DNA of 64,000 nucleotides from Alphaproteobacteria bacterium. Lineage in GTDB: Bacteria > Pseudomonadota > Alphaproteobacteria > CAAHEQ01 > UBA3637. The translations under genes were made by a program, and so were the position numbers. The stretch spans positions 11,316-75,315 of the forward strand of contig JAZUQR010000026.1 in assembly GCA_045605805.1 (NCBI GenBank), given 5' to 3'. Under the pieces are notes generated by a model. The model was not told where the DNA came from and ran no database searches. It saw only the letters and a list, made by a program, of their open reading frames with translations. Within the stretch, counting starts at the first letter, position 1. Every line of letters begins with the position of its first letter. Positions 1 to 64,000 of the stretch are shown one piece after another.

Positions 1-17
1 CTTATTGCTCGGCTGTT

Positions 18-2381
18 TTAGCGTTGGCGCCCCTTAAATGTGAGAAGAAGATGCTCGGTCTCTTGCAGCTCAGTCAATTGGTCCTGAAGCGTTATCGGGC
101 CTCCATTTTTAAGTTGCTCAAACTTCTTAGAAGCTTTTTCAAAACGGTCATTCAATAATTGCTGTTCAGGGATCAGTACACCTTTTTTAGCAGAATACCA
201 TTTGCCATCCTTTTGGGTAAAAGTTCTTATGTTTCCGCTGTTTAGTTGCATTGTAATTGACTTATTCTTAAGATCATAGGAACAAAACCCTTCACTCTTA
301 TTTTCTTTGCTGTCATAGCTAAAAGTAATGGTTTTGCTTTTCAAATCCACCTCAGTAGTAAAGGTTGTCTGCTCCCTCTCTTTCTGCATTGTGATAAGAT
401 TTTCTGCCTCGTTCTCCGTTTCATCGGCAATACCTTTACCGGATTTCCGTTCTGCTCCCAAAAGAGTCAAAGCCTGTAAAGCCTCGGCCGGCATAATTTT
501 TGTTTCGGACAAAAGCTTAAACATATCTGCATTTTTGGCGTCAGCCAACATATCCGCCAAATAGTCATTCATTTGCTTGCCAAGATCAGGATATTGCGCC
601 TGTAAATCCGCCAATTTATCCATCCCTTTGAAATTGGGGTCGTTCCAAATGGCTTCCAATTTTTCGGCAAAATCCCTCATTTCAGGATGTTGTTTGGAAT
701 CTCGGTACAGACTCTTCAAATACATCTGTTGAAATTGCAATATAGCAGCGGCCGAATTCATCAACCCCAATACATGGGCATCTTGTGGGGCAAGTTGCGC
801 ATTGCCCTTCATCAAGGCTTCCAAACTGACACCGGCGTTTAATGCCTGTTGCAGGTCATAACCACCAATCATAATGTTTGCACCGTTTTGGTTGCCAAAG
901 TTAAGATTGCTGCCAATCACAGGGCCATAGATATTGATAACAGTGCCGTTTCCGCCATTACCGCCATTTCCACCATTTCCACCATTACCGCCATTGGGAT
1001 TATTCTCATCTGATGGGTTATTACCAGCGTTATTATGAAACGGCTCTTTTGAATCCCACTTACCCCATTTATCTTCACTCAAACGCAGGTTGCGATTTTT
1101 AACCCATTCATCAAAGTTTGCCATCATAGTGGCCAGATTTTGCAAAGGCATCAACAAAAGGCCTTCACAAAAAGTAGCACCCATATCCAATGGATCTGCC
1201 TTGGATAAAACATTCTTTTGATAAGAATCCCAAGTTTTTTCCCAACTTTTGGCAACAACATCGTTCAAGAAAGAATCCAACCCCACATAATTGGAAGAAG
1301 ATTTGGCAGGGGAAGCATTTTTTGTTAAAGCGTTTTTCAACGCATCAGAATGTTCGGGTTTAAGTTTTAAGCCAACAATTGTATCACCATCTTTGTCAAC
1401 AATATTGTCAGCAGTCACACCGCCACCAATGGTACCAACGATGTCTTTGACGATTTTGTCTTTCAAGCTATCAGGGAGGTCTTTCAAACTAAACTTTGTT
1501 TCGCCAGAATCCCAACCTTTATAATTATTTTTGTCTTTGTGTTTGTTGTATAAAGGAACAGCCCCCTCCAACCCCTTTTCCGCCAAGTCGTTGACAATAG
1601 GTTGCAGTTGTGTTTTCAACGCTTTAGGCGCTTCGGCAAGATTGTTGGTTCTTCTTTTAATGGCAGACAGTGCCTCATTCAAAGCGTCTTTTGCAGTCGT
1701 ATCGCCATCTTGAAAAGCCTGAATACGGTTTGTATCGGTCAATATCTCCATCATCTTTTTCAGATCAATATCTTTATCGGACGTTTCAGGAGAATCGGAT
1801 TCACGGTCATTAGAAGGTTCAGACTCGGCGGCCTCGTTATAAGCGGTTTGTAATTTCTTAAAGGCCTCCGACATCAAGCTCAAATCTGTATTGCCTTCGT
1901 TTTTATACTCCTCCAAAGTTTTAGTTTCCCCAATACTTTTCATAATATCGTCCCAAACCTTTTGCACTAAAAGTGGGGGCAGATTGTCTATATTATCAAA
2001 CCCTTCCAAAAGGTAATAGTCGTCAGGGTCTCCTGGTATTTGTTTAAATTTGCTCAAATCTTTATGTTTTGTGTAATGTTTAAGAGCCTCAGGAAAACGT
2101 TCGCCAAAATCTTGTTCGGCAATTTTATGAATTATTTCTAAGGCCTGATCCTTTTCGTCCGAGGGCTCTGCGTCGTTAACTTTTTGTGCCAAAAGTTTAA
2201 TAGCTGTGTTATAAGAAGTTTTTAGAGCATCATCATCAGAGTTTAGTGCATCGACAGAGTTATCTCTAAGATAATCTGTCAAGTCATCATCAGAGTTTAG
2301 CACATTGTTAAAGTTATCATTAAGATAATCTGTCAATTCTGCAATGCTGTCTTCCTCTAATTTGTTTGGACCAAGAGTCAT
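18..2381 (-). CDS. Large hypothetical protein (787 aa), acidic, with N-terminal 18-aa duplication and GGN repeat linker
   Basis: Long ORF with AAGGAGG RBS; no recognisable family; divergent from the VirB6-like cluster. Confidence 0.8.
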   Translation of the reverse strand: MTLGPNKLEEDSIAELTDYLNDNFNNVLNSDDDLTDYLRDNSVDALNSDDDALKTSYNTAIKLLAQKVNDAEPSDEKDQALEIIHKIAEQDFGERFPEALKHYTKHKDLSKFKQIPGDPDDYYLLEGFDNIDNLPPLLVQKVWDDIMKSIGETKTLEEYKNEGNTDLSLMSEAFKKLQTAYNEAAESEPSNDRESDSPETSDKDIDLKKMMEILTDTNRIQAFQDGDTTAKDALNEALSAIKRRTNNLAEAPKALKTQLQPIVNDLAEKGLEGAVPLYNKHKDKNNYKGWDSGETKFSLKDLPDSLKDKIVKDIVGTIGGGVTADNIVDKDGDTIVGLKLKPEHSDALKNALTKNASPAKSSSNYVGLDSFLNDVVAKSWEKTWDSYQKNVLSKADPLDMGATFCEGLLLMPLQNLATMMANFDEWVKNRNLRLSEDKWGKWDSKEPFHNNAGNNPSDENNPNGGNGGNGGNGGNGGNGTVINIYGPVIGSNLNFGNQNGANIMIGGYDLQQALNAGVSLEALMKGNAQLAPQDAHVLGLMNSAAAILQFQQMYLKSLYRDSKQHPEMRDFAEKLEAIWNDPNFKGMDKLADLQAQYPDLGKQMNDYLADMLADAKNADMFKLLSETKIMPAEALQALTLLGAERKSGKGIADETENEAENLITMQKEREQTTFTTEVDLKSKTITFSYDSKENKSEGFCSYDLKNKSITMQLNSGNIRTFTQKDGKWYSAKKGVLIPEQQLLNDRFEKASKKFEQLKNGGPITLQDQLTELQETEHLLLTFKGRQR
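946..996 (-). repeat. (GGN)n low-complexity coding repeat
   Basis: NPNGGNGGNGGNGGNGGNGT in translation; imperfect 9-bp DNA period. Confidence 0.85.
2230..2336 (-). repeat. Two imperfect 54-bp tandem copies (LTDYLxDNxxxxLNSDDD)
   Basis: tcatcatcagagtttag...taagataatctgtcaa at 2230 and 2284. Confidence 0.85.
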
Positions 2382-2532
2382 AGGTTTCCTCCTTAAAAAC
2401 AGTTATTTCTACTAACAATTATACCATGCTTTAAGGTGATGTCAACAAAATAATGCATAAAAAAATAAAAAATGTTGATTTTTGAAAAAAAGATTGGTAA
2501 GCTGAAAAAAAGTTGTAAAACAAGGGGGTTTT

Positions 2533-4338
2533 ATGAAGAAAAAACAATGGATGCTTCTTTGCTTTTTGGGAATCTTATTTTTTGCAAAAACGGCCTGTGC
2601 GGCAATTGTATATAAAGCAACATTGGCTGCCTATAATGCCATAGATAACGGCTGTTGGTTTTGTGGTGTTTTTGGAACCCTGTTTGATGTTATGAATGAT
2701 ATCACAACCAATATGTGTGAAGATATGCAAGGCACATTTTTGATGTTACTTGGTTTGTTTATGTTGTTTTGGTTGGCGATGCGGGTGGGTAAAGTCGTGT
2801 TGGATATTTCTCCCAATCCAGACACTTCTTTTGTGCCGGATTTGCTCAAACAAATACTGAAAGTCACAGCGGCTTCCTTGTTGATTTCTGGATATATTTA
2901 TGTGTTTCATAATGTCATAGGTCCTGCTTTGGAATTGAGTATTGGTGTTGGGAATCGGATAATGATGATGCAAGACCCTGGAACAATTGTTGAGGCCAGT
3001 CGGACAAGTGCCCAAGGGACTGTAGCAAGCACAGAAAAGAGTATCTGTCAGGAGTTACATGATGCAATGGAAGAGGCAAAAAGTCAAAACGACACCGAAG
3101 GAGACAAGGCCTTTTCAAAGGTGACCAAAGAGGCCTTCTTGTGCTATATCAGAACGGCCAGTGCCGCTATGATAAACGGCATGGCGTTGGGCATAACGGC
3201 AGCACTGTCGTGGTATGAGATGAATTTTTGGAATAAATTTACTCATTTTGACATAATACTTGTGGGTACAACCCTATATTGGTGTTTCTTTATGCTCTTT
3301 GTTTACTTTCCAGTGCAGTTGTTTGACCCATTATTAAACCTTGTTTTTGTGTCAGCTATGTACCCATTGTGGATGGTTTTGGCTGTTTTTAATTCGACAA
3401 AAGGCTATGCAAATAAAGCCAAAGATCTGTTTTTAAGCGTGTTGGTTCATTTGATTGTTATTTCTATTATAGGGATGTTGGCTATTCAAGTAATGGGTTT
3501 TGCCTTGGGAACAGCTGCTGAACGTCATCAGATAGAGCAAGCATTGCTAAATGGTGCTTCTGCTGGCACAGTGTTTTCCAATATGGTAAATCAAAGAATA
3601 TGGGTCGTGTTGGCTTTGGGAATTATGGCGTTCAACTTGATGAAACAAGCTCCCAAAATTGCCTCTAACTTCCAAGCAGGTGTCAGTATGGGTGGAAATG
3701 ACGCCATGGGTCGTATAACAGGCAGTGCTTTGAAGCTAAGCACAAATGCGGCGGCAAGTGGGATATCTGCCGGTGCGCATGCGGTGCAAGGTGGTGTGTC
3801 AAGAATGGCTCAACGAAACGATGGGTTGGGACGAGTGGGGCGCAATCTGCAACGGGCAGGCGATGCAGCAACGGCCGCTGTCTCCACAGGCTTAGCTATA
3901 AGTACATTCGGTATGCTTGGCACTTCCAGTGCAGCCACCTCTATAAGAAGATTGGCCAAAGGGCGATCACCTTTTTTGGATGGTAAAGAGATGAAGAATA
4001 GTAAAGGTGAGACCTACACATTTAACAGCAAAAAGAATATCATGGGCAAAAAGGATGCCCAGGGGAATGCGTATAAAATTGATAATAATACCGGGGTATA
4101 TGAATCACAGGATAAATACGGTAAAACGCTTGGAAAATATGATTCAAAACATCAAGAGGTCTCTTTGGATGGAAGGAATTATAAAATTGTCGGGGGCACA
4201 GTGAAGACAATGGATGATAAAGCTGTGGGTAGCAGTATTGCTAACCGTGTGTTGCAATTCCAAAAAGAAGCTGAGGCTAACATAAATCATGTGAATAGAG
4301 TATACGGTGCGCTGAAAAAAAAGGGAAAAATTAAATGA
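2533..4338 (+). CDS. VirB6/TrbL-like polytopic membrane protein 1 (CWFC motif, Gly/Ala-rich then soluble C-terminal tail)
   Basis: Signal peptide, multiple TM segments, QAPKIASNF followed by Gly/Ala-rich stretch as in TrbL/VirB6. Confidence 0.65.
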   Translation: MKKKQWMLLCFLGILFFAKTACAAIVYKATLAAYNAIDNGCWFCGVFGTLFDVMNDITTNMCEDMQGTFLMLLGLFMLFWLAMRVGKVVLDISPNPDTSFVPDLLKQILKVTAASLLISGYIYVFHNVIGPALELSIGVGNRIMMMQDPGTIVEASRTSAQGTVASTEKSICQELHDAMEEAKSQNDTEGDKAFSKVTKEAFLCYIRTASAAMINGMALGITAALSWYEMNFWNKFTHFDIILVGTTLYWCFFMLFVYFPVQLFDPLLNLVFVSAMYPLWMVLAVFNSTKGYANKAKDLFLSVLVHLIVISIIGMLAIQVMGFALGTAAERHQIEQALLNGASAGTVFSNMVNQRIWVVLALGIMAFNLMKQAPKIASNFQAGVSMGGNDAMGRITGSALKLSTNAAASGISAGAHAVQGGVSRMAQRNDGLGRVGRNLQRAGDAATAAVSTGLAISTFGMLGTSSAATSIRRLAKGRSPFLDGKEMKNSKGETYTFNSKKNIMGKKDAQGNAYKIDNNTGVYESQDKYGKTLGKYDSKHQEVSLDGRNYKIVGGTVKTMDDKAVGSSIANRVLQFQKEAEANINHVNRVYGALKKKGKIK

Positions 4339-5678
4339 AACAAATAACAAAAAACATTTTAACAATTGTTTTTTTGATACTTGTTTGTGTGGCACTTTCA
4401 GCATGTGAAGCACCCAAGTTTGACCCAAACGATGGAAGTGCTACAATTAAAAATTGCTGGACCTGTGCGATTTATGGCTCTGTTTTTAATTTTATCAATT
4501 CAGTTGTGAAGGACTCTGTTTCAACTTCACTGTCTGTTGCTCAATTCTTGTTGGGTGCAGGGTTGTTGTTGTTTTTGCTGAAACAAGTGGGGTCAATCAT
4601 GATTTTTGCAAGTGAAGCAGACATGCAAAAAACCATGAAAGAAACGGGTTATACGATTTTGAAAGCCATGATAATCTCATTCATCATTTACCGACAAGAT
4701 TGGTTTATGCAAACAATCAAGGATGTGCTGATTTATCCAATTGGCAGTTTTATAATGATGATGGGCAATGCTGTTTTAGACAGTATTCCAGAGAGCAGTT
4801 CCTATTTTAGCGGGGTTCAAGGCTTGTCAAAAGACGGTACAAGTTTGATAGAAATAGGGGGAAAATTAGTCCCATTTGATGAAACAGCAAGCCTTTTTGG
4901 TGATATTGGGATTCAGGTTCAATATATAGTAGCTCGGCTTTTTGCTTCGTTCAAAGGTGGCTTTGATTTGGGAAAACGGATCATTCAAGAAGGGGATATA
5001 TATGCTTGGGCAGTTGGCTTGTTCTTTATGTGGGAAGTGGCCGATATAATGTTTATTTTTCCATTTGCTTTTGTGGACGCATTCCTCATCTTGGTTCTTT
5101 ATGTGACGCTGTTTCCCATTGCGTTGGCACTGTGGGTGTTTCCACAAACAAAGAAATATTTTTCAAAAGTTTTTCCCGCCCCGTTTATAAGCCCCTTTTT
5201 GGATATATTGTTTGGCATAATTATTGTGACGCTGATGATGAGCATGGCTCAAATCTATGGTGATGTGGGCTTAGGGAATCTGATGAGTGGAGAAGCACAA
5301 GTAAATCGTTCGGATATTGCAGAAGGGGCTGCCAATGGTAAGCCGAATGTAATTATCATGCTTTTGTTAATTATGTGTGTCAAAAAAATGGCATTGAATA
5401 TTTCGGATTTCAGTGCTCAATTCGGGGGTGAAGCTGCCCCTGCTGGTCTGTTTGCAACATTAAAGAAAGTACAAGATACAGTGAAAAAAATCGTGGCCCA
5501 AGTTGCCTTGGCATTTGCTACCGGTGGTGGCAGTTTGGCCGCAACTGTGGCAAAAGAAGCCTCTAAAGAAGCAGCAAAACAAGCAATGGCCGCCGCCGCT
5601 GAATCCATGAGTAAAGCGGCCCCCAAAAAGGAATTGAAAGATGAAGAGGCCGAAAAACCAAAACCGGAGGGCGCATGA
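4335..5678 (+). CDS. VirB6/TrbL-like membrane protein 2, possible lipoprotein (LSAC; CWTC motif)
   Basis: ATGA overlap with previous gene; LFPIALALWVFPQTKKYF segment resembles VirB6 core. Confidence 0.65.
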   Translation: MKQITKNILTIVFLILVCVALSACEAPKFDPNDGSATIKNCWTCAIYGSVFNFINSVVKDSVSTSLSVAQFLLGAGLLLFLLKQVGSIMIFASEADMQKTMKETGYTILKAMIISFIIYRQDWFMQTIKDVLIYPIGSFIMMMGNAVLDSIPESSSYFSGVQGLSKDGTSLIEIGGKLVPFDETASLFGDIGIQVQYIVARLFASFKGGFDLGKRIIQEGDIYAWAVGLFFMWEVADIMFIFPFAFVDAFLILVLYVTLFPIALALWVFPQTKKYFSKVFPAPFISPFLDILFGIIIVTLMMSMAQIYGDVGLGNLMSGEAQVNRSDIAEGAANGKPNVIIMLLLIMCVKKMALNISDFSAQFGGEAAPAGLFATLKKVQDTVKKIVAQVALAFATGGGSLAATVAKEASKEAAKQAMAAAAESMSKAAPKKELKDEEAEKPKPEGA

Positions 5679-8041
5679 AGAAAATAAAATATCTATTGAA
5701 TCGCCTGTGTTTTGTTGGAGCTGCATTGTTTGGAATATGGGGGTGTTCTTTTCTGCCAACAACATTGTTGTCAGAAATGGGAAAAGTGTTTTGGGTACTC
5801 TCTGGTTTTGTGTTGGCCGTCTTTTGTGTGCTATGCCTAAAACGATATAAGAAAACAGCCATGACGCTTGTGGTGTGTTTTTTATGTGGGTCGGCCCAAG
5901 CCCAATTTGAAGATAGGTGTGCGGTTGTAATGCAATCTTCGGTGGAAGAGGGAAATTGGTGTCTGTATGAAGGAATGATACAAAAGTTTGGCAGTCAGAC
6001 TTGTTCGTTTATGAAGAGTTTTAATCCGACTAAAGTCAGGAAACGCCAAAGAGACAGAGAAGAAATGATGGAGCGGATTGCCAATGCCGATGGGATTTTG
6101 GATGCCTATAATGCATTAGATGAAGGAAGAAAAAACGCACTGGCCTTAAATTGTCAAAGATTGACCCCAGAAGAAACAGAGTTACCTGTTCAAAAAAAAG
6201 TCGATAAGTTAAAAAATGCAACGCATCCTGTTTGTTGTGCCGAAAATCTTCAATCATTGTACCAGATATATAACAGCCAATTTTCCAGCCGAGATATTGA
6301 AACTTTGCCAACGATGTTGATGGATGAAAAAAATCAATGCTGGGTGTGTGATGTGGTGTATATTTTAATCAATCTGGCCAATACAATGGCATACCGAGCC
6401 GCCCCGCAAATGGCCGTTGTGGGTTTGTTCTTTTTGAAGTGGGCCTTTGTGTTTTGGTTGGTGTTAAAAATCGGCATGTTGTTTATGAATAGAAACATCA
6501 ATGGAAAACCATACAGCGGAGGTACTTTTTTCCAAGAATTACTCATCCGCTTGCTGTGTGTAGGCTTGGCAGCCATTGTGATTACGGATACAGCCCAAAA
6601 AGTAAATGATTCACCAACCAGTGCTGTGACTGATGTTGAAAAAGGAACCATGTTGGATGAAGCATATAGCAAGTTGTTGAATCCGCCGTTGGAGTTGATT
6701 GCCGAAGTTGGTATCAACATTTCCGATAACCTACGCAAGGGCGAAGGCACATTTTTTGGTATGGTTGCAGAAAGGGTTAAACAATCACCGAATTACGGTT
6801 TTGACTTAAATACAAGTGATTATTGTAAAACCAGTTTTGATATAAAACGTTCCTCTTTGCAACAGAAATTGACAAGTCCAACCAGCAAAGCAAAAGAGGT
6901 GATGGATGGGATCTATACAGGGCGTGTCATAGGCGAAGATTTAACAAAAAAAATGTTATGTTTAACACAACAGGCGTTTCGTGGGGTGTCACCTCTTGCC
7001 ACACTGGGATCGTTGTTTTTGACGGATGGCATCAAAAATGGTGAATCGTTGCCACTTGGGATGGGAAGACTGCCAAAGTTAGCCCAATGTATTTATGGTT
7101 TAGTAATGATGCTTTGTTGTTGGTCGCTGGGAATATCTGTGGCCTTCCGATTGATAGATATCACCATACGCCTGTCAATTTTTATTTTGTTGGCACCAAT
7201 TTTAATCGCTTTGGCGGTGTTTCCAATTACCCGTGATAAAGCAAAAGCTGGCGTAAGATTTATGGTAAGTGCAATCATGGGCTTCATAGAAATTTCCATA
7301 GGTGTCGCCCTTGTCATTCCATTCTTCATGGGTGCCATAGCACGCACTGAGGCACAAAAAGAGGCCTTGCTTGATGCGATGGTGGCACCGTCCAGTTCCA
7401 AATATGTATCCAATTTGTATGATATTTTTTCAAGTGGCGGGTTTATCACATTTGTGTTGGTCAGTTCTATCTGTTGGATGGGTAAGTTTTTGTTAGATGC
7501 CTCACAAAAGTTCTTTAATCATATTTTTGGCACACAAAATGTGGGACAAATGGGTGGTGCCTCAATGGCAGGGGTTGCTGCGGATATGCGTGGTGCAATT
7601 GGGGGTGTGGCTGATTGGACAAAAACCGACCGTGCCAAAATGATTGGGGCGGCCGCCAAAAATACCAAAGTAGGACGTGGTATGACCAAAATGCAACAGG
7701 GGATTAAAAACTCGGCTGCCGGAGCAAAAAGATATGTGCAAGGTAAGGCTTCGCAAGCCTCAAATTATGTAAAGAACAGCAAGGTTGGTCGAGCCGCTTC
7801 GGCCGCAAAAAATGGCGTAAAAAATGTGGGACAAAAGGTGGCCAATTCAAAGGTTGGACAAGCCGCAAAAACCCTTGCCAATTCAAAGGTTGGACGTTTT
7901 GCAAAGGGCACAGGCAAAGTGGCAGGAGGTGTCTTAAAAGGGGTTGGCTCTATGGGTAAAGAAATGTTGCAACGAAGTGGAAAATTTGTTAAAGATCAAG
8001 CCAAAAAAGGCGTACATGACTTCTTCCATCCCAAAGAATAA
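5675..8041 (+). CDS. VirB6/TrbL-like membrane protein 3 (CWVC motif, basic repetitive C-terminal tail)
   Basis: ILLAPILIALAVFPITRDKA VirB6-like core; NSKVG repeats in tail; ATGA overlap. Confidence 0.7.
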   Translation: MKKIKYLLNRLCFVGAALFGIWGCSFLPTTLLSEMGKVFWVLSGFVLAVFCVLCLKRYKKTAMTLVVCFLCGSAQAQFEDRCAVVMQSSVEEGNWCLYEGMIQKFGSQTCSFMKSFNPTKVRKRQRDREEMMERIANADGILDAYNALDEGRKNALALNCQRLTPEETELPVQKKVDKLKNATHPVCCAENLQSLYQIYNSQFSSRDIETLPTMLMDEKNQCWVCDVVYILINLANTMAYRAAPQMAVVGLFFLKWAFVFWLVLKIGMLFMNRNINGKPYSGGTFFQELLIRLLCVGLAAIVITDTAQKVNDSPTSAVTDVEKGTMLDEAYSKLLNPPLELIAEVGINISDNLRKGEGTFFGMVAERVKQSPNYGFDLNTSDYCKTSFDIKRSSLQQKLTSPTSKAKEVMDGIYTGRVIGEDLTKKMLCLTQQAFRGVSPLATLGSLFLTDGIKNGESLPLGMGRLPKLAQCIYGLVMMLCCWSLGISVAFRLIDITIRLSIFILLAPILIALAVFPITRDKAKAGVRFMVSAIMGFIEISIGVALVIPFFMGAIARTEAQKEALLDAMVAPSSSKYVSNLYDIFSSGGFITFVLVSSICWMGKFLLDASQKFFNHIFGTQNVGQMGGASMAGVAADMRGAIGGVADWTKTDRAKMIGAAAKNTKVGRGMTKMQQGIKNSAAGAKRYVQGKASQASNYVKNSKVGRAASAAKNGVKNVGQKVANSKVGQAAKTLANSKVGRFAKGTGKVAGGVLKGVGSMGKEMLQRSGKFVKDQAKKGVHDFFHPKE

Positions 8042-8131
8042 GATTTTTGTCTAAAAAAAACATTTTTTTTCATTTTGTCTATTTTCATATTTGTTTTTTT
8101 GGTGTATAGTATCCCAAAAAGGAGAGGAACG

Positions 8132-9118
8132 ATGGAAGAAATTGTGTTTCCCAATCAAATCAGAATGATGCGTCGTGTGTCTGGTAAATCTATGCAAGAT
8201 GTGGCCGACTTGTTGAATTTAAGCATTTCTGCGGTCAGCAAAATTGAAAAAGGATACCGCCGCCTAAACGAAGCTCAGCTGAAACAGATTGCGGCTTTTG
8301 TGGATTGCCCTGTTGGTTCATTGTTTGTGGCCGAAGGATCGGCGCAACCGGAAGTGATTCAAGCATGGAAAGAAGAACAAGGGCGTCGCCATAAAATGAA
8401 CGAGGGGGGCGGCTTAAAAACTTTGGGGGCAGGTTTGCGTTATCTGCGTGGCCAAAGAAAAATCACATTGTCTGCGTTGGCCAAAGGGGCCAATATGACC
8501 TTGTCTGTCTATCACCGTATAGAAATGGGTCAACGGGAAGTGGATGAAGCTGCCTTTGAAGCAATTGCTCGTGCTTTGGGGATGACAGCCTCAGATTTAC
8601 AAAAGCGCATCTATGATTTGGATATGTCCGGAGCTTTGGAGGATTTGAAAAATAATGAATCACGCACAGGCATCAATCTGTTCAAGGGGGGATACAATGA
8701 TTTGCCGATAAGTCGCTTGATGCTAAGGCGTGCTGAAGATCAAGAAGTGACAGTGCCGATTGAAGCATTTCCGGCGCAGGATGGAAAAATATATCGGGAT
8801 AAAACACATTCTGTGGGGGCTGTGGTTTGTCCATCCACTTTGGCGAATGACCCAGGGCTGTATGCCATTCGTTTGGGGTCACGAGAATCGTTTGCAGGTG
8901 TGTTGCCGCCAAGTTCTGTGTTAGTTGTTTCACCAACAATGCCTCTGCGTGATAGTGATTTGGCAATTTTCTTGAAAGAGGAAAATGAAATTGAAGTTGT
9001 GCGTGTGCATAAAACCGAAGGGCAAGAGGTGCAACTGTTCAGCTTTGCCACCGGACAAACATACACCGAAATAACTATGAAGAACTTGCAAAAAGTTGTT
9101 TGGATTGCAATGTTGTAA
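8132..9118 (+). CDS. Transcriptional regulator with two XRE/Cro HTH domains and degenerate S24-like C-terminal domain
   Basis: SMQDVADLLNLSISAVSKIEKG and TLSALAKGANMTLSVYHRIEMG; GGAGAGG RBS before ATG 8132. Confidence 0.8.
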   Translation: MEEIVFPNQIRMMRRVSGKSMQDVADLLNLSISAVSKIEKGYRRLNEAQLKQIAAFVDCPVGSLFVAEGSAQPEVIQAWKEEQGRRHKMNEGGGLKTLGAGLRYLRGQRKITLSALAKGANMTLSVYHRIEMGQREVDEAAFEAIARALGMTASDLQKRIYDLDMSGALEDLKNNESRTGINLFKGGYNDLPISRLMLRRAEDQEVTVPIEAFPAQDGKIYRDKTHSVGAVVCPSTLANDPGLYAIRLGSRESFAGVLPPSSVLVVSPTMPLRDSDLAIFLKEENEIEVVRVHKTEGQEVQLFSFATGQTYTEITMKNLQKVVWIAML

Positions 9119-9127
9119 AGGGGAAGC

Positions 9128-9712
9128 ATGATTGATAAACAAACAGAAGTCCAAAATCAATTTCATTCTTTTTTGAAACAAAAGAACGCTAAAACAAATG
9201 TGGCTATGCAAGAAGCCCAAAGGCTTGTCAATTTATATCGTGTGTTGAATGAATTGGGCGGAGATTTTGTGGATACCTATAATATAATGCTTCAAAATGC
9301 ATCCAGTGAAGCCAAATCCTCTTTGAATGCATTAGTGGGCGGGCAGGAAGTGCGTCAGTACCTTGAGTTTTTGATGGAAAAAAATCATATCAAGGAAGAA
9401 CAAGAAGAAGGTACAGCAAAACAAGTGGGATGGTTGCCGTCCCCCGAACAAGAAAGAAATTCACCCCAAAACCAAAACGGATATGCTGTGTCGCCTGAAC
9501 AATGGGAACAATTTGTGGCACAGCAAGAACAAAAGTGGGCGCAAATGGTGGCCGATTTGAAAGAAGAACATAAACAAGAATTAAATCGTTTGATGAACCA
9601 ATTTTCTGTGGCCTTGCAAACCAAACAAACGCCGGCACAAGCCTATACGCCTCCGCCACCGGCTGGGCAACAGCTAGAACCATCTTATTCCGAAATTATT
9701 GAAGAAAAATAA
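9128..9712 (+). CDS. Hypothetical Gln-rich coiled-coil protein
   Basis: ORF with RBS, operonic spacing. Confidence 0.75.
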   Translation: MIDKQTEVQNQFHSFLKQKNAKTNVAMQEAQRLVNLYRVLNELGGDFVDTYNIMLQNASSEAKSSLNALVGGQEVRQYLEFLMEKNHIKEEQEEGTAKQVGWLPSPEQERNSPQNQNGYAVSPEQWEQFVAQQEQKWAQMVADLKEEHKQELNRLMNQFSVALQTKQTPAQAYTPPPPAGQQLEPSYSEIIEEK

Positions 9713-9721
9713 GGAGACAAA

Positions 9722-11011
9722 ATGAATATAGAACGCATTTCTTCTGCTTTACAAACCTATAACGGGCAAGAAGATTCTATGCACGCCGTGGTGGATGTCC
9801 TTCAAGAAGAATTGGGTGAAAACTGGACAGATGTGGTTTTTGAACAGTTGCAACAATTATCCCCTGCCTTAAAGGATAATTTAACCCATGCCTATAATTA
9901 TTATGCCGCCACAATTGCGTGGAATGAAACGCAAAACTATTTGATGGATGAGACACTTCAAAAAACGCCCGATTTGGAAGAAAGATTGCCGATTTTGAAA
10001 CATTGGCTGGATTTTTTCGGTGCGCCAGGACAAAGTGCTTATCAGGAATTGGAAAATAAGCTGAATGCTTTGCCGACAGGGGATGAAGGAACGGATGATG
10101 AAGAAGTTCAAATGCCAGAAGCAGAGGTAATTCCTGAAGAAGAAATCGCCCTGCAAGAAAGTGGGGAAACGCAAACAGAAGAAGAAATAAACGAATCCTT
10201 TGAAGAAGAGGAAAACGAAGTTGATGAATGGATGAACTCTGATCAACCAACGGGGGATTCGGCTGAATCCGAAGAAGAGTTAGAAGATGTGGCAGATAAG
10301 CAAGAACAAGATGAATCGGAAGCAGACGAAACAGAGGAAGCGGATACGGAAGAAGAAAAGCTAGAAATAGAAGAGACCCCTGCCGTTTTTGAAATTAAAA
10401 AACTGCAAAAACAGTTGAATTTGCTAAACCAAAATCAAGCATGGCTTTCGGCCCGTTGTATCCAACTGAAAGGTATTGAAGTCTATGCATATCCCTTCTA
10501 TGGTTTTATTGTTGACCTGTTGCGTCAAACTTTGAAAAGTATGGAAAAAATTGAAAAAGATGAAGAAATGACTGCTTTGTTGCCGTCTGTGTTTGAAGGG
10601 GGAAAAGAAGCCTTTGACAATAAGAAGCAAGCCATTGAACATGATATTGAATTGGCCGAACAAAACTGTGAATCGGCTACCACCGCATTGATTTCTGATG
10701 AAACAGATATGGACGAGGTAAGGCGGACATTGGGGGCTATTGATACAAGTGATACAGTGGAATATGTTGGGCCTGCTCCTGATGGTTTTGAGTTATTAGA
10801 TGATGAAGCCCCGCTGGACGAAAGTGTCATCAAACAGCAATATGAAAAATTGGAAAAGATAAATGCTTTAACAGGACAAACCGATCAAAAAGCAAATGAA
10901 AATAAAATAATTCAAGAAAACACTTCACAAAATGAAGAAAAAGGTGTACAACAAAGAAAATTATCTTTTTCGTTGAAACGGACAAAACCAACTGAGGAAG
11001 GTAGTAATTAA
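9722..11011 (+). CDS. Hypothetical highly acidic protein
   Basis: AAGGAG RBS; long Glu/Asp-rich central linker. Confidence 0.8.
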   Translation: MNIERISSALQTYNGQEDSMHAVVDVLQEELGENWTDVVFEQLQQLSPALKDNLTHAYNYYAATIAWNETQNYLMDETLQKTPDLEERLPILKHWLDFFGAPGQSAYQELENKLNALPTGDEGTDDEEVQMPEAEVIPEEEIALQESGETQTEEEINESFEEEENEVDEWMNSDQPTGDSAESEEELEDVADKQEQDESEADETEEADTEEEKLEIEETPAVFEIKKLQKQLNLLNQNQAWLSARCIQLKGIEVYAYPFYGFIVDLLRQTLKSMEKIEKDEEMTALLPSVFEGGKEAFDNKKQAIEHDIELAEQNCESATTALISDETDMDEVRRTLGAIDTSDTVEYVGPAPDGFELLDDEAPLDESVIKQQYEKLEKINALTGQTDQKANENKIIQENTSQNEEKGVQQRKLSFSLKRTKPTEEGSN

Positions 11012-11027
11012 ACAAAAGAGGGGACTT

Positions 11028-12173
11028 ATGAAAAAAAAAGGTGTTTGGTTTGGTTTGATAATGGCTTTTATGTGGGCAAGTGCCGTATTTGCAAATGCAG
11101 ATATCCAAAAAGTTTCACCTGTGGCACTGGTTGATTTTGAAATGCCGTTTCGGTGTACAACCACACAATCTGATCAAGCCGTGTCGCAAACAATTGCTTT
11201 AACATTGGATGATTTTGCGTTCCAATCGCTTCAAGCAGGGAATGCTTTGCCACGGTTTGCTGTGAACGATTACACATTCAAAGAACAACCCTTGGATAAA
11301 GTGTTGGCTAAGTTGGTTGAATCGGCAGGCATAAAGGTCATGGCTCCCAAAACAGAAATGATGTTGCTGACAGCAAAAAATGTCAATGGCGATTTGGCCT
11401 CTGTGGTGCAACAATTGACGGATGCAGGAGAAATGTTTTATAACTATAAAGAGGCTTCCAAAACCTTAACCCTGTTGCGGCGTGCGGATTTTGCTTTGCA
11501 AGTACCAAAAAACAAAGCCATCTTGATGTCTGTTTTAGATGCGTTAAGAGGTCAAGAGATTCAAAATATATCGGTTGATTTTGAAAAATATAAAATTCGT
11601 ATGAATGTAAGCCCCGAAGAATTGAAGCAGGCAAAAAAGGTTGTGCGCAAGATTTTAGACGATGCCTATTTGCTGGCCGCAGATATAAAAATATATGAGC
11701 TTTTTTTGCCCTATGCGATAGAAGGTCAATGGAATACCATAATGCATAAAGCACTGCCAATGATTGCCACAACAAAAAATGCCTTAACAGGGCGGGCCAT
11801 GATTTTGAAAAATCATAAAAATTCAGACGATATTGTCCAAATAGTCAAGCAGTTTTATCAAGTTCAGCCTCTGGTCAGCGGACAATCTGTTGTGCCAAAT
11901 GGATGGCAAATGCGGTTTAATATCAATGAATGTACAACAACGCCGTTGCCTTATGACAACATGAGCCTGTTGATGAAAACACGCATTCATAACGAAATGG
12001 ATGAGCGCACCCAAATCACTATCGCTTCTGGAAATGAAGTGTTAACAACCTTTGATATTACCAGCAATTTGAATCAAGAAGTTGTTTTGTTGGGAATGCG
12101 TCAGCCAAATAACAAAGAACTTTTAATTACAGTCAAGTTTAATTTAATACGCTTATCACAGAAAGGAGAATAA
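11028..12173 (+). CDS. Exported protein resembling secretin N-domains (PilN/BfpB-like)
   Basis: Signal peptide; PLDKVLAKLVESAGIKV and GDLASVVQQLTDAGEMFYNY resemble STN/N0 modules; too short for a full secretin. Confidence 0.45.
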   Translation: MKKKGVWFGLIMAFMWASAVFANADIQKVSPVALVDFEMPFRCTTTQSDQAVSQTIALTLDDFAFQSLQAGNALPRFAVNDYTFKEQPLDKVLAKLVESAGIKVMAPKTEMMLLTAKNVNGDLASVVQQLTDAGEMFYNYKEASKTLTLLRRADFALQVPKNKAILMSVLDALRGQEIQNISVDFEKYKIRMNVSPEELKQAKKVVRKILDDAYLLAADIKIYELFLPYAIEGQWNTIMHKALPMIATTKNALTGRAMILKNHKNSDDIVQIVKQFYQVQPLVSGQSVVPNGWQMRFNINECTTTPLPYDNMSLLMKTRIHNEMDERTQITIASGNEVLTTFDITSNLNQEVVLLGMRQPNNKELLITVKFNLIRLSQKGE

Positions 12174-12174
12174 A

Positions 12175-12765
12175 ATGACGGATTTCAAAGCACCGCCACC
12201 ACCACAAGGATTTGCACCGGAACCACAGGTGCGTCCAGAAGCCATCACACCAACACAGCCCACCCCTGTGGCTCAGGAACAGGTTCAGCCTGTGGCTGAT
12301 ACTAAAACGAATACAATGTCTTCGCAAGCAGGTTTGTCGTCACAGCAGATTCAAGGTAAAGTGGCCGACCTAAAAAATAAGTATGATGCTTTGCCATCTC
12401 AGAAAAAAAACATTATTCTTTGCGTGGCAACCTTTGTGTTGGGCATTGTGATGGGCTGTGTGATGTTTGGTGGGGCAGAATCAGTCACACAAGCCCCAAC
12501 AGGTCTGCAAGGAGTTATTGGCAATTCCGATATACGACCGGACCAAAAACTGAAAAGATGTGGTCAGTCAGAAGCCTCTTCGGCTTGCGTATTGTATGTG
12601 ATGAATTATTATACATACGAAAAATCGGCAGCCGATTTCTTTGAATTGGCAGCTTCCTTAACGGGACGCAGTATAAGTTCAATCAGAACGGATAATGTAC
12701 GATACGCTTCTATGAAAATCCCACCGGGGTATTTTGTGCAAATCAAAGTGCCACGCTATCAATAA
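12175..12765 (+). CDS. Hypothetical bitopic membrane protein with Pro/Gln-rich N-terminus
   Basis: Single TM segment, C-terminal domain with Cys pair. Confidence 0.75.
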   Translation: MTDFKAPPPPQGFAPEPQVRPEAITPTQPTPVAQEQVQPVADTKTNTMSSQAGLSSQQIQGKVADLKNKYDALPSQKKNIILCVATFVLGIVMGCVMFGGAESVTQAPTGLQGVIGNSDIRPDQKLKRCGQSEASSACVLYVMNYYTYEKSAADFFELAASLTGRSISSIRTDNVRYASMKIPPGYFVQIKVPRYQ

Positions 12766-12767
12766 AA

Positions 12768-12795
12768 AAATCCCCGATGTTAAAGTCGGGGATTT
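12768..12795. terminator. Probable bidirectional intrinsic terminator
   Basis: aaatccccga-tgttaaag-tcggggattt hairpin between convergent genes. Confidence 0.6.
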
Positions 12796-13211
12796 GTCCA
12801 TGTGAAACATAAAGCATCAAAACTGCCCCCTTTTTCGTGATAATAATTCGGCCGTACACCGGTTTGAATAAAACCATGCTTTTTGTATAATTGAATGGCT
12901 GGTTCGTTGGTGGCCCGTACTTCCAAAAAAATATGGTGTTTGGATTGGTCAAAGGCCATTTGTTGAAGCTGTTCTAAAAGACGGGAAGCCACCCCATTGC
13001 GGCGTCTGTTAGGATGCACGGCCAAAGTCAAAATCTCTAAATCCAGACCCAAATCGGCACAAAGCACAAAGCCAAACGCATCCCCAAAGCCAAAAGTGGT
13101 GGGTAAATCCAAAATCTTGCGAAAGTTATCCTCACTCCAAGGTTCGTCAAAACATAAAGCATGAAGTTTGGCAAGTGGCTCGGCAAAAAAAGATTCCTTA
13201 AAGTGTGACAT
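12780..13211 (-). CDS. rimI: RimI-type N-acetyltransferase
   Basis: EILTLAVHP..RRNGVA, LEVRATNEPAIQLY..GF...G.RPNYY; downstream of tsaB. Confidence 0.85.
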   Translation of the reverse strand: MSHFKESFFAEPLAKLHALCFDEPWSEDNFRKILDLPTTFGFGDAFGFVLCADLGLDLEILTLAVHPNRRRNGVASRLLEQLQQMAFDQSKHHIFLEVRATNEPAIQLYKKHGFIQTGVRPNYYHEKGGSFDALCFTWTNPRL

Positions 13212-13818
13212 CGGCTTCCCGTAAATACAGCGGATGCGGTTCTTGAACTAAATCTGAATGCCATAAAGCAATATGGGCCACATTCAAAGCCAATGGAGCA
13301 ACAGGCGATATCACCTCACAGCCAATTTCGTCGGCAAGTAAGGTGGCCCCACTACCCACAGCTGTAAACGGTAAAGATGATTTCAAAGCCAGCTCATCCA
13401 ACAAAGCCGGTTCGTTCAAAGGAACACAAAAAGCATCAAAATCTTGAACAAAATAATCGGCCCGCTTGCTGTCTAACACAACCTTTACCGGTTGATGAAG
13501 GCCATAAGCGGTGGCCAAAAAATTATTCACACCATAAACAGGAATGTTAAGAGCCAAAGCTAAGCCTCGTGCAGTGGCAAGACCAATGCGTACCCCCGTA
13601 AAAGAACCAGGACCCACGGCAACCGCAAGACAAGTCAAATCTTTTGAAGTGCAACCATATTCGTCAAACAAGTTTTGAATCAAGCCCATCAGGCATTCCC
13701 CTTGTCCACGGGAAAGAGTGGAGACCAAACTTGCTAAGCGCCCCTCGCTGTCCAATAAAGCAACAGAGGTGCAATCAGAAGTCGTATCAATGGCTAAGCA
13801 TAAAGTTTTTTTTGTCAT
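13198..13818 (-). CDS. tsaB: tRNA t6A biosynthesis protein TsaB
   Basis: LAIDTT, AVAVGPGSFTGVRIG, PLYLR. Confidence 0.95.
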   Translation of the reverse strand: MTKKTLCLAIDTTSDCTSVALLDSEGRLASLVSTLSRGQGECLMGLIQNLFDEYGCTSKDLTCLAVAVGPGSFTGVRIGLATARGLALALNIPVYGVNNFLATAYGLHQPVKVVLDSKRADYFVQDFDAFCVPLNEPALLDELALKSSLPFTAVGSGATLLADEIGCEVISPVAPLALNVAHIALWHSDLVQEPHPLYLREADVTL

Positions 13819-13953
13819 AACCAAATTATACGCTGAATCCCCCAAAAAATCAAGCCAGAAAACACCTCACTTGATAAGAAAATACGATTTTTTTGTGAAA
13901 AGATGAAAAAAAATGTTGCACTTTGTTTTTTTTTGTGCTAGTATATCTTCGTT

Positions 13954-14029
13954 GCCGATTTAGCTCAGCTGGTAGAGCAACTGATTTGTAATCAGTAGGT
14001 CGTTAGTTCGAATCTGACAATCGGCACCA
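13954..14029 (+). tRNA. tRNA-Thr(TGT)
   Basis: GCCGATTTAGCTCAG...ACTGA-TTTGTAA-TCAGT...GTTCGAATC...TCGGCACCA, 76 nt; downstream hairpin plus T-run. Confidence 0.97.
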
Positions 14030-14132
14030 TCTTTTTTATAAGAATTGGGTCGTTTCTTTTGAAACGGCTTTTTTTGTTGCTTTTTGTGTTTTTTTCGGCT
14101 ATCATAAAATGAATGATTTTAAGGAGTAAAAG

Positions 14133-15431
14133 ATGACAACGCAATTGATTAAACCCGCCTCAATCACAGGTTTTCCGGAATATCTGCCGGAAGAACGCAT
14201 TTTAGAACAAAAAATGTTGGATGAAATCCGCAAGGTTTTTGAAAGCCATGGTTTCTGCTCTATTGAAACCCCAGTGGTGGAAAAGTTGGAAGTTTTGTTG
14301 TCCAAAAGTGCCGATACCAACAAAGAAATGTATGTGTTGGGTCGTTTGCAAGCCGAAGAAAAAGAAGAAGCCAAAATGGGTTTGCGCTATGATTTAACTG
14401 TTCCCTTTGCCCGCTATGTTGCCCAACACGAAAATGATTTGGTGTTTCCCTTCAAACGCTATCAAATTCAACCCTGTTGGCGTGGAGAAAGGCCAAAGTT
14501 GGGGCGCTATCGTCAATTCACACAATGTGATGTGGATGTGGTGGCTCGTGAAAAATTGGCCCTTGAATATGATGCCTTGATGCCGGCCATCGTGTGTGAG
14601 GCATGGCAAAAAATTGGCTTTGAAAATATCATCCTTCAAATTTCAAACCGTAAGATTTTGGCGGGTTTTGCCACAGGTTTGGGCATTGAAAAGGTGGGCG
14701 AAACATTGCGTGTGCTGGATAAATTGAAAAAAATTGGTTCAGATGCGGTGCGTGAAATGTTGGGCGAACTGAATTTGTCTAACGAACAAATTGAAGCCTG
14801 TTTGAAAATTGCCGAAATCAAAACAAATGATTTGTCCTTTGCTGATAAGGTGCGTGCCTTGGGCGTTGCCAACGAAACATTGGAATTGGGCTTGAATGAA
14901 TTGACACAATGCGTTGAATTATACAGTAAAATGTGTTCTGTGCCATATTGTGTGGATATGTCGCTTGTGCGTGGGTTTGATTATTACACCGGCACAACTT
15001 ATGAAGTTCAGCTGGTTGGCACCGATTTTGCTGATTCTATTGGCGGTGGCGGACGGTATGATAATCTGGCCTCTACAATGACCAAAAGTCGCTTGCCAGG
15101 GGTTGGCATTTCCATGGGGATTTCTCGGGCCTTGGGCGTTGCCTTAAAATTGGGTTTGATGCAAACAGGGGCTAAATCTCCCACCCAAGTGTTGGTTGTC
15201 AATGTGGAAAGCCAAGACAAAACAAAAATGTTGGCTGTGGCTGAAAAGTTGCGAGCCAGAGGCATTCAAACAGAGGTTTATTTGGAAGGTGGAAAATTGG
15301 CAAAACAATTAAAATATGCCAATGATAAAAAAATCCCTTATGTTTGGTTTGATATTGATAACGCTGTAAAAAATATGGAAACAGGGAATCAGGAAATCGG
15401 CAATCCGGACGAATGGCTGCCAACAAAATAA
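14133..15431 (+). CDS. hisS: Histidyl-tRNA synthetase
   Basis: LRYDLTVPFARY, WRGERP..GRYRQFTQCDVD, RGFDYYTG, GGGGRYDNL. Confidence 0.97.
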   Translation: MTTQLIKPASITGFPEYLPEERILEQKMLDEIRKVFESHGFCSIETPVVEKLEVLLSKSADTNKEMYVLGRLQAEEKEEAKMGLRYDLTVPFARYVAQHENDLVFPFKRYQIQPCWRGERPKLGRYRQFTQCDVDVVAREKLALEYDALMPAIVCEAWQKIGFENIILQISNRKILAGFATGLGIEKVGETLRVLDKLKKIGSDAVREMLGELNLSNEQIEACLKIAEIKTNDLSFADKVRALGVANETLELGLNELTQCVELYSKMCSVPYCVDMSLVRGFDYYTGTTYEVQLVGTDFADSIGGGGRYDNLASTMTKSRLPGVGISMGISRALGVALKLGLMQTGAKSPTQVLVVNVESQDKTKMLAVAEKLRARGIQTEVYLEGGKLAKQLKYANDKKIPYVWFDIDNAVKNMETGNQEIGNPDEWLPTK

Positions 15432-15444
15432 AAAAGGAGATAAA

Positions 15445-15981
15445 ATGAAAAACATAATACTTGCACTGGTGTCATTATTTGCTTCTGTTAAAACATTTGC
15501 AAATCCGGCATGTACAACATTGTGTCCTTTAATTGTGGGGGCATCTTTAACAATTGCCCAAAAAATGGGAGTAAAAGATGAAGTGGTGGGCGTGCTGTCT
15601 GGTGCTTTGTTGGCCATCGTGGGCTATTGGATGATTCGTTTTTGTGAAAAAAGAAATTGGAACTTTCCGGCCAGAAACATTGTTTTAATGGCGGTATCCA
15701 TTGCCTCCATCGGTTTTGTTTATGGGGGAACACTTACCTATAACCCCAGATTGCATTGGCATTTATTGTATATTGATTCCTTCTTGTTGGCGGCCTTATG
15801 TGGTGCTGCGGCTCATATTATTGGGGTCAATTTATATGGCTGGATGAAAGAAAAAAATGGGGGGCATGCGCATTTCCCATTTGAAAAAGTGGTTGTCCCT
15901 GTTCTTTTAGACGCACTTGTCTGTTGGATTTTTTGGCAAACAAACTTGTGCGAATGTCACGAAGTTATTATCTTAAAATAA
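15445..15981 (+). CDS. Hypothetical membrane protein
   Basis: Several TM segments; HAHFPFEKVVVP C-terminal motif. Confidence 0.75.
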   Translation: MKNIILALVSLFASVKTFANPACTTLCPLIVGASLTIAQKMGVKDEVVGVLSGALLAIVGYWMIRFCEKRNWNFPARNIVLMAVSIASIGFVYGGTLTYNPRLHWHLLYIDSFLLAALCGAAAHIIGVNLYGWMKEKNGGHAHFPFEKVVVPVLLDALVCWIFWQTNLCECHEVIILK

Positions 15982-16005
15982 AATCAAAATAAACAAGGGG
16001 GAAAA

Positions 16006-16965
16006 ATGGGAACAACAATAGATTTTTGCTATTTGTTGAATAAAAAAGGATATGCCAAAGCAATCAGTAAAAACAAAATCCAACAAAGGAAAGCGCCTAT
16101 ATGGGTGCATATTGATTATCAAAAAAAACAAAATCAAAAATGGTTGTCCGAACAAAATCTTTCGCCATCTGTGTTGGAAAATCTGTTGGATGCAGATACG
16201 ACACCCCGGTATTTTAAGGATGAAAAAGGAGTGTTGGCAGTGATGCGTGGCATCAATGCAAAAACTGAGTCAGAAGACGATATGATAGCCGTTCATATAT
16301 GGATGAGCAAAAACCTTTTGATGACTTTGTCGCACAGAGAATGTCCGAGTATACAGCAGGTGGTGGATAGATTCATCACAGGCTCTGGGCCGACTTCCAT
16401 TCAAGAATGTTTTGTGGCATTGGCCCGCCAAATGAATAGCCAAATTGAAAAAACTTTGGTTGAAATACATGAAGAAGGAGATAGTTTGGAAGATGCCGTT
16501 ATCTCAGAAACAACCTTCAAACAAGATTCTATTTTGCGCCACCGTTTAAGTCGTCTGCGCCATAAAATTGTTGGCTTGCGTCGCTATTTAATACCCCAGC
16601 GTGAGATGATGAATAAATTGGTTCAAGACAGTGTTTTTGAAGAACAAAATAAACTGAATATGCAAGAAATTGCCCGAGATTTGACAACTGTTGTATCCGA
16701 ATTAGATTATGCAAAAGATCGCTCTTCTGTTATTCAAGAGGAATTAGATGCACAAACAAATATAGATATCAGCCGAACCATGTATCTGATGAGTTTGATT
16801 ATGGTAATTTTTACCCCGCTCAGCTTTTTAACCGGCTTGCTGGGGGCAAATGTCAAAGGCATTCCCTTTGGCGAACACGAAAACGGATTTTTAATTTTAA
16901 GTGTGGTTCTTGTGCTGTTTGCATGTGTTCAAGTGGCAATTATCAAAAAAGCAAAATGGTTCTAA
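16006..16965 (+). CDS. CorA/ZntB family divalent cation transporter
   Basis: LRRYLIPQRE, PLSFLTGLLGANVKGIP (GxN motif). Confidence 0.9.
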   Translation: MGTTIDFCYLLNKKGYAKAISKNKIQQRKAPIWVHIDYQKKQNQKWLSEQNLSPSVLENLLDADTTPRYFKDEKGVLAVMRGINAKTESEDDMIAVHIWMSKNLLMTLSHRECPSIQQVVDRFITGSGPTSIQECFVALARQMNSQIEKTLVEIHEEGDSLEDAVISETTFKQDSILRHRLSRLRHKIVGLRRYLIPQREMMNKLVQDSVFEEQNKLNMQEIARDLTTVVSELDYAKDRSSVIQEELDAQTNIDISRTMYLMSLIMVIFTPLSFLTGLLGANVKGIPFGEHENGFLILSVVLVLFACVQVAIIKKAKWF

Positions 16966-16968
16966 ACC

Positions 16969-17619
16969 TTACCAATTTTGACAAAGAGCAGTGGTTTTTT
17001 GATAGGATTCCTTTGTGTCAATAGCAGCATTTTTCTTTGCCATGGTATTGTTGATGTGTTGAATAACAGGTTGTAAATTATCAAGGACAGTCTGTGTCAT
17101 TTTATTAGTAGCCGATTTAATGTCATTCTTATTATGTACAACCCTTGGTCGTAAAGAGGCAAGAGTTTTGGATAAAACCTTTTCAACATCTGGCTTAAAG
17201 AAAGTCAATGCATGTTGCGACACAGATACATGATAATCTTCATGTTCTTTAATCACTTTGTATTCACAACTGTTGGCGGGATATTTTTTATCTATATAAA
17301 CGGTTAAATTGGGATAGGATAAAGTCACTTCAACATCTTTTAATGAAACACAAAATTGTCCGGCATATTGTTCAATCTGTGGGGTAATAAGTGTGTTGAG
17401 GTCAAATTCTGCCACCGTAAGCCCTAAAGTGTGGGGCGAATAAGGTACCTTTGCTTTCCTAAGAAAATCCTTACGGGAATACGATGTAATATATTTTGGG
17501 TTGCCTGTTTTTATTTTAACCAGCACTCGGGTACTCATTTGTGTACAAAAAGGCATTGCATTTTGGGCCAAAACAGGCGATACTATAAATAAAGATAAAA
17601 ATAAAAATAATTTTTTCAT
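16969..17619 (-). CDS. Exported hypothetical protein with HExxH motif (DUF922-like putative Zn peptidase)
   Basis: Signal peptide; KEHEDYHV. Confidence 0.6.
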   Translation of the reverse strand: MKKLFLFLSLFIVSPVLAQNAMPFCTQMSTRVLVKIKTGNPKYITSYSRKDFLRKAKVPYSPHTLGLTVAEFDLNTLITPQIEQYAGQFCVSLKDVEVTLSYPNLTVYIDKKYPANSCEYKVIKEHEDYHVSVSQHALTFFKPDVEKVLSKTLASLRPRVVHNKNDIKSATNKMTQTVLDNLQPVIQHINNTMAKKNAAIDTKESYQKTTALCQNW

Positions 17620-17648
17620 AAAAACACTATATCATAGGAAAAAATAAA

Positions 17649-18443
17649 ATGCAAAAAATAATTTCATGGAATGTAGCCTCGGTTCGGGCAAGAATGCCTG
17701 CCTTAGAAAAATTGTTAAAACAAGAACAACCAGATATCGTTTTATTGCAGGAAATAAAGGCCGAACAAGATACTTTCCCTTTTTTGGAACTGCAAGGGTT
17801 GGGCTATCATTGTGCAATAAGCGGACAAAAATCTTATAACGGAGTAGCCATTTTATCCAAAGAGCCATTGACTGCGGTTCAAACAGCCCTGCCGGATTTC
17901 CAAGATACAGAACAACCACAAGCCCGCTTTGTGCAAGCAACATTGTCCTCAGGACAAAAGGTTATTTCTGTCTATGTGCCAAATGGCAATCCCCCCGAAA
18001 AAGACCCAGAAAATAAGGAAAAATTGGCGTATAAATTAAAGTGGATGGCTGCGCTAAATAAGTATGTAAATCAGCTGTTGTTAAGCGGAGAAAAAATCAT
18101 TTTGGGCGGTGATTTCAATGTGATTGAAAAAGATACAGATGTGTATAATCCACAGGCGTATCGGACAAACGCTTTGATGGTAGACAGTGTTCGGGAAAAA
18201 TATGCCGAATTAAATGCGTTGCCGCTTATAAATGCAATCCGTTTGATGAATCCAGAACCCCATACCTATTCGTTTTGGGATTTTCAAATGCGGGCGTGGC
18301 CACTCAATCGGGGAATGTTGTTGGATGCGTTGTTTGTGAACAGCTCTATGAAACAGCAAGTATCCAGTGCCGGCATCTTGAAACAAGTGCGAGGATGGGA
18401 AAAAACATCGGATCATGCCCCCGTTTTTTTAATTTTGGATTAA
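17649..18443 (+). CDS. xth: Exodeoxyribonuclease III
   Basis: SWNVASVRAR, LQEIK, YVPNG, GDFN, SDHAPV. Confidence 0.96.
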   Translation: MQKIISWNVASVRARMPALEKLLKQEQPDIVLLQEIKAEQDTFPFLELQGLGYHCAISGQKSYNGVAILSKEPLTAVQTALPDFQDTEQPQARFVQATLSSGQKVISVYVPNGNPPEKDPENKEKLAYKLKWMAALNKYVNQLLLSGEKIILGGDFNVIEKDTDVYNPQAYRTNALMVDSVREKYAELNALPLINAIRLMNPEPHTYSFWDFQMRAWPLNRGMLLDALFVNSSMKQQVSSAGILKQVRGWEKTSDHAPVFLILD

Positions 18444-18706
18444 AAATTGGGTAAGGGTAAATCTTCTTTGGAAACGCCCTCCACTTGAACCACTTTAAGG
18501 CGATTCGTTTGTCCTAATACAATGGAAAAAGCCCGTTTGGGTAAATGTAAGGAATCTGATAAAAATGCAATCAGAGCTTCGTTCGCCTTGCCATCCACAG
18601 CCGGAGCTTGAAGGGCAATTTTATAATGTGTGCCATTCCATATACCTGCCCAACCGGAACGCTTGGCATTAGGTAAAACACGAATCTGTAAGCGACAATC
18701 AACCAT
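18440..18706 (-). CDS. DUF167/YggU family protein
   Basis: VLPNAKR, APAVDGKANEALI. Confidence 0.9.
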   Translation of the reverse strand: MVDCRLQIRVLPNAKRSGWAGIWNGTHYKIALQAPAVDGKANEALIAFLSDSLHLPKRAFSIVLGQTNRLKVVQVEGVSKEDLPLPNF

Positions 18707-19277
18707 GCGTCAGTTTAATTTTTTCGGTTTTGTTGTTCAAAGAGGGCAGGCAGGCGTGTTCCTTCATTTTTTGCAATTCATCTTGTAAAGCCAAAATCTC
18801 TTGATGCAAAGCCTGCAATTGGGGTTGTAAAGAAGTCACCACAGCAATTGCCGTATCAAAGGTTTCTGTTTTGCTGCGATACAGGCGAAAAGTGCGAATA
18901 ACAGCATAAAGTACGGCAATAATAGCCACCAGATTTAAGCCAAATACACACAAACTTTGTAAAATATCACTGGTCATTTCCAATGTGTTCAACTTGGCCG
19001 AAACAGAAAACTTTGAAACCAAAGCGGTGATATATTGAAACACCGCCGAAGGATTGGTCAAAGACGAATTATTTTTCATTACTTCGGCAAACTTGTCCAA
19101 AGAAACAAGTTGGTCTTGCAGCTGATCAACGGAAAAGTGTTTGCGAATAAGAGTTGGAAGAATGCTTTTGCCATACAAATAAGCAATAGCAACGGGCAAT
19201 AACCAAACCAGTTGCCACGAAAAACACACAATCAAACGACAAACGGGGCGGACAATGGTCAAAAAAAGTTTTTTCAT
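18699..19277 (-). CDS. Hypothetical membrane protein with C-terminal coiled coil
   Basis: Two TM segments; operonic with priA. Confidence 0.7.
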   Translation of the reverse strand: MKKLFLTIVRPVCRLIVCFSWQLVWLLPVAIAYLYGKSILPTLIRKHFSVDQLQDQLVSLDKFAEVMKNNSSLTNPSAVFQYITALVSKFSVSAKLNTLEMTSDILQSLCVFGLNLVAIIAVLYAVIRTFRLYRSKTETFDTAIAVVTSLQPQLQALHQEILALQDELQKMKEHACLPSLNNKTEKIKLTHG

Positions 19278-19290
19278 AACGCAATCCTTC

Positions 19291-21243
19291 TTAAAAGAAA
19301 CTGTATGGATCAATGTCAATGCGCACATCAACAGACGGATGTATTTTAACCTGTTTTAACCATTTTTGCAACAGATTTTGAATTTTAATTTGTTTATCGG
19401 CTTTAATCAAAATGCGATAGCGGTGTTTGTCCCGCAATTTTGCAATGGGAGCAACCACCGGCCCCAACACATCTAATCCTTCCATAAAAGGTGCTTTTTG
19501 TGTAATCGTTTTGGCGGTTTGATATGTTTTTGCATTGTCCTTACCACTGATAATCAAACCCACCAATTTGCCATAGGGTGGCATTTTCAACAACTGTCTG
19601 GATATCATTTCTTCTTGTAAAAAAGTGTTGCGGTTGTTTTCCTGTAAAGCCTTCAAAATAAGGTTGTCAGGGGAATAAGTTTGTAAAAGAGCTAGGCCTT
19701 GTTTGGCTTCACGACCAGCCCGTCCCATCACTTGGTTCAGTAATTGGAAGGTACGTTCACCGGCCCTTAAATCGCCACCCGATAAACTCATATCGGCATC
19801 CACAACCCCCACCAAAGTCAGGTTGGGAAAGTGATGTCCTTTGGCCAACATCTGTGTCCCAATTAAAATATCAATCATACCATTGTGGATTTTTTCCAAC
19901 AAAGCCTCAAACTCGTTCAAAGAAGATAAAGTATCCGAAGTAATTTGGGCTATCCGAGCGTTGGGAAACAGGGTCAAAACTTCTTCGGCCAACCTTTCCA
20001 CACCAGGGCCACACGCCACAAGTGTATCCTTTTCATGACAGCAAGGACATTCCGATGGTGTTTTTTTTGAATAGCCACAGTGATGACATTGAACAAGGCC
20101 GGCTTTTCTGTGTTCAGTCAGCCACGCACTGCAATGCGGACATTGAAGTCTGGCCCCGCACGCCCGACACAACACAAGGGGCGCATAGCCACGCCTGTTG
20201 ATAAATAATAACGATTGCTCGCCCAAAGCCATCTTTTCGGCCAAAGCCTCTTGCAAGCGTTTGGAAATAAACTTCACAGGGCCTTTTTCCTTGTGGCGCA
20301 TATCAACCAAATCAATTTGTGGTAAGCTGGCACCCGCAAAGCGTTCCGGTAAATGAATGTGCTTATAACGCCCATCAACAGCATTGCAATAAGTCTCCAA
20401 ACTGGGGGTCGCACTGGCCAATATCACAGGACAGGGCGTTTGACTTGCCCGAACAATCGCCATATCTCGGGCATTATATAACACACCATCTTCTTGTTTG
20501 AACGAGGCATCATGTTCTTCGTCCACAACAATCAAGCCTAAATCCTTAAACGGCAGGAATAAAGCCGATCTTGCCCCCACAACAACCTGAGCCGTTCCTG
20601 CACGCACAGCCTCCCAAGTATCACGCCTTGTTTTTGGGGTAATGGATGAATGCCATAAAGCAGGTTGAACACCAAAGCGTTTTTCAAAACGATTCAACCA
20701 TGCTGTCGTTAAAATAATTTCGGGTAAAAGAACCAAAACCTGCTTGCCTTGTTCAAAGGCTTGTGACAGAGCTTCAAAATACACTTCTGTTTTACCGGAG
20801 CCGGTCACACCATCCAGCAAAGCCACTTGAAATCCTTTCAATGAGAGCAGTTGCCGTATGGCTTTTTCTTGTGCCAGAGAAAAAGAAAGAGTTGAAAATT
20901 GTGGGTTGGGCGGTAAAAAAACAGTGGGCTTTTTGCTTGTTTTTTCAATTTCGGGATGTAATGCCATCTTCAAAACAGCCCCCGCCACACTCATGGTATA
21001 ACCGGCCACCCAATTGATAAATTGAATGGTTTTAGGCGGTAAAGGTGGCAAAGGTAAAACCTCCAAAATCGGTTTTAATTTGTCCTGTGGAAAGTCTAAA
21101 TCAGGCTTTTTGTCCCACACAATGCCCATCAACTTTTTTTTGCCCAAAGTCGCCCGCACAAAAGTGCCAACAGGCAAATCACAATCATGCCTGTATTCAT
21201 AACACCCCAAAGCCACAGGGAACAAAACCGAAAGTCGTTGCAT
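19291..21243 (-). CDS. priA: Primosomal protein N' (short 650-aa form)
   Basis: GVTGSGKTE, DEEH, SATPS, CxxC zinc motifs, KGHHFP. Confidence 0.97.
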   Translation of the reverse strand: MQRLSVLFPVALGCYEYRHDCDLPVGTFVRATLGKKKLMGIVWDKKPDLDFPQDKLKPILEVLPLPPLPPKTIQFINWVAGYTMSVAGAVLKMALHPEIEKTSKKPTVFLPPNPQFSTLSFSLAQEKAIRQLLSLKGFQVALLDGVTGSGKTEVYFEALSQAFEQGKQVLVLLPEIILTTAWLNRFEKRFGVQPALWHSSITPKTRRDTWEAVRAGTAQVVVGARSALFLPFKDLGLIVVDEEHDASFKQEDGVLYNARDMAIVRASQTPCPVILASATPSLETYCNAVDGRYKHIHLPERFAGASLPQIDLVDMRHKEKGPVKFISKRLQEALAEKMALGEQSLLFINRRGYAPLVLCRACGARLQCPHCSAWLTEHRKAGLVQCHHCGYSKKTPSECPCCHEKDTLVACGPGVERLAEEVLTLFPNARIAQITSDTLSSLNEFEALLEKIHNGMIDILIGTQMLAKGHHFPNLTLVGVVDADMSLSGGDLRAGERTFQLLNQVMGRAGREAKQGLALLQTYSPDNLILKALQENNRNTFLQEEMISRQLLKMPPYGKLVGLIISGKDNAKTYQTAKTITQKAPFMEGLDVLGPVVAPIAKLRDKHRYRILIKADKQIKIQNLLQKWLKQVKIHPSVDVRIDIDPYSFF

Positions 21244-21287
21244 TTTGTTTTATTTTCCTTTACGATATAATAATAAGGATACACAAA

Positions 21288-22247
21288 ATGACACAAGAAT
21301 TCAAGTCTTTCTCAATAACCACAGATAAAAAGTTGCAAGCCAAAATCAATGATTGGCAAAAATACCTGTTGTCCGAAAGGCGCTTGTCCGAAGCAACAGG
21401 AAGTTCATATTTGTTTGATTTGAAAAAGTTTTTTTCTTTTTTGTATGAACATTTTTCCCAACAAATTACCCTAAAAGAGTTGCAAGAATTAACGCTGGTT
21501 GATTTTCGCTCATTTTTGGTGTGGCGATCGGCACAAAAAATATCCCGCACCAGCATGGCCCGAGGCGTGTCCTCGCTTAAAAACTTTTTTCGTTTTTTGA
21601 TGCAAGAAGGCAGTGTCCAAAATAAAGAAATTATGGCCTTAAAGTCGGCCAAAGTGCCACACAGTTTGCCCCATCCGCTTTCGGCAGAAAAGGCAAAGCA
21701 ATTTTTGGCATTGGCCAAAGAAATGGCCAACGAACCATGGGAAGGCTATCGTGACAAAGCCCTTTATACTTTGTTGTATGGGGCAGGTTTAAGAATTGCC
21801 GAAGCCCTGTCCTTGAATGTAAAAGATGTCACCCAGAATACAGATGCTTTAAGAATTATCGGTAAAGGAAAAAAAGAAAGGCTTGTCCCCTTGTTGCCCC
21901 CAGTGTTGCATGAATTAAAAATCTATTTGAATCATCATCCGCACCCTATGCCAAATGAACCGTTGTTTGTGGGAACAAGGGGCGACAGAATCAACCCTGG
22001 TGTTGTGCAACGCAATGTGCGTAAAATAAGGCATGCAATGGGATTGCCAAGCACCGTTACACCGCATGCTTTTCGTCACAGTTTTGCCACGCATCTTTTG
22101 CAAGGGGGGGGTGATTTAAGAAGTGTTCAGGAATTGTTGGGGCACAGCTCACTGTCGGCTACCCAACGCTATACCGAAATCACAACAGAACACCTTGAAA
22201 AAGTTTATGCCAAAGCGCATCCCCGAGCCAATATCAAAGAAGATTAG
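21288..22247 (+). CDS. xerC: Tyrosine recombinase XerC
   Basis: LYGAGLRIAE, TPHAFRHSFATHLL, LLGHSSLSATQRYT; housekeeping context. Confidence 0.85.
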   Translation: MTQEFKSFSITTDKKLQAKINDWQKYLLSERRLSEATGSSYLFDLKKFFSFLYEHFSQQITLKELQELTLVDFRSFLVWRSAQKISRTSMARGVSSLKNFFRFLMQEGSVQNKEIMALKSAKVPHSLPHPLSAEKAKQFLALAKEMANEPWEGYRDKALYTLLYGAGLRIAEALSLNVKDVTQNTDALRIIGKGKKERLVPLLPPVLHELKIYLNHHPHPMPNEPLFVGTRGDRINPGVVQRNVRKIRHAMGLPSTVTPHAFRHSFATHLLQGGGDLRSVQELLGHSSLSATQRYTEITTEHLEKVYAKAHPRANIKED

Positions 22248-22585
22248 TCTAAATAAAACTCTTTTTCCGTTGCTTCCACAGGACATCTGTTGCCACGAAA
22301 TTGCCAATCAATCACAATGCCTTCGTCTGTATAAACAACAAAATCGCAATAATAAACATAATTGTTCACACCCTTGCGTAAAAAACTTTGCTGTTCATAA
22401 TGATATTCACGAATACCCCAATTATCCACAAATTGTTTGGTTGGCACACCAAAATTGTCATACAAAGACGCCACCGTTTGCCCATGATAAATCGTTGCTC
22501 GTTCAACATCAATGGGAAGGGATTCGCTGACACGACAGGCAGATAATAAAGCCAACAAAGAAAAAATAAATGTCTTCCTTATCAT
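22244..22585 (-). CDS. Small lipoprotein
   Basis: MIRKTFIFSLLALLSAC lipobox; the longer ORF overlaps queA, so start placed at 22585. Confidence 0.75.
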   Translation of the reverse strand: MIRKTFIFSLLALLSACRVSESLPIDVERATIYHGQTVASLYDNFGVPTKQFVDNWGIREYHYEQQSFLRKGVNNYVYYCDFVVYTDEGIVIDWQFRGNRCPVEATEKEFYLD

Positions 22586-22673
22586 AAAGATATTGTAAGT
22601 ATTTTTTTTGCCTTGTTCAAGAGTTTTTTTGTTTTTGCTTGAAAAAAATGAAAAATCAAGTATAATAACGGCC

Positions 22674-23705
22674 ATGAAAACACAAGTTTTTGATTTTGAT
22701 TTGCCCCAAGAATTGATTGCCAATAAGCCATGCGAACCACGGGACGCAGCCAGATTGTTGCATATTGAGCAGGATAAATTGACAGATGGCACAATGGCCA
22801 ATTTGGTGGATTGGTTAAAGCCAACGGATGTATTGGTGTTTAATGATACCAAAGTCATTCCTGCCCGTTTATATGGAATGCGTGGCTCAGCGCAAATAGA
22901 AATGACGCTTTTCAAGCAAATAGACTTATCAACATGGGAAACACTGGTGAAAAATGCCCGTCGTCTGCGTGTGGGGGATGTTATCCGCTTTTCCGATGCG
23001 TTTGAAGCAACAGTGATACAAAAAACAGAAAAAGGCTCGGTCCTTGTTTGCTTTAACAAAAGGGGTGTGGATTTGTTTGCCGAATTGCATAAAGTTGGGA
23101 CAATGCCCTTGCCACCCTATATCAAACGCTTGCGGGGCGGTTTAGATTCGGACAAGGCCGACTATCAAACAATGTATGCGTGTCATGAAGGGGCGGTGGC
23201 AGCCCCAACGGCAGGCCTTCATTTTACCCAGCGGTTATTTGACGCCTTGGAACAAAAAGGCATTCAAAAAGAGTTTGTCACCCTTCATGTGGGGGGAGGC
23301 ACTTTTTTACCGGTAAAGGTGGAAGATACAGACCATCACCAAATGCATGCGGAATATGGTATTATCACACAAGAGGTGGCCGAAAGATTGAATGAAGCAC
23401 ATGCGCATGGCGCAAGAATCATTCCTGTTGGTACAACTTCATTGCGCTTGTTGGAATCGGCTGCCGATGAAAACGGAATGATTCATCCATTTGCCCAAGA
23501 AACATCTATTTTTATCACCCCAGGCTATCGTTTTAAGGCCATAGATGCACTGTTCACCAACTTTCATACACCCAAATCAACACTGTTTATGTTGGTCAGT
23601 GCGCTGGCAGGGTTGGACACAATGCAAAACGCATATAAACACGCCATAGAAGAAAGATATCGTTTTTTCTCCTATGGCGATGCGTGTTTAATTGAAAAAC
23701 AATAA
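22674..23705 (+). CDS. queA: S-adenosylmethionine:tRNA ribosyltransferase-isomerase
   Basis: FDFDLPQELIA, VFNDTKVIPARL, AAPTAGLHFT, YRFFSYGDA. Confidence 0.97.
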   Translation: MKTQVFDFDLPQELIANKPCEPRDAARLLHIEQDKLTDGTMANLVDWLKPTDVLVFNDTKVIPARLYGMRGSAQIEMTLFKQIDLSTWETLVKNARRLRVGDVIRFSDAFEATVIQKTEKGSVLVCFNKRGVDLFAELHKVGTMPLPPYIKRLRGGLDSDKADYQTMYACHEGAVAAPTAGLHFTQRLFDALEQKGIQKEFVTLHVGGGTFLPVKVEDTDHHQMHAEYGIITQEVAERLNEAHAHGARIIPVGTTSLRLLESAADENGMIHPFAQETSIFITPGYRFKAIDALFTNFHTPKSTLFMLVSALAGLDTMQNAYKHAIEERYRFFSYGDACLIEKQ

Positions 23706-23706
23706 A

Positions 23707-24399
23707 TTATTTTTGCAATTTTGACAAAATGACAACATTGGTTGCAATTAAAAGCATCACAGTAAACCATGGGTTAAGCATTACATTTGCTGTGAAGATT
23801 GAAACAAAATACAGCGCAACCAAAGGAATGACAAAGGTCAATGAGGTCACACGCCATGCCTTGTGATTGCCCAAGTCCAACGCAAGCAGTTTGGCAAACA
23901 ACATGGTGAACAACAGCGTAATAAAATAAAACGCAACGGCAAAAACAACCCAAAGGATAAGGGTAATAGCAAAAACACCCCATAAACCATAGCGGATGGC
24001 TTGACGAATTGTATCAGGTGAAACAATCATGTCCTCAGTTAAAGGTGTTTTGTCTAAACGAGTGCCATTTTCGGAAACCATAAACAAAGCATTTTTGGTA
24101 AGATACAGCCCATTTGGAATGCCAGCCGGCAATGTTTCCACACTGGAATCAATAACAAACGGTACTTGTGGGGCAATCATCGTAGCAAAACGAATGTTTG
24201 GTTCTTGAATAGCCCCATCTTTAATGGAAAAAGTTGGCACTGAATCAATCAATTTTGTAATGGCAGCAGAATGAAAAAATTGATTCCCCATTTGGCGGGT
24301 AACAGTGGCAACCAAAAGCCCAGAAACAAAAATTAAAATAAAAATAAAAAGAAAACCACGGTTTTTGGCGTTTTGCAAATAATTGACAAGTTTGTTCAT
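23707..24399 (-). CDS. Membrane protein (DUF1189-like)
   Basis: TM-periplasmic-TM topology. Confidence 0.6.
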   Translation of the reverse strand: MNKLVNYLQNAKNRGFLFIFILIFVSGLLVATVTRQMGNQFFHSAAITKLIDSVPTFSIKDGAIQEPNIRFATMIAPQVPFVIDSSVETLPAGIPNGLYLTKNALFMVSENGTRLDKTPLTEDMIVSPDTIRQAIRYGLWGVFAITLILWVVFAVAFYFITLLFTMLFAKLLALDLGNHKAWRVTSLTFVIPLVALYFVSIFTANVMLNPWFTVMLLIATNVVILSKLQK

Positions 24400-24533
24400 A
24401 TAAAACCTCCTGAAAAAAATATGTATACATCATTATAAGCAAAAAAAGAGGATATAAGTCAAGAGATTTTGTAAAAAAAAATTGTATGCTTCATTTTTTA
24501 ATGATAAAATAGTTTATATCAAAGGAGTCAAAC

Positions 24534-24938
24534 ATGGATAAAAAACGGATAACTGTCACCGCTGGAATCATTGAATATGAAAACAAGATTTTAATTGCCG
24601 AACGACGCAAAGATAAATCTTTGGGTGGTTTGTGGGAGTTTCCTGGTGGTAAAATTGAACAGGGCGAAACTTGCCCCGAAACGCTGAAACGGGAAATTAA
24701 AGAAGAGTTTGATATTGAAATTGAAGTGGGTGAGTATGTGATGGAACACATCTTTGAATATCCCACCTTCTTCTTGAAAATGTATGTTTATAAAGCCACA
24801 TGGAACGGCCAAGGCACAATTCGGATTTGTGACCACGAACAATATCGCTTTGTCACATTGGATGAAATGGCCAATTTTGAATTTGCCGGTGCTGATGTGC
24901 CAGTCATTGAGTTTTTGAAAAACAATCAAAAATCTTGA
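24534..24938 (+). CDS. MutT/NudG-like NUDIX hydrolase
   Basis: WEFPGGKIEQGETCPETLKREIKEE. Confidence 0.92.
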   Translation: MDKKRITVTAGIIEYENKILIAERRKDKSLGGLWEFPGGKIEQGETCPETLKREIKEEFDIEIEVGEYVMEHIFEYPTFFLKMYVYKATWNGQGTIRICDHEQYRFVTLDEMANFEFAGADVPVIEFLKNNQKS

Positions 24939-24954
24939 ACAAAAAAAGGGGGGA

Positions 24955-25897
24955 TTGATGAGATTAGGATTATTCAAATTGCGCAACCGCTTCATTAAAG
25001 CCTATGATGAAGGGTGGTTGCCCCCATGCGATGGACATGAAATACATTATTATCAGGTGGGTAATCCATCAGGTGAAGTGGTCATTCATTTTCATGGTGG
25101 GCCAGGGGGTAGTGCAAAGCCAAGCAGAGCCAGCACCTATAATTTGAAAAAACAAAGAATTATTATGTTTGACCAACGAGCCTGTGGCCAATCAAGATAT
25201 CAAGAGGCGTTTTATAAAAACACCCCACAGGATACAGTCAAAGACTGCCAATCGTCTGTTAAAGGCTTTGAAGATAAAGGGGAAAGTGGTGTCGGCCGGT
25301 GCGTCTTTTGGGGCAACATTGGCGGTGTTGTTTGCCCAAACATATCCCCAAAAAATCAAGCGGTTATGTGTGAATAGTGTCTTTTTGGGCCGACAAAAGG
25401 ATGTGGAAAATATGACGCCTGTGTCAGATTTATTCTATCCGGATGCGGTGGCACAAGTGAAAAAACAAGTAAAAGGAAAAAACTTAAATAAAAGCTATGC
25501 CCAATTGGTTTTTAGTAAAAAGCAATCAGATAATGAAAAAGCATTGCGTTATTTTGCTCACTTGGAACGCATGGCAGGCGGTGGAGCATTAAAGGTTGAT
25601 TTTCCAAAAACATCCTTTACGGAAAAAGATGTTCATCGCTTTCGGGTTTATATGCATTATGTCAAGAATAATATGTTCTTAAAGCCCAATCAATTGATAA
25701 AAGAGGCCACAAAAATAAAACATATTCCGGCTGAGATTTTTCAAAATCGCCTGGATTTTTGCTGTCCGCCCTATCAAGCATGGGAATTACATCAAGCATT
25801 GCCAAAATCAAAATTGACCCTTGTGGCTGATAAAGGACATGGAAGCACTTTAATGGGGTATCTGATGTATCTGGGTAATAAAGCAAGAAAGTATTAA
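24955..25897 (+). pseudogene. pip: Proline iminopeptidase, frameshifted by one extra base near 25246
   Basis: HGGPG and FDQRACG in first frame; GASFG nucleophile, LDFCCP and GH in second frame. Confidence 0.8.
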
Positions 25898-25968
25898 GGT
25901 TATTTCTCTGTGCGATTTGCTTGACTTTTTCCCATAAAAAGAATATCCTTGTGCAAAACGAGGGAAAA

Positions 25969-27354
25969 ATGAAAGATATCAATCACAATCTGTTTGAAAA
26001 AGCGGGGGTTCAAAAGGCCTTTTGGACTTTGGTTTTGCCAACGATTATAAGCCAATTGATTGGTGTTGTGTATAATATGACCGATTCTTTTTGGATTGGG
26101 CAAATGAATATACCGGCCCAAATTGCTGCCGCCACAATATGCGTGCCAACCTTTTTGTTTATATTGGGTATAGCCAACTTGTTCGGCATAGGTGGGGCCA
26201 GTCTGATTGCCCGCTGTTTGGGTAAAAAAGAATTGAATAAAGCCAAATCGGCCTGTGCGTTCAGCCTTTGGTCTGCCATTGGCATCGCTGTGTTTTATGG
26301 CATTACTTTCGCTTTTTTTGAACAGCCAATTCTGTTTGCCATTGGGGCAACACCGGAGACATATATTTATTGCCAGCAATATGTTTTGTGGACGGTGATT
26401 ATTGGTTCCATACCAGCCACATTAAGCACCGTTTTTGCCCATCTTGTGCGCTCGGAAGGATATGCCAAACAAGCCAGTATAGGGATGATTTTTGGGCTTA
26501 TTTTGAACATTATTTTGGATCCGATTTTCATCTTCTTCTTAAAAATGGAAATAACAGGGGCAGCCTTGGCCACTTTCTTGTCAATGTCTGCCGGATGTGG
26601 GTATTTTTTGTGGTTTATGTCCCATTTGCCCAAAGCAAGTGTTTTAACAATATCTCCACGCTATTATCGGGCAGGGGATAAAATAGCATCCGAAGTGTTG
26701 TTGGTGGGGTTTCCCAGTGCATTGATGAGTTGGATGGCAATGCTGTCCGGAGTTGTGTTAAATGTTTTAACGGCCAGTTATTCCACCGTTGTGGTGGCTG
26801 GCATGGGCATCGCTAAACGCTTGGATATGGTCATTTTTGCCATTTCTAATGGAATAGGGCAAGGTGTTTTGCCATTGATTTCCTATAATTATGCCGCCAA
26901 AAACTATGCACGCATGAAAGCGGCCATTAAAATAACATTGCTTTACAGTGTGTGCTTTGCTTTTTTAATTACGGGCTATTTGTTTTTCGGGGCCCATTGG
27001 ACAACACAATTGTTTATTGAAGATGCCGAAACGGTGGCGTACGGCAAACAGTTTTTGCAAATCATTTGTTTAACTTGTCCGTGTGTCGCCATTACATTGG
27101 TGATGATGACAATCTTCCAAGCCGTTGGTAAAAAAGCACAACCCACCCTGTTGTCGCTGGTGCGCAAAGGGGGGTTGGATATCCCATTGATGTACGGCCT
27201 GAATGCGGTGATGGGTGTGACAGGTATTGCATGGGCTATTCCTGTGGAAGATGTGTTGGCTATGTTGATTGCGATCGGCTTGTTTATTCCATTTTGGCAC
27301 TCTATTCAAAAAGAAGAATGTCTTGAAACAAAAAAAGAACAACAGAAAGGATAA
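25969..27354 (+). CDS. MATE family efflux transporter
   Basis: About 12 TM; NIILDPIFIF..GAALAT; SYNYAAKNYAR. Confidence 0.93.
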   Translation: MKDINHNLFEKAGVQKAFWTLVLPTIISQLIGVVYNMTDSFWIGQMNIPAQIAAATICVPTFLFILGIANLFGIGGASLIARCLGKKELNKAKSACAFSLWSAIGIAVFYGITFAFFEQPILFAIGATPETYIYCQQYVLWTVIIGSIPATLSTVFAHLVRSEGYAKQASIGMIFGLILNIILDPIFIFFLKMEITGAALATFLSMSAGCGYFLWFMSHLPKASVLTISPRYYRAGDKIASEVLLVGFPSALMSWMAMLSGVVLNVLTASYSTVVVAGMGIAKRLDMVIFAISNGIGQGVLPLISYNYAAKNYARMKAAIKITLLYSVCFAFLITGYLFFGAHWTTQLFIEDAETVAYGKQFLQIICLTCPCVAITLVMMTIFQAVGKKAQPTLLSLVRKGGLDIPLMYGLNAVMGVTGIAWAIPVEDVLAMLIAIGLFIPFWHSIQKEECLETKKEQQKG

Positions 27355-27356
27355 CA

Positions 27357-28100
27357 ATGAATACAAAAGCCCAACAGCTAAGCCAAGAAATAGAAGTACG
27401 TTATTCGGATATGGATTTGGATAAGAACTTGAAAATGACTTCTGTTTTAAGTTTTTTTCAAGATATTGCAACCGCAAGTGCCGAAAAACTTGGTTTTGGT
27501 CATAGCTATACCTTTCCCAAAAAGATGATGTGGGTCCTGTTGAAATATCGCATAGAAATCAAAGAGTACCCAACCGAACGGGCAAAGTTGACTCTGATAA
27601 CCGAACCAAGAGGATGTAATAAGTTTTTTGCTTTTCGTAATTTTCAATTATTTGAACAGAATCGCTTGATTGCGCAAGCCTCGTCAACTTGGGCGTTGGT
27701 CAATTTTGAAACAATGGAGATTATAGGTGTGGAAAACGCCTGTGCCGAAGTGCCAACAATGCAAAAGTTTGTGCCAAACGAAACAGATTTGAAATATGAT
27801 AAAATCCCCCCTTTAACACAAACAGATTATGAAGAAACATTTACCGTACGCTATGCCGATTTGGATATCAACCATCACGCCAATAATACCCGCTATATTG
27901 AATGGGCGTTGGAACCGCTGCCATATGAATATAAAAGACAACATAAATTAAAAAATGTGGATATCGTTTATAAAAAAGAAATTAAATATGGGGAAAAATT
28001 GGTGTCCAAAGTTCAAATGGTGGATGAAAAAACTACAGTGCATGTGGTGCAAAATGCCGAAAATGGCCAAGATTTGTGCTATCTGAAATGCGAATGGTAA
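27357..28100 (+). CDS. Acyl-ACP thioesterase (double hotdog)
   Basis: VRYSDMD, VRYADLDINHHANNTRYIEW. Confidence 0.9.
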   Translation: MNTKAQQLSQEIEVRYSDMDLDKNLKMTSVLSFFQDIATASAEKLGFGHSYTFPKKMMWVLLKYRIEIKEYPTERAKLTLITEPRGCNKFFAFRNFQLFEQNRLIAQASSTWALVNFETMEIIGVENACAEVPTMQKFVPNETDLKYDKIPPLTQTDYEETFTVRYADLDINHHANNTRYIEWALEPLPYEYKRQHKLKNVDIVYKKEIKYGEKLVSKVQMVDEKTTVHVVQNAENGQDLCYLKCEW

Positions 28101-28183
28101 AAGTGTGACATCAAGGAAAAGGTAAAAATAGGAAAATAATCCTTTGCTTTTTCTTCAAAATGTGCTATACTTCGTTTCGGTTA

Positions 28184-28354
28184 GGGTGACCAGTCAGATT
28201 TCAAAAGTGACCAGCCCCCGATTTTTGAAAATAGTATAAGTATTTGATATTACTGTATTTTTATGCGGCCAGTGACGAGACCGATTTTTTCTGTTTCGCT
28301 AAAAAAATGGCGCGGCTTGTGTCCCCGAATATGAATTATCACCAGGAAGGATCC
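28184..28354 (-). other. cos-like packaging-site sequence, copy A, with GTGACCAG repeats
   Basis: 60/69 ungapped identity to 46025-46093; minus strand GGATCCTTCCTGG...GGGGACACAAGC-CGCG. Confidence 0.55.
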
Positions 28355-28418
28355 GGTGGCATATTTCCCCCCTAAAAAGGATTGGCTCTCTATACCCAAA
28401 CGGCAGTTATGGCCATGT

Positions 28419-28751
28419 TCATATCTGTTGGATTTCAATCCCCAGCACGCCATATTTTTGTTGAGAATCAGGTGTATAAAATTCTTGTAAAACCGTAATC
28501 AATTCTTCTTTGGATGTAAAACCTGCCTGTTCCGGTGTGATAATTTGGCATAGTTTATCAAAACTTTCGGCCCTGTGCAGGTTTATGACCCGAGCAACAA
28601 AGGAATCATTTGTATCAGATAAATTAGAAAACACAATCTTATCCCCTATTTTTATTTGTTGCCTTTTTTCGTCAAACAACCTAAGCTCAACAACTTTTTT
28701 ACCTGATTTTAACAGATTGTAATACTTTGTTTGGACTTTCATATGATGCAT
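28419..28751 (-). CDS. ASCH domain protein
   Basis: YYNLLKSGKKVVELRLFDEKRQQIKIGDKIVF, YGVLGIEI. Confidence 0.9.
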   Translation of the reverse strand: MHHMKVQTKYYNLLKSGKKVVELRLFDEKRQQIKIGDKIVFSNLSDTNDSFVARVINLHRAESFDKLCQIITPEQAGFTSKEELITVLQEFYTPDSQQKYGVLGIEIQQI

Positions 28752-28823
28752 AATTTTTCTCCTTGAAAAGACTTATATTTTAAGATATACTATAAAAAAC
28801 AGTATGCATTAAAGGATACAAAT

Positions 28824-29348
28824 ATGCAAATAAAAACTTTTCATTCTTTTCACAAAGAGCATAAAAAGTTATACGAAGATATTTTAAGTTTAACTTATTC
28901 TGTCAATGATACTTACCCACAATATTCAACTTGGTTTAAAGAAAAGTTTTTACCAGACCTTAAAAATAAAAAAAGGATGTATATCGTTGCACAGGATGAA
29001 AGCGGAAAATTAGTTGGTTGTGTTTTGATTAAAAACACCGAAGAAGAAAAGAAAATTTGTACATTATTGGTTCATCCGGATTATCGCAAACAAGGTGTTG
29101 GTGAAAAACTGATGGAACAAACTTTATCAGAATTAGGTGAGCACCCTTTGATAACCGTTTCTGATAGAAATATAGCACAACTAACTCCTCTTTTAAGAAA
29201 AAAAGGTTTTCATTTATCGGCAGTTAAAAAAGGGGCTTATCGTCCAGAAGACACAGAGTATTATTTTAACGATAAAAAAGCAGATGCTATAAAAAACGGT
29301 CTTATTCCCGTTTTAATCAAAAGAATGAATAAATTACGTCAAAAATAA
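28824..29348 (+). CDS. GNAT acetyltransferase
   Basis: KICTLLVHPDYRKQGVGEKLM; divergent from ASCH gene. Confidence 0.88.
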   Translation: MQIKTFHSFHKEHKKLYEDILSLTYSVNDTYPQYSTWFKEKFLPDLKNKKRMYIVAQDESGKLVGCVLIKNTEEEKKICTLLVHPDYRKQGVGEKLMEQTLSELGEHPLITVSDRNIAQLTPLLRKKGFHLSAVKKGAYRPEDTEYYFNDKKADAIKNGLIPVLIKRMNKLRQK

Positions 29349-29376
29349 ATATTTTTCATCGCCTCATTTCAGGCAC

Positions 29377-29418
29377 GAAAAAAGCCCGTTTCAAACGGGC
29401 TGAATCTTAAATTGGTGG
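29377..29418 (-). repeat. 42-bp direct repeat (distal att): tRNA-Ala 3' CCACCA plus terminator hairpin
   Basis: gaaaaaagcccgtttcaaacgggctgaatcttaaattggtgg identical to 48686-48727. Confidence 0.93.
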
Positions 29419-29539
29419 TGTTACTTGATTTTTGAACGAAAAGGATGCATTTGTCCTTTGCTTTTGGGGCATTTTGCAAATGACTTGTATGCAAAAATAG
29501 TGTTGCTTATCGTCAAAAATGCACCTTTTCAAAATATAA

Positions 29540-29572
29540 GTTGATAAATCTGTAAATAAGAGCATGTATGGT
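29540..29572 (+). promoter_or_regulatory. Element-specific promoter-like motif, copy 1
   Basis: GTTGAT-N13-AGAGCATGTATGGT followed by GAAAGGAG RBS. Confidence 0.5.
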
Positions 29573-29598
29573 GATCTCCTCAATTGAAAGGAGAATAC

Positions 29599-29694
29599 AT
29601 GGAAAAACAACTTAAACTCTTGGCTCAAATCATCCTGCCAACGCTCTTAACCGTATTGAAAGATAATAAAAAAAATAAAAAACACCGATCTTAA
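29599..29694 (+). CDS. 31-aa peptide MEKQLKLLAQIILPTLLTVLKDNKKNKKHRS
   Basis: Strong GAAAGGAG RBS; below the ORF-track length cutoff. Confidence 0.45.
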   Translation: MEKQLKLLAQIILPTLLTVLKDNKKNKKHRS

Positions 29695-29711
29695 GCCAAA
29701 AAAGGATACCT

Positions 29712-30182
29712 CTACTTTTCGGTTTTTTTATAGAGAATAAAGTGAGGTAATTTATCCATATCTATATAATTAAACATTTTATAATTAGCTCGTCTGGCTT
29801 CAGGAGATAAGGTGTACTTTCTTAAATGATCCTTAGGGACGAAAGGATAGAACCAAATCTCATGATGTGAAACACCTTTTTCTTTCCATTTAAAATTGAG
29901 AATTAACAACGGAGGTAAAATCCCAGCTTTCAAAACTTTTTCCATAATGTCCCAACCGGCTCCACGAACAACGGATGAAGGTTTATGGTTAGCACTTTTA
30001 ATTTGGGCGCGAAAATTACAGCCAGTACATTGAATATCACACAGCGGATAATTGTTTGGTAAAAGCATTAACTTTTTACCGCCATTAGGACAACAGACCA
30101 AATCTACAACTTCTTGTTCCCCAAGCTTTCCATTTTCCTGGTTAATTGACATTTCTACCTCCATATCTGTTGTTATATACAT
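29712..30182 (-). CDS. DpnI-like (Dam-replacing family) catalytic-domain nuclease
   Basis: CCPNGG..LPNNYPLCDIQCTGCNFRAQIKS..GAGWDIM resembles the DpnI Zn/PD-(D/E)xK N-terminal domain; true start may be 30152. Confidence 0.7.
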   Translation of the reverse strand: MYITTDMEVEMSINQENGKLGEQEVVDLVCCPNGGKKLMLLPNNYPLCDIQCTGCNFRAQIKSANHKPSSVVRGAGWDIMEKVLKAGILPPLLILNFKWKEKGVSHHEIWFYPFVPKDHLRKYTLSPEARRANYKMFNYIDMDKLPHFILYKKTEK

Positions 30183-30238
30183 AATAACAGCTGAAAGTTT
30201 TAGAATTTACAATATTATTCAAAAATTTTTCTATTTCA

Positions 30239-30271
30239 CTGGACTTCTTCGTTTTTCCAAGCATTCATTGT
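30239..30271 (+). promoter_or_regulatory. Element-specific promoter-like motif, copy 2
   Basis: CTGGAC-N13-CAAGCATTCATTGT then GAAAGGAG RBS. Confidence 0.55.
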
Positions 30272-30293
30272 AATGTAACGAAAGGAGTTTATT

Positions 30294-30608
30294 ATGAATA
30301 CAGTTAAAGTTTATTTGGTGCGAAAACCTTTGGATTTTGAAGAAGTAAAAAACTTATGCAAAAAGTATGCGCATAAGGCCGAAGAGATCTTAATTGAAGA
30401 AACTGTCAACCTACCACCAACTTGGTATGAGGAGTTTTGCCAACGCCCATTGGATAACTACATTTTCTTATCCGGTAAAGGCGGTTATGATGATTTAGGC
30501 CACCGCAAAGTAGTTGCTATAAAATGCCTAGGCAAGCCAACGCTCTAGGTTGATCCTTCCGGCTCAAGCTATTGCCGATATATGGGAGTAGAAAATGAAA
30601 AATTATAA
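30294..30608 (+). pseudogene. Small phage-associated protein (DUF6329-like) with in-frame TAG at 30546
   Basis: Paralog of 45523-45831; after the TAG the frame continues VDPSGSSYCRYMG. Confidence 0.8.
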
Positions 30609-30831
30609 TGACATTCCTCCAAATTACAAAATCAGCATGCCGATGGTTTATAACCACGCAATTAGAGTACTTGATAGGCTGGATAGACGACTGAGCAGAC
30701 TTAACACCCCAGCGCTACCGATTAAATACAAATACGAAATCAATCGTCTAGAACATAAACTGGAACAAATGGTCGCTAAATACAAAGCCATTGAAAAGGA
30801 GTTGGAATATGTCCGAACCAAAATATCCTGA
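30595..30831 (+). CDS. Hypothetical small coiled-coil protein
   Basis: GGGAG RBS; overlaps both neighbours. Confidence 0.6.
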   Translation: MKNYNDIPPNYKISMPMVYNHAIRVLDRLDRRLSRLNTPALPIKYKYEINRLEHKLEQMVAKYKAIEKELEYVRTKIS

Positions 30832-31012
30832 GATAACTGTGCACCTGGCAGGTGAAAATGGGAATGCTTTTTATATTTTAGGCAAATGTCGTTCGGCGAT
30901 GAGGCGTGCTAACATCTCCAAAGAAGAACAAGATGAATTTTACCGCCAAGCCACCGCCAGCGACTATAATCACTTATTCATCACCTGTATGGAATGGTTT
31001 AATGTAGAATAG
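30809..31012 (+). CDS. Small phage-associated hypothetical protein (GxxGNAF motif)
   Basis: Paralog of 45315-45512; AAGGAG RBS. Confidence 0.8.
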   Translation: MSEPKYPEITVHLAGENGNAFYILGKCRSAMRRANISKEEQDEFYRQATASDYNHLFITCMEWFNVE

Positions 31013-31077
31013 GTCTATTTTTCTTGATTTTTTATGAATTAAAGGATATGCTGATTAAAAATCAGGAGGAAATAGCT

Positions 31078-32001
31078 ATGCAACCCAAATTTTTACATTC
31101 TTTTGTGACGCGTTCTCATAAAGGCGTTTATGGCATTATTCGGAAAAATAATCAGATTTTACTCATCCGTAAAGCACGTGGTCCCTATACAGGGCTTTAT
31201 GATTTGCCCGGTGGAAGTCCGGAAGCTGATGAAACACCTGAACAAACAGTGGCTCGTGAAATCAAAGAAGAAACAAATTGTGATTTAATTTCTTGCACCA
31301 ACCAACGTGAAAAAACAATTTTCTTTTCCAAATTTACCAAAGAAAGTGGAGAAGAAGGCTGTATGCAACACACGGGGATTTTGTTTGATGTTAAGGTGGC
31401 GGGTGAACCCACAACCCAAGGGGATGGATTAGATTCCAATGGAGCTGTTTGGGTAGATATCAATACTTTATCCAGTCAAAATGCAACACCTTTTGTTTTA
31501 ATGGGCTGTGGTAAGGAAGTTATCAATTTAGCCAATGAAGAGGATTACCCTGTGGATGTCGCTGTGCGTGGGGAACCTATCCCCGAAGGAAGGTGTCCCA
31601 TGATTGCAGGTCTCTTTTTGTTCAACTCTAAAGGCAATATTATTTTGCAGAAAGTGGCTTTATCAAAGAAAACAGATCCGGGGAAATGGAGTTATTCTGC
31701 TGCTGGGCATGTGGATGCTGGTGAAACTTATGAACAGGCTGCCTTACGTGAATTAAGCGAAGAAATGGGAATTAAGGCCTCCGGCATAACCTTTGTTGGA
31801 AAAGGCCATATATTAAAGAACGGCAATCCTCGTGCTTTTCATCATGTATTCAAGGTGATTTCTGATGATAAGATTACTTTTGAACCGACCGAGGTAGCCG
31901 AAGTTAAAGAATGGACTATTCCGGAATTAAAAGAGCAAATAGGGACTCACCCCGAACAATTCAAAGATATTTTTGCCCAAATTTTTATGGAGGTCTTTTA
32001 A
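31078..32001 (+). CDS. Tandem double NUDIX hydrolase
   Basis: GGSPEADETPEQTVAREIKEET and AGHVDAGETYEQAALRELSEEMG. Confidence 0.9.
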   Translation: MQPKFLHSFVTRSHKGVYGIIRKNNQILLIRKARGPYTGLYDLPGGSPEADETPEQTVAREIKEETNCDLISCTNQREKTIFFSKFTKESGEEGCMQHTGILFDVKVAGEPTTQGDGLDSNGAVWVDINTLSSQNATPFVLMGCGKEVINLANEEDYPVDVAVRGEPIPEGRCPMIAGLFLFNSKGNIILQKVALSKKTDPGKWSYSAAGHVDAGETYEQAALRELSEEMGIKASGITFVGKGHILKNGNPRAFHHVFKVISDDKITFEPTEVAEVKEWTIPELKEQIGTHPEQFKDIFAQIFMEVF

Positions 32002-32014
32002 TCAAGGAGGAAAC

Positions 32015-32449
32015 ATGTCAGGACCAGAAAGATTTAAAGTACCCGTTGGGATTTTTATAATGCTACGTCAAGACGATAAAGTTTTGTTGCAGCTGAGGCA
32101 AAATTGCTCGTTCAGTGGATATTGGGGATTCGTTGGTGGCCATTTGGATGGAAATGAACAGATCATCTCTGCCGCTATTCGTGAAGCAAAAGAGGAAGTC
32201 GGGGTGGATATTTTACCGGACGATTTGACCTTAAAGACCATTTGCCACAGTAATAAAGGCGAAGAGTACCTGCAATTTTATTTTGAATGTCGCAAGTGGT
32301 TAGGTGAAATTGAAAATAAGGAGCCCCACAAATGCGAACGCTTGGAATGGCATGAATGGAATAAGCTCCCTGAGCATACTTGTCCCTATTTGAAGGAAGC
32401 AGTAAGCAAAATCAATTCAGGAATTTCTTTTTACGAGGATACTTTTTAA
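32015..32449 (+). CDS. NUDIX hydrolase
   Basis: GGHLDGNEQIISAAIREAKEEVG; NKEPHKC. Confidence 0.9.
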   Translation: MSGPERFKVPVGIFIMLRQDDKVLLQLRQNCSFSGYWGFVGGHLDGNEQIISAAIREAKEEVGVDILPDDLTLKTICHSNKGEEYLQFYFECRKWLGEIENKEPHKCERLEWHEWNKLPEHTCPYLKEAVSKINSGISFYEDTF

Positions 32450-33039
32450 TGCTGAATAAACTTATTTACTTAACGACAAATCCTCATAAAGTTCAAGAAG
32501 CCAATGAATTTCTTATTAAGAAATATGGGTTTAATTTGGAAATCATGAAACCTTCTTTTGAAGTGCTGGAGATTCAAGCAAAAACTTGTGGCGAGGTTGC
32601 GAAATTTAGCGCTAAGTATGGGGCTGAAAAACTGGGAGTTCCGGTTTTGAAATCCGATTCAGGACTTTATATCGAAGCATTGGGCGGTTTGCCAGGACCT
32701 TATAATGCCTATTTTGACAAGCAAATAGGAACAGAAAAGTTTTTGGATATGATGAAAGATATCCCAAATAGGCATGCTAAATTGGAACATTGTTTTGCTT
32801 ATTGTGAGCCAGGACAAGAACCCATCTTGTTTACAGGGGGAAGTACGGGGCGTATTTCTTATGAAGCCAAAGGAGAGAAAGGGCGTTGGCATGACAAGTT
32901 TTATATCCCTGATGGGGAAGAAAAAACACTCAGCGAATTACGCGCCATCAACCATGAATATGAGGCACAATTTTGGGGACATGCCTTGGATGACTTTGCA
33001 AAATGGTACAAAGAAAAATTAGAAAAGGATAAAATTTAG
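32449..33039 (+). CDS. HAM1/ITPase-family non-canonical purine NTP pyrophosphatase
   Basis: TTNPHKVQE, EIQ, SDSGLYIEALGGLPGPY; canonical SHR motif replaced. Confidence 0.88.
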   Translation: MLNKLIYLTTNPHKVQEANEFLIKKYGFNLEIMKPSFEVLEIQAKTCGEVAKFSAKYGAEKLGVPVLKSDSGLYIEALGGLPGPYNAYFDKQIGTEKFLDMMKDIPNRHAKLEHCFAYCEPGQEPILFTGGSTGRISYEAKGEKGRWHDKFYIPDGEEKTLSELRAINHEYEAQFWGHALDDFAKWYKEKLEKDKI

Positions 33040-33053
33040 TGAAAGGATAACAA

Positions 33054-33635
33054 ATGCAATTACCAGAACAAATTGAATCAGAACGGATTATTTTAAAGCA
33101 CCCTATGAAACCGACCTTTAAATTGGCTGAGGAGCTTTACGCGATTGTGGATAAATCCAGAAATACTTTAAGCGAATGGCTCCCTTGGGTGGATAAAACG
33201 AACTCTGTAGAGGATGAATTTACTGGATATCTGGTGAGTCTGAATCAAAAACATTGGGATGAAGGAAATGGTTTCGGTTATCTTATTTATCAAAAGGAAA
33301 CAAATCAGATTTTAGGCGTTGTGGATTTATGCCATGTTGAGGAAAAACATCAATCCGCCGAAATCGGGTATTGGCTCTCTGATGACGCAACAGGTCATGG
33401 GTATATGCAAGAGGCTGTGCGTGCGTTGGAAAGCGAGGCCTTTCAAAATGGACTTAACCGGATTATCATCAGAAATGATACTTTGAATATACGCTCTGCC
33501 CATGTGGCTGAACGCTGTGGTTATATTTTGGAAGGTGTCATGCGTCAAGATTGTTGGGATGATTATCATCAGCATTTACGTAATACCAATATCTGGAGCA
33601 AACTCAAATCCGAATGGGAGAAAGAACAAAAATGA
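33054..33635 (+). CDS. RimJ/RimL-type GNAT acetyltransferase
   Basis: AEIGYWL...GHGYMQEAV, NIRSAHVAERCGYILEG. Confidence 0.9.
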   Translation: MQLPEQIESERIILKHPMKPTFKLAEELYAIVDKSRNTLSEWLPWVDKTNSVEDEFTGYLVSLNQKHWDEGNGFGYLIYQKETNQILGVVDLCHVEEKHQSAEIGYWLSDDATGHGYMQEAVRALESEAFQNGLNRIIIRNDTLNIRSAHVAERCGYILEGVMRQDCWDDYHQHLRNTNIWSKLKSEWEKEQK

Positions 33636-34843
33636 TTTCACTCAAATCAGCCCCTAGATGGTTATCTATTGCTTATGCCTTAACATCGGCATTGTTTTGC
33701 CTGCCGACATTAATGCTTTTTTATGGGTTTAAAGGTGTTGGTATGGGGGATTTTTTCTTGATTCAAGGGATATCAAATCTCACTGTATTTTTTATGGAAG
33801 TTCCAACCGGCTATATCGGTGATTTGTTTTCCAGAAAACACACTTTAATTATCGGGGTATTGTTTTGGATCTTGGGGCATGTTATTTGGATTTTGGGTTC
33901 AGGATTTTTCATTATTTTACTGGGGGAATTGTTATTTGCATTAGCGATTGCTTTCATTTCCGGCACGGCGGAAGCATATTTATACGATTTATTGAAAAAA
34001 CGACATAAAGAAAGTTTATTCCATAAAAAATATGCTAAAATGAAAATGTTGGATGGAATTGCTTTGATGGTGGCTACGCTGACCGGTGCTTTTATCTATC
34101 AATTTTTGGGGCCAACCATTCCGTTATACTTAACAATTTTCTGTTTAATGTTAAGTGTTGTTATTTTATGGCAATTACCGGATGTTCCCGAATCCAGACG
34201 TATTGTTGACAAAGATAAAAGCAAATGGCAGGATATTTTGGATATTTCCAAATATGCCGTTAAACATCCTGAAATAAAATGGCTGATGCTTTTACCGGCG
34301 GTGTATGGGACATTAACGCTTATTTTGATGTGGGGATTACAATCCGTTATGGTATTTCATCAATTACCTGTATTTGTTTTCAGTTTGATTTTAGGGATAA
34401 ACGCATTGATGAGAACTTTTTGGTCGGGCGTTTCCGGTCGGATATTGGAAAAAATAAACCTTTCCGGAACCATAAAATTGCAAAGTTTAATTATTATCAT
34501 TGCCTCTTTGGGGGCATGTATATCGGCCTATGTTCCGTTATGGGGTGTTTATATATGTTTGGGCTTGATGATTATCGGATCAGCCTCCAGTTCTTTATCC
34601 AGTATCACAACATCTGTTTTGGTCAATCATAGGATTCAATCCAATGAACGGGCGACAATTTTATCGGTTAAATCAATGCTGGCAAAGGCTTTTCATGGGG
34701 TGGGACTTATCTGCTTGAAACCCTTGTTTGACGGAATAGGTGTCGGACCAACTTTTATGGTATCTGCCCTGCTTTTAATCCCTATTCTGATTTGTGCAAG
34801 ACACCTGTATAAGATGAAGTTAAGGATAATGAAAGGGGACTGA
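33632..34843 (+). CDS. MFS transporter
   Basis: EVPTGYIGDLFSRK, SGTAEAYLYD, RATILS. Confidence 0.9.
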   Translation: MISLKSAPRWLSIAYALTSALFCLPTLMLFYGFKGVGMGDFFLIQGISNLTVFFMEVPTGYIGDLFSRKHTLIIGVLFWILGHVIWILGSGFFIILLGELLFALAIAFISGTAEAYLYDLLKKRHKESLFHKKYAKMKMLDGIALMVATLTGAFIYQFLGPTIPLYLTIFCLMLSVVILWQLPDVPESRRIVDKDKSKWQDILDISKYAVKHPEIKWLMLLPAVYGTLTLILMWGLQSVMVFHQLPVFVFSLILGINALMRTFWSGVSGRILEKINLSGTIKLQSLIIIIASLGACISAYVPLWGVYICLGLMIIGSASSSLSSITTSVLVNHRIQSNERATILSVKSMLAKAFHGVGLICLKPLFDGIGVGPTFMVSALLLIPILICARHLYKMKLRIMKGD

Positions 34844-34844
34844 T

Positions 34845-35738
34845 ATGCTGATACTGAACATCAATGGGCCAATGAATTCTGGGAAATCTACGGTTTCTAA
34901 GATTTTGGTGAATATGCTCCCTAACGCCACTTTTATTGAAGTGGATGAATTAATGAGTGATGAGGAACAAGAAAAACTGGGGCTATCCCTGCAACAAGGG
35001 TGGCGGGAACGTCATAAACGATTAAATCAGAAATTAAGGGCTCTTAAAAAATCGCATGAGTATGAAACTGTGATTTTTGCTTATCCGATTGCTGACAATA
35101 CTTATCAGGATTGGAAAATGCTGGAGGATAACCACACAAAGTTTTTGAACATTACCCTTGCGCCCAGTTTGGAAGAATGTTTGAAAAATCGTGGCACACG
35201 AGAACTCACCGATTGGGAAAGAAATCGCATTCGTGAAATGTATGAAGAGGGATATCAAAACCGCCCATACGCCGACTTTATCATCAATAATGACCATCAA
35301 ACACCCAAAGAAACTGCTGAGATTATTAAAGGATTTATTGAACATGCTCTCTCCCCAAAACAACAATGGTTACATTTGGTGGAAAAACGTTGGCCCGCCC
35401 TTTTGAACGGAGAAAAAACTTCCACTTTCCGTTTCAATGAAGGTTTCATCCATAAGGGCTTCTTGGTTTATAAAGACTGCCCAAACGAACAGTTGGCCGA
35501 GGTTGTTTATGTGACACATGTGTATTATGTGCCTTTGCGCCAAGCCAATGAAATAGACGGATATGATGAGCATACACCGGATATGGAAACAGCCTTAAAA
35601 CAAATGCGTGTTCATTATCCAGATATTACTTTGGATACGCCCATTTTATTTGCTCAGCACTTAGGAGTTCCTGAAACCAAACAGAAATATCCAGAAGAAG
35701 TTAAAGAAATATTGGAGAAAATGAATGTCAAAAACTAA
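34845..35738 (+). CDS. P-loop NMP/shikimate-kinase-like domain fused to ASCH-like domain
   Basis: GPMNSGKST Walker A; C-terminal WPALLNGEKTSTFR matches the ASCH GxKxxxxR motif. Confidence 0.7.
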   Translation: MLILNINGPMNSGKSTVSKILVNMLPNATFIEVDELMSDEEQEKLGLSLQQGWRERHKRLNQKLRALKKSHEYETVIFAYPIADNTYQDWKMLEDNHTKFLNITLAPSLEECLKNRGTRELTDWERNRIREMYEEGYQNRPYADFIINNDHQTPKETAEIIKGFIEHALSPKQQWLHLVEKRWPALLNGEKTSTFRFNEGFIHKGFLVYKDCPNEQLAEVVYVTHVYYVPLRQANEIDGYDEHTPDMETALKQMRVHYPDITLDTPILFAQHLGVPETKQKYPEEVKEILEKMNVKN

Positions 35739-36132
35739 ATTATCAGTATGTGGTGTCATTGTACATCAGAGCAAATTTCTAATAGTCAAACGTTCTGAAA
35801 CAGATGACTTTTTGCCAAATTGTTGGGAATTCCCTGGTGGTGGTGTAGAAGATGGTGAAACAATATCCGAAGCCTTGAAACGAGAAATAAAAGAAGAAAT
35901 AGGTTGGGATATATCAAATGAATATCCAAAACTCATCGGTATTTCTGAAGAGTTTATGAATGAAGAAAAAACAGAAAGATATTTACAATTAAATTATAAG
36001 ATTGTTATGGACACAGAACCCAACATGACACTCAGTTCCGAACATGTCGCTTTTGATTGGGCGGACACGACCGATTCCAGATTGGACGATTTTCTAAAAG
36101 AGATTATTAGGCAACTGAATACAACAATCTAA
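35725..36132 (+). CDS. NUDIX hydrolase
   Basis: WEFPGGGVEDGETISEALKREIKEEIG, LSSEH. Confidence 0.9.
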   Translation: MSKTKLSVCGVIVHQSKFLIVKRSETDDFLPNCWEFPGGGVEDGETISEALKREIKEEIGWDISNEYPKLIGISEEFMNEEKTERYLQLNYKIVMDTEPNMTLSSEHVAFDWADTTDSRLDDFLKEIIRQLNTTI

Positions 36133-36514
36133 ACTCTTCGCATTCTAACATTGTGTCAGGGGTAATGTCTTTCCAATATGCCTTGTGAATTTTGCGCCAA
36201 GTAGCAAGGGTTTTATCTCCTTCGCCTTCTTTACGAGCAAAATCGGCATCTACATTATTAAAAGGAACAACAGAGACTTTGGTATCCTCAATAATTGCTT
36301 GAGCATTACCAGTAGAATCTAGGATAATACTGATATCTCCTGCTTGATTGGTATTGCCACCTCGATAAATGCAACTAGTGGCCGTTTTCTCGCCACTTAT
36401 GACCAATTGCAACAACTCATCTGGTTTGTCGCCAAAAGTAAAGATGTCATAAGATTTGCCTTTATATGATGGGAACTTTTCAACAAACTCTTTCCATAAT
36501 TGTTCGGGAGTCAT
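36107..36514 (-). CDS. ASCH domain protein
   Basis: LVISGEKTATS, FARKEGEGDKTLATWRKIH. Confidence 0.9.
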   Translation of the reverse strand: MTPEQLWKEFVEKFPSYKGKSYDIFTFGDKPDELLQLVISGEKTATSCIYRGGNTNQAGDISIILDSTGNAQAIIEDTKVSVVPFNNVDADFARKEGEGDKTLATWRKIHKAYWKDITPDTMLECEEFRLLYSVA

Positions 36515-36768
36515 TTGTTTCGCGCTCCTTTTACCCCAAAGACAGCTTTGAAGTTATACCTGTTCTTGTGAATAAGTTCAACCCCATGGGCTTTGGATAT
36601 AACCAGAACATATTTGCCTATCCACAGACGAAAGTAATAACTTTTAATGGCTAATTTAATATTTTCTTTTGTGCGATATTCAGTACCATCAGCCCGCTCC
36701 ACTTCAACACTTCGGCCGAAGCCAAAGCGATTGTTATCCAAATCAAATCCGTATTCAATGTAAATCAT
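36511..36768 (-). CDS. Small hypothetical protein (DUF3977-like)
   Basis: YIEYG..EVERADGTEYR..YFRLWIGK; overlaps neighbours. Confidence 0.6.
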   Translation of the reverse strand: MIYIEYGFDLDNNRFGFGRSVEVERADGTEYRTKENIKLAIKSYYFRLWIGKYVLVISKAHGVELIHKNRYNFKAVFGVKGARNK

Positions 36769-37225
36769 TTTTCTCCAAATAATCTAAAAACGCTTGGCAA
36801 CCTTCATAAATATCCCAATAGGTTTCATCAAAGTTGCCAGTGTACCAAGGGTCTTTAACTGGTCGAGGATTTTGGGTGAAGTCCAACAGACGATGCACTT
36901 TATGGTCTTTATCCTCGCCAACGATATCCAAAATATCCCGCACATTGTTATCGTCCATCGCCAAAATATAGTCAAATTTATCATAGTCGGACTTGCGAAT
37001 TTGACGCGAGTAGTGTTGGGTGAAAGGGACTTTCATCTGCCGAAGCATATCCGCCGCTCGGTAATCCAGCGCCTCATGCACCATTTCGTTATACCCCTCT
37101 GTCGCGGCAGAGACAATTTCAAACTTGTCCGCTACACCTTTCTCAGCGACCATTTGCTTCATCACAAATTCCGCCATTGGCGACCGACAAATATTTCCAA
37201 GACATACGAATAGAACTTTAATCAT
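36755..37225 (-). CDS. Low molecular weight protein-tyrosine phosphatase
   Basis: FVCLGNICRSPMAE, DPWY. Confidence 0.95.
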   Translation of the reverse strand: MIKVLFVCLGNICRSPMAEFVMKQMVAEKGVADKFEIVSAATEGYNEMVHEALDYRAADMLRQMKVPFTQHYSRQIRKSDYDKFDYILAMDDNNVRDILDIVGEDKDHKVHRLLDFTQNPRPVKDPWYTGNFDETYWDIYEGCQAFLDYLEKNDLH

Positions 37226-40200
37226 TAAGCAACCCTCACATTGTCTGTCCAAAGTTCACATTGAGTCATAACCGTTTCAACGGCATCCTCTACACCTTCT
37301 GGGGGATACTTATGCTTTTTCAATAACTTTTTAATAAGCATACGCATCTTTGCACGAGCATTCTCACGCCTTTGCCAGTCAATTGTTTTATTTTTACGCA
37401 GTGTTTCTGTTAGTTCTTTTGTAATGGCAACTAATTCGTCATTTTCATAAAAATCCTTAACTGCTTGAGGCTTTGTTAATGCATCATAAAAGGCAACTTC
37501 TTCTGGTGTTAATCCTAAATCTGCCCCTTCCTTTTGGGCCTCCGAAATTTGTTTTGCCAGGCTGAGTAACTCTTCTATTACCTGCTCGTTGGTAAGCATA
37601 CCATTTAGGTAGCGGTTCATAATTGCCTGAATTATTTCACTAAACTTTTCAGAACGCACAACGTTTGTTTTACGGTAAATAGAAATTTGTTCTGCAATTA
37701 ATTTTTTCAAAAGTTCAAGGGCTAAATTCTTTTGTTTCATTTTTGAAATTTCTTCCAAAAACTTCGGATCAAACAAAGAAAATTCTTTCTTTACATCAGA
37801 AAATAAATTAATAACGCCATCGCTTTTTATACTTTGTTTCAGCAACTCATTAATACGTTCATTCATTTCCTTCAAAGAAATCTTTTTGCCTTCTCCTGCA
37901 TTAGTTAAGCGTAAGGTCAAAACACGAACGGCTTCCATAAAAGCGGCTTCTATGCGTTTTTCTTCCTTAACAATAGAAGAACACAAAGATAAGGATTGAT
38001 GTAGCATCAAGGCATGCTTCAGGAATTGTTCTTTTTTCTTATCTGTTCCAATAATAAAGTTTACTGCCCCACTAATAAGCTCAGCACGCTTTAAATTACT
38101 ACCCGTCATAAATTGTTGATAATCAAATCCATGCAATAAATCACGACAAACACTTAATTTTTCTTCAAATTCTTTAAGTGCTGTTTCAGCGATATTCATA
38201 TTTCCATAGTTCTTTTTATCACGAACTGTGTAATCGTTCATCGCTTGTTTCAGCGCATTTGCAATTCCGACATAATCTACAACAAGTCCACCTTCTTTAT
38301 CCTCAAATACACGATTAACGCGAGCTATTGCCTGCATTAAATTATGTCCCATCATTGGTTTATAAACATACATCGTTGCCAAAGAAGGTACATCAAATCC
38401 GGTCAACCACATATCCACCACAATGGCAATTTTTAGAGGATCTTTGTTATCCTTAAATTTACGGGCCAACGCTTCTTTATGAGATTTATTTCCAATGATT
38501 TGACGCCAATCTTCTGGGTCATCATTACTAGAAGTCATCACAACCCCCACTTTTTCTTTCCAATTGGGACGTAATTTTAAGATTTCTTCATAAATTTTCA
38601 AAGCAATAGGACGTGAATAAGCAACAATCATCGCCTTTCCAGTAAGCAAGTTTTCCCGATAATTTTCATAGTGGTCTATAATATCGTTTACCAAGGAATG
38701 AATAGTGTTATCATTCCCCAGAATTGCTTCCATTTGCCCAAGTTTCTTTTTACTTGCTTCAATGACTTCAGGATCTGCATTTTGGGCCATTAAATCATAT
38801 TCATCATCAATTTTCTTGAGTGTTTCTTTATCCAGATTCAACTTAACCACTCGACTTTCATAGTAAACGGGGCGAGTTGCTCCATCTTCCACAGCCTGTG
38901 TCATATCATAGATATCAATATAATTTCCAAACACTTCTTGCGTATTTCTGTCTTTTTTGGAAATAGGTGTCCCCGTAAACCCGATAAATGTTGCATTTGG
39001 AAGACTATTGCGGATAACACGAGCAGTCCCTGTTTTAATTTTCCCGTCTTTGGTTATTTTTTCCGCCAAACCATATTGCCCCCGATGAGCTTCATCTGCC
39101 ATCACAATAATATTCCGGCGAGTGGACAATGGCTCTTCGGATTCTTCAAACTTCTGCATCGTTGTAAAGAAAATCCCATTGGCCTTGATACCATTTAATA
39201 ACTTTTTCAAATGTTCCCGACTAGTTGCTTGAACGGGTTCTTGTCTTAAAAAGTCTTTACATTTGGCAAATTGTCCATAGAGTTGATCGTCCAAATCATT
39301 GCGGTCTGTTAGTACCACAATTGTCGGACTGTTTAAAGCACTTTGTAGCAGGTGGGCATAAAACACCATAGATAAAGATTTACCAGAACCTTGTGTATGC
39401 CAAAACACACCACCTTTACCATCTGTTTCTGTTGCTTTTTGAGTTGAAGTAATGGCTTTTTTCACCGCGAAGTATTGGTGATATCCGGCCAAGATCTTTT
39501 TGCTTCCTTTATTTTCATTGGAAAAGCAAATAAAGTTCTTCAAAATATCCAAGAGTCTCTCTTTTGGAAAGATGCCTTTAAAAAAAGTATCAAACTGTGC
39601 GTGTTGGGTATTTTCATATTTTCCATCCACAGTTTTCCATTCCATAAAGCGTGTTTCATCAGAAGTAATCGTTCCCGCCTTGGATGTCAATAAATCGCTT
39701 GTGACGCAAATAGCGTTATAGATAAACATAGAGGGGATTTCATGTTTATAGTTTTGGATTTGGCGATATGCCTCGGAGGCATCTGTTTCTTCACGGGAAG
39801 GAGATTTCAACTCCATCAAAACCAAAGGCAATCCGTTCACAAATAACAAAATATCCGGACGTTTTTCGCTGTTTTCAATAAAGGTCCATTGGTTAGCTAC
39901 AATAAAAGAGTTTTTATCAGGTCTATTATAATCAATCAAATAAACAATGGTATCTTTGGGTTCTCCCTTTTCTGTATAGCGAACCGTAATACCACTTTGC
40001 AAATACTCCATAAACACAGCATTCTTTTGTGTTAGTTCTGCGTTCTCAAAGTTCTTTAATTTTGTTAAGGCCTCTTTAATCGCCACTTCGGGAAGTTTAG
40101 GATTCAAGCGGCACAAAGCATCAATCAACTCATCTTCGTATAAGGGAGAATGAAAATCCCGACTTTCTAAATCAGGCCCATAGACATACCGATACCCCAT

Positions 40201-40272
40201 CCCCTCAAACAACTCTATTACAGAGTTTTCATAAGCTTCTTCATTTACAGGATTGATAAAAGTATCGGTCAT
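37225..40272 (-). CDS. hsdR: Type I restriction endonuclease subunit R
   Basis: RPDILLFVNGLPLVLMELK, HTQGSGKS, DEAH, FTGTP, MWLTGFD. Confidence 0.97.
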   Translation of the reverse strand: MTDTFINPVNEEAYENSVIELFEGMGYRYVYGPDLESRDFHSPLYEDELIDALCRLNPKLPEVAIKEALTKLKNFENAELTQKNAVFMEYLQSGITVRYTEKGEPKDTIVYLIDYNRPDKNSFIVANQWTFIENSEKRPDILLFVNGLPLVLMELKSPSREETDASEAYRQIQNYKHEIPSMFIYNAICVTSDLLTSKAGTITSDETRFMEWKTVDGKYENTQHAQFDTFFKGIFPKERLLDILKNFICFSNENKGSKKILAGYHQYFAVKKAITSTQKATETDGKGGVFWHTQGSGKSLSMVFYAHLLQSALNSPTIVVLTDRNDLDDQLYGQFAKCKDFLRQEPVQATSREHLKKLLNGIKANGIFFTTMQKFEESEEPLSTRRNIIVMADEAHRGQYGLAEKITKDGKIKTGTARVIRNSLPNATFIGFTGTPISKKDRNTQEVFGNYIDIYDMTQAVEDGATRPVYYESRVVKLNLDKETLKKIDDEYDLMAQNADPEVIEASKKKLGQMEAILGNDNTIHSLVNDIIDHYENYRENLLTGKAMIVAYSRPIALKIYEEILKLRPNWKEKVGVVMTSSNDDPEDWRQIIGNKSHKEALARKFKDNKDPLKIAIVVDMWLTGFDVPSLATMYVYKPMMGHNLMQAIARVNRVFEDKEGGLVVDYVGIANALKQAMNDYTVRDKKNYGNMNIAETALKEFEEKLSVCRDLLHGFDYQQFMTGSNLKRAELISGAVNFIIGTDKKKEQFLKHALMLHQSLSLCSSIVKEEKRIEAAFMEAVRVLTLRLTNAGEGKKISLKEMNERINELLKQSIKSDGVINLFSDVKKEFSLFDPKFLEEISKMKQKNLALELLKKLIAEQISIYRKTNVVRSEKFSEIIQAIMNRYLNGMLTNEQVIEELLSLAKQISEAQKEGADLGLTPEEVAFYDALTKPQAVKDFYENDELVAITKELTETLRKNKTIDWQRRENARAKMRMLIKKLLKKHKYPPEGVEDAVETVMTQCELWTDNVRVA

Positions 40273-41123
40273 TTTTTCTCCTTTAATCCTTTAAGAAATT
40301 CAGCCATTTTGTTTTTCCGTTCTTTATTATCTTTAGCCAAAACGCAGAATAAAAGCAATTGATAAATTTCATCATACCACTTTTCTAATTCTTCATTGGT
40401 CAGATTTGTTACTAGATTATTTTTCTTTTTACCTGCCTTGTTATTATGACGAATATCTAAATTATTAAGCATATTCTTTGCAGTTTTGAAATAATCAGTG
40501 AATCCGTCAATAGGATTATCTAAAATAGGTTCATATTCCTGAGCAATTCGACGTAAAATATCTTTTTTTTCTGCTAATTGTCCCTTTAATGATGCATGAT
40601 GGTATTTTAAAATTGCCATTGCTGTATCTGTAGAGGAAATTTCTGCTACAGCTGTTGCAGCAGGATTTTTAGGAATTAAAATAACTTTTTCTTCTTCAGT
40701 AAATATCTTCTTTTCATGGTGAATATGTTCTAAAAGCAAATCTATATTACTCAAAAGCATAGGATATTCATTATAATACTGAAAATTAATATTTTGACGA
40801 CCAACTCCTCGCTTCTGTATCAATAAATTTATAAGATTAAGATAATACTCTAAAATTGTTACCATTTCATCAGTGGTATCCACATGTTCTGAAATGAATA
40901 TTTTGTGTCTCATTTCATCACAGTTTAAGCAACTTCCTCTTTGCTTCCAATTTACAAAAGCATAACTATCTACCATTTGTTCAATAGTTCCCTGTGTTTG
41001 TTGAAAATTTAAAGGATTTGTATACACCAACATTGCGGTATTAAATAATTTAACAATTTTTCGAAATTCTTTTTGAAAATCATACTTGCTTGCTAAAATT
41101 TCAAAGATATTTTTACGAGTCAT
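40269..41123 (-). CDS. Hypothetical protein inserted in type I R-M operon
   Basis: Low GC; ATGA-coupled; DIRHNN motif. Confidence 0.75.
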   Translation of the reverse strand: MTRKNIFEILASKYDFQKEFRKIVKLFNTAMLVYTNPLNFQQTQGTIEQMVDSYAFVNWKQRGSCLNCDEMRHKIFISEHVDTTDEMVTILEYYLNLINLLIQKRGVGRQNINFQYYNEYPMLLSNIDLLLEHIHHEKKIFTEEEKVILIPKNPAATAVAEISSTDTAMAILKYHHASLKGQLAEKKDILRRIAQEYEPILDNPIDGFTDYFKTAKNMLNNLDIRHNNKAGKKKNNLVTNLTNEELEKWYDEIYQLLLFCVLAKDNKERKNKMAEFLKGLKEKK

Positions 41124-41599
41124 GGGGCATCCTTTTTATTTTCCAGTGGCTTATTAAAACAATCGATATTCTTTTTTAGTTCTACTGTTAAATCGTTGGT
41201 TACAGCATATATTTTATAATCTTTTATATTGGCAATATCTTTATTAGTATTATCATCTATTTTGGGAATAAAAACAGTATTATAGGGAGATATCACAAGG
41301 GGACTCCCTAACGCGGTCCAAAAACCACTTTGCGTATTATTATCTTCTACATATATACGGTAAATAACTTCCGTTTTATTTTTATGATTAACAATGCAAA
41401 AGTTTGTTATATTTGCCTTTTGAGTCTTGTGATCATACATTGCTGTCGGCAAAACAATAGATAAATCGTGCCCCGTTCTTTCTTGTTTATCATCTTTTGC
41501 TATCTTTGCCATGGTCTTGGTAAGGAAAAATATGGCAATTGTCAAAATTAACATTGATGTTGATAAAACTATGTTCCAATCTATATAAACCATATTCAA
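41120..41599 (-). CDS. Hypothetical membrane-anchored protein inserted in R-M operon
   Basis: N-terminal TM; ATGA-coupled on both sides. Confidence 0.7.
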   Translation of the reverse strand: MNMVYIDWNIVLSTSMLILTIAIFFLTKTMAKIAKDDKQERTGHDLSIVLPTAMYDHKTQKANITNFCIVNHKNKTEVIYRIYVEDNNTQSGFWTALGSPLVISPYNTVFIPKIDDNTNKDIANIKDYKIYAVTNDLTVELKKNIDCFNKPLENKKDAP

Positions 41600-42807
41600 A
41601 CCTCCACATTATCGACATTGATTTTGCCGGACATGAGTTTGGGTAATAAAGTGTCTCGAAGTGCAGACAACTGGATATTTTCTCTTTGGTTTGCTTTAAT
41701 TTGTGCAAACATTGGAGAAATCACAGAATGGAAATCTTTCAATTCAGATTCTTCTGGCATAACAAAAGGCATTGATTTAATAATTTTTGAATTAACGGCA
41801 GTTGCAATGGATGACGTGCTCCCCATTGTTTGAAAATTAAAGTTTTTCAAATAATAATACAAATATTCGTTTATTTCTTTTTTATCTGTTCCAAAATGAG
41901 CAATGGCTTCGTTTGTTGCCATTTCTCCATCTGTAATTGCAATTCTTCCAACAGTCAGTTTAAAGCTCAATAGAACAGTATTATCTGGTACAATTTTAAC
42001 ATTAAATTTGGAAATTGACTCTGGAACTAAATATTCAGAACTATCAGAAATATACAGCCCACAATTTCCCATATCGGATATAGATATCCATTTAATATCA
42101 TTAGTGTTTTTTGAAAACCATTCAGGCTCTTTTCGGGGAGGAGTTTTCCCGATTGTAATATTAAAAAATTCTTCAGCTTTTATCGTTTTTCTGTTTGGAT
42201 TTATTTTATCTATGAACCAAGATTTAAAGAGGGCTTGGGCTTGGAGTTCGAGGTTTTGATTGATTTTGTTGTTCAGCTCTATCTTATCATCCAGAGCCCC
42301 CAACACCCCCGCAATCTTCCTCTGCACCTCCACTGGCGGTATATTTACAGGGATGGAATACAAATGTCCAACCTTTATGCTAGGTTGTACAGAACTTATA
42401 TTCAATGCTTGTATATAACTTTGTATATTGGGTTGAGATAAACAATAATACATGAATGTAGAGTCAATGTCCTCTTTATACTGCATGGCAATGATGTTTT
42501 GCGCTATACACCCCTTATCTTGCGGCATTAAAGCAACTTTTCCAATGTTTCCAACAGTTGTTATTAAAACATCTTTTGGGTTGGGATGTCCACTTCGAAA
42601 CCAATTCTGATACGTTTCAATATTAACAAATTTTGATGCAGAAGCCAAATCTGGGTATCTATCTCCAGCTTTTAATAAGTTGCTTTCAAGTAGAGGAATG
42701 ATACCTTCCGTATCCAAGGGTGCATTCTTTCCCCGGTTATCAATTGTATTTTTAACCAAATCCCCTAATTTAATCTCTCGCCAACCTGACATTATATTAT
42801 TTGCCAT
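41596..42807 (-). CDS. hsdS: Type I R-M specificity subunit (two TRDs)
   Basis: WREIKLGD, PPVEVQRKIAGVLGALDDKIELNNKIN, LRDTLLPKLMSG. Confidence 0.95.
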   Translation of the reverse strand: MANNIMSGWREIKLGDLVKNTIDNRGKNAPLDTEGIIPLLESNLLKAGDRYPDLASASKFVNIETYQNWFRSGHPNPKDVLITTVGNIGKVALMPQDKGCIAQNIIAMQYKEDIDSTFMYYCLSQPNIQSYIQALNISSVQPSIKVGHLYSIPVNIPPVEVQRKIAGVLGALDDKIELNNKINQNLELQAQALFKSWFIDKINPNRKTIKAEEFFNITIGKTPPRKEPEWFSKNTNDIKWISISDMGNCGLYISDSSEYLVPESISKFNVKIVPDNTVLLSFKLTVGRIAITDGEMATNEAIAHFGTDKKEINEYLYYYLKNFNFQTMGSTSSIATAVNSKIIKSMPFVMPEESELKDFHSVISPMFAQIKANQRENIQLSALRDTLLPKLMSGKINVDNVEV

Positions 42808-42817
42808 CAAATATTCC

Positions 42818-43702
42818 CTATTTTTTAATAAGTTCATATAGCAAAGGAAAGTTACTTTTTTGGTAAGAATCCAAGTATTGGCTTGGAATGTCCTTTAATG
42901 TTTCATTATTAAATTCATAGATATCAACAATTTCCCTTGAAACAATTTTTTCTTCACCATTTTTCTGTAATTTATTATATCTTACCAAGGCTAAAATAGT
43001 ATCATTTTGATTGCTACGACGCAATGGATGCTTTCCTAATAAAAACTCCTCTCTAAACTTCTGGTCTTTTATTGATGCAATTAATGTTGTATTATTTTCT
43101 AAATCTTTAAAATTCCAATTTCCCTCTGTTTCCGTATTAATTGGTTTGTATATAACTAGTTTCTGGATTTTATATACGGGATCTAAATTTCTTATGATAT
43201 CCCCTTCCACATATTTGAGAAAATCTTTTCTTTTAATTGGAAAGGTATGTTCATTAGAAAAACCAACCCCATTAATATGGTTATTTAGCCAACACCTTTT
43301 ATAAAAGTTTGATTTTGCATTAAGTGCAGCATCCAAATTTATCGATGCAGGAATTTCGATATGTTCTTGCAACATGAAGCCAGAAAACATTTCAGAAATA
43401 TATTGTCCGGCGTTTTCCCCCAATTCATTTAGGCTCTTCCCTGTTAATCCTTTAATAAAACCAGGCACAAATTCATTAAACAAAAATGATCCCAAAAACA
43501 AACAAATTGTAAATTTTCCTTTAAAAGAACCTTCTTCTGTTGCATTTAAATATATTTGATAATCCGTGTCCTTAAAACAGGTTTTTGTAATATTTTTATA
43601 TATCAATTCAATTTGCTGTGATAAAAAAATAAAATCAGATAATTCCAACGCATGTGTTGGGGTATCTAAATGTAATATAAATTCACTCTTTTGTTCAGTC
43701 AT
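42818..43702 (-). CDS. Hypothetical protein between hsdM and hsdS
   Basis: Low GC; ATEEGSF motif; coupled to hsdM. Confidence 0.75.
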   Translation of the reverse strand: MTEQKSEFILHLDTPTHALELSDFIFLSQQIELIYKNITKTCFKDTDYQIYLNATEEGSFKGKFTICLFLGSFLFNEFVPGFIKGLTGKSLNELGENAGQYISEMFSGFMLQEHIEIPASINLDAALNAKSNFYKRCWLNNHINGVGFSNEHTFPIKRKDFLKYVEGDIIRNLDPVYKIQKLVIYKPINTETEGNWNFKDLENNTTLIASIKDQKFREEFLLGKHPLRRSNQNDTILALVRYNKLQKNGEEKIVSREIVDIYEFNNETLKDIPSQYLDSYQKSNFPLLYELIKK

Positions 43703-45210
43703 TCAACCTCCCATCCAATTTGTTTCAATTTTGTTTTGATTTCTTCTTGAAGTGTAGAGGATTGTTTGAACATCTCGGAAAGTTCAGCCGTCAAACGTTT
43801 CATTTTGTCTTCAAACGGTTCGCCATCATCGGCTTGTTCCTCTATCCCCACATAACGACCTGGCGTCAAGATGTAATCTTGCTTGGCAATATCCTCAGTT
43901 GTTGCAACAGCACAGAAACCTTTCACATTTTCCAATGTGCCATTTTGGAATGCGGTAAATGTATCGGCCAATTTCTTGATGTCTTTATCTGTGAAGTCAC
44001 GGTGTTTTCTGTCCACCATATATCCCATCTTGCGTGCATCAATGAAAACTGTGCGGCCTTTTTGTTGCTTATTCTTGGTAATAAACCACAATGTGACCGG
44101 AATTGTGACGCTATAGAACAATTGTGTTGGCAGAGCAATAATACCTTCCACTAAGTCAGCCTCAATAATCCGCCGGCGAATATCGCCTTCACCACTATTG
44201 GTAGAGGAAAGGGCTCCGTTCGCCAAGACTAAACCGATTTTACCCCCTGGTGCCAAATGATGTATCATATGCTGAATCCACGCATAGTTAGCATTACCTG
44301 CCGGAGGTGTTCCAAATTCCCATCGAGGATCGTCTTTTAATTTGTCTTGTCCCCAGTTGGATAGGTTAAATGGAGGATTCGCCATAATGAAGTCAAACTT
44401 TTCGTGTTGGTGCAGGTCGTTAAAGAATGTATCGGCCTGATACGGTCCCAAATTGGCATCTATCCCACGAATAGCCATATTCATTTTTGCCATTTTCCAA
44501 GTATCTGCGTTGGATTCTTGACCATATACAGAGATTCTGTCACGATTGCCACTGTGGGCTTGCAAGAACTTAACCGATTGCACAAACATGCCACCCGAAC
44601 CACAGCATGGGTCATAAACGCGGCAGTTGTCAAAGGGTTTCAAAACTTCTACAATTGTGCGGACAATGCTGGATGGAGTGTAAAATTCACCGCCTTTTGT
44701 TCCTTCATACGCGGCAAACTGAGCAATGCAGTATTCATAAGTTCTGCCCAACAGGTCTTTGTCCTTATCCGTTTCGGACATATCTATGTTGTTTGTAAAC
44801 AAATCCACAACATTGCCCAAAACTCGTTTATCCAAATCTTGGTTAGCATAGTTCTTTGGAAGAACGTTTTTCAGGGATTTATTTTCAGCCTCAATAGCAC
44901 GCATGGCTTCATCAATCACCATACCGATTTCGGGAGTATGGGCGGCTTCGGCTATTTTGCTCCAACGAGCTGCCTCAGGAACATAGAAAATGCCTTCCAT
45001 TATATAAGCATCTTTATCGTTTTCAAAACCATCCCCTTCTGCGACCAATTGGTTATAACGCTTTTCAAATGCAAAAGAAATGTAGCGCAGGAAAATTAAA
45101 CCCACAATGACTTTGCGGTAATCCGCCGCAGGAATATGTCCCCACAGTTCGCATGCGGCTTCCCAGATTTGCTTTTCAAAACCTATATTTGCGTTGTTTT
45201 TCCCTGCCAT
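43699..45210 (-). CDS. hsdM: Type I R-M N6-adenine methyltransferase
   Basis: GEFYTP, YDPCCGSGGM, ANPPF. Confidence 0.97.
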   Translation of the reverse strand: MAGKNNANIGFEKQIWEAACELWGHIPAADYRKVIVGLIFLRYISFAFEKRYNQLVAEGDGFENDKDAYIMEGIFYVPEAARWSKIAEAAHTPEIGMVIDEAMRAIEAENKSLKNVLPKNYANQDLDKRVLGNVVDLFTNNIDMSETDKDKDLLGRTYEYCIAQFAAYEGTKGGEFYTPSSIVRTIVEVLKPFDNCRVYDPCCGSGGMFVQSVKFLQAHSGNRDRISVYGQESNADTWKMAKMNMAIRGIDANLGPYQADTFFNDLHQHEKFDFIMANPPFNLSNWGQDKLKDDPRWEFGTPPAGNANYAWIQHMIHHLAPGGKIGLVLANGALSSTNSGEGDIRRRIIEADLVEGIIALPTQLFYSVTIPVTLWFITKNKQQKGRTVFIDARKMGYMVDRKHRDFTDKDIKKLADTFTAFQNGTLENVKGFCAVATTEDIAKQDYILTPGRYVGIEEQADDGEPFEDKMKRLTAELSEMFKQSSTLQEEIKTKLKQIGWEVE

Positions 45211-45314
45211 TTTGGACCTCTTTTCGTTTAGAATCATAATATCGTAAATTCTAGCCGATTTTTTCTGAAAAGGCAATCAGAAATATAAGGTCTGTTGTAT
45301 TTAATTATGGTGCT

Positions 45315-45512
45315 TTACTCTACCTCAAACCATTTCATGCAGGTGGCAAGCAAGTGGTCGTAATTGCCGGAGGTGGCTTCTGCCTGAAAGGCATCTTGTT
45401 CTTTTTGATTCAAACCGGCTTGACGCATGGCTCTTAAACAGATACCTAGGATATTAAAGGCATTCCCGTCTTTACCGGTCAACTGGACAATAATATCAGG
45501 ATATTTTGGCAT
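45315..45512 (-). CDS. Small phage-associated hypothetical protein (GKDGNAF motif)
   Basis: Paralog of 30809-31012; AAGGAG RBS. Confidence 0.8.
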   Translation of the reverse strand: MPKYPDIIVQLTGKDGNAFNILGICLRAMRQAGLNQKEQDAFQAEATSGNYDHLLATCMKWFEVE

Positions 45513-45522
45513 GACGATCTCC

Positions 45523-45831
45523 TTATTTAACCTCAAGCCCCAAGTAGCGGCAGTAGCTTGATCCTGACGGGTCGGCGTAAAGTGTCGGCTGACCGTCACA
45601 TTCCAGGGCGATAACCTGACGTTGGTTGTCGTCGTTATATCCGCCTTTGCCGGATAAAAAGATGTAGTTATCCAGAGGGCGTTGGCAGACAGCCTGATAC
45701 CAAGCAGGCGATAAATGAACTGTTTCGGCTATCACCACTTCTTTGGCTTGGTGTGCATATTTTTGGGTTAAATCCCGAACTTCGGAAATATCGGAGGGCT
45801 TGCGGACCATGTAAGTTTTAACTGTTTTCAT
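45523..45831 (-). CDS. Small phage-associated protein (DUF6329-like), intact copy
   Basis: RKP..., LDNYIFLSGKGG, DPSGSSYCRYLG. Confidence 0.8.
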   Translation of the reverse strand: MKTVKTYMVRKPSDISEVRDLTQKYAHQAKEVVIAETVHLSPAWYQAVCQRPLDNYIFLSGKGGYNDDNQRQVIALECDGQPTLYADPSGSSYCRYLGLEVK

Positions 45832-45850
45832 GATAATCTCCTTTCGCATC

Positions 45851-45883
45851 ACAATGAACGCTCTTTTTCGAAGAATTATCCAG
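45851..45883 (-). promoter_or_regulatory. Element-specific promoter-like motif, copy 3
   Basis: CTGGAT-N13-AGAGCGTTCATTGT then GAAAGGAG RBS. Confidence 0.55.
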
Positions 45884-45926
45884 TTATTTCTGTACTAAAT
45901 CGCAAGAAATATGCATTATTTTGAGG

Positions 45927-46096
45927 GGGTGACCAGCCAGAAGTGACCAGTGACCAGCCAGGAAAAATTGGGTCCCCTTATAACCCTTGTGTTTATTGGG
46001 GTTTGAGATATACCCGACCAGCCAGAATTTTTCGGTTTCGCTAGAAATATGGCGCGGCTTGCGTCCCCGCATATGAAATCTCGCCAGGAAGGACCT
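45927..46096 (-). other. cos-like packaging-site sequence, copy B, with GTGACCAG repeats
   Basis: Minus strand AGGTCCTTCCTGG...GGGGACGCAAGC-CGCG...GAAAAATTCTGG; GTGACCAG at 45929, 45943, 45950. Confidence 0.6.
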
Positions 46097-46148
46097 CTGG
46101 CCAGATACCTGATCACCCGAGTGGCTAGTAATCCAAGCAACCAAGAAA

Positions 46149-46664
46149 TTATAAAAATTGAACGGTATCGGACAAGGGCTTCTTGTTCGTATGCGTTGGC
46201 GCTGGTGCCGCCGAGGCTGTCGGATAACCGAACATCATGAGCAAAACGGGCACTTCGTTTTCGGGTAAATCAAAAGCCTTGCGCGTTTCATCCGGGTTAA
46301 ACATATTCACCCAAGTGGAATGAACGCCCAAGTCTGCGGCCTGCAACATCATGTGTGTTGCCACAATGGATGCATCCTCAACGCCCGAAGTAATAGTCTC
46401 ATCAGTTGGGTTGTGCCATTCTTGATTTTTATCATAGCAAATAATCATGGCAAGCGGGGCATTATAATGGCAGGGTGTCACAGCCCGCAACTTTTCCATG
46501 GCCGCCGGTGATTGAACAACATAAACCTTTTGCGGTTGGTTGTTTTTGGCGGTAGGGGCCACCCGTCCGGCTTGTAAAATCTTTTGGATTTTTTCATCTT
46601 CAACCGGTTTGTTGTCATAGCTTCTTTGCGTATAACGCACTGTACTCAGTTCTTCAAATGTCAT
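46149..46664 (-). CDS. Nitroreductase family protein
   Basis: RYTQRSY, APTAKNNQP, DASIVATHMMLQAADLGVHSTWV. Confidence 0.93.
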   Translation of the reverse strand: MTFEELSTVRYTQRSYDNKPVEDEKIQKILQAGRVAPTAKNNQPQKVYVVQSPAAMEKLRAVTPCHYNAPLAMIICYDKNQEWHNPTDETITSGVEDASIVATHMMLQAADLGVHSTWVNMFNPDETRKAFDLPENEVPVLLMMFGYPTASAAPAPTHTNKKPLSDTVQFL

Positions 46665-46743
46665 TGTTTATCCTTTCTGTTTGTGATTATTATATAGCAC
46701 TGTTTTTTCAAAAAAAGAAAGTAAATTAGTAAGCTCAAAACTT

Positions 46744-47508
46744 TTAGCCTTCTTCATTGGTTTTGGCATATTCTTCCCCGTACATTTCCCATTGGTCAAC
46801 CGAACGCTTCCAATCTTTAATTGGGTTGCCATACTTATCACGCCACTTTTGGCGGGAATAATAAGCGTGGAATTGGTAAGGGTTGATTCTATGATAGTTC
46901 ATTGTTTGACAATACTCTTCCACTTGTTCTATGGACGGGCTGTTATCACTTGATCCCAACAGTTGTCCGATTGGAACCGGACCTTTAGAAATTGAGCCTT
47001 GCCTTGGCACACTCCAATTCATTGCCAAGCCTGAGGGAGTTTCTTTTTCATTATATACATTCTGGGCATTCTTTCCTTTCTTATTTATAGCCGCAGGTAG
47101 TTCGCCGGTCGTCCGCAGGTAGTTCGCGCCTGAGTCGCATTGGGACAATTCATCACCGCCTAACACATTGAAATCATTATATTTTAACATCTTTATAAGT
47201 AGTCCGTTTGCTAAGCGTTTTGTATCAACTTCCCCGGTTTTTTTGAGTTTTGCTATAACCCGCTTGATTTATTGCGGGGATTTTTTTAAGGCCTCTGAAA
47301 TCACTGCATAACTGGTCAGCAATTCGCCTTTATGGATAACATATTCATAAAGTTCTTTATCTTGGAAATTTGCGCGCAGTAAGAGATAAAGATATACTTG
47401 GCACACATTCTCATCCGGAAGCCAGCGCCAGTTTAAATAACGTCTGTCTAATTTGACAAAGCCAAGAGGAAAATGCGGATCATCCGTTTTTTGTTTGTTT
47501 TGAGACAT
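46744..47508 (-). pseudogene. Phage-type replication initiator, interrupted by in-frame TAA at 47269-47271
   Basis: GFVKLDRRYLNWRW..YLLLRAN N-terminus reads in frame into 47190 ORF ending FHAYY..W..G.PIKDWK. Confidence 0.75.
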
Positions 47509-47541
47509 CAGGTGTGTCCTTTCTAATGAGAGGGAAAATGG

Positions 47542-48499
47542 TTAATCTTTGACGGGTGGAAAACCGAACAGTTTTCTTTGTTCGGGCCAACTGGCCGGGA
47601 TAGAGGCCCTCAATAATTCTCGGGCGGTCATAGTTTTGGGTTGAGCTCCCCGTAAAATGGCATCAATAATATCCGGTGCCAAAAAGGTAAGCCGAATTTG
47701 CGCCCCGATATAGGCCGGATCCTGATGATATACTTCGGCCAGTTCATGCAGGTTTAAGTTCTTGGCTTCCTAGGTTTCACGATAAGTAAAACCGTTGGCC
47801 AAAATCTTAATGAGATAGCGGTCTTCTTTCTTGGATGGCTTTTCACCTGAGGTCAAATACAGCATATCCGACACCGTTTCGGGCAAATGAATCTCTTTGC
47901 TCCCACGATGTGTAATCAGGTTAAAGGGAACCGTTGATTCCATCAGTTCCGGTTTTAATTCATTGGGTTTCAAACTGGCTTTCAGGCGTTTGTCCATCAG
48001 GTGAAGGGCCAAAGGTTTCCAGACCACAATAATTTTATCGGCAAAAATCGTTACCCCGTGAACCAGCAGGCTGACTATTTTTTCCTTTTGCGTGCCGGTC
48101 AGTTGTTGAAAGACAGAGTCAGTTTCACGCATGGCATAAAAGACTTCGCTTTCTTTTAAGTCCGGTTGCACTTGGCAGGCTTCCTGAGCCAGCGCCTGTA
48201 AAACATACGGGGATTTAATCAGTGGATTGAGCAAGTCCATCACCAAATTATCCAACAAGTGCATGGGGATGGCATTCAGCCGACATGAATGAGGTCCGTA
48301 TTTTTTGTGTATTTGATTTGAATAGGTTTTGGGCGGATTCAAATGTTTCTTTATCAATAATCGCTTGATGTTGGCCCGGGAAAGAAGTCCCTTTATGCGT
48401 AATCTCACCGATATAAACACGATTATTAAGCATACTCCTTAAAAAGGTCCAGCCGGGAACTTTTCCCCGAAAAGTGCAATTTTCCCGTAAAAGGCGCAA
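47542..48499 (-). pseudogene. Large serine recombinase remnant (no catalytic N-terminal domain, frameshift/deletion, in-frame TAG at 47770)
   Basis: LNNRVYIGEITHKG..FPGQHQAII recombinase domain; C-terminal LTFLAPDIIDAILRGAQP...WPEQRKLF. Confidence 0.8.
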
Positions 48500-48685
48500 A
48501 GTTATCGCTTTTTATGGATTACCTAGCAAAGAAAGTTTTGGTTGGTTCATCTGCTTAAATAGCACTTTTGCTTTCTTTTCCCAAAAAACACAGATGAATT
48601 GTGGTAAATGGGCATTTTCACATTGAGCCTAAAATGCATCACAAGAGCTTTTGTAACGGGCTTATCATTCCCCTGTTTCAAATAT

Positions 48686-48727
48686 GAAAAAAGCCCGTTT
48701 CAAACGGGCTGAATCTTAAATTGGTGG
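48686..48727 (-). repeat. 42-bp direct repeat (tRNA-proximal att) including tRNA terminator hairpin
   Basis: Identical to 29377-29418; AGCCCGTTT-G-AAACGGGCT-TTTTT. Confidence 0.93.
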
Positions 48728-48797
48728 AGATAAGGGGAATCGAACCCCTGACCTACGCATTGCGAACGCGTCGCTCTACCAACTGAGCTATATCCCC
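48722..48797 (-). tRNA. tRNA-Ala(CGC)
   Basis: GGGGATATAGCTCAGTTGGTAGAGCG-ACGCG-TTCGCAA-TGCGT...GTTCGATTCCCCTTATCTCCACCA; G3:U70 pair. Confidence 0.97.
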
Positions 48798-48844
48798 AAG
48801 CGAATGCAAGCATTATAGCATTTTCAAAATCCGCTGTCAAGCGT

Positions 48845-49819
48845 TTATTTCACGGGAACCCAAACCGTGTCGGCAAGTTTGTCGGCATCAGCAATGAGCA
48901 TAATCAAACGATCAACCCCCAAAGCATTGCCACTGGCTTCGGGCATGCCCAATTCTAAGGCAGACAAAAAGTCTTCATCCATCGGATCTTCCCATCCGTA
49001 CAGGCGTTTGCGTTCGGCATAATTGGCCACAAAACGTTCTCGTTGTTCAACAGGATCAGTCAGTTCAGAAAAAGCGTTGCACAGTTCGACACCGCACACA
49101 TAAGCCTCAAACCGTTCACACACTTTGGGATTGTCTGGCTTTTTGCGTGCCAAAGCCCCAAGCTGGGTGGGATATTCGCATAACAGAGTGGGGCGTTCGT
49201 CCCCCAAATGATCTTCCACTTTATTCAACATAATCCGAAAAAACACATCTTCCCATGTGTCATTTTCACCACAAAAAATGCCTTGTGCTTCGGCCTCTTT
49301 TTTCAAATCATCAGCCCATAAATTGACATTGGCATAACGCTGAAAAGCCTCCTCAACGGTTAAAACTTCCCATTCTAAAAAGGGATTGGCACTGCGCCCA
49401 TTATGCTTTAATTCTGTCACCCCGCAGGCAGTACAGCACGCCCGCACCAACGAAATGGTGTCGGCCATCATGGCATGATAATCGGTGTCGGTGCGATACC
49501 ATTCCAACATCAAAAACTCGGGGGCGTGCGTGTCGGAAACAGGCTCGTCACGATAGGCGTGACATAAAGTATAAATAGCCTTTTCACCAGCGACTAACAA
49601 TTTTTTCATGGCCAGTTCGGGGCTTGTGTGCAGATACATATCGCCTGTTTGAAAACATTTCAAGTGTACCTCATCACTTGGGGCAGGTTGCAGGGCAGGG
49701 ACATCTACTTCATTTAATCCCACCGAATCAAAGTGTGCACGAATTGTTTTAATCACTTGTCGGCGTATGTTCCGATAAGTTGTGTTTTTTAAGTATAAAT
49801 CAGGTTTCCACCATTTCAT
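48845..49819 (-). CDS. epmA: EF-P lysine ligase EpmA/GenX
   Basis: YLHTSPELAMKKLL, HAPEFLMLEWYR, ERFEAY..GVELCNAFSELTD; divergent from efp. Confidence 0.95.
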   Translation of the reverse strand: MKWWKPDLYLKNTTYRNIRRQVIKTIRAHFDSVGLNEVDVPALQPAPSDEVHLKCFQTGDMYLHTSPELAMKKLLVAGEKAIYTLCHAYRDEPVSDTHAPEFLMLEWYRTDTDYHAMMADTISLVRACCTACGVTELKHNGRSANPFLEWEVLTVEEAFQRYANVNLWADDLKKEAEAQGIFCGENDTWEDVFFRIMLNKVEDHLGDERPTLLCEYPTQLGALARKKPDNPKVCERFEAYVCGVELCNAFSELTDPVEQRERFVANYAERKRLYGWEDPMDEDFLSALELGMPEASGNALGVDRLIMLIADADKLADTVWVPVK

Positions 49820-49886
49820 CTTGACTTTCCTTTCTGATTTTAGTATACTACATTTATTCAATTTTTTCAAGGAAAGGATTTAAAAT

Positions 49887-50453
49887 ATGAAACAACAAGC
49901 AAACCAAATGCGCCCAGGGTGGGTCATTGACTTTAATGGCAAACAATATCTGGTCACAAAAATCAATATCATCACACCGGGAAAAGGCGGTGCTTTTATC
50001 CAAGTTGAAATGCGTGATGTGAAAACCGGTTTGAAAACCGAACAGCGTTGGCGCACAGCGGATACTGTTGAAAAATTGATGAGTGAAGAGTTTGATTGCA
50101 CATATCTGTATCGTGAGGGCGATAATTTGTGTTTTATGAATGCTGAAAACTATGAACAATTTGAAATTCCTGCCGAAATGTTGGGTGAAAAAGCCTTGTT
50201 CTTGCAAGATAATATGGCTGTCACAGTGAACTTTATTGAAGGCAAACCTGTGTCTGTGAATTTGCCAATGCATGTGACATTGACAATTGTTGAAACAGAA
50301 CCCTGTATCAAAGGGGCAACGGTGACAACCTCTTTCAAATCGGCTGTGTTGGAAAACGGTATTCGGACAACAGTGCCACCCTTTATTGCACAAGGTGAAA
50401 GAATTGTGGTGTCCACAGAAGATAATTCTTATGTAGAACGGGCCAAAAACTAG
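49887..50453 (+). CDS. efp: Elongation factor P
   Basis: TPGKGGAF, VPPFI, YVERA. Confidence 0.97.
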   Translation: MKQQANQMRPGWVIDFNGKQYLVTKINIITPGKGGAFIQVEMRDVKTGLKTEQRWRTADTVEKLMSEEFDCTYLYREGDNLCFMNAENYEQFEIPAEMLGEKALFLQDNMAVTVNFIEGKPVSVNLPMHVTLTIVETEPCIKGATVTTSFKSAVLENGIRTTVPPFIAQGERIVVSTEDNSYVERAKN

Positions 50454-51022
50454 GCTTTGCCGGCCTCGCTGATAAGCAGGTTCGCATCAATTCCCAAAGT
50501 GGCAAGGGCTTCTTGCCACTTTTTGTTATCGGGAGTGTGAAAAATTAAATCCAAATGAAGCGGGGCTAAAATCCACATATTACCCATCAATTCTTCCTCC
50601 AATTGGCCTCGTTCCCAAACAGACTTGCCCACAAACACGATAAAGTCTTTTGGGCCGGTCCCCTCTGAAATGTCATCTAAAACCTGTTGTGTTTCGGTCA
50701 ATAATAAATGATGGCACAGGTCTTGCGAATCCAAAGCATGATAATCATCCGTATGTAAAACAGCACCATGTCCCAAATCAACAGGGCCACCCTGATAAAT
50801 GTGAAAATCATCCCCCAAATAAGCAATATCCCTGTTCTTAAACACTTCTTTTGGCGTTAAATGCGTTAAAGGGTGATTCAAAACAAAACCTGTGGCGCCA
50901 TCTTGTTCGGTGTGTTTTGTGATTAAAATAACGGATTTGTTAAAAAACTGTCCTGCCTCGTTTTGGGCAGAAATAATCAATTGACCTTGTAAAGATTGAA
51001 AAGGGGGGAGAGTCCTAACCAT
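50450..51022 (-). CDS. YqgE/AlgH family protein
   Basis: GATGFVLN, GGPV, W..GQLEEE. Confidence 0.9.
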   Translation of the reverse strand: MVRTLPPFQSLQGQLIISAQNEAGQFFNKSVILITKHTEQDGATGFVLNHPLTHLTPKEVFKNRDIAYLGDDFHIYQGGPVDLGHGAVLHTDDYHALDSQDLCHHLLLTETQQVLDDISEGTGPKDFIVFVGKSVWERGQLEEELMGNMWILAPLHLDLIFHTPDNKKWQEALATLGIDANLLISEAGKA

Positions 51023-51368
51023 TTCCTTCGTCTTCAAAGTTTTCCATAATATCATTCAAGTCTGGATCATTTGGATTCAAATCGCCATCTTCTTCCAAAA
51101 TATCCAATTCTTGTGGTTCATCATCTTCATCTGTCAATTGTAAGGAAGTCATATTCAATAAGGCTTCATCATTCAAATCTTCGTCATCCAGTTTTGGGGC
51201 AGCTTTTCTTGCCATCTTAGCCAAATGTTTTGCCCGAGCCTGTTCATATGTTTCCAAAGTATATTCAACGCCACATTTTGGGCAAACAAACTCAGGTTTA
51301 CCCATATCATAGAAAAAAGCCCCACATTTATGACATTGTCTTTTTAATCCCCACTTTGATTTATCCAT
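51015..51368 (-). CDS. FYDLN acid domain protein (TIGR02300-like)
   Basis: WGLKRQCHKCGAFFYDM..CPKCG plus acidic tail. Confidence 0.9.
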   Translation of the reverse strand: MDKSKWGLKRQCHKCGAFFYDMGKPEFVCPKCGVEYTLETYEQARAKHLAKMARKAAPKLDDEDLNDEALLNMTSLQLTDEDDEPQELDILEEDGDLNPNDPDLNDIMENFEDEGNG

Positions 51369-51513
51369 ATTCTTCTCCTTTTTTTCTAAGTGTTTTTCAG
51401 ACTGTTTTATTGATTTTTTCAAGATTGTCAAGAAAAAAATGTATAAAAGCACTTGTATTGTTAAAAATTATCAGATATCATTGCTTCCAGCAGAAAAAAT
51501 ACAGGAGATTCTT

Positions 51514-52521
51514 ATGAAAGAAAAAGGAACAATTTATGTTGTCATGCCGGCCTATAATGTGGAACGCTTTTTGGCCACTGCGTTTGATTCCTTGCTGGCT
51601 CAAACATATACAGATTGGGTTTGTTTGTGTATGAATGATGGGTCAAGTGATAAAACATACGAAGTGATGCAAAAATATGCCGCCCTTGACACAAGAATCA
51701 AGATTTACTCGCAAGAAAATCAAGGGCTCACAAAAACAATGAATACATTGCTCAATATGGTAAAAGGGCCATATTTATCTTTTTTGGATGCAGATGATGC
51801 ATATCACCCCCAAATGCTGGAAGTGCTGATGAATACGATGGTTTGGGCAAATGCGGATGTTGTTGAATGTGGCGTACGGCGTTTCGTGGATACAGTTCCC
51901 GGCGAATTTTTACAACCGATAGAATCCAGTCAAAATGAAATACAGGTATTGGAAAATATGAATATCTTTTTGACGCATAAAACATCGGTTGGAGCATGGA
52001 TTCCAAAATGGAATAAATTATATGACTTTGATAAAGTAAAAACCATCAGGTTTAGTGAGCAATTATGCCATGAAGACGATTACTTCTATAATTCATTGGT
52101 GCATACGGTTATCAAGAAAAAAGTGCTTGTTCCATATCCGTTTTATTTTTACAGACATAACAGTTCCAGCCTGTGCGGGAATGTCAATTGGAAACGCTAT
52201 CAAACTTCCGGTATCAACAGAATCAAATTGAGTTATGATTATTTTATTGCGGGCGGTAAATGTGGTGAAATATATCAAAAGGCCTTTTTGAATGATTTGT
52301 CACAAGATGCGTACAGAATGATTGTCAGAAAGCCCATCAAATGCGAAAAGAACAAAGACACAAGACGACAAATCTATAACAATGCCAAGACCGCTATGCA
52401 AGACTATCTCTCACACGGAATTGTGCAAACACAGTTTCTTAAACCGATGGCTCGTTTTCATATATGGTTGCTGGTTCATAATTGGTATTATTTAACACTT
52501 TTAATGGCTAAATTGAGTTAA
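51514..52521 (+). CDS. Glycosyltransferase family 2
   Basis: MPAYNVE, NDGSSD, FLDADD, HEDD. Confidence 0.92.
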   Translation: MKEKGTIYVVMPAYNVERFLATAFDSLLAQTYTDWVCLCMNDGSSDKTYEVMQKYAALDTRIKIYSQENQGLTKTMNTLLNMVKGPYLSFLDADDAYHPQMLEVLMNTMVWANADVVECGVRRFVDTVPGEFLQPIESSQNEIQVLENMNIFLTHKTSVGAWIPKWNKLYDFDKVKTIRFSEQLCHEDDYFYNSLVHTVIKKKVLVPYPFYFYRHNSSSLCGNVNWKRYQTSGINRIKLSYDYFIAGGKCGEIYQKAFLNDLSQDAYRMIVRKPIKCEKNKDTRRQIYNNAKTAMQDYLSHGIVQTQFLKPMARFHIWLLVHNWYYLTLLMAKLS

Positions 52522-52913
52522 CGGCTCAACCATTGTTGTAAAATCACCCGAGCGCTTTCGGCATCCAACACCGCCTTGCGTTTGTCGGGTCGCATAAAAA
52601 GAGCCTCTTTCAAAAACGATTCGGCCCGCAAGGAAGTTTTGGTTTCATCTTGCCAATAAATCGGCAAATGATATTTTTCTTCCAATCGGTTGGCAAATAA
52701 ACGAGCGTTTCGGGCAGTTTCCCCTTCCGTTCCATCAGGTTGTAAGGGCAGTCCAATCACAAAAGCCATCACGCCTTTTGCCGGTACAATATCGTCCAGC
52801 TCGGTGATTTTGTGGATAATTTTGAAAGCCTTTGCAATGCGTTCCTTTTCGCCCGCCAAAGCCAATCCAATGCGTTTTGCACCATAGTCAATGCCTAAAA
52901 AATTTTTTTCCAT
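52518..52913 (-). CDS. ruvX: YqgF/RuvX family nuclease
   Basis: LGIDYGAKRIGLA, IGLP, QDE. Confidence 0.92.
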   Translation of the reverse strand: MEKNFLGIDYGAKRIGLALAGEKERIAKAFKIIHKITELDDIVPAKGVMAFVIGLPLQPDGTEGETARNARLFANRLEEKYHLPIYWQDETKTSLRAESFLKEALFMRPDKRKAVLDAESARVILQQWLSR

Positions 52914-52987
52914 AAAAAGTCCTTGCACTCTTGAACGAATTTCGGTAAAATCTTGATAAAATAAATTGTACCAATGAAGGAGTGGAA

Positions 52988-53437
52988 ATGCAAGAAAAAA
53001 AGATATTGATTGCCTCGGACCACGGTGGCTTTACCTTAAAACAATCTCTGAAAAGCTATTTATTGGAAAAAGGATATGAAGTTTTGGATTGTGGCACGCA
53101 TTCTGCCGATTCGGTCAATTATCCGGATTATGCGGCTGCTTTGGCAAAAGGCATGAAAGAAGGTAAAGCCAATAAGGGAATCTTGATTTGTACCTCTGGC
53201 ATTGGGATGAGTATTGCCGCCAACCGCTATCCGTTCATTCGGGCAGCATTGGTTGCTAATCGGGAGCTGGCTGAACTTGCCCGCTTGCATAACGATGCCA
53301 ATGTGTTAGTATTCGGGGCCAAGTTTATCTCTGAGGAAGTGGCCAAAGAATGTGTGGATGTATTTTTAACAACAGAGTTTTCCGGTGGACGTCACTGTTG
53401 CCGAGTGGAAGCTCTTGAAAGGATGACAAATGAATAA
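52988..53437 (+). CDS. rpiB: Ribose-5-phosphate isomerase B
   Basis: [31 protein letters not shown]. Confidence 0.96.
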
Positions 53438-54698
53438 TTTTTTTGATGCCTCATTAAAACAATCAGACAGCGCTGTGGCTGATATTCTTCAAAAAGAATT
53501 GGCACGCCAGCAAGACCATATTGAATTGATTGCGTCTGAAAATATCGTCTCTCGTGCCGTTATTGAAACGATGGGTTCTGTCTTAACAAACAAATATGCC
53601 GAAGGCTATCCCGCCAAAAGATATTATCATGGCTGTGAATGTGTGGATGAAGCCGAAGTGTTGGCGCAAGAACGGTTGAAAAAGATATTTAATGCCGCCT
53701 TTGCGAATGTCCAACCACACTCTGGCTCACAGGCAAATGCCGCTGTGTATATGGCTTTATTGCAACCTCAGGATACACTGATGGGACTCAGTCTGGATGC
53801 GGGCGGTCACCTCACGCATGGGGCAAGCGTGTCATCATCTGGCAAATACTATCATGCGGTGCAATATGGGGTCAATGAAAACGGTTTAATTGATTATGAT
53901 GCGGTGGAAGCGTTGGCAAAAGAACATCGCCCAAAATTGATTGTGACAGGCGGTTCGGCCTATCCTCGGTTGATTGATTTTAAGCGTTTTCGTGAAATTG
54001 CCGATTCTGTGGGGGCTTATCTGATGGTGGATATGGCGCACTTTGCTGGCTTGGTGGCTGGTAAGCAAATCCCAAATCCGTTGGACTATGCTGATGTGGT
54101 GACTTCTACAACACATAAAACATTACGGGGTCCTCGTGGCGGTGTGATTTTAACCAACAAAGAAGAATTGTATAAAAAATTGAACTCGGCCATCTTCCCC
54201 GGCTTGCAAGGTGGCCCTTTGATGCATGTGATTGCCGCCAAAGCGGTGGCCTTTGGGGAAGCCTTAAAACCCGAATTTGAAGCCTATGCGAAACAGGTGA
54301 TTCAAAACGCAAAAGTGATGGAAAAAGTATTCACGCAACGGAACATTGATATGGTTTCGGGGGGAACGGATACACATTTGTTGTTGATTGATTTAAGAAA
54401 TCGTTCTTTGAAGGGGAACGAAGTGTGTGACGCATTGGCTTCGGCCCATATTATCTGTAATAAAAATGCCGTGCCGAATGATCCGCAAAAACCAAGTGTG
54501 ACTTCTGGCTTGCGAGTGGGAACACCGGCTGGCACAACACGAGGCTTTGGGGAACAAGAGTTTGCCCAAATTGCCAATTGGATTGCTGATATTGTGGATG
54601 CTGTACCAACGGATAAATTACCTTCTGTGATTGAGGAGGTGAAAGCCAAAGTGTCTCATCTGTGTCAATCTTTCCCGATTTATGAAAGGGGTTTTTAA
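53430..54698 (+). CDS. glyA: Serine hydroxymethyltransferase
   Basis: [28 protein letters not shown]. Confidence 0.98.
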
Positions 54699-55165
54699 TG
54701 CGTTGTCCGTTTTGCGGTTATGCCGATACACAGGTGAAAGATTCCAGACCCAGTGACGATGGTACAAGCATTCGCAGAAGACGAGGCTGTCCCAAATGTC
54801 ATGCCCGCTTTTCAACGGTGGAACATGTCCAACTGCGTGACTTGACGGTGGTAAAAAAAGATGGAACAAAAGTGCCGTTTGATCGGGATAAATTGGAATA
54901 CTCACTGGCTTTGGCCACACGCAAACGCAACATTGAACAAAGCAAAGTGTCGGTGCTTGTCAATCAAATTGTGCGTCGGTTGGAAGAACTGGGTGAAACG
55001 GAAATCCATTCCAACGAAATTGGCTCATTTGTGATGGAAGCACTATTAAAACTTGACAAAGTTGCATATATACGCTATGCTTCTGTATATAAAAACTTCA
55101 CTTCCACGGAAGACTTTGAAGATTTTGTGGCACATTTAACAGAAAAGAAAGACAATGGAAAATAG
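54698..55165 (+). CDS. nrdR: Transcriptional repressor NrdR
   Basis: MRCPFC..VKDSR..RRRR.C..C, ATP-cone, AYIRYASVY. Confidence 0.97.
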   Translation: MRCPFCGYADTQVKDSRPSDDGTSIRRRRGCPKCHARFSTVEHVQLRDLTVVKKDGTKVPFDRDKLEYSLALATRKRNIEQSKVSVLVNQIVRRLEELGETEIHSNEIGSFVMEALLKLDKVAYIRYASVYKNFTSTEDFEDFVAHLTEKKDNGK

Positions 55166-55625
55166 AACATTAAAATACACAAATGCCCGTTTAATGGCGG
55201 TTCAAGCCGTCTATGCCCAAGCACAATCCAATGAAGATTGGAATAAACTGATAAGCCGTTTTTTGTTGGAAGAAGTGGGTGGAACGGTGATTGAAGGAAA
55301 AGGAAAAGAACAAAAATATATTGATTTGGAACCGGCCGATAAAGAATTGTTTGCATCACTGGTTCAATATGTGCGGGATAACCAAGAAAATCTGGCCGAA
55401 ACGGTAAAAGCCTCGCTGTCCGAACACTTGAAAAAGGCCGAATTGGATGCAGTTTTGACAGCTTTGTTAAAAGTCGGTGTGGCCGAATTTTTTGTCAATC
55501 CAAACTTGGATGCCCCGATTATCATCAACGAATATGTGGATTTGGCTCGTTCTTTTTATGAGGGGGCAGAAGTTAAAATCACAAATGCTGTGATGGATAA
55601 AGTGGCAAAGGTTTTGCGCACATAG
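55155..55625 (+). CDS. nusB: Transcription antitermination factor NusB
   Basis: ARLMAVQAVY, IIINEYVDLA. Confidence 0.9.
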   Translation: MENRTLKYTNARLMAVQAVYAQAQSNEDWNKLISRFLLEEVGGTVIEGKGKEQKYIDLEPADKELFASLVQYVRDNQENLAETVKASLSEHLKKAELDAVLTALLKVGVAEFFVNPNLDAPIIINEYVDLARSFYEGAEVKITNAVMDKVAKVLRT

Positions 55626-55673
55626 CAAACATTATTGCGTGACAAAGCACAAAAAGTGTGCTAAAATAAAAAT

Positions 55674-56789
55674 ATGTTAAAATATAAAGTTTTGAAAAAA
55701 GAAGGCAAAGCTCGTCGTGGCGTTCTGGAAACGGCCCATGGTGTGGTGAATACACCGGCCTTTATGCCTGTTGGTACAGTGGGTACGGTGAAAGCGATGA
55801 CACCCGAAGCAGTGGCCGATACGGGTGCGGAAATCCTTTTGGGAAATACCTATCACCTGATGTTGCGCCCAACGGCCGAAAGGGTAGCCTCTTTCGGTGG
55901 ATTGCATAAGTTTATGAATTGGCCAAAGCCGATTTTAACCGACAGTGGTGGTTTTCAAGTAATGAGTCTGTCTGGTTTAAGAAAAATTACCGAAGAGGGG
56001 GTCACTTTCCAATCACACCTGTCCGGAGAAAAGATTTTTTTATCACCTGAACGATCAATGGAAATCCAATATCTGTTAGATTCCAATATCACAATGGCGT
56101 TTGATGAGTGTATTAAATATCCTTCGCCTCGCAAAGATGTGGAGGAATCTATGCGTCGTTCTATGCGTTGGGCAAAACGATCAAAAAAAGCATTTAAGGA
56201 CCGAGAAGGCTATGGTCTGTTTGGTATTGTGCAAGGTGGAATGTTTGAAGATTTGCGTCAAGAATCTATCCGAGCCCTCACCGAAATCGGATTTGATGGG
56301 TACGCTATTGGCGGTTTGGCGGTGGGCGAAGGTCAAGAAACAATGTTTGAAGTTTTGGACTATACAGCTTGTGCCTTGCCTGAAGAAAAACCACGTTATC
56401 TGATGGGCGTTGGCCGACCAAGCGATATTGTGGGGGCGGTGGCCCGTGGGGTGGATATGTTTGATTGTGTGATGCCGTCCCGTTCTGGCAGAACAGGCCA
56501 AGCCTTTACAAGCCATGGTGTGTTGAATATGCGCAATGCGTGCCATACAGACAGTCACAGCCCATTGGATGCACAATGCGCCTGTCCGGCTTGTCAAAAT
56601 TATACCCGAGGCTATATCCATCACCTGTTTATGGCGGGCGAGATTTTGGGGCCTATGCTGTTGACCCAACATAACATCACCTTCTATGAAACACTGATGC
56701 AGCAAATTCGCCAAGCGATTGAAGAAAATCGTTTTGATGCCTTTTATCAATCTTTTTTGGAAAGATATAAGGATGAAAGAAAGTTTTAA
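55674..56789 (+). CDS. tgt: Queuine tRNA-ribosyltransferase
   Basis: [27 protein letters not shown], CxCxxC. Confidence 0.97.
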
Positions 56790-57285
56790 GACAGAACCCC
56801 GATCCCGCCAATATGAAGGACTTGCTCCTTTAACAAAAGATGCAAACACTTTGACAAAAAACATCTTTGGCGACAGGGGTTTCGTCGGGGTGGATCTTAT
56901 CACGAATTGGGCAGAAATTGTGGGCAAAGATTTGGCACAAGGCGTTCTGCCGGTGCGTTTAACCTTCCCACAAAATCAACGCAGTAATGGTGTGCTTCAT
57001 GTGCGCACAGCAGGTGGGGCTTTTGCCTTGTTGTTTGAACACCAAAAAACACGGGTTATAGAACGAGTCAATACCTATTTTGGTTATCCAGCCATAGCCC
57101 AAATTCGCCTTGTTCAAGGGGCGGTCAAATTGCCCAAACCCGAACCACACGAAGTAGAATGGCCTTTGGAAGACGAGGAAGTGCAAGCCTTGCTGAAAAA
57201 AGTGGATGCCATTGAAGATAATGATTTGCGTTCCCGTGTTTTTGAATTGGGTGTGGCTATGATTCAAAAAAGGAAGAAAGCATGA
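56773..57285 (+). CDS. DUF721/DciA family protein
   Basis: [24 protein letters not shown]. Confidence 0.85.
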
Positions 57286-58181
57286 AAAAACTTTTGGTGT
57301 TGGTACTGATTTTTATGGGTGGATATTGGGCCTATAAAGCATCAGAGCAACATACAAAAAGATGTTTGTTTGTGCGGGATGGTCAATGTTTTCAATGTCA
57401 CCAACAAGAAACAGTTCCTGTGGCTTACAAAGAAAATTGCACACTGTGTCCTAACCGAAGGGCAGTGTATATTCAAGAAGGTTTAATGCCCGCATGGCAG
57501 TGCGCTGTAAAAGAGAAAGTCGCCGAAACAGCACAGGTTGAAAGAAGTAAAGCAAACTGTCCCTTTAACGCTCCGTTAAAGGATTGGTTGGGTAATTGTT
57601 TTTCTTGTGAAGCGGAAAATCCTGTGCGAGTAGGCGGAAAAAAATCCAAAGAGGTATGTGATAAAAAACGCTATCATTTGCCTGATGGCGTGGCCGAAAA
57701 ATCATTAAAATGCCCTCCGATAGAACAAATAACCGATCCGGAACTCTGTTGGCAGTGCGGGGGTTCTTTGAACCAAAAAGGCTGTGCGTCCAAAGGAAAA
57801 AATCGTTTTTGTGAAACAAATGAAATGTGTCAAGCAAATGAATGGTGCTATCCGTTCAAAATGCCAACCAAAAACAAAAAAGGGGTGTGTGTAAGGCAAA
57901 CAGAAGAAGATTGGATTTTCACCCAAACAGATGGGTATGATTTAGCATCTGTCACTGAGTTTTGTTCTCGTCAAGGAATGCGTTTGCCCATCTTGGAAGA
58001 AATAGAGCAGGCCAAACAAAAACTTTTGGCGCAAGCCCCAAAAACAGATGTGTGGATTTTCTTTAATCCAAACGGTGTTGTGTGGTTAAAATCGTTGGAG
58101 GACGAGTTTATTTTCACCCGAGAAGGTGAATCCGAAAAATTGGGAGGTCATCAATTTTATGGTTTGTGCCATAAAAATTGA
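57282..58181 (+). CDS. Cysteine-rich exported hypothetical protein
   Basis: N-terminal anchor; about 20 Cys; C-terminal FCSRQGMRLP. Confidence 0.75.
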   Translation: MKKLLVLVLIFMGGYWAYKASEQHTKRCLFVRDGQCFQCHQQETVPVAYKENCTLCPNRRAVYIQEGLMPAWQCAVKEKVAETAQVERSKANCPFNAPLKDWLGNCFSCEAENPVRVGGKKSKEVCDKKRYHLPDGVAEKSLKCPPIEQITDPELCWQCGGSLNQKGCASKGKNRFCETNEMCQANEWCYPFKMPTKNKKGVCVRQTEEDWIFTQTDGYDLASVTEFCSRQGMRLPILEEIEQAKQKLLAQAPKTDVWIFFNPNGVVWLKSLEDEFIFTREGESEKLGGHQFYGLCHKN

Positions 58182-59086
58182 AGTTTGCAAGCCACCTCAT
58201 CCACCGAAATATCTTCAATTTTTTCACCCACTAAATTGGTAATATGTGATCCTTTTTGAGCCGAACACGCAGTGATTTTGGCAAACAAAGTAATGGCAGG
58301 AACGCCCGATAATTCGGCCATATGCTGGGGGCCGGTATCATTTCCAACCAGCGCCAAAGCGCCCTCGGCAATTTGTGGAATATCCAAAAGGGCAGACTTG
58401 TTGCAAAAGTTCACAGCCAACGGATTGTCGGCACAAATAGCTTCAATTTCTTTTTTTTCATCATTAGTCCCCAGCACAACAATCGGAATGTGATGAGATG
58501 CCAAAATCTTGCCCAATGTCTGATAAGATTCGGCCGGCCATCTTTTGTATGGATGGGCTGGTGAACACCCTGGCACAAATAAAACATAGCGTTGCGGGAG
58601 TTGTTTTAACACATCCGGATTCGCTTTGCAAAAAGAAAGCGATGGTTTGTTGCCCGAAAAAGGAATATCAAACGCAACACTTTTGCCCCACATAAAAGGC
58701 AATTTTTGGTTTGTTTGTTTCACACAAAGTGACTTTGCTTTGGGTTCTGCCCAACAAAAAGGCTTGCGTGAAAGAAGGCGCCCCAAAGCATAATAGCGTT
58801 GGCGGGTGCGTCGTTGCATTTGAAAATCCAAAATCAAATCGTAGCCACCATAGGCCAATGTTTGGGCTGTTTTGAAATATGCTAATGGACTTTTGACCCG
58901 ATTGTCAATGATGTAATCGTCAAAATATCCGCTGGCTTGGGCAAGTTTTAACAAACCAGCCCCTGTCATCAAAGTAATGTGAGCCTTCGGCCATTTTTCA
59001 CGCACGGCAGACATCAGGCCGGTCATAAAAATAAAATCACCTAACGCCCCAAGTTTAATGATAAGAATCTTTTTGTATTCAGTCAT
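58157..59086 (-). CDS. Glycosyltransferase family 9 (heptosyltransferase-like)
   Basis: IKLGALGD, KRWP, VGNDTGPQHMA. Confidence 0.92.
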   Translation of the reverse strand: MTEYKKILIIKLGALGDFIFMTGLMSAVREKWPKAHITLMTGAGLLKLAQASGYFDDYIIDNRVKSPLAYFKTAQTLAYGGYDLILDFQMQRRTRQRYYALGRLLSRKPFCWAEPKAKSLCVKQTNQKLPFMWGKSVAFDIPFSGNKPSLSFCKANPDVLKQLPQRYVLFVPGCSPAHPYKRWPAESYQTLGKILASHHIPIVVLGTNDEKKEIEAICADNPLAVNFCNKSALLDIPQIAEGALALVGNDTGPQHMAELSGVPAITLFAKITACSAQKGSHITNLVGEKIEDISVDEVACKLQFLWHKP

Positions 59087-59173
59087 AAGTGCAGTATAAA
59101 ACAAAATATATTTTTTTACAATAAAAAAAAGCTCGCCCTAAAAGACGAGCCAGATTTTTTTAAGCACTCAGGC

Positions 59174-59329
59174 TTATTTGCATGGAGCCAAAACTTCAAT
59201 GATGGAAATGCCCAAGAAGGTTTGGTTTTCACACACTTTTTGACCACCGTGATAACCACGAACACCCCAACAAGCAGACAAAGACAACATTGCAGCCACA
59301 GCCAAAGCCATCATAACAACTTTTTTCAT
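59174..59329 (-). CDS. 51-aa lipoprotein MKKVVMMALAVAAMLSLSAC-WGVRGYHGGQKVCENQTFLGISIIEVLAPCK
   Basis: Lipobox LSAC, AAGGAG RBS, downstream GCTCG/CGAGC hairpin with T-run; below ORF-track cutoff. Confidence 0.85.
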   Translation of the reverse strand: MKKVVMMALAVAAMLSLSACWGVRGYHGGQKVCENQTFLGISIIEVLAPCK

Positions 59330-59497
59330 ATTATATTCTCCTTTTTTCTAACGGTAAATACTGTTTTCGTTAAACAGCAAAACCAGCATATAAAAATATG
59401 TACCCCTTGTCAAGCAAAAAATAAAGTTGTCATCTGAATAAAATTATAGCACCCTAAAAGAAAAGGATTCAAATTAAATTCGCTAAGCGGTGCCTAT

Positions 59498-59836
59498 ATG
59501 AGCGCTGCCATTTTCTTTATGTTGATAGTGGCGAATATCAAAGAACAACTGAATAAAAAATGGTTGTTTGGCTATATATTTTTCCAAAGCCTATATTTTG
59601 TCATTTTATTTTTAACTTATGAGGGGCTTTCTTCCATTTTAATCACAACAACTGTGTCTGTTGCCTTGTTCAGTGTTTGGTGGTTGCCTCCGCAAAAAAT
59701 ACGCATTGTGGGGTGTGTCAACGGTTTAACCTATCTGGCCTATCAAATCAGCATTAAAAATTGGGCGGGATTGATTGAGATTTTGATGATTTTAAGTAAT
59801 TGGATATCGTTTTATAAATATAAAAAATCCCAATAA
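59498..59836 (+). pseudogene. YgjV-like inner membrane protein, probably 5'-truncated
   Basis: Resembles the C-terminal part of YgjV (QKIRIVG..YLAYQI); no RBS. Confidence 0.5.
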
Positions 59837-59838
59837 TT

Positions 59839-60045
59839 TTATTTTTCCCAATCGTGATTGGAATCAATGTGATTTTCTTTTTCCCATTGAATATGGGCTT
59901 CACGGGCATGACTAACGGCTGCACAGTTATTATTGACAATGGCAGAAGCCCCCTCTGTGACAATAAAAAAGGATAAATTGTATTGCTTGGCAAGCTCTTT
60001 AACCTGTAAGCAAAATTGTTGTGCCTGTGTCAGTTTTTCCATCAT
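59839..60045 (-). CDS. Small hypothetical protein
   Basis: GAGG RBS; FFIVTEGAS..AVSHAREAHIQWE. Confidence 0.65.
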   Translation of the reverse strand: MMEKLTQAQQFCLQVKELAKQYNLSFFIVTEGASAIVNNNCAAVSHAREAHIQWEKENHIDSNHDWEK

Positions 60046-60179
60046 AACCTCACTTTTTGTGTCAGTATACCGAACAACAAAAGAAATGTCAATAAGTACT
60101 ATATCGCAACGGTTAAAAGTGTACACGCCCATTTGTGATGCAAAAAATCCTTGATGGCTTTTGCCGAGTAAGGGCTTAG

Positions 60180-60395
60180 TTAAATGTGGGGGCTGTGTTG
60201 GCGGTATTGTTGCAACAGTTGGCGCAGGTAGGTGAGGACAAAACTTCTGACCGCACCGGACAGGCCACATTCGCCTTTGCTTTTTTCAATTTTTGAACAC
60301 AGAGCGTGTAAGTTGGTATTTTCTGCGGCACAGATTTCGCTCAGCGAGAGCCAAGTTTCTTTGTCCAATCTCATACTGGTGCGCCGGCCGTTCAC
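60180..60395 (-). CDS. Ribbon-helix-helix domain protein (RHH_4)
   Basis: VNGRRTSMRLDKETW..L.EI..LSGAVRSFVL; start uncertain. Confidence 0.85.
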   Translation of the reverse strand: MNGRRTSMRLDKETWLSLSEICAAENTNLHALCSKIEKSKGECGLSGAVRSFVLTYLRQLLQQYRQHSPHI

Positions 60396-60500
60396 AATTA
60401 CATTTCTGCATATTACAACTAAAAAATAACAAAACTATAAAAATACAACCAAAAGATGTATTGTAACTCTCCTTGAAAAAGAAAGAAATTGCCCCCCCTA

Positions 60501-61010
60501 TTATGAATCATGATTTTTGGGTTCTTTTGGTTCAGGATTCAATTTTTTGATGACATCAGTTGTAATATCTTTACCACCTTTTACAACAAGGTTCTTATCC
60601 AAAATAACTTTGCAACCAGCTTTGGCAGCAACTTCATCAATTAATGCGGTAATTTCTTTATCTATTTCTTGAATCTTCTTGTCGTATTCTTGCTTAATAA
60701 GTTTTTCTTTCTCTTTTGCTAAATCTTTATATTGTTCTGCTAATTTTTGACGTTTTTTCTTTCCTTTTTCGGAACTAATTTCTTTTTCCACACCATCTAA
60801 CCATTTTGACAGTTCATTCAGTTTGATATTATTTTCTTTACGAATGAGCATTAGTTTTTGAGAGTGTCCCACAACTTGTTTCAAATTTACCACTGCTATG
60901 TTAGAAGGGATTAAGATACTCTTAACTCCAAAGCCAATCACAAAAGCCAACATAAGTCCAGAAACAGTTAAAAGATTTTTTTTGTTTAATTTTGTTAAAG
61001 ATATTTTCAT
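60501..61010 (-). CDS. OmpH/Skp-like protein
   Basis: IAVVNL..V, coiled coil, ILDK..VVKGGKDITTDVIKKL. Confidence 0.8.
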   Translation of the reverse strand: MKISLTKLNKKNLLTVSGLMLAFVIGFGVKSILIPSNIAVVNLKQVVGHSQKLMLIRKENNIKLNELSKWLDGVEKEISSEKGKKKRQKLAEQYKDLAKEKEKLIKQEYDKKIQEIDKEITALIDEVAAKAGCKVILDKNLVVKGGKDITTDVIKKLNPEPKEPKNHDS

Positions 61011-61032
61011 GTTTCAAATTCCTATTTAAGAT

Positions 61033-61063
61033 AAAAAAGGGGGGACTGAACCCCAGCCCCCCC
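61033..61063 (-). terminator. Intrinsic terminator of adhesin gene
   Basis: GGGGGGCTG...CAGTCCCCCCC followed by T-run on minus strand. Confidence 0.65.
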
Positions 61064-61076
61064 AGAGTTCTACAGC

Positions 61077-63677
61077 TTAGAATCCAAAAGTCACACCGAC
61101 TTTATAGGACATGCTACTGTTTCCACCGTAACCAACACCAGCATTCAACAATGTACTGTCATTGATGTAGTGGAAAGCACCAACAGCCAAGGCTTGGTTA
61201 GAACCGTAACCACCCAAAGCGGCACTGAGCTGTGTCTTATGTGTATGGTCTAATGGTACCAAACCAGCCAAAGCATTGTTGGCAGCTAAGCCTTTTTCCA
61301 TTTTGTCTTCCAATTTATCAATTCTGCGATCAATTTGTGCAAAACGAGCATTATTGGCCGCTTGTGTAGATGCCATATCAGAACGTACATCACCTAATGC
61401 AGAATCCAACGCATTCAAGTTTTGTCCGACTGTATTAGCAGCTGCAACATATGTGCCATCAGCTGTCGTACCAATTTTGGCATCTACTTCATTGATTGCA
61501 CCAACAACAGTTGTTTTTTCTGTAGTTGTCAAGTTTGACATAATGCCAATGGTGTTATCCAAAGCAACTAAATGGTCTTCAACGGTTGTACCAACAGCCA
61601 AATTACCTTTGTATGTTGTACCATCTATGTTGGTAGATGTAGCTGTTCCATTAAAGCTGCCATCAGAGCCAATCAAACCATGGATTTTACCCATATTGGT
61701 GTCAATACTTTCAATAGCAGCAATCACAGAGCTACCAGCTGTGTAATTTTTACCATCTGTTGCTCCCATTGTGGTTGCAGTAGCAATAGCTGTATCTCGA
61801 GCACTTGCCTCTTGTGCAACTGCATAGGCAACTGAGCCTTCTGTATCTGCACCACCATTCAATGTAGCGATAGCACTTGTGTTTGTCGCAATAGCGCTTG
61901 TATTAGAAGCAACAGCACCGTCAGCTAGCTGTTTCACAGCGTAAGCAACAGAACCACTTGTGTTTTCATCACCGTTCAATGTGGCGATAGCACTTGTGTT
62001 TGTCGCAATAGCGCTTGTATTAGAAGCAACAGCACCATCAGCTAGTTGTTTTACAGCATATGCTACAGAACCACTTGTGTTTTCATCACCATTTAATGTA
62101 GAAATGGCACTTGTGTTTGTCGCAATAGCGCTTGTATTAGAAGCAACAGCACCGTCAGCTAGTTGTTTCACAGCGTAAGCAACAGAACCTGATGTTTCTT
62201 CATCACCATTTAATGTAGCAATAGCACTTGTGTTTGTCGCAATAGCGCTTGTATTAGAAGCAACAGCACCATTTTCAAGTGTATCTGTGTAAGCTTTTGC
62301 ATCAGCCAAAGCTTTTGCCACAGAACCATCTGTATTTGCATCTCCGTTCAACGTAGTGATAGCATCAGTATTTTCAGCAATAGCACTTGCATTTTCATCA
62401 ATCGCATCCTGCATTGTTGTTGCAGTTAAGCCAGATGTTGTATTATCATAAGCAACAGCATTATCAATAGCTCCTTTGATTGAACCACCATCTGCTAAAG
62501 CCACATCAATCTGATCTTGTGTTCTAACATCTAGTGCAGCAGATACAGAAGTATCATAATCATCTACGGCCGCCTTTGCTGTTGTATAATTTCCAACATC
62601 TGTTGAATAATTAGCAAAAGCTGTACTGAATGCACTATTAGCGGCAGTTCTGTTAGCATCGGCCGCTGCGTATGATGTTGTATAATTGCTATAATTTGTT
62701 GTAATGCTTTCTTGTGCTGCTACATCAGTACTATAGGCACTACTAACAGTATTATAATTTGTTGTAGCAGTTGCCAAATTGGCAGCATTAGTTGCTTTCG
62801 CATTATTATAAGCTGTTACATCGTTAGTATATGCTTCAAACTCCAATTTTGCCTGAGCAATAGCCGCCGTCATATCAGCATCATTATCCAAATCACCTTC
62901 AACTGCAGATGTTATGGTATAGCTAGTTCCAGTTTTTACCCAAGAAATAGTTCCAGACTCTGTTGTATCAGCTTTAGTGATGGTAAATGTATAAGCTCCC
63001 TGCTGAGGCATTCCAGCGTCAGAATCACCAGTTACAACTACATCTCCATTATTTTGACTACCAGTTAAAGTAATCGTTTTGGAAAAGTCTGTTAATACAG
63101 GAGCATCATCAGTTAAAGTATGCAGGGTCGGTGTTCCTGTTCCAGTTGTATCTGCCATATATGAATATGTATTTTGCGCAACTGTTGTTGTAGTTGTTAA
63201 ATTACTTCCACTATGAGCAGAAGAACCTGCTTCTGCAGCAATCACAGTAGCAGCCTTATCAAAATCAGAAGTCGTTAAACCCGTTGGTTTTGTATCCAAA
63301 TCTGTCGTATTTCCATCTTGATCTGTAAATTGGAAGGCTGTTTGAGTGAAATCAATAGTGGTATCCCCCAATGTTTTGCCTGCTAATTGAGCATCTGCAG
63401 TACCATCATTATTTGAGTCAAATTCATATTGTGCATATTCATTGGCCCAATCTCCACCACTCACATATTGAGTTCCCAATGTGGTCTCAAAGGAACCATC
63501 TGTATATTCTGTATCATTTAAATCAGCAAGTAACGCTTCCTTTGTTAAAGGAGTATCAGCACTTGCATTTGTCGCAACGATTAAGCCCATTGCCATGGCG
63601 TTTAACAGAAAACATTTCTTCAAAATACTACGGTATTTCGCAGACAGTTCTCTGAGAGTTGTTTTTGAATACTTCAT
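61077..63677 (-). CDS. Trimeric autotransporter adhesin (YadA-like anchor)
   Basis: Extended signal peptide, Ala/Thr/Asn coiled-coil stalk, GLAANNALAGL..SYKVGVTFGF anchor. Confidence 0.92.
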   Translation of the reverse strand: MKYSKTTLRELSAKYRSILKKCFLLNAMAMGLIVATNASADTPLTKEALLADLNDTEYTDGSFETTLGTQYVSGGDWANEYAQYEFDSNNDGTADAQLAGKTLGDTTIDFTQTAFQFTDQDGNTTDLDTKPTGLTTSDFDKAATVIAAEAGSSAHSGSNLTTTTTVAQNTYSYMADTTGTGTPTLHTLTDDAPVLTDFSKTITLTGSQNNGDVVVTGDSDAGMPQQGAYTFTITKADTTESGTISWVKTGTSYTITSAVEGDLDNDADMTAAIAQAKLEFEAYTNDVTAYNNAKATNAANLATATTNYNTVSSAYSTDVAAQESITTNYSNYTTSYAAADANRTAANSAFSTAFANYSTDVGNYTTAKAAVDDYDTSVSAALDVRTQDQIDVALADGGSIKGAIDNAVAYDNTTSGLTATTMQDAIDENASAIAENTDAITTLNGDANTDGSVAKALADAKAYTDTLENGAVASNTSAIATNTSAIATLNGDEETSGSVAYAVKQLADGAVASNTSAIATNTSAISTLNGDENTSGSVAYAVKQLADGAVASNTSAIATNTSAIATLNGDENTSGSVAYAVKQLADGAVASNTSAIATNTSAIATLNGGADTEGSVAYAVAQEASARDTAIATATTMGATDGKNYTAGSSVIAAIESIDTNMGKIHGLIGSDGSFNGTATSTNIDGTTYKGNLAVGTTVEDHLVALDNTIGIMSNLTTTEKTTVVGAINEVDAKIGTTADGTYVAAANTVGQNLNALDSALGDVRSDMASTQAANNARFAQIDRRIDKLEDKMEKGLAANNALAGLVPLDHTHKTQLSAALGGYGSNQALAVGAFHYINDSTLLNAGVGYGGNSSMSYKVGVTFGF
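61820..62365 (-). repeat. 117-bp (39-aa) tandem stalk/neck repeats, about 4 copies plus a degenerate one
   Basis: Core gcacttgtgtttgtcgcaatagcgcttgtattagaagc recurs in units starting 61870, 61987, 62104, 62221. Confidence 0.93.
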
Positions 63678-64000
63678 TAGTATACCTTTCTTTTTAACAT
63701 GTTAATCATAAAGTTATGAAGGTCTATAACGCCTTCGAAAGATATATTACACAAAAGTTCTTTTATGAAATGATTGCCTTCTAGACAATAGAATATGGTA
63801 GTAAATGAATAAGATTCTTTCGTATTTTCAATGGATTATAAAATTTTTCTCTTTTTCTGAAAAATGTTAAAAAAAGTATTTGCAATTTATGGAACTATTT
63901 TTTGCATATGAAATTATTGCTCTTCACAATAAATAATGATGGAAAAACAATCATTGCTCTGATTGTTTTTGCGAAATTATCAATAAGCACTTAGCGAGCA

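Follow-up and report, generated by a model that had tools for sequence, protein, structure and literature searches.

Two related non-coding repeats in the window, the whole 64-kb stretch of DNA analyzed here, are most likely, as judged by sequence comparison, DNA-packaging (cos) sites of a phage family with lambda-type terminases in gut Alphaproteobacteria. They would be cos sites of temperate phages that encode a small terminase subunit (TerS) and a gpA-type TerL, with copy 2 lying in an island of a satellite-type family and copy 1 being a remnant. This reading is assigned a probability of roughly 0.7, a value that covers jointly the helper-dependent mechanism proposed below and the proposal that the phages infect small-genome gut Alphaproteobacteria.

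Anatomy of the repeated module

The initial annotation described two blocks (28283-28351 and 46025-46093) that are 60/69 identical without gaps, in the same orientation, and ∼17.7 kb apart, which was confirmed; without gaps, the similarity can be followed over 78 nt (28274-28351 and 46016-46093; 85% identity), the two stretches being co-oriented and separated by 17,742 nt. Its minus-strand reading of copy 2 was correct, as was the observation that each block is followed on that strand by short repeats. The sequence GTGACCAG occurs six times in the window against 0.76 expected (0/100 shuffles reach six), and five of these occurrences (28186, 28207, 45929, 45943, and 45950) are found a short way to the left of the blocks. 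A third copy of like anatomy is present on another contig of the window's genome (G000:C8:21613-21764), and the ∼170-nt module was also found in related genomes and viral contigs. Copy 2 scored 102.5 bits against the family profile and differs at one of 37 near-invariant positions, and copy 1 differs at three, one each in cosQ, next to the expected cutting position, and within the proximal repeat.

Read along the minus strand, the module would begin with a cosQ-like block, GGGTCCTTCC. The cutting site would lie ∼18 nt further on, with a predicted 11-12-nt 5′ cohesive end of the form GGGGnnnCAAG(C). CGCG comes next, and after it a brief homopolymer run (A or T), a single proximal repeat, a ∼55-nt spacer, and two or three further GGCTGGTCAC repeats. 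The repeats are putative binding sites for the small terminase subunit (cosB), and packaging would proceed from the cut toward the repeats, i.e. leftward in the window (Table 1). The segment corresponding to the copy 2 spacer is inverted in two loci (L024 and L018). An exact match to an IHF-type consensus occurs at one position and on one strand in 22 of 76 unique family copies, against 0.5 expected from shuffled sequences.

Table 1. Features of the putative cos copies and the tRNA-Ala island, in window coordinates
Feature	Position	Strand	Remarks
Putative cos copy 1, decayed solitary remnant outside island	28184..28354	-	Changes at 3 of 37 near-invariant positions
Copy 1 repeats	28186-28195, 28207-28216		
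IHF-consensus-like site, copy 1 spacer	28237..28249	-	Match to an IHF-type consensus
Copy 1 degenerate proximal repeat	28272-28281		
Copy 1 core	28316-28326		
Copy 1 cosQ-like block	28345-28354		
Island left border repeat	29354..29418	+	Last 42 nt 100% identical to 48686-48727, abutting tRNA 3′ end
Further cargo	29712..36514	.	DpnI-like methyl-directed nuclease, three NUDIX genes, Ham1, two GNAT genes, MFS, kinase-ASCH, ASCH
Inverted F2/F0 fragments	30294-31012		Within the further cargo
Type I restriction-modification cargo	37225..45276	-	Three further ORFs included
hsdR	37225-40272	-	
hsdS	41596-42837	-	
hsdM	43699-45276	-	
F0, second cos-proximal gene	45315..45599	-	Common to full phages and islands
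F2, cos-proximal gene	45523..45852	-	Common to full phages and islands
Putative cos copy 2, whole	45927..46095	-	Minus-strand order cosQ-like, cosN-like core, cosB-like repeats
Copy 2 distal repeats	45929..45959	-	Three GTGACCAG(CC) units; R2/R1-like putative TerS sites
Copy 2 spacer with imperfect palindrome	45960..46013	.	Stem variants in relatives
Copy 2 proximal repeat, R3-like	46014..46023	-	Plus strand CCGACCAGCC
Copy 2 predicted cohesive-end segment	46058..46068	-	Minus strand GGGGACGCAAG, then CCGCG
Copy 2 cosQ-like block	46087..46095	-	Minus strand GGTCCTTCC; near-invariant in 38 family copies
Nitroreductase-family cargo gene	46149..46664	-	Between rep and cos
Broken replication gene	46744..47508	-	ORF fragments of 148 and 79 aa; 79-aa fragment clusters with 257-aa F13 proteins
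Large serine recombinase fragment, 216 aa	47770..48420	-	Clusters with 568-aa proteins
tRNA-Ala(CGC)	48722..48797	-	Right border and integration site of island

The site in full phages and its relation to terminase

A 16-base pattern of the core retrieved 25 IMG/VR loci, 23 of which share the fixed order integrase ... MetK, site, ParB/methylase ... TerS, TerL, gpW, portal; the other two are an island-type element (type C, see below) and a chance match. Among 119 genome-contig loci, 52 were true sites by profile, comprising 26 in full-phage context (type A), 15 beside a DnaD-like replication gene (type C), 3 similar to the latter, and 8 without a clear assignment. A BLAST search of 50,697 phage records gave no match. 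In type A phages, TerL matched GpA_ATPase (9e-95) and GpA_nuclease (6e-88), the portal matched the lambda family (1e-112), and matches were also obtained for gpW (6e-11) and TerS (phrog_57, 2e-19). The initial annotation had let its cos proposal hang on whether homologs adjoin terminase genes, and in full prophages the site is found 0.2-6 kb upstream of TerS/TerL and co-oriented with them, a result that favors cos. Most full phages have 1.4-6 kb of genes between the site and TerS; in one locus (L195), the distance is 196 nt.

The repeats fall into three classes, CCAG, CCAC, and CAAC, which track TerS residues 19 and 23. These are N and T with CCAG repeats (13 + 4 sequences), S and N or K with CCAC repeats (7 + 5), and A and K with CAAC repeats (2 sequences), counts that do not represent independent events because the phages compared are mutually related. 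Repeats of the form GTGACCAGCC and GTGACCACCC are in this way associated with different amino acids at positions 19 and 23, which map to helix two of a helix-turn-helix at the TerS N terminus (residues 18-27, pLDDT ∼84). No class-tracking column was found in 14 other flanking protein families; the portal has two, with only two CCAC-class sequences available there. The prophage on contig C8 of the window's genome combines CCAG repeats with an N,T TerS.

The ends of the RcC-cluster siphophages of Rhodobacter capsulatus (RcKemmy, RcDormio, RcHotPocket, RcBaka, and RcOceanus) were measured and carry 11-base 5′ overhangs, according to PMC8601537, whereas those of the present family are predicted. 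The two groups share a gpA-type TerL (47% identity), TerS (33%, E 2e-30), the ParB domain of the first gene (53%, E 2e-39), and the order cos, ParB, small genes, TerS, TerL, gpW. Their cos sites likewise share a GGTYCTTCC block 27 nt before the end, followed by TATGC, GGGGnCGnAAG, CGCG, CTAGCG, a homopolymer run, and direct repeats. In four of the five RcC records examined, the opening base is the one aligned to the core GGGG, and the first 11 bases align with the predicted cohesive-end segment of copy 2. The RcOceanus record holds an uncut site, through which the family profile aligns in register, albeit weakly (8.1 bits, E 1.4 over 2.4 Mb). The RcC repeats, GTTTCCAC, occur as three closely spaced copies, unlike the GTGACCAGCC repeats described here, which are arranged as one plus two or three around the 55-nt spacer. 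In addition, the ParB gene of the present phages is, unlike that of RcC, fused to a methylase, and their hosts are known from gut metagenome-assembled genomes of ∼40% GC rather than from Rhodobacter capsulatus (64% GC). Contigs assembled from sequencing runs bridge the site, and IMG/VR contig ends near it fall at scattered positions.

Lambda cos (cosQ, cosN, and cosB with R3, I1, R2, and R1) resembles the module in element order and spacing, in keeping with the lambda-like sites originally proposed, although the RcC ends match more closely. In both, the G-rich 11-12-nt end, with CGCG after it, is preceded at 27-29 nt by a GGGTCCTT(T)CC block, and the stretch up to the terminase side contains a single proximal site, then a spacer, then distal sites. 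The counterparts of the copy 2 cosQ-like block in the alignment are GGTTCTTCC (RcC phages) and GGTCCTTTCC (lambda), located 27-29 nt ahead of the first base of the record. An IHF-consensus-like spacer site (in 22 of 76 copies here) and a terminase of the same Pfam families are also common to both. By contrast, similarity to lambda is weak outside the shared blocks, the present repeats are direct and unrelated to the lambda R sites, and TerS can be as far as 6 kb from cos, with genes in between. Both the RcC profile match and the local alignment of lambda to the module are weak; the case rests on register, element order, and synteny. The sub-site names are those in use for lambda, in part as given in PMC6092414.

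The tRNA-Ala island and its relatives

Both sites had been placed in a single island and the DNA between them proposed as a cos-to-cos packaging unit. Copy 2 does lie in a ∼19.3-kb island (29.4-48.7 kb) integrated at tRNA-Ala, but copy 1 is located ∼1 kb to the left of it. In a genome of the same genus (G001), one isolated copy is located 390 nt from tRNA-Ala, and copy 1 would be the eroded leftover of a previous insertion at the tRNA that the island occupies; the 17.7-kb spacing would therefore be a by-product of tandem insertion. Because copy 1 is decayed and outside the island, the packaging unit is not supported, and the interval is about half of a ∼34-kb helper-type prophage. The islands of two relatives (G022 and G023) terminate at a homolog of 29367-29687.

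Two other claims of the initial annotation held. Pfam scans of 30 ORFs (25.9-49.9 kb) revealed no terminase or capsid gene, and the integrase and replication genes are broken. The recombinase fragment compares with intact 568-aa proteins that carry Resolvase, Recombinase, and Zn_ribbon_recom domains, and ∼4 kb is missing relative to G003. The replication gene fragments correspond to an intact protein of 257-265 aa in relatives (265 aa in G007), F13, which matches the DnaD-like helicase loader phrog_2514 at 2e-13. The island copy in the window has lost its integrase and replication genes and is probably immobile. A nitroreductase-family gene occupies the same position in G007, G008, and G033. 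F2 had no match in Pfam, PHROG, PADLOC, or Atlas, and F0 had none in any family searched.

The island belongs to a recurrent family of 16-21-kb elements (type C), found in several genera, that contain a serine integrase, a DnaD-like replication protein, cos, and defense/nucleotide cargo and lack virion and terminase genes. Intact elements are present in G003, G004, and G023; the whole G023 element contains defense-like cargo and no structural gene. Five genomes (G003, G004, G022, G023, and G036) contain the site but lack a gpA terminase altogether. Elements from different genera share 95.5% DNA identity, compared with 71% for a chromosomal gene. Type C elements look like cos-only satellites, which would excise, replicate, and then be cut and packaged at their own cos by the terminase of a helper phage carrying matching repeats. 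The ∼34-kb prophage on contig C8 is a candidate helper, and its repeats match those of the island. The minimal satellite originally proposed (serine recombinase, rep, cos, and cargo) has comparative support from the intact relatives, and its helper dependence is predicted.

P4, SaPIbov5-type cos PICIs, and EcCICFT073 are similarly integrated elements with an integrase and their own replication, lacking virion genes and carrying cos for a helper terminase; they are a fraction of helper size, bear accessory or defense cargo, and in some cases have two cos sites, as described in PMC6092414 and PMC6739421. The present elements differ in having a large serine recombinase paired with a DUF2924 protein, a DnaD-like replication protein, and uncultured gut Alphaproteobacteria as hosts. 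No P4 or PICI hallmark gene was found, and no capsid-size or packaging-interference gene recognized, in the elements scanned. Whereas EcCICFT073 has a different cosB that is read through Rpp (PMC6739421), the putative cosB repeats here equal those of the candidate helper.

Alternative explanations

The module could instead be a transcription-control region, namely the promoter of the ParB-methylase/F2 operon, perhaps used by the sigma-like protein of the phage; the repeats would then be operators of a regulator common to phages and islands. In favor of this, the distance from the last repeat to the first gene of the co-directional operon that follows it is ∼12-90 nt, a sigma-factor-like protein (phrog_1740, 6.6e-06) is among the products of type A phages, and F2 and F0 accompany the site in both element types. 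This explanation is nonetheless improbable: the core aligns with the physical ends of the RcC phages, the G004 element has the site without F2/F0, and repeat class is tracked by TerS but by no column of the sigma-like protein, F2, F0, F19, or ParB-methylase. A promoter role is compatible with cos, and the region may also be the promoter of the downstream operon. It is very doubtful that the repeats are replication-origin iterons bound by an upstream-encoded replication protein, since type A and type C repeats are identical whereas the upstream genes differ (F9/F8/F7/F23/MetK versus F13), no column of F7, F23, or integrase follows repeat class, and the L195 site is directly upstream of TerS. 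What suggests iterons is the arrangement in type C, in which direct repeats flank an AT-rich spacer directly 3′ of the DnaD-like rep gene, resembling known satellite rep-ori regions. A structured non-coding RNA or a conjugative origin of transfer would fit a conserved non-coding module that, in the window's genome, is invariably found on the 3′ side of a convergent gene and that has hairpins in some copies. Such an identity is scarcely credible, given that no Rfam family reached its gathering score and a threshold as loose as E 10 gave no meaningful hit, no relaxase or mobilization gene was present among the ORFs scanned, and the variable parts lacked consistent pairing by eye.

The cos assignment could also be right and the satellite reading wrong, the islands being prophages that lost their structural genes and the window holding prophage debris. 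The broken integrase and rep, the lone copy 1 remnant, the degraded G022 element, and the sharing of F2, F0, and cos with full phages are all in line with this. It is considered unlikely, as the sole F13 match among the 23 + 26 full-phage loci is a weak one (23%) in L187, intact copies reside in genomes without any gpA terminase, and identity between genera is 95.5%. In the 15 type C loci, F13 and integrase are 29-100% and 38-100% identical to the reference, respectively, a diversity that, with the constant layout, indicates an old, diverse lineage. In addition, cos sites of two different repeat classes stand in tandem in type C or unassigned contexts only.

Anatomy and phage context of the cos-like module

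Copies 1 and 2 of the ~170-nt non-coding module have the same orientation and a spacing of 17,742 nt, and share an ungapped match of 78 nt at 85% identity; the narrower blocks compared in the initial annotation are identical at 60 of 69 positions, likewise without gaps. A third copy of the same anatomy is present on another contig (C8) of the 1.21-Mb genome to which the window belongs (G000). The distal part of each copy consists of two or three GTGACCAGCC units and a spacer of ~55 nt, and the proximal part consists of one further GACCAGCC unit and a block of ~70 nt, at whose edge, past GGAAGGACC(C), similarity among the copies ends abruptly. The sequence GTGACCAG occurs six times in the window, compared with an expected 0.76, and five of these six occurrences lie just left of the two blocks.

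Coordinates of the modules and associated features
Feature	Sequence	Positions	Strand	Remark
Module copy 1	window	28184-28354	-	outside the island
Aligned block of copy 1	window	28283-28351
NUDIX, Ham1, ASCH and GNAT cluster	window	28419-36514
65-nt border stretch	window	29354-29418		integrase-end sequence of relatives
Homolog of G022 and G023 element ends	window	29367-29687
Island	window	~29.4-48.7 kb		roughly 19.3 kb
F2/F0, left copy	window	30294-31012	+	inverted relative to the right copy
F2/F0, right copy	window	45315-45852	-
Module copy 2	window	45927-46095	-
Palindromic spacer	window	45960-46013		between proximal and distal repeats
Aligned block of copy 2	window	46025-46093
42-nt recurrence of border stretch	window	48686-48727		adjoins 3' end of tRNA
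tRNA-Ala(CGC)	window	48722-48797
Type A prophage of G000	contig C8	~15-49 kb		~34 kb
Second gpA-type terminase of G000	contig C28	16095-16823		E 2.6e-45
Point of departure of X1 and X5 contigs	locus L032	11662-11674

Across 38 copies the cosQ-like block GGGTCCTTCC is near-invariant and is located 27 nt ahead of the predicted cut. In copy 2 the predicted cohesive end, which follows TATGC on the minus strand, occupies window positions 46058-46068; in the C8 prophage the corresponding site lies near 21.65 kb of C8. At 37 near-invariant positions the C8 copy carries no change, copy 2 carries one and copy 1 carries three, which affect the cosQ-like block, a position beside the predicted cut and the proximal repeat. 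An exact match to the IHF consensus was found in the spacer at one position and on one strand in 22 of 76 unique copies (0.5 expected from shuffled sequence); the copies that lack it, copy 2 among them, have a palindrome there instead. In two loci (L024 and L018) the palindromic spacer is present as its reverse complement. A few module copies begin ~2 nt ahead of the predicted cut and so lack the whole cosQ side, which probably reflects one old event.

The module was detected in 14 of 36 other genomes of the same family, representing 8 genera, and was absent from 24 genomes sampled in other families of the class. A 16-base core pattern retrieved 25 IMG/VR loci and at least 119 genome-contig loci; a profile built from the 38 copies accepted 52 of the 119 genome-contig loci listed, the remainder matching the core pattern by chance. 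Records of the true matches are titled as uncultured alphaproteobacterial MAGs, several with isolate names that point to the rumen or colon and a few labelled Azospirillum or Rhodospirillales; we take such MAGs to belong to the reduced-genome gut order RF32. A blastn search of 50,697 phage records with copy 2 returned no match, and no description of these phages or islands was found in the literature searched.

In one class of locus (type A) the module lies within a full prophage. Read in the sense of the window's minus strand, the upstream side of the module encodes a large serine recombinase, a DUF2924 protein, a sigma-like protein, DUF6291, DUF6362 and MetK, and the far side encodes a ParB_N-methylase fusion, F2, DUF6891, F19, F0, TerS (phrog_57, 2e-19), TerL (GpA_ATPase, 9e-95; GpA_nuclease, 6e-88), gpW and a lambda-family portal (1e-112), F2, F19 and F0 being protein families defined here. 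The initial annotation had proposed that the modules are cos-type sites, homologs of which should lie just upstream of terminase genes; this arrangement was recovered in 23 of the 25 IMG/VR loci and in 26 of the 52 true loci among the genome-contig matches listed. TerS and TerL were present wherever the left flank extended far enough, with the module upstream, co-oriented and between 0.2 kb (locus L195) and ~6 kb from TerS. Because a lambda-type terminase needs a cos site and the phages concerned encode one, the modules are most likely lambda-type cos sites of phages with a gpA/Nu1-type terminase. The proposal is thus borne out, at the level of sequence comparison, by terminase context, by alignment to known phage ends and by co-variation of repeats with TerS.

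Judged by TerL (47% identity), the RcC-cluster siphophages of Rhodobacter capsulatus are among the nearest cultured relatives; the published description of these phages reports defined ends with 11-base 5' overhangs, deduced from sequencing reactions that stop at one base (PMC8601537). Four of five RcC records start with (G/C)GGGGCGGAAG, followed by CGCG, CTAGCG, a T run, three GTTTCCAC repeats and a ParB-like gene, and the ends of two of the records (RcKemmy and RcDormio) read GGTTCTTCC, 12 nt, TATGCG. The corresponding series in the module is GGGTCCTTCC, 13 nt, TATGC, GGGGnnnCAAG, CCGCG, CTAGCG, an A or T run and the repeats. Block order and register are the same, in both cases 27 nt separate the first block from the end, and the module core aligns with base 1 of the four records. 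The fifth record, RcOceanus, begins at gene 1 and contains the uncut site; the family profile aligns straight through this site, which was the best match outside the family in an nhmmer search of genome, Rhodobacter phage and lambda stretches, but at 8.1 bits and E 1.4 over 2.4 Mb the match is not significant on sequence alone. RcC and type A phages also have homologous TerS proteins (33% identity, E 2e-30), homologous ParB domains (53% identity, E 2e-39) and common synteny. In lambda the block order is again that of the module and the first block lies at a similar distance, 29 nt, from the end; local alignment of the module to lambda is weak (score 18-26).

The IMG/VR contig ends near a module lie at 3, 15 and 39 nt beyond the cosQ-like block and at 189 nt upstream; they have no common position and hence provide no evidence on termini. 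For the C8 copy, part of the cos region was represented by 20 rows of sequencing runs, all Logan contigs, from which ends are unreadable; a single contig bridges the site in three of four runs, and the fourth (X5) covers it only in pieces. In type A loci such as L032 and L042 the MetK gene ends just ahead of cos and the ParB-methylase fusion begins just past it on the same strand, so that the two become neighbours when the genome ends join. Placed at the genome ends in this way, the two resemble a gene pair for self-methylation or anti-restriction.

Co-variation of repeat class with the small terminase

The repeats are uniform within each site but differ between phages, being GTGACCAGCC, GTGACCACCC or GTGACAACC, with GTGACCAACC in one locus. 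Sixteen protein families encoded around the module were searched for alignment columns that separate the CCAG from the CCAC repeat class. Two such columns were found in TerS and two in the portal protein, the latter with only two CCAC-class sequences, and none in the other 14 families. TerS residues 19 and 23 are N and T with CCAG repeats (13 sequences in a first set and 4/4 in a second), S and N or K with CCAC repeats (7 sequences and 5/5, including one TerS only 39% identical to the reference), and A and K with CAAC repeats (two sequences from one phage). The two residues follow repeat class in 31/31 sequences; these sequences are mutually related, such that the counts do not represent independent events, and the other protein families serve as the control for shared ancestry. 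Over the first 50 residues the near-identical TerS proteins of L032 and L042 differ only at positions 19 and 23 and by two conservative changes.

An AlphaFold model of TerS places residues 19 and 23 in the second helix (residues 18-27) of a helix-turn-helix; overall pLDDT was 64, with values of 79-84 for the N-terminal 50 residues, and pTM was 0.32. A PDB sequence search with TerS gave nothing below E 0.8, and Foldseek of the model gave no matches at E ≤ 0.001; the winged helix of a phage excisionase was the sole local match, covering 50 residues with a probability of 0.98 but an E of 0.5. Judged by their co-variation with TerS, the repeats behave as small-terminase (cosB) binding sites, and the pairing of helix residues with repeats (N,T with CCAG; S,N/K with CCAC; A,K with CAAC) offers a concise hypothesis that is open to experimental testing. 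For a widespread, uncultured group of phages of gut Alphaproteobacteria the analysis, if correct, supplies the packaging signal, the cohesive end predicted for it and a TerS recognition code of two residues.

In runs X1 and X5, single-sample contigs follow the C8 sequence through the core and proximal repeat and diverge just beyond these into different variants of spacer or repeat, which in X5 are of CCAC class. Phages with a common cosQ/cosN but different cosB thus co-occur in one sample.

Other roles for the module were considered against this background. Its position would be compatible with a promoter or operator, but no regulator candidate was found that follows repeat class as TerS does. 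That it serves as a replication origin is unlikely because identical repeats accompany different replication genes in phages and islands. A structured non-coding RNA or an oriT, both raised in the initial annotation, received no support: no Rfam family matches the module, the whole window yielded only two tRNAs at gathering score, a search of both copies at E up to 10 gave nothing better than E 1.3, and no relaxase was present among the ORFs scanned. An integron attC site, a MITE and a 3'-UTR element were rejected on the grounds that matching inverted ends are lacking and the contexts are phage-borne. A lambda-type cos site is the reading retained below.

Terminase-less islands as candidate satellites

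In a second class of locus (type C), the upstream side of the module encodes a serine recombinase, a DUF2924 protein, an HTH_17 protein, a 257-aa DnaD-like loader or initiator (phrog_2514, 2e-13; family F13) and sometimes a nitroreductase; past the module there are usually F2 and F0, followed by type I restriction-modification (R-M) genes and other cargo. Neither TerL nor TerS was found in any type C locus. This context accounts for 15 loci and 3 similar ones of the 52 true loci among the genome-contig matches listed, 8 of the 52 being assigned to neither context, and for one IMG/VR locus. In the 52.5-kb contig IMGVR_UViG_3300042816_000265 (L053 and L061), modules of type C and type A lie near opposite ends and face in opposite directions, so that an island and a full phage lie side by side.

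The initial annotation had suggested a minimal satellite composed of recombinase, rep, cos and cargo. This layout is that of the type C family, which carries its own rep and integrase (F13 29-100% and integrase 38-100% identical to the reference across loci), both intact in the relatives' genomes G003, G004 and G023; it does not hold for the window copy, in which integrase and rep are broken. The intact relatives without structural genes that were anticipated do exist, since the whole G023 element has none; its cargo comprises type I R-M, a Dam-type methylase beside a PD-Lambda-5_A-like protein and an AriA/PtuA/GajA-like ATPase. No gpA terminase was detected in G003, G004 or G023 (completeness 75, 91 and 98%), and none was found in G022 and G036, in which the module is likewise present. 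Induction, packaging and transfer of the type C elements would depend on a helper phage. Element DNA of G000 is 95.5% identical to that of G033 over 2.2 kb and to that of G023 over 0.75 kb, compared with 71% for a G023 chromosomal gene.

A candidate helper for CCAG-class islands, as judged from its sequence, is the type A prophage on C8, which combines CCAG repeats with an N,T TerS and so matches copy 2 in the window. It is colinear with the prophage of G032, and the element is about half its size. This prophage (L032 and L074) is apparently intact, with a 569-aa integrase, a 169-aa TerS and a 652-aa TerL open frame. G000 also encodes a second, more distant gpA-type terminase with an open frame of 567 aa.

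Known cos satellites that work by means of a helper's terminase include P4, SaPIbov5-type PICIs and EcCICFT073, as described in PMC6092414 and PMC6739421. Pfam, PHROG and PADLOC scans of the present elements revealed no tyrosine integrase, AlpA/Stl-type control, primase-replicase, Sid/Psu/Delta, Cpm/Ppi/Rpp or satellite TerS; in place of these hallmarks a serine recombinase, DUF2924, HTH_17 and a DnaD-like loader were found. The elements would accordingly form a new family of a known kind, and one that marker-based satellite finders would probably miss, given that those scans linked it to no P4 or PICI hallmark gene.

We assign a probability of roughly 0.45 to the following reading. Gut and rumen Alphaproteobacteria with genomes of ~1-1.5 Mb would host undescribed cos-only satellites of 16-21 kb, about half the size of the helper, equipped with a serine integrase, a DnaD-like rep and the helper's own cos. 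These would recruit the lambda-type terminase through helper-matched TerS sites and would move defence and nucleotide-sanitising cargo between genera, and some would carry two tandem cos of different TerS-site classes, allowing one satellite to exploit helpers of two packaging specificities. If correct, this would explain why R-M and other defence cargo is 95% identical between genera with chromosomes ~70% identical, and the tandem arrangement would resolve an open question, the presence of two cos sites in some satellites.

Two tandem modules ~190 nt apart were observed in L117, L158 (the same in L014, on contig C15 of G008), L160, L159 and L008 (contig C28 of G033). These loci are type C or of unassigned context; the upstream module is CCAC-class and the downstream module CCAG-class, and in L159 and L008 the upstream module is without its cosQ side, starting ~2 nt ahead of the predicted cut. 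Among the matches listed, no tandem modules occur in full-phage loci. Such an arrangement may give a single island access to helpers with two different TerS specificities.

The island and the solitary copy in the window

The 65-nt border stretch in the window is 98-100% identical to tRNA-abutting sequence at the integrase end of the G003, G004 and G023 elements, and its last 42 nt recur adjoining the tRNA-Ala(CGC) gene. A partial tRNA copy was ruled out as the origin of this repeat, only the last 6 nt being tRNA. The border repeats, together with the ends of the G022 and G023 elements, delimit the island, the relatives' elements measuring ~16.2 kb (G022) and 21.2 kb (G023). Relative to G003, ~4 kb is missing at the integrase end, where a recombinase fragment of 216 aa remains; the rep gene survives as two separate ORFs of 79 and 148 aa. 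The earlier description of both genes as dead is upheld. The cargo comprises type I R-M and a DpnI-like methyl-directed nuclease, together with three NUDIX, Ham1, three ASCH (one of them fused to a kinase), two GNAT, MFS, LMW phosphatase and nitroreductase genes. Pfam scans found no virion structural or terminase genes in the island. The window island looks like a decayed member of the undescribed cos-only satellite family. Simple decay of an ordinary prophage, the alternative to a satellite, could account for this copy but is a poor fit to the family as a whole.

The surroundings of copy 1 are different, and the claim of a terminase-less cargo island holds for only one of the two sites. Copy 1 lies between an acyl-ACP thioesterase gene and ASCH/GNAT genes, and G001, a genome of the same genus, has a solitary copy beside the same thioesterase gene, 390 nt from tRNA-Ala. 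The simplest reading is of two successive insertions at one tRNA, the older one eroded; on its sequence, copy 1 is a putative fossil cos site. The initial annotation had also entertained the DNA between the two sites as a cos-to-cos packaging unit. Packaging leftwards from copy 2 would traverse 17.7 kb before arriving at copy 1, or ~52% of a 34-kb genome, and in lambda underfilled heads are not cut efficiently, which makes such a unit improbable. With copy 1 moreover eroded and outside the island, it was discarded as a likely reading and would be very unlikely on this analysis. For the window itself the implication is more modest: a tRNA-Ala insertion hot spot that holds a single decayed satellite and a single fossil cos site.

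Nucleotide house-cleaning and ASCH genes are unusually concentrated in one part of the window (three NUDIX, Ham1, three ASCH and two GNAT), and parts of this set recur in islands of other genomes, including G023 (L070) and G003 (L069). The kinase-ASCH fusion gives a weak pVip-kinase match. Diverged copies of F2/F0 (~71-75% nucleotide identity), for which an Atlas look-up of F2 gave no usable match, lie in inverted orientation; those at the left end of the island are followed by plus-strand cargo, an arrangement that suggests rearrangement or merger of two elements.

Follow-up and report, generated by a model that had tools for sequence, protein, structure and literature searches.

A mobile operon of predicted nucleotide-processing enzymes in a gut alphaproteobacterium and its possible role in nucleotide sanitation

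Gene organisation of the locus

Seven intact, abutting genes were identified from the ORF list and domain profiles on the plus strand at 31078-36132 of the window (the whole stretch of 64,000 nucleotides of DNA analysed here), within an island of about 20 kb beside a tRNA-Ala gene. The operon and its surroundings comprise the following features.

28419-28751, minus strand, and 28824-29348, plus strand: divergent pair of an ASCH/DUF3850-like protein (GxKxxExR) and a GNAT protein
30294-30548, plus strand: small ORF of 84 aa, a paralogue of 45523-45852, kept upstream of the operon in a relative's locus (L011)
30595-30831, plus strand: small coiled-coil-like ORF of 78 aa, also at the 5' end of several relatives' arrays
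30791-31012, plus strand: phage-type small protein, phrog_1933 (79 bits), with an inverted paralogue at 45315-45599
31078-32001, plus strand: double-NUDIX protein (NUDIX2x), 307 aa from the ATG at 31078; PF00293 in two stretches, 124 bits
32015-32449, plus strand: single-domain NUDIX protein (NUDIXb), remotely MutT/Nudt1-like; PF00293, 64.8 bits
32449-33039, plus strand: HAM1/RdgB-family NTP pyrophosphatase, accessory paralogue; PF01725, 106 bits
33054-33635, plus strand: RimL/MccE-type GNAT N-acetyltransferase; Acetyltransf_3 (PF13302), 79.5 bits
33632-34843, plus strand: drug-efflux-like transporter; Pfam MFS_1
34845-35738, plus strand: fusion of a P-loop kinase (residues 1-165) and an ASCH domain (about 174-294); GxKxxTxR
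35725-36132, plus strand: single-domain NUDIX protein (NUDIXc), remotely NudI/NudG/MutT-like; PF00293
36107-36514, minus strand: ASCH protein of the 1t62 type, motif GEKTATSC; PF04266, 76.8 bits
36511-37225, minus strand: DUF3977 protein and LMW phosphotyrosine phosphatase (LMW-PTP), chained with hsdR
37225-45276, minus strand: type I R-M operon of hsdM, hsdS and hsdR, in which three ORFs without a clear family are embedded
47269-48797, minus strand: island end, with a DnaD-like loader fragment, large serine recombinase remnants and tRNA-Ala(CGC)

The operon genes are tightly packed, their junctions ranging from an overlap of 14 nt to a gap of 14 nt, and the lengths of all seven products are those of their homologues. 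An earlier note on this DNA had listed four NUDIX domains, HAM1, GNAT, MFS, a kinase-ASCH fusion and ASCH, all of which are borne out by the ORFs and Pfam domains, and its description of the products as nucleotide-processing enzymes agrees with the family membership obtained in Pfam and NCBIfam searches. It had also described seven co-oriented genes plus a convergent ASCH gene. The seven genes stand, but the ASCH gene, which shares 26 nt with the 3' end of NUDIXc, closes the opposite-strand chain hsdM...hsdR-LMW-PTP-DUF3977-ASCH, in which hsdR and PTP overlap by 1 nt, PTP and DUF3977 by 14 nt and DUF3977 and ASCH by 4 nt. Promoter-like and terminator-like counts equalled the shuffle expectation.

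The inverted phrog_1933 pair flanks both the operon and the R-M system. Searches of the 84-aa ORF against Pfam, PADLOC and PHROG gave no match, and profile searches assigned no family to the 78-aa ORF. At the island end, a serine-recombinase fragment (48248-48499), for which the same recombinase is intact in relatives, and a DnaD-like loader fragment (47269-47508) lie beside the tRNA-Ala(CGC) at 48722-48797, in agreement with the decayed mobility genes reported earlier. A 216-aa ORF at 47770-48420 adjoins the recombinase fragment inside a region that shares 90-96% identity with the locus of a relative, and has no family match. The third ASCH and the second GNAT of the divergent pair just upstream of the operon had not been mentioned in the earlier note. 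A nitroreductase is also encoded by the island, and a DpnI-like gene, together with the type I R-M system, is present near the cluster in this phage-derived island.

NUDIX and HAM1 proteins

All three NUDIX proteins belong to the NUDIX superfamily, with PF00293 scores above the cut-off. Comparison of the translations with the consensus GX5EX7REUXEEXGU shows that the REUxEE glutamates are kept in all four NUDIX boxes, with N replacing the final G in the first box (...EETNC). The ATG at 31078 is preceded by AGGAGG, and relatives of NUDIX2x are 307-309 aa long. Solved structures in the PDB match the NUDIX proteins remotely (1e-9 to 1e-10; DR0079, IDI, YfcD and MutT in the case of NUDIX2x), and the best scores with the NCBIfam equivalogs for MutT, NudG, NudI and RppH (44-60 bits) lie below the cut-offs of 95-245. 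The operon HAM1 spans positions 2-185 of 186 in the Ham1p_like profile and is likewise below the equivalog cut-offs (TIGR00042, 125.5 against 145.35; NF011396, 146.5 against 203).

These proteins thus resemble the house-cleaning NTP pyrophosphatases (MutT/NudG/NudI-type NUDIX; RdgB/HAM1) in exceeding the Pfam cut-offs and in keeping the NUDIX boxes intact, whereas the operon copies fall short of the equivalogs, are clustered and mobile, and include several divergent paralogues. They are extra copies, because a canonical HAM1 (182.6 bits) is encoded on another contig and a separate MutT-like gene, also recognised previously, is present at 24534 (NUDIX_4, 72 bits). NUDIXc itself has two further copies elsewhere in the genome. 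The three NUDIX proteins and HAM1 are predicted to convert aberrant or foreign (d)NTPs to monophosphates and pyrophosphate.

Acetyltransferase, transporter and kinase-ASCH fusion

The best PDB match of the GNAT is MccE (3r95, 1.8e-14), with an alignment over residues 18-165. The protein shows the features of the MccE C-terminal domain/RimL fold, namely Acetyltransf_3 with an extended N-terminal substrate lobe, the stacking Trp and Ser553; across 38 homologues S148 never varies and W45 hardly does, and these correspond to MccE S553 and W453, respectively (residue roles as given in the accessible part of PMC4964394, where T453 is printed, here taken as W453). In the alignment to 3r95, the second stacking residue of MccE, F466, falls beside a four-residue gap and its base, E572, beyond the aligned stretch. 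The present GNAT lacks an mcc operon context, and its score with the RimL equivalog NF007539 (68.6) is below the cut-off of 184. Its predicted activity is the N-acetylation of amino groups on toxic compounds that resemble aminoacyl-nucleotides. The likely start of the MFS gene is the ATG at 33632, in an ATGA overlap with the GNAT stop, and the joints in the metagenome lie at 33628 and 33632. In NCBIfam the pump is weakly nearest to tetracycline-type efflux pumps, and it would export products or toxic analogues.

In the fusion protein, the kinase model (pLDDT 96.6) has the fold of small-molecule kinases, with matches to shikimate and gluconate kinases, chloramphenicol phosphotransferase and a tunicamycin-resistance protein; it would phosphorylate a nucleoside-like small molecule. 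The ASCH domain scores 28 bits with PF04266 (cut-off 21.2), and its predicted structure (pLDDT 91.3) matches 2dp9, ZmASCH and 9kyf, with a TMt of 0.66 for YqfB. Within its octapeptide GEKTSTFR, conservation across 16 subfamily members reaches at least 90% at G20, K22, T25 and R27. The best solved match of the profile is the ac4C amidohydrolase YqfB of E. coli (PDB 9kyf), at a marginal E of 0.03; the ASCH fold, GxKxxTxR and the aligned K, T, R and Tyr89 are held in common, Tyr89 corresponding to an invariant Tyr of the subfamily. YqfB, however, is a stand-alone protein of about 103 aa, while the present domain is fused to a P-loop kinase, and the column aligned to the general acid of YqfB, Glu74, is not conserved in the subfamily, in which an invariant Asp and a near-invariant His occur further on. 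K21, T24 and R26 are described as essential in YqfB in the accessible part of PMC6972931, and the portion seen of a preprint (10.64898/2026.02.27.708502) describes deacetylation of ac4C by 19 of the 19 ASCH proteins tested, and of tRNA ac4C also. Hydrolysis of N4-acylcytidine is a prediction for the present domain, which would strip the N4-acyl group from cytidine-type nucleosides.

Fusions link these families. Close homologues of the kinase carry a fused pyrophosphatase or AAA_33 kinase, more distant ones a GNAT or NUDIX domain, and proteins related to the ASCH domain a HAD or GNAT domain. A search of 50,697 phage records did not recover the kinase-ASCH protein, which gives no hint that this gene is exchanged between phages and hosts.

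Two alternative roles bear on these proteins. A resistance cassette against nucleoside-type or aminoacyl-nucleotide antibiotics of gut competitors would combine acetylation by the GNAT, phosphorylation by the kinase similar to chloramphenicol phosphotransferase, cleavage of N4-amides by ASCH, efflux by the MFS pump and destruction of activated analogues by NUDIX and HAM1. The conserved MccE equivalents, the acetylation of processed microcin C by RimL and MccE (as stated in the accessible part of PMC4964394), the resistance-type kinase folds, the tetracycline-type affinity of the pump, the hexapeptide acetyltransferase and S51 peptidase in relatives, the nitroreductase and the status of the cluster as mobile cargo are consistent with it. 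However, no match reaches the cut-off of a curated resistance family, the annotated parts of the window show no mcc-like producer genes, the GNAT may be no more than a ribosomal-protein acetyltransferase and four pyrophosphatase domains would be superfluous for drug resistance; this role is considered unlikely. The second alternative directs the proteins at RNA and protein, with ASCH erasing tRNA ac4C, NUDIX decapping RNA, the kinase acting on RNA ends and the GNAT acetylating L12. The tRNA activity described in the preprint and the weak RppH-type matches of NUDIX and RimL match of the GNAT, all below cut-off, agree with it. A TmcA-type ac4C writer was, however, not found in the host genome with a single Pfam model (TmcAL left out), the 50 listed matches of the kinase fold include small-molecule kinases but no polynucleotide kinases, and neither HAM1 nor the MFS pump has a role in RNA, so that such a function appears very unlikely.

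Horizontal exchange and gene shuffling among relatives

The DNA of the cluster is 89-91% identical to that of some congeners, against 64-78% for the flanking core genes, and the cluster has therefore been exchanged horizontally; a block of about 5.9 kb was transferred between species as one unit. Together with the island and the recombinase remnant, this substantiates the mobility proposed earlier. A DNA match to the cluster is absent in 4 of 20 congeners, one of them 94% complete.

The notion of one fixed system is not supported. In the synteny comparison the full seven-gene order recurred at one of 34 other loci, there with one extra gene, and the other loci were split into modules of no fixed order. 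Elsewhere in relatives the operon genes recombine exactly at gene boundaries, the start codon of the kinase gene adjoining at least seven different upstream sequences across 25 loci. Arrays of relatives carry tandem divergent HAM1 paralogues (34-36% identity), and the kinase neighbours there include hexapeptide and GNAT acetyltransferases, P-loop kinases, histidine phosphatase, S51 peptidase and SLOG. Near the arrays in several relatives, weak R-M similarity (hsdR or hsdM, 25-29% identity) or near-identical hsdR was observed, as were resolvases.

Integron gene-cassette arrays resemble the operon in having small genes in one orientation, each varying in presence and position from one relative to another. 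They possess attC sites, however, for which the operon junctions, judged from a spacing of -14 to +14 nt, leave no room. An integron cassette array was therefore rejected; an integron integrase was not seen, and the recombinase linked to the cluster is of the large serine type.

The mosaic order, the many sequences upstream of the kinase, the single other locus with the full order and the promoter-like and terminator-like counts at shuffle expectation would also suit unrelated housekeeping-type small genes gathered in a recombination hot spot and packed by genome compactness, with no common function. Against this, the NUDIX, HAM1, GNAT, P-loop kinase and ASCH families recur together in relatives, occur elsewhere as fusions with one another and were transferred as a unit, making such a chance assembly quite unlikely.

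Comparison with defence systems

PADLOC-DB 2.0 and other defence models yielded no specific system match for the operon components, in line with the earlier expectation of no hit. The NUDIX proteins matched the candidate PDC-S07 (45-73 bits), and a weak match to a pVip-kinase model (21 bits) was obtained. The PDC-S07 match is generic, because the MutT-like gene at 24534, used as control, scores higher (146.7 bits). Systems based on dCTP deaminase and dGTPase are nucleotide-depletion defences. The operon has nucleotide-hydrolysing enzymes, a mobile island, an R-M neighbour and the NUDIX match in common with these and PDC-S07; unlike them, its proteins did not match the PADLOC dCTP deaminase and dGTPase models.

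An anti-phage or anti-mobile-element role, the first option of the earlier note, would have NUDIX and HAM1 destroying phage-specific non-canonical dNTPs, or depleting nucleotides on infection, to complement the R-M system. The phage-derived island, the adjoining type I R-M and DpnI-like genes, exchange between species, the fast turnover of modules and tandem HAM1 paralogues, the R-M-like genes and resolvases near relatives' arrays and the PDC-S07 match are circumstantially in its favour, and mobility, rapid module turnover, tandem HAM1 paralogues and an R-M neighbour are signatures of conflict systems too. Nevertheless, the sequences hold no specific sign of a phage-defence role: the sole NUDIX match is generic, the sensor, regulator and effector typical of triggered depletion systems are lacking, the MFS pump, GNAT and small-molecule kinase are better suited to detoxification and the kinase-ASCH protein is missing from the phage records. 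The defence role is accordingly judged improbable.

It is a doubtful but conceivable extension that the shuffled NUDIX/HAM1/kinase/ASCH arrays constitute a horizontally traded "nucleotide-pool immunity", swapped as gene-precise cassettes by bacteria that depend on import for all their nucleotides. Each paralogue would act on one foreign nucleotide class (phage-specific modified dNTPs or nucleoside toxins of competitors), and the cassettes would be swapped by a recombination route independent of attC sites.

Probable biological role

The host genome is a draft assembly, 98.85% complete, in which OMP decarboxylase (PyrF), AIRS (PurM/PurL), PRK/Udk and TmcA-type domains were not found, each absence resting on a single Pfam model; dNK and UPRTase matches were obtained below their cut-offs only, and the search for a TLC transporter had no working control. 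Judged from these sequence searches, the host gut bacterium seems unable to make its own nucleotides and seems to live on salvaged ones. Reduced-genome gut Alphaproteobacteria that lack nucleotide synthesis are described in the accessible part of PMC12306168, as a parallel only, since the lineage may differ.

Because de novo nucleotide synthesis genes were not found in the host, the second option of the earlier note, in which abnormal nucleosides and nucleotides are detoxified or cleaned up, fits better than the anti-phage one. The operon is thus regarded, with about even confidence, as an accessory and mobile toolkit for nucleotide sanitation, salvage and detoxification, whose separately acting enzymes would guard the pool of nucleosides and nucleotides in a salvage-dependent host. 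In relatives, the neighbours of the kinase gene likewise belong to families that modify small molecules, which is counted in favour of this sanitation role. The accessory status of the cluster, given the congeners with no DNA match, is a poor fit with an essential role in salvage.

Conclusion

If the sanitation role is true, the operon would show how an uncultured small-genome gut lineage guards against imported abnormal nucleosides. The fusion of a kinase with a YqfB-like ASCH domain is a candidate bifunctional enzyme, which could couple N4-acyl removal to nucleoside phosphorylation in a host where Udk was not found. Should defence be the actual role, the selective hydrolysis of modified dNTPs would represent a new principle of immunity. 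Whole genes are reshuffled at start and stop codons and the kinase changes its fusion partner, an unusual mode of operon evolution that merits a study of its own.

Organisation of the operon

Seven consecutive genes on the plus strand, each with a match above the Pfam cut-offs, make up the operon:

31078-32001, plus strand, double-NUDIX protein (NUDIX2x)
32015-32449, plus strand, NUDIX protein (NUDIXb)
32449-33039, plus strand, HAM1
33054-33635, plus strand, GNAT acetyltransferase (Acetyltransf_3)
33632-34843, plus strand, MFS_1 transporter
34845-35738, plus strand, fusion of a P-loop kinase and an ASCH domain
35725-36132, plus strand, NUDIX protein (NUDIXc)

Consecutive genes are at most 14 nt apart or overlap by at most 14 nt, all seven products match their homologues in length and the catalytic glutamates are retained in all four NUDIX boxes. 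The ORFs, Pfam matches, product lengths and NUDIX boxes thus establish as real the plus-strand cluster described from the sequence alone in an earlier note, and the separate MutT-like gene at 24534 is also present. The convergent ASCH gene (36107-36514), which had been counted with the operon, instead forms the end of a nine-gene minus-strand chain (36107-45276; hsdM, ORF294, hsdS, ORF159, ORF284, hsdR, LMW-PTP, DUF3977 and ASCH), in which the three junctions read overlap by 1 nt (hsdR/PTP), 14 nt (PTP/DUF3977) and 4 nt (DUF3977/ASCH).

The NUDIX proteins of the operon bear only a remote likeness to characterised enzymes, and its HAM1 is a divergent additional copy in the genome. The GC content of the operon (39.0%) is unremarkable beside those of the genome (40.7%) and the type I restriction-modification (R-M) genes (35.6%). 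Promoter-like and terminator-like sequences occur at shuffle expectation (26 vs 29.0 and 10 vs 8.9) and are uninformative on the transcription unit. RNA-library contigs (X18 and X20), about 90-95% alike to the window and hence derived from relatives, cover the gene for the MFS transporter and the 5' part of the kinase gene, one of them bridging the junction; they provide a weak hint of transcription, as contigs can prove neither transcription nor a single transcript, and a lack of coverage elsewhere carries no meaning.

Gene order in relatives and exchange of whole genes

The window was compared with 34 non-redundant loci of relatives, most of which were fetched via the kinase gene, so that adjacency counts are biased towards the kinase. 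Among the 34 loci, the full operon order recurs in one (L011), with an additional HAM1 paralogue, and two others (L036 and L038) retain most of it. The remaining loci carry modules such as NUDIX2x-NUDIXb-HAM1, GNAT-kinase, MFS-kinase and kinase-NUDIXc, intermixed with genes for hexapeptide and GNAT acetyltransferases, further P-loop kinases, a histidine phosphatase, an S51 peptidase, a SLOG protein and resolvases. The earlier note would have taken a gene order conserved nowhere as a sign of random accretion; blocks are conserved, but the whole order is not. Accretion without any shared function, which the varied gene order favours and the joint recurrence of a few gene families does not, is rated as quite unlikely.

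Directly 5' of the kinase start codon, mostly within a few bases of it, the 25 loci compared show at least seven unrelated sequences.

Sequences upstream of the kinase start codon (number of loci of 25)
End of the MFS gene: 4
End of the GNAT gene: 5
Sequence that ends the SLOG gene in four loci: 7
Promoter-like spacer: 3
End of NUDIXb: 1
Another gene: 2
Unique sequences: 3

Similar joints are present in metagenome contigs, in one of which the end of HAM1 leads to the ATG of the MFS gene (33025 to 33632) and in another the end of NUDIX2x leads to the MFS gene (31989 to 33628). Whole genes are exchanged at exact start and stop codons, and the operon junctions are too tight for attC-like sites. 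NUDIXc is present in two more copies (about 94% DNA identity) on short contigs of the same assembly (C2:4843-5384 and C23:4489-5360), in each case with an AAA_33 kinase gene behind it, and one copy adjoins a resolvase fragment; the copies could belong to other arrays or to variant strains whose DNA was binned with this genome.

The island and its mobility

The operon lies in an island that extends from about 28.1 to 48.8 kb and ends at a tRNA-Ala (48722-48797), adjoining which are a fragment of a large serine recombinase, a 216-aa ORF that matches no family, and a fragment of a DnaD-like loader. Small phage-type genes in inverted copies (30818-31011 and 45316-45509) flank the operon and the R-M system. 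Upstream of the operon were found:

28419-28751, third ASCH protein (GxKxxExR), beside the DpnI-like ORF
28824-29348, second GNAT, beside the DpnI-like ORF
29712-30182, minus strand, DpnI-like 156-aa ORF (PF06044 positions 17-152 of 183; PADLOC methyl-directed type II REase, 3e-10)
30294-31012, plus strand, three small ORFs co-oriented with and 5' of the operon, one of them phage-type (phrog_1933)

The match of the DpnI-like ORF covers the catalytic part, with no match to the C-terminal winged-helix domain seen, and the ORF represents either a truncated gene or a stand-alone version of reduced length. Towards each end of the island there is one copy of a 78-nt direct repeat (85% identical; 28274-28351 and 46016-46093), with no clear gene; an Rfam scan of 27000-49500 returned the tRNA only and no family for the repeat, which could be a relic of the attachment sites of the element.

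Operon DNA is 89-91% identical to that of four congeneric genomes, with a contiguous block (30235-36127) about 90% identical to L011, whereas the flanking core genes share 64-78% DNA identity with congeners (QueA, 72-78% protein identity); the cluster has therefore been exchanged between species. The HsdR protein is 99% identical to its counterpart in a congener with just 75% identity in QueA. The recombinase remnant shows 90-96% DNA identity to a stretch of another relative's locus (L013). In two relatives, intact counterparts with Resolvase, Recombinase and Zn_ribbon_recom domains lie no more than a few kb from the arrays (L036:14973-16679, 568 aa; L053:4402-6093, 563 aa), and in those species the element carrying the array cargo may still be active.

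The kinase-ASCH fusion

The fusion is limited to this lineage: all 120 homologues listed are metagenomic, and the few named among them come from 'Alphaproteobacteria' or 'Pseudomonadota' MAGs. An exhaustive search recovered one full-length fusion cluster at the 50% identity level, the halves being widespread as separate proteins. No match to the fusion was found in the phage collection, and the plasmid collection held separate-domain homologues only (Burkholderia and Pantoea), in uninformative neighbourhoods. GNAT or NUDIX is the fusion partner in more distant relatives of the kinase, and HAD or GNAT in relatives of the ASCH domain. The C-terminal partner of the kinase also varies among relatives: behind kinase domains 72-88% identical to that of the window, ASCH is replaced by an inorganic pyrophosphatase domain (L050:8001-8867 and L051:7983-8867) or an AAA_33 kinase (L052:8001-8963), and no partner is present in two further loci (L054 and L055).

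The AlphaFold model of the fusion (pLDDT 96.6, pTM 0.93) predicts a kinase half structurally similar to shikimate and gluconate kinases, chloramphenicol phosphotransferase, APS kinase and a tunicamycin-resistance protein, and on this model it is a small-molecule kinase; in the ESM Atlas it falls among uncharacterised AAA_18/SKI/CPT-type kinases, which give no substrate clue. Sequence searches of solved structures with the whole fusion and with the ASCH domain alone gave no useful match, and YqfB was reached by the subfamily profile only. The ASCH half carries GxKxxTxR, conserved within its subfamily, and the best solved match of the subfamily profile is the ac4C amidohydrolase YqfB of E. coli (E 0.03), with Lys, Thr, Arg and Tyr89 aligned; the predicted domain model also matches ASCH structures, YqfB included. 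K21, T24 and R26 of YqfB are reported as essential in the available text of PMC6972931, and in that of a 2026 preprint (10.64898/2026.02.27.708502) all 19 of the ASCH proteins assayed, which include GKTR and GKER types, are described as deacetylating ac4C.

The GNAT and possible resistance

The best solved match of the GNAT is the microcin C-inactivating MccE domain, and equivalents of MccE W453 and S553, residues whose roles are taken from the available text of PMC4964394, are conserved in 38 GNAT homologues. A predicted complex of kinase-ASCH and GNAT (score 0.00, mark 0.32) gives no verdict on binding. A dedicated resistance cassette against nucleoside or aminoacyl-nucleotide antibiotics would suit the likenesses to MccE, chloramphenicol phosphotransferase and a tunicamycin-resistance protein; it is regarded as improbable. 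RimL-type proteins are among the next matches of the GNAT, after MccE. RNA- or protein-directed roles for the operon appear very unlikely.

Relation to defence systems

PADLOC matched only the NUDIX proteins of the operon to the candidate PDC-S07 (45-73 bits) and, weakly, the kinase to a viperin-kinase model. The MutT-like gene at 24534, used as a control, scores 146.7 bits on PDC-S07 and outscores them, so that this match is generic. The absence of a hit that had been foreseen holds, in PADLOC, for any specific system, though not for such generic or weak matches. Anti-phage defence, proposed earlier as the starving of base-modifying phages, would fit the neighbouring R-M genes and draws little from these matches; we consider it unlikely. 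Embedded in the R-M operon, ORF294 and ORF284 match PDC-S42 (3e-4) and NucC (4.5e-4) weakly.

Nucleotide metabolism of the host and the proposed role of the operon

The assembly (1.21 Mb, 31 contigs, 98.85% complete) encodes nine NUDIX domains and gives three ASCH-model matches, the weaker ASCH domain of the fusion not being among them. Single-family searches of the genome found no OMP decarboxylase, AIRS domain (PurM/PurL), PRK/uridine kinase or TmcA-type acetyltransferase, for which 14, 14, 11 and 3 of 14 reference genomes, respectively, were matched as controls; dNK and UPRTase gave matches below the cut-offs only, and the search for TLC nucleotide transporters was uninformative, as its control matched 0 genomes. 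Judging from these gene contents, the organism is probably auxotrophic for purines and pyrimidines and devoid of the usual nucleoside kinases. Relatives carrying operon genes are uncultured Alphaproteobacteria MAGs, some with record titles that name animal gut compartments. Gut Alphaproteobacteria with reduced genomes and without nucleotide synthesis are described in the available text of PMC12306168 and offer a parallel to this genome.

Of the readings considered we favour most, at an even chance, that the operon is an accessory set of mobile genes for sanitising, salvaging or detoxifying abnormal nucleosides and nucleotides in a gut bacterium that depends on nucleotide supply, the enzymes acting separately, as we picture it, on related small molecules. 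The analysis shows to which families the genes belong, their motifs, and the mobility and modularity of the cluster; it is the substrates, all of them, that we infer. Literature searches found no description of the kinase-ASCH fusion, of this operon, of the mobile clustering or of the gene-precise reshuffling, and none of the papers listed on NUDIX and phage defence describes a NUDIX/HAM1 operon. The enzymes are of known kinds; what is new is the lineage-specific fusion of kinase and ASCH domains, the clustering of these genes on a mobile element and their reshuffling with the precision of whole genes.
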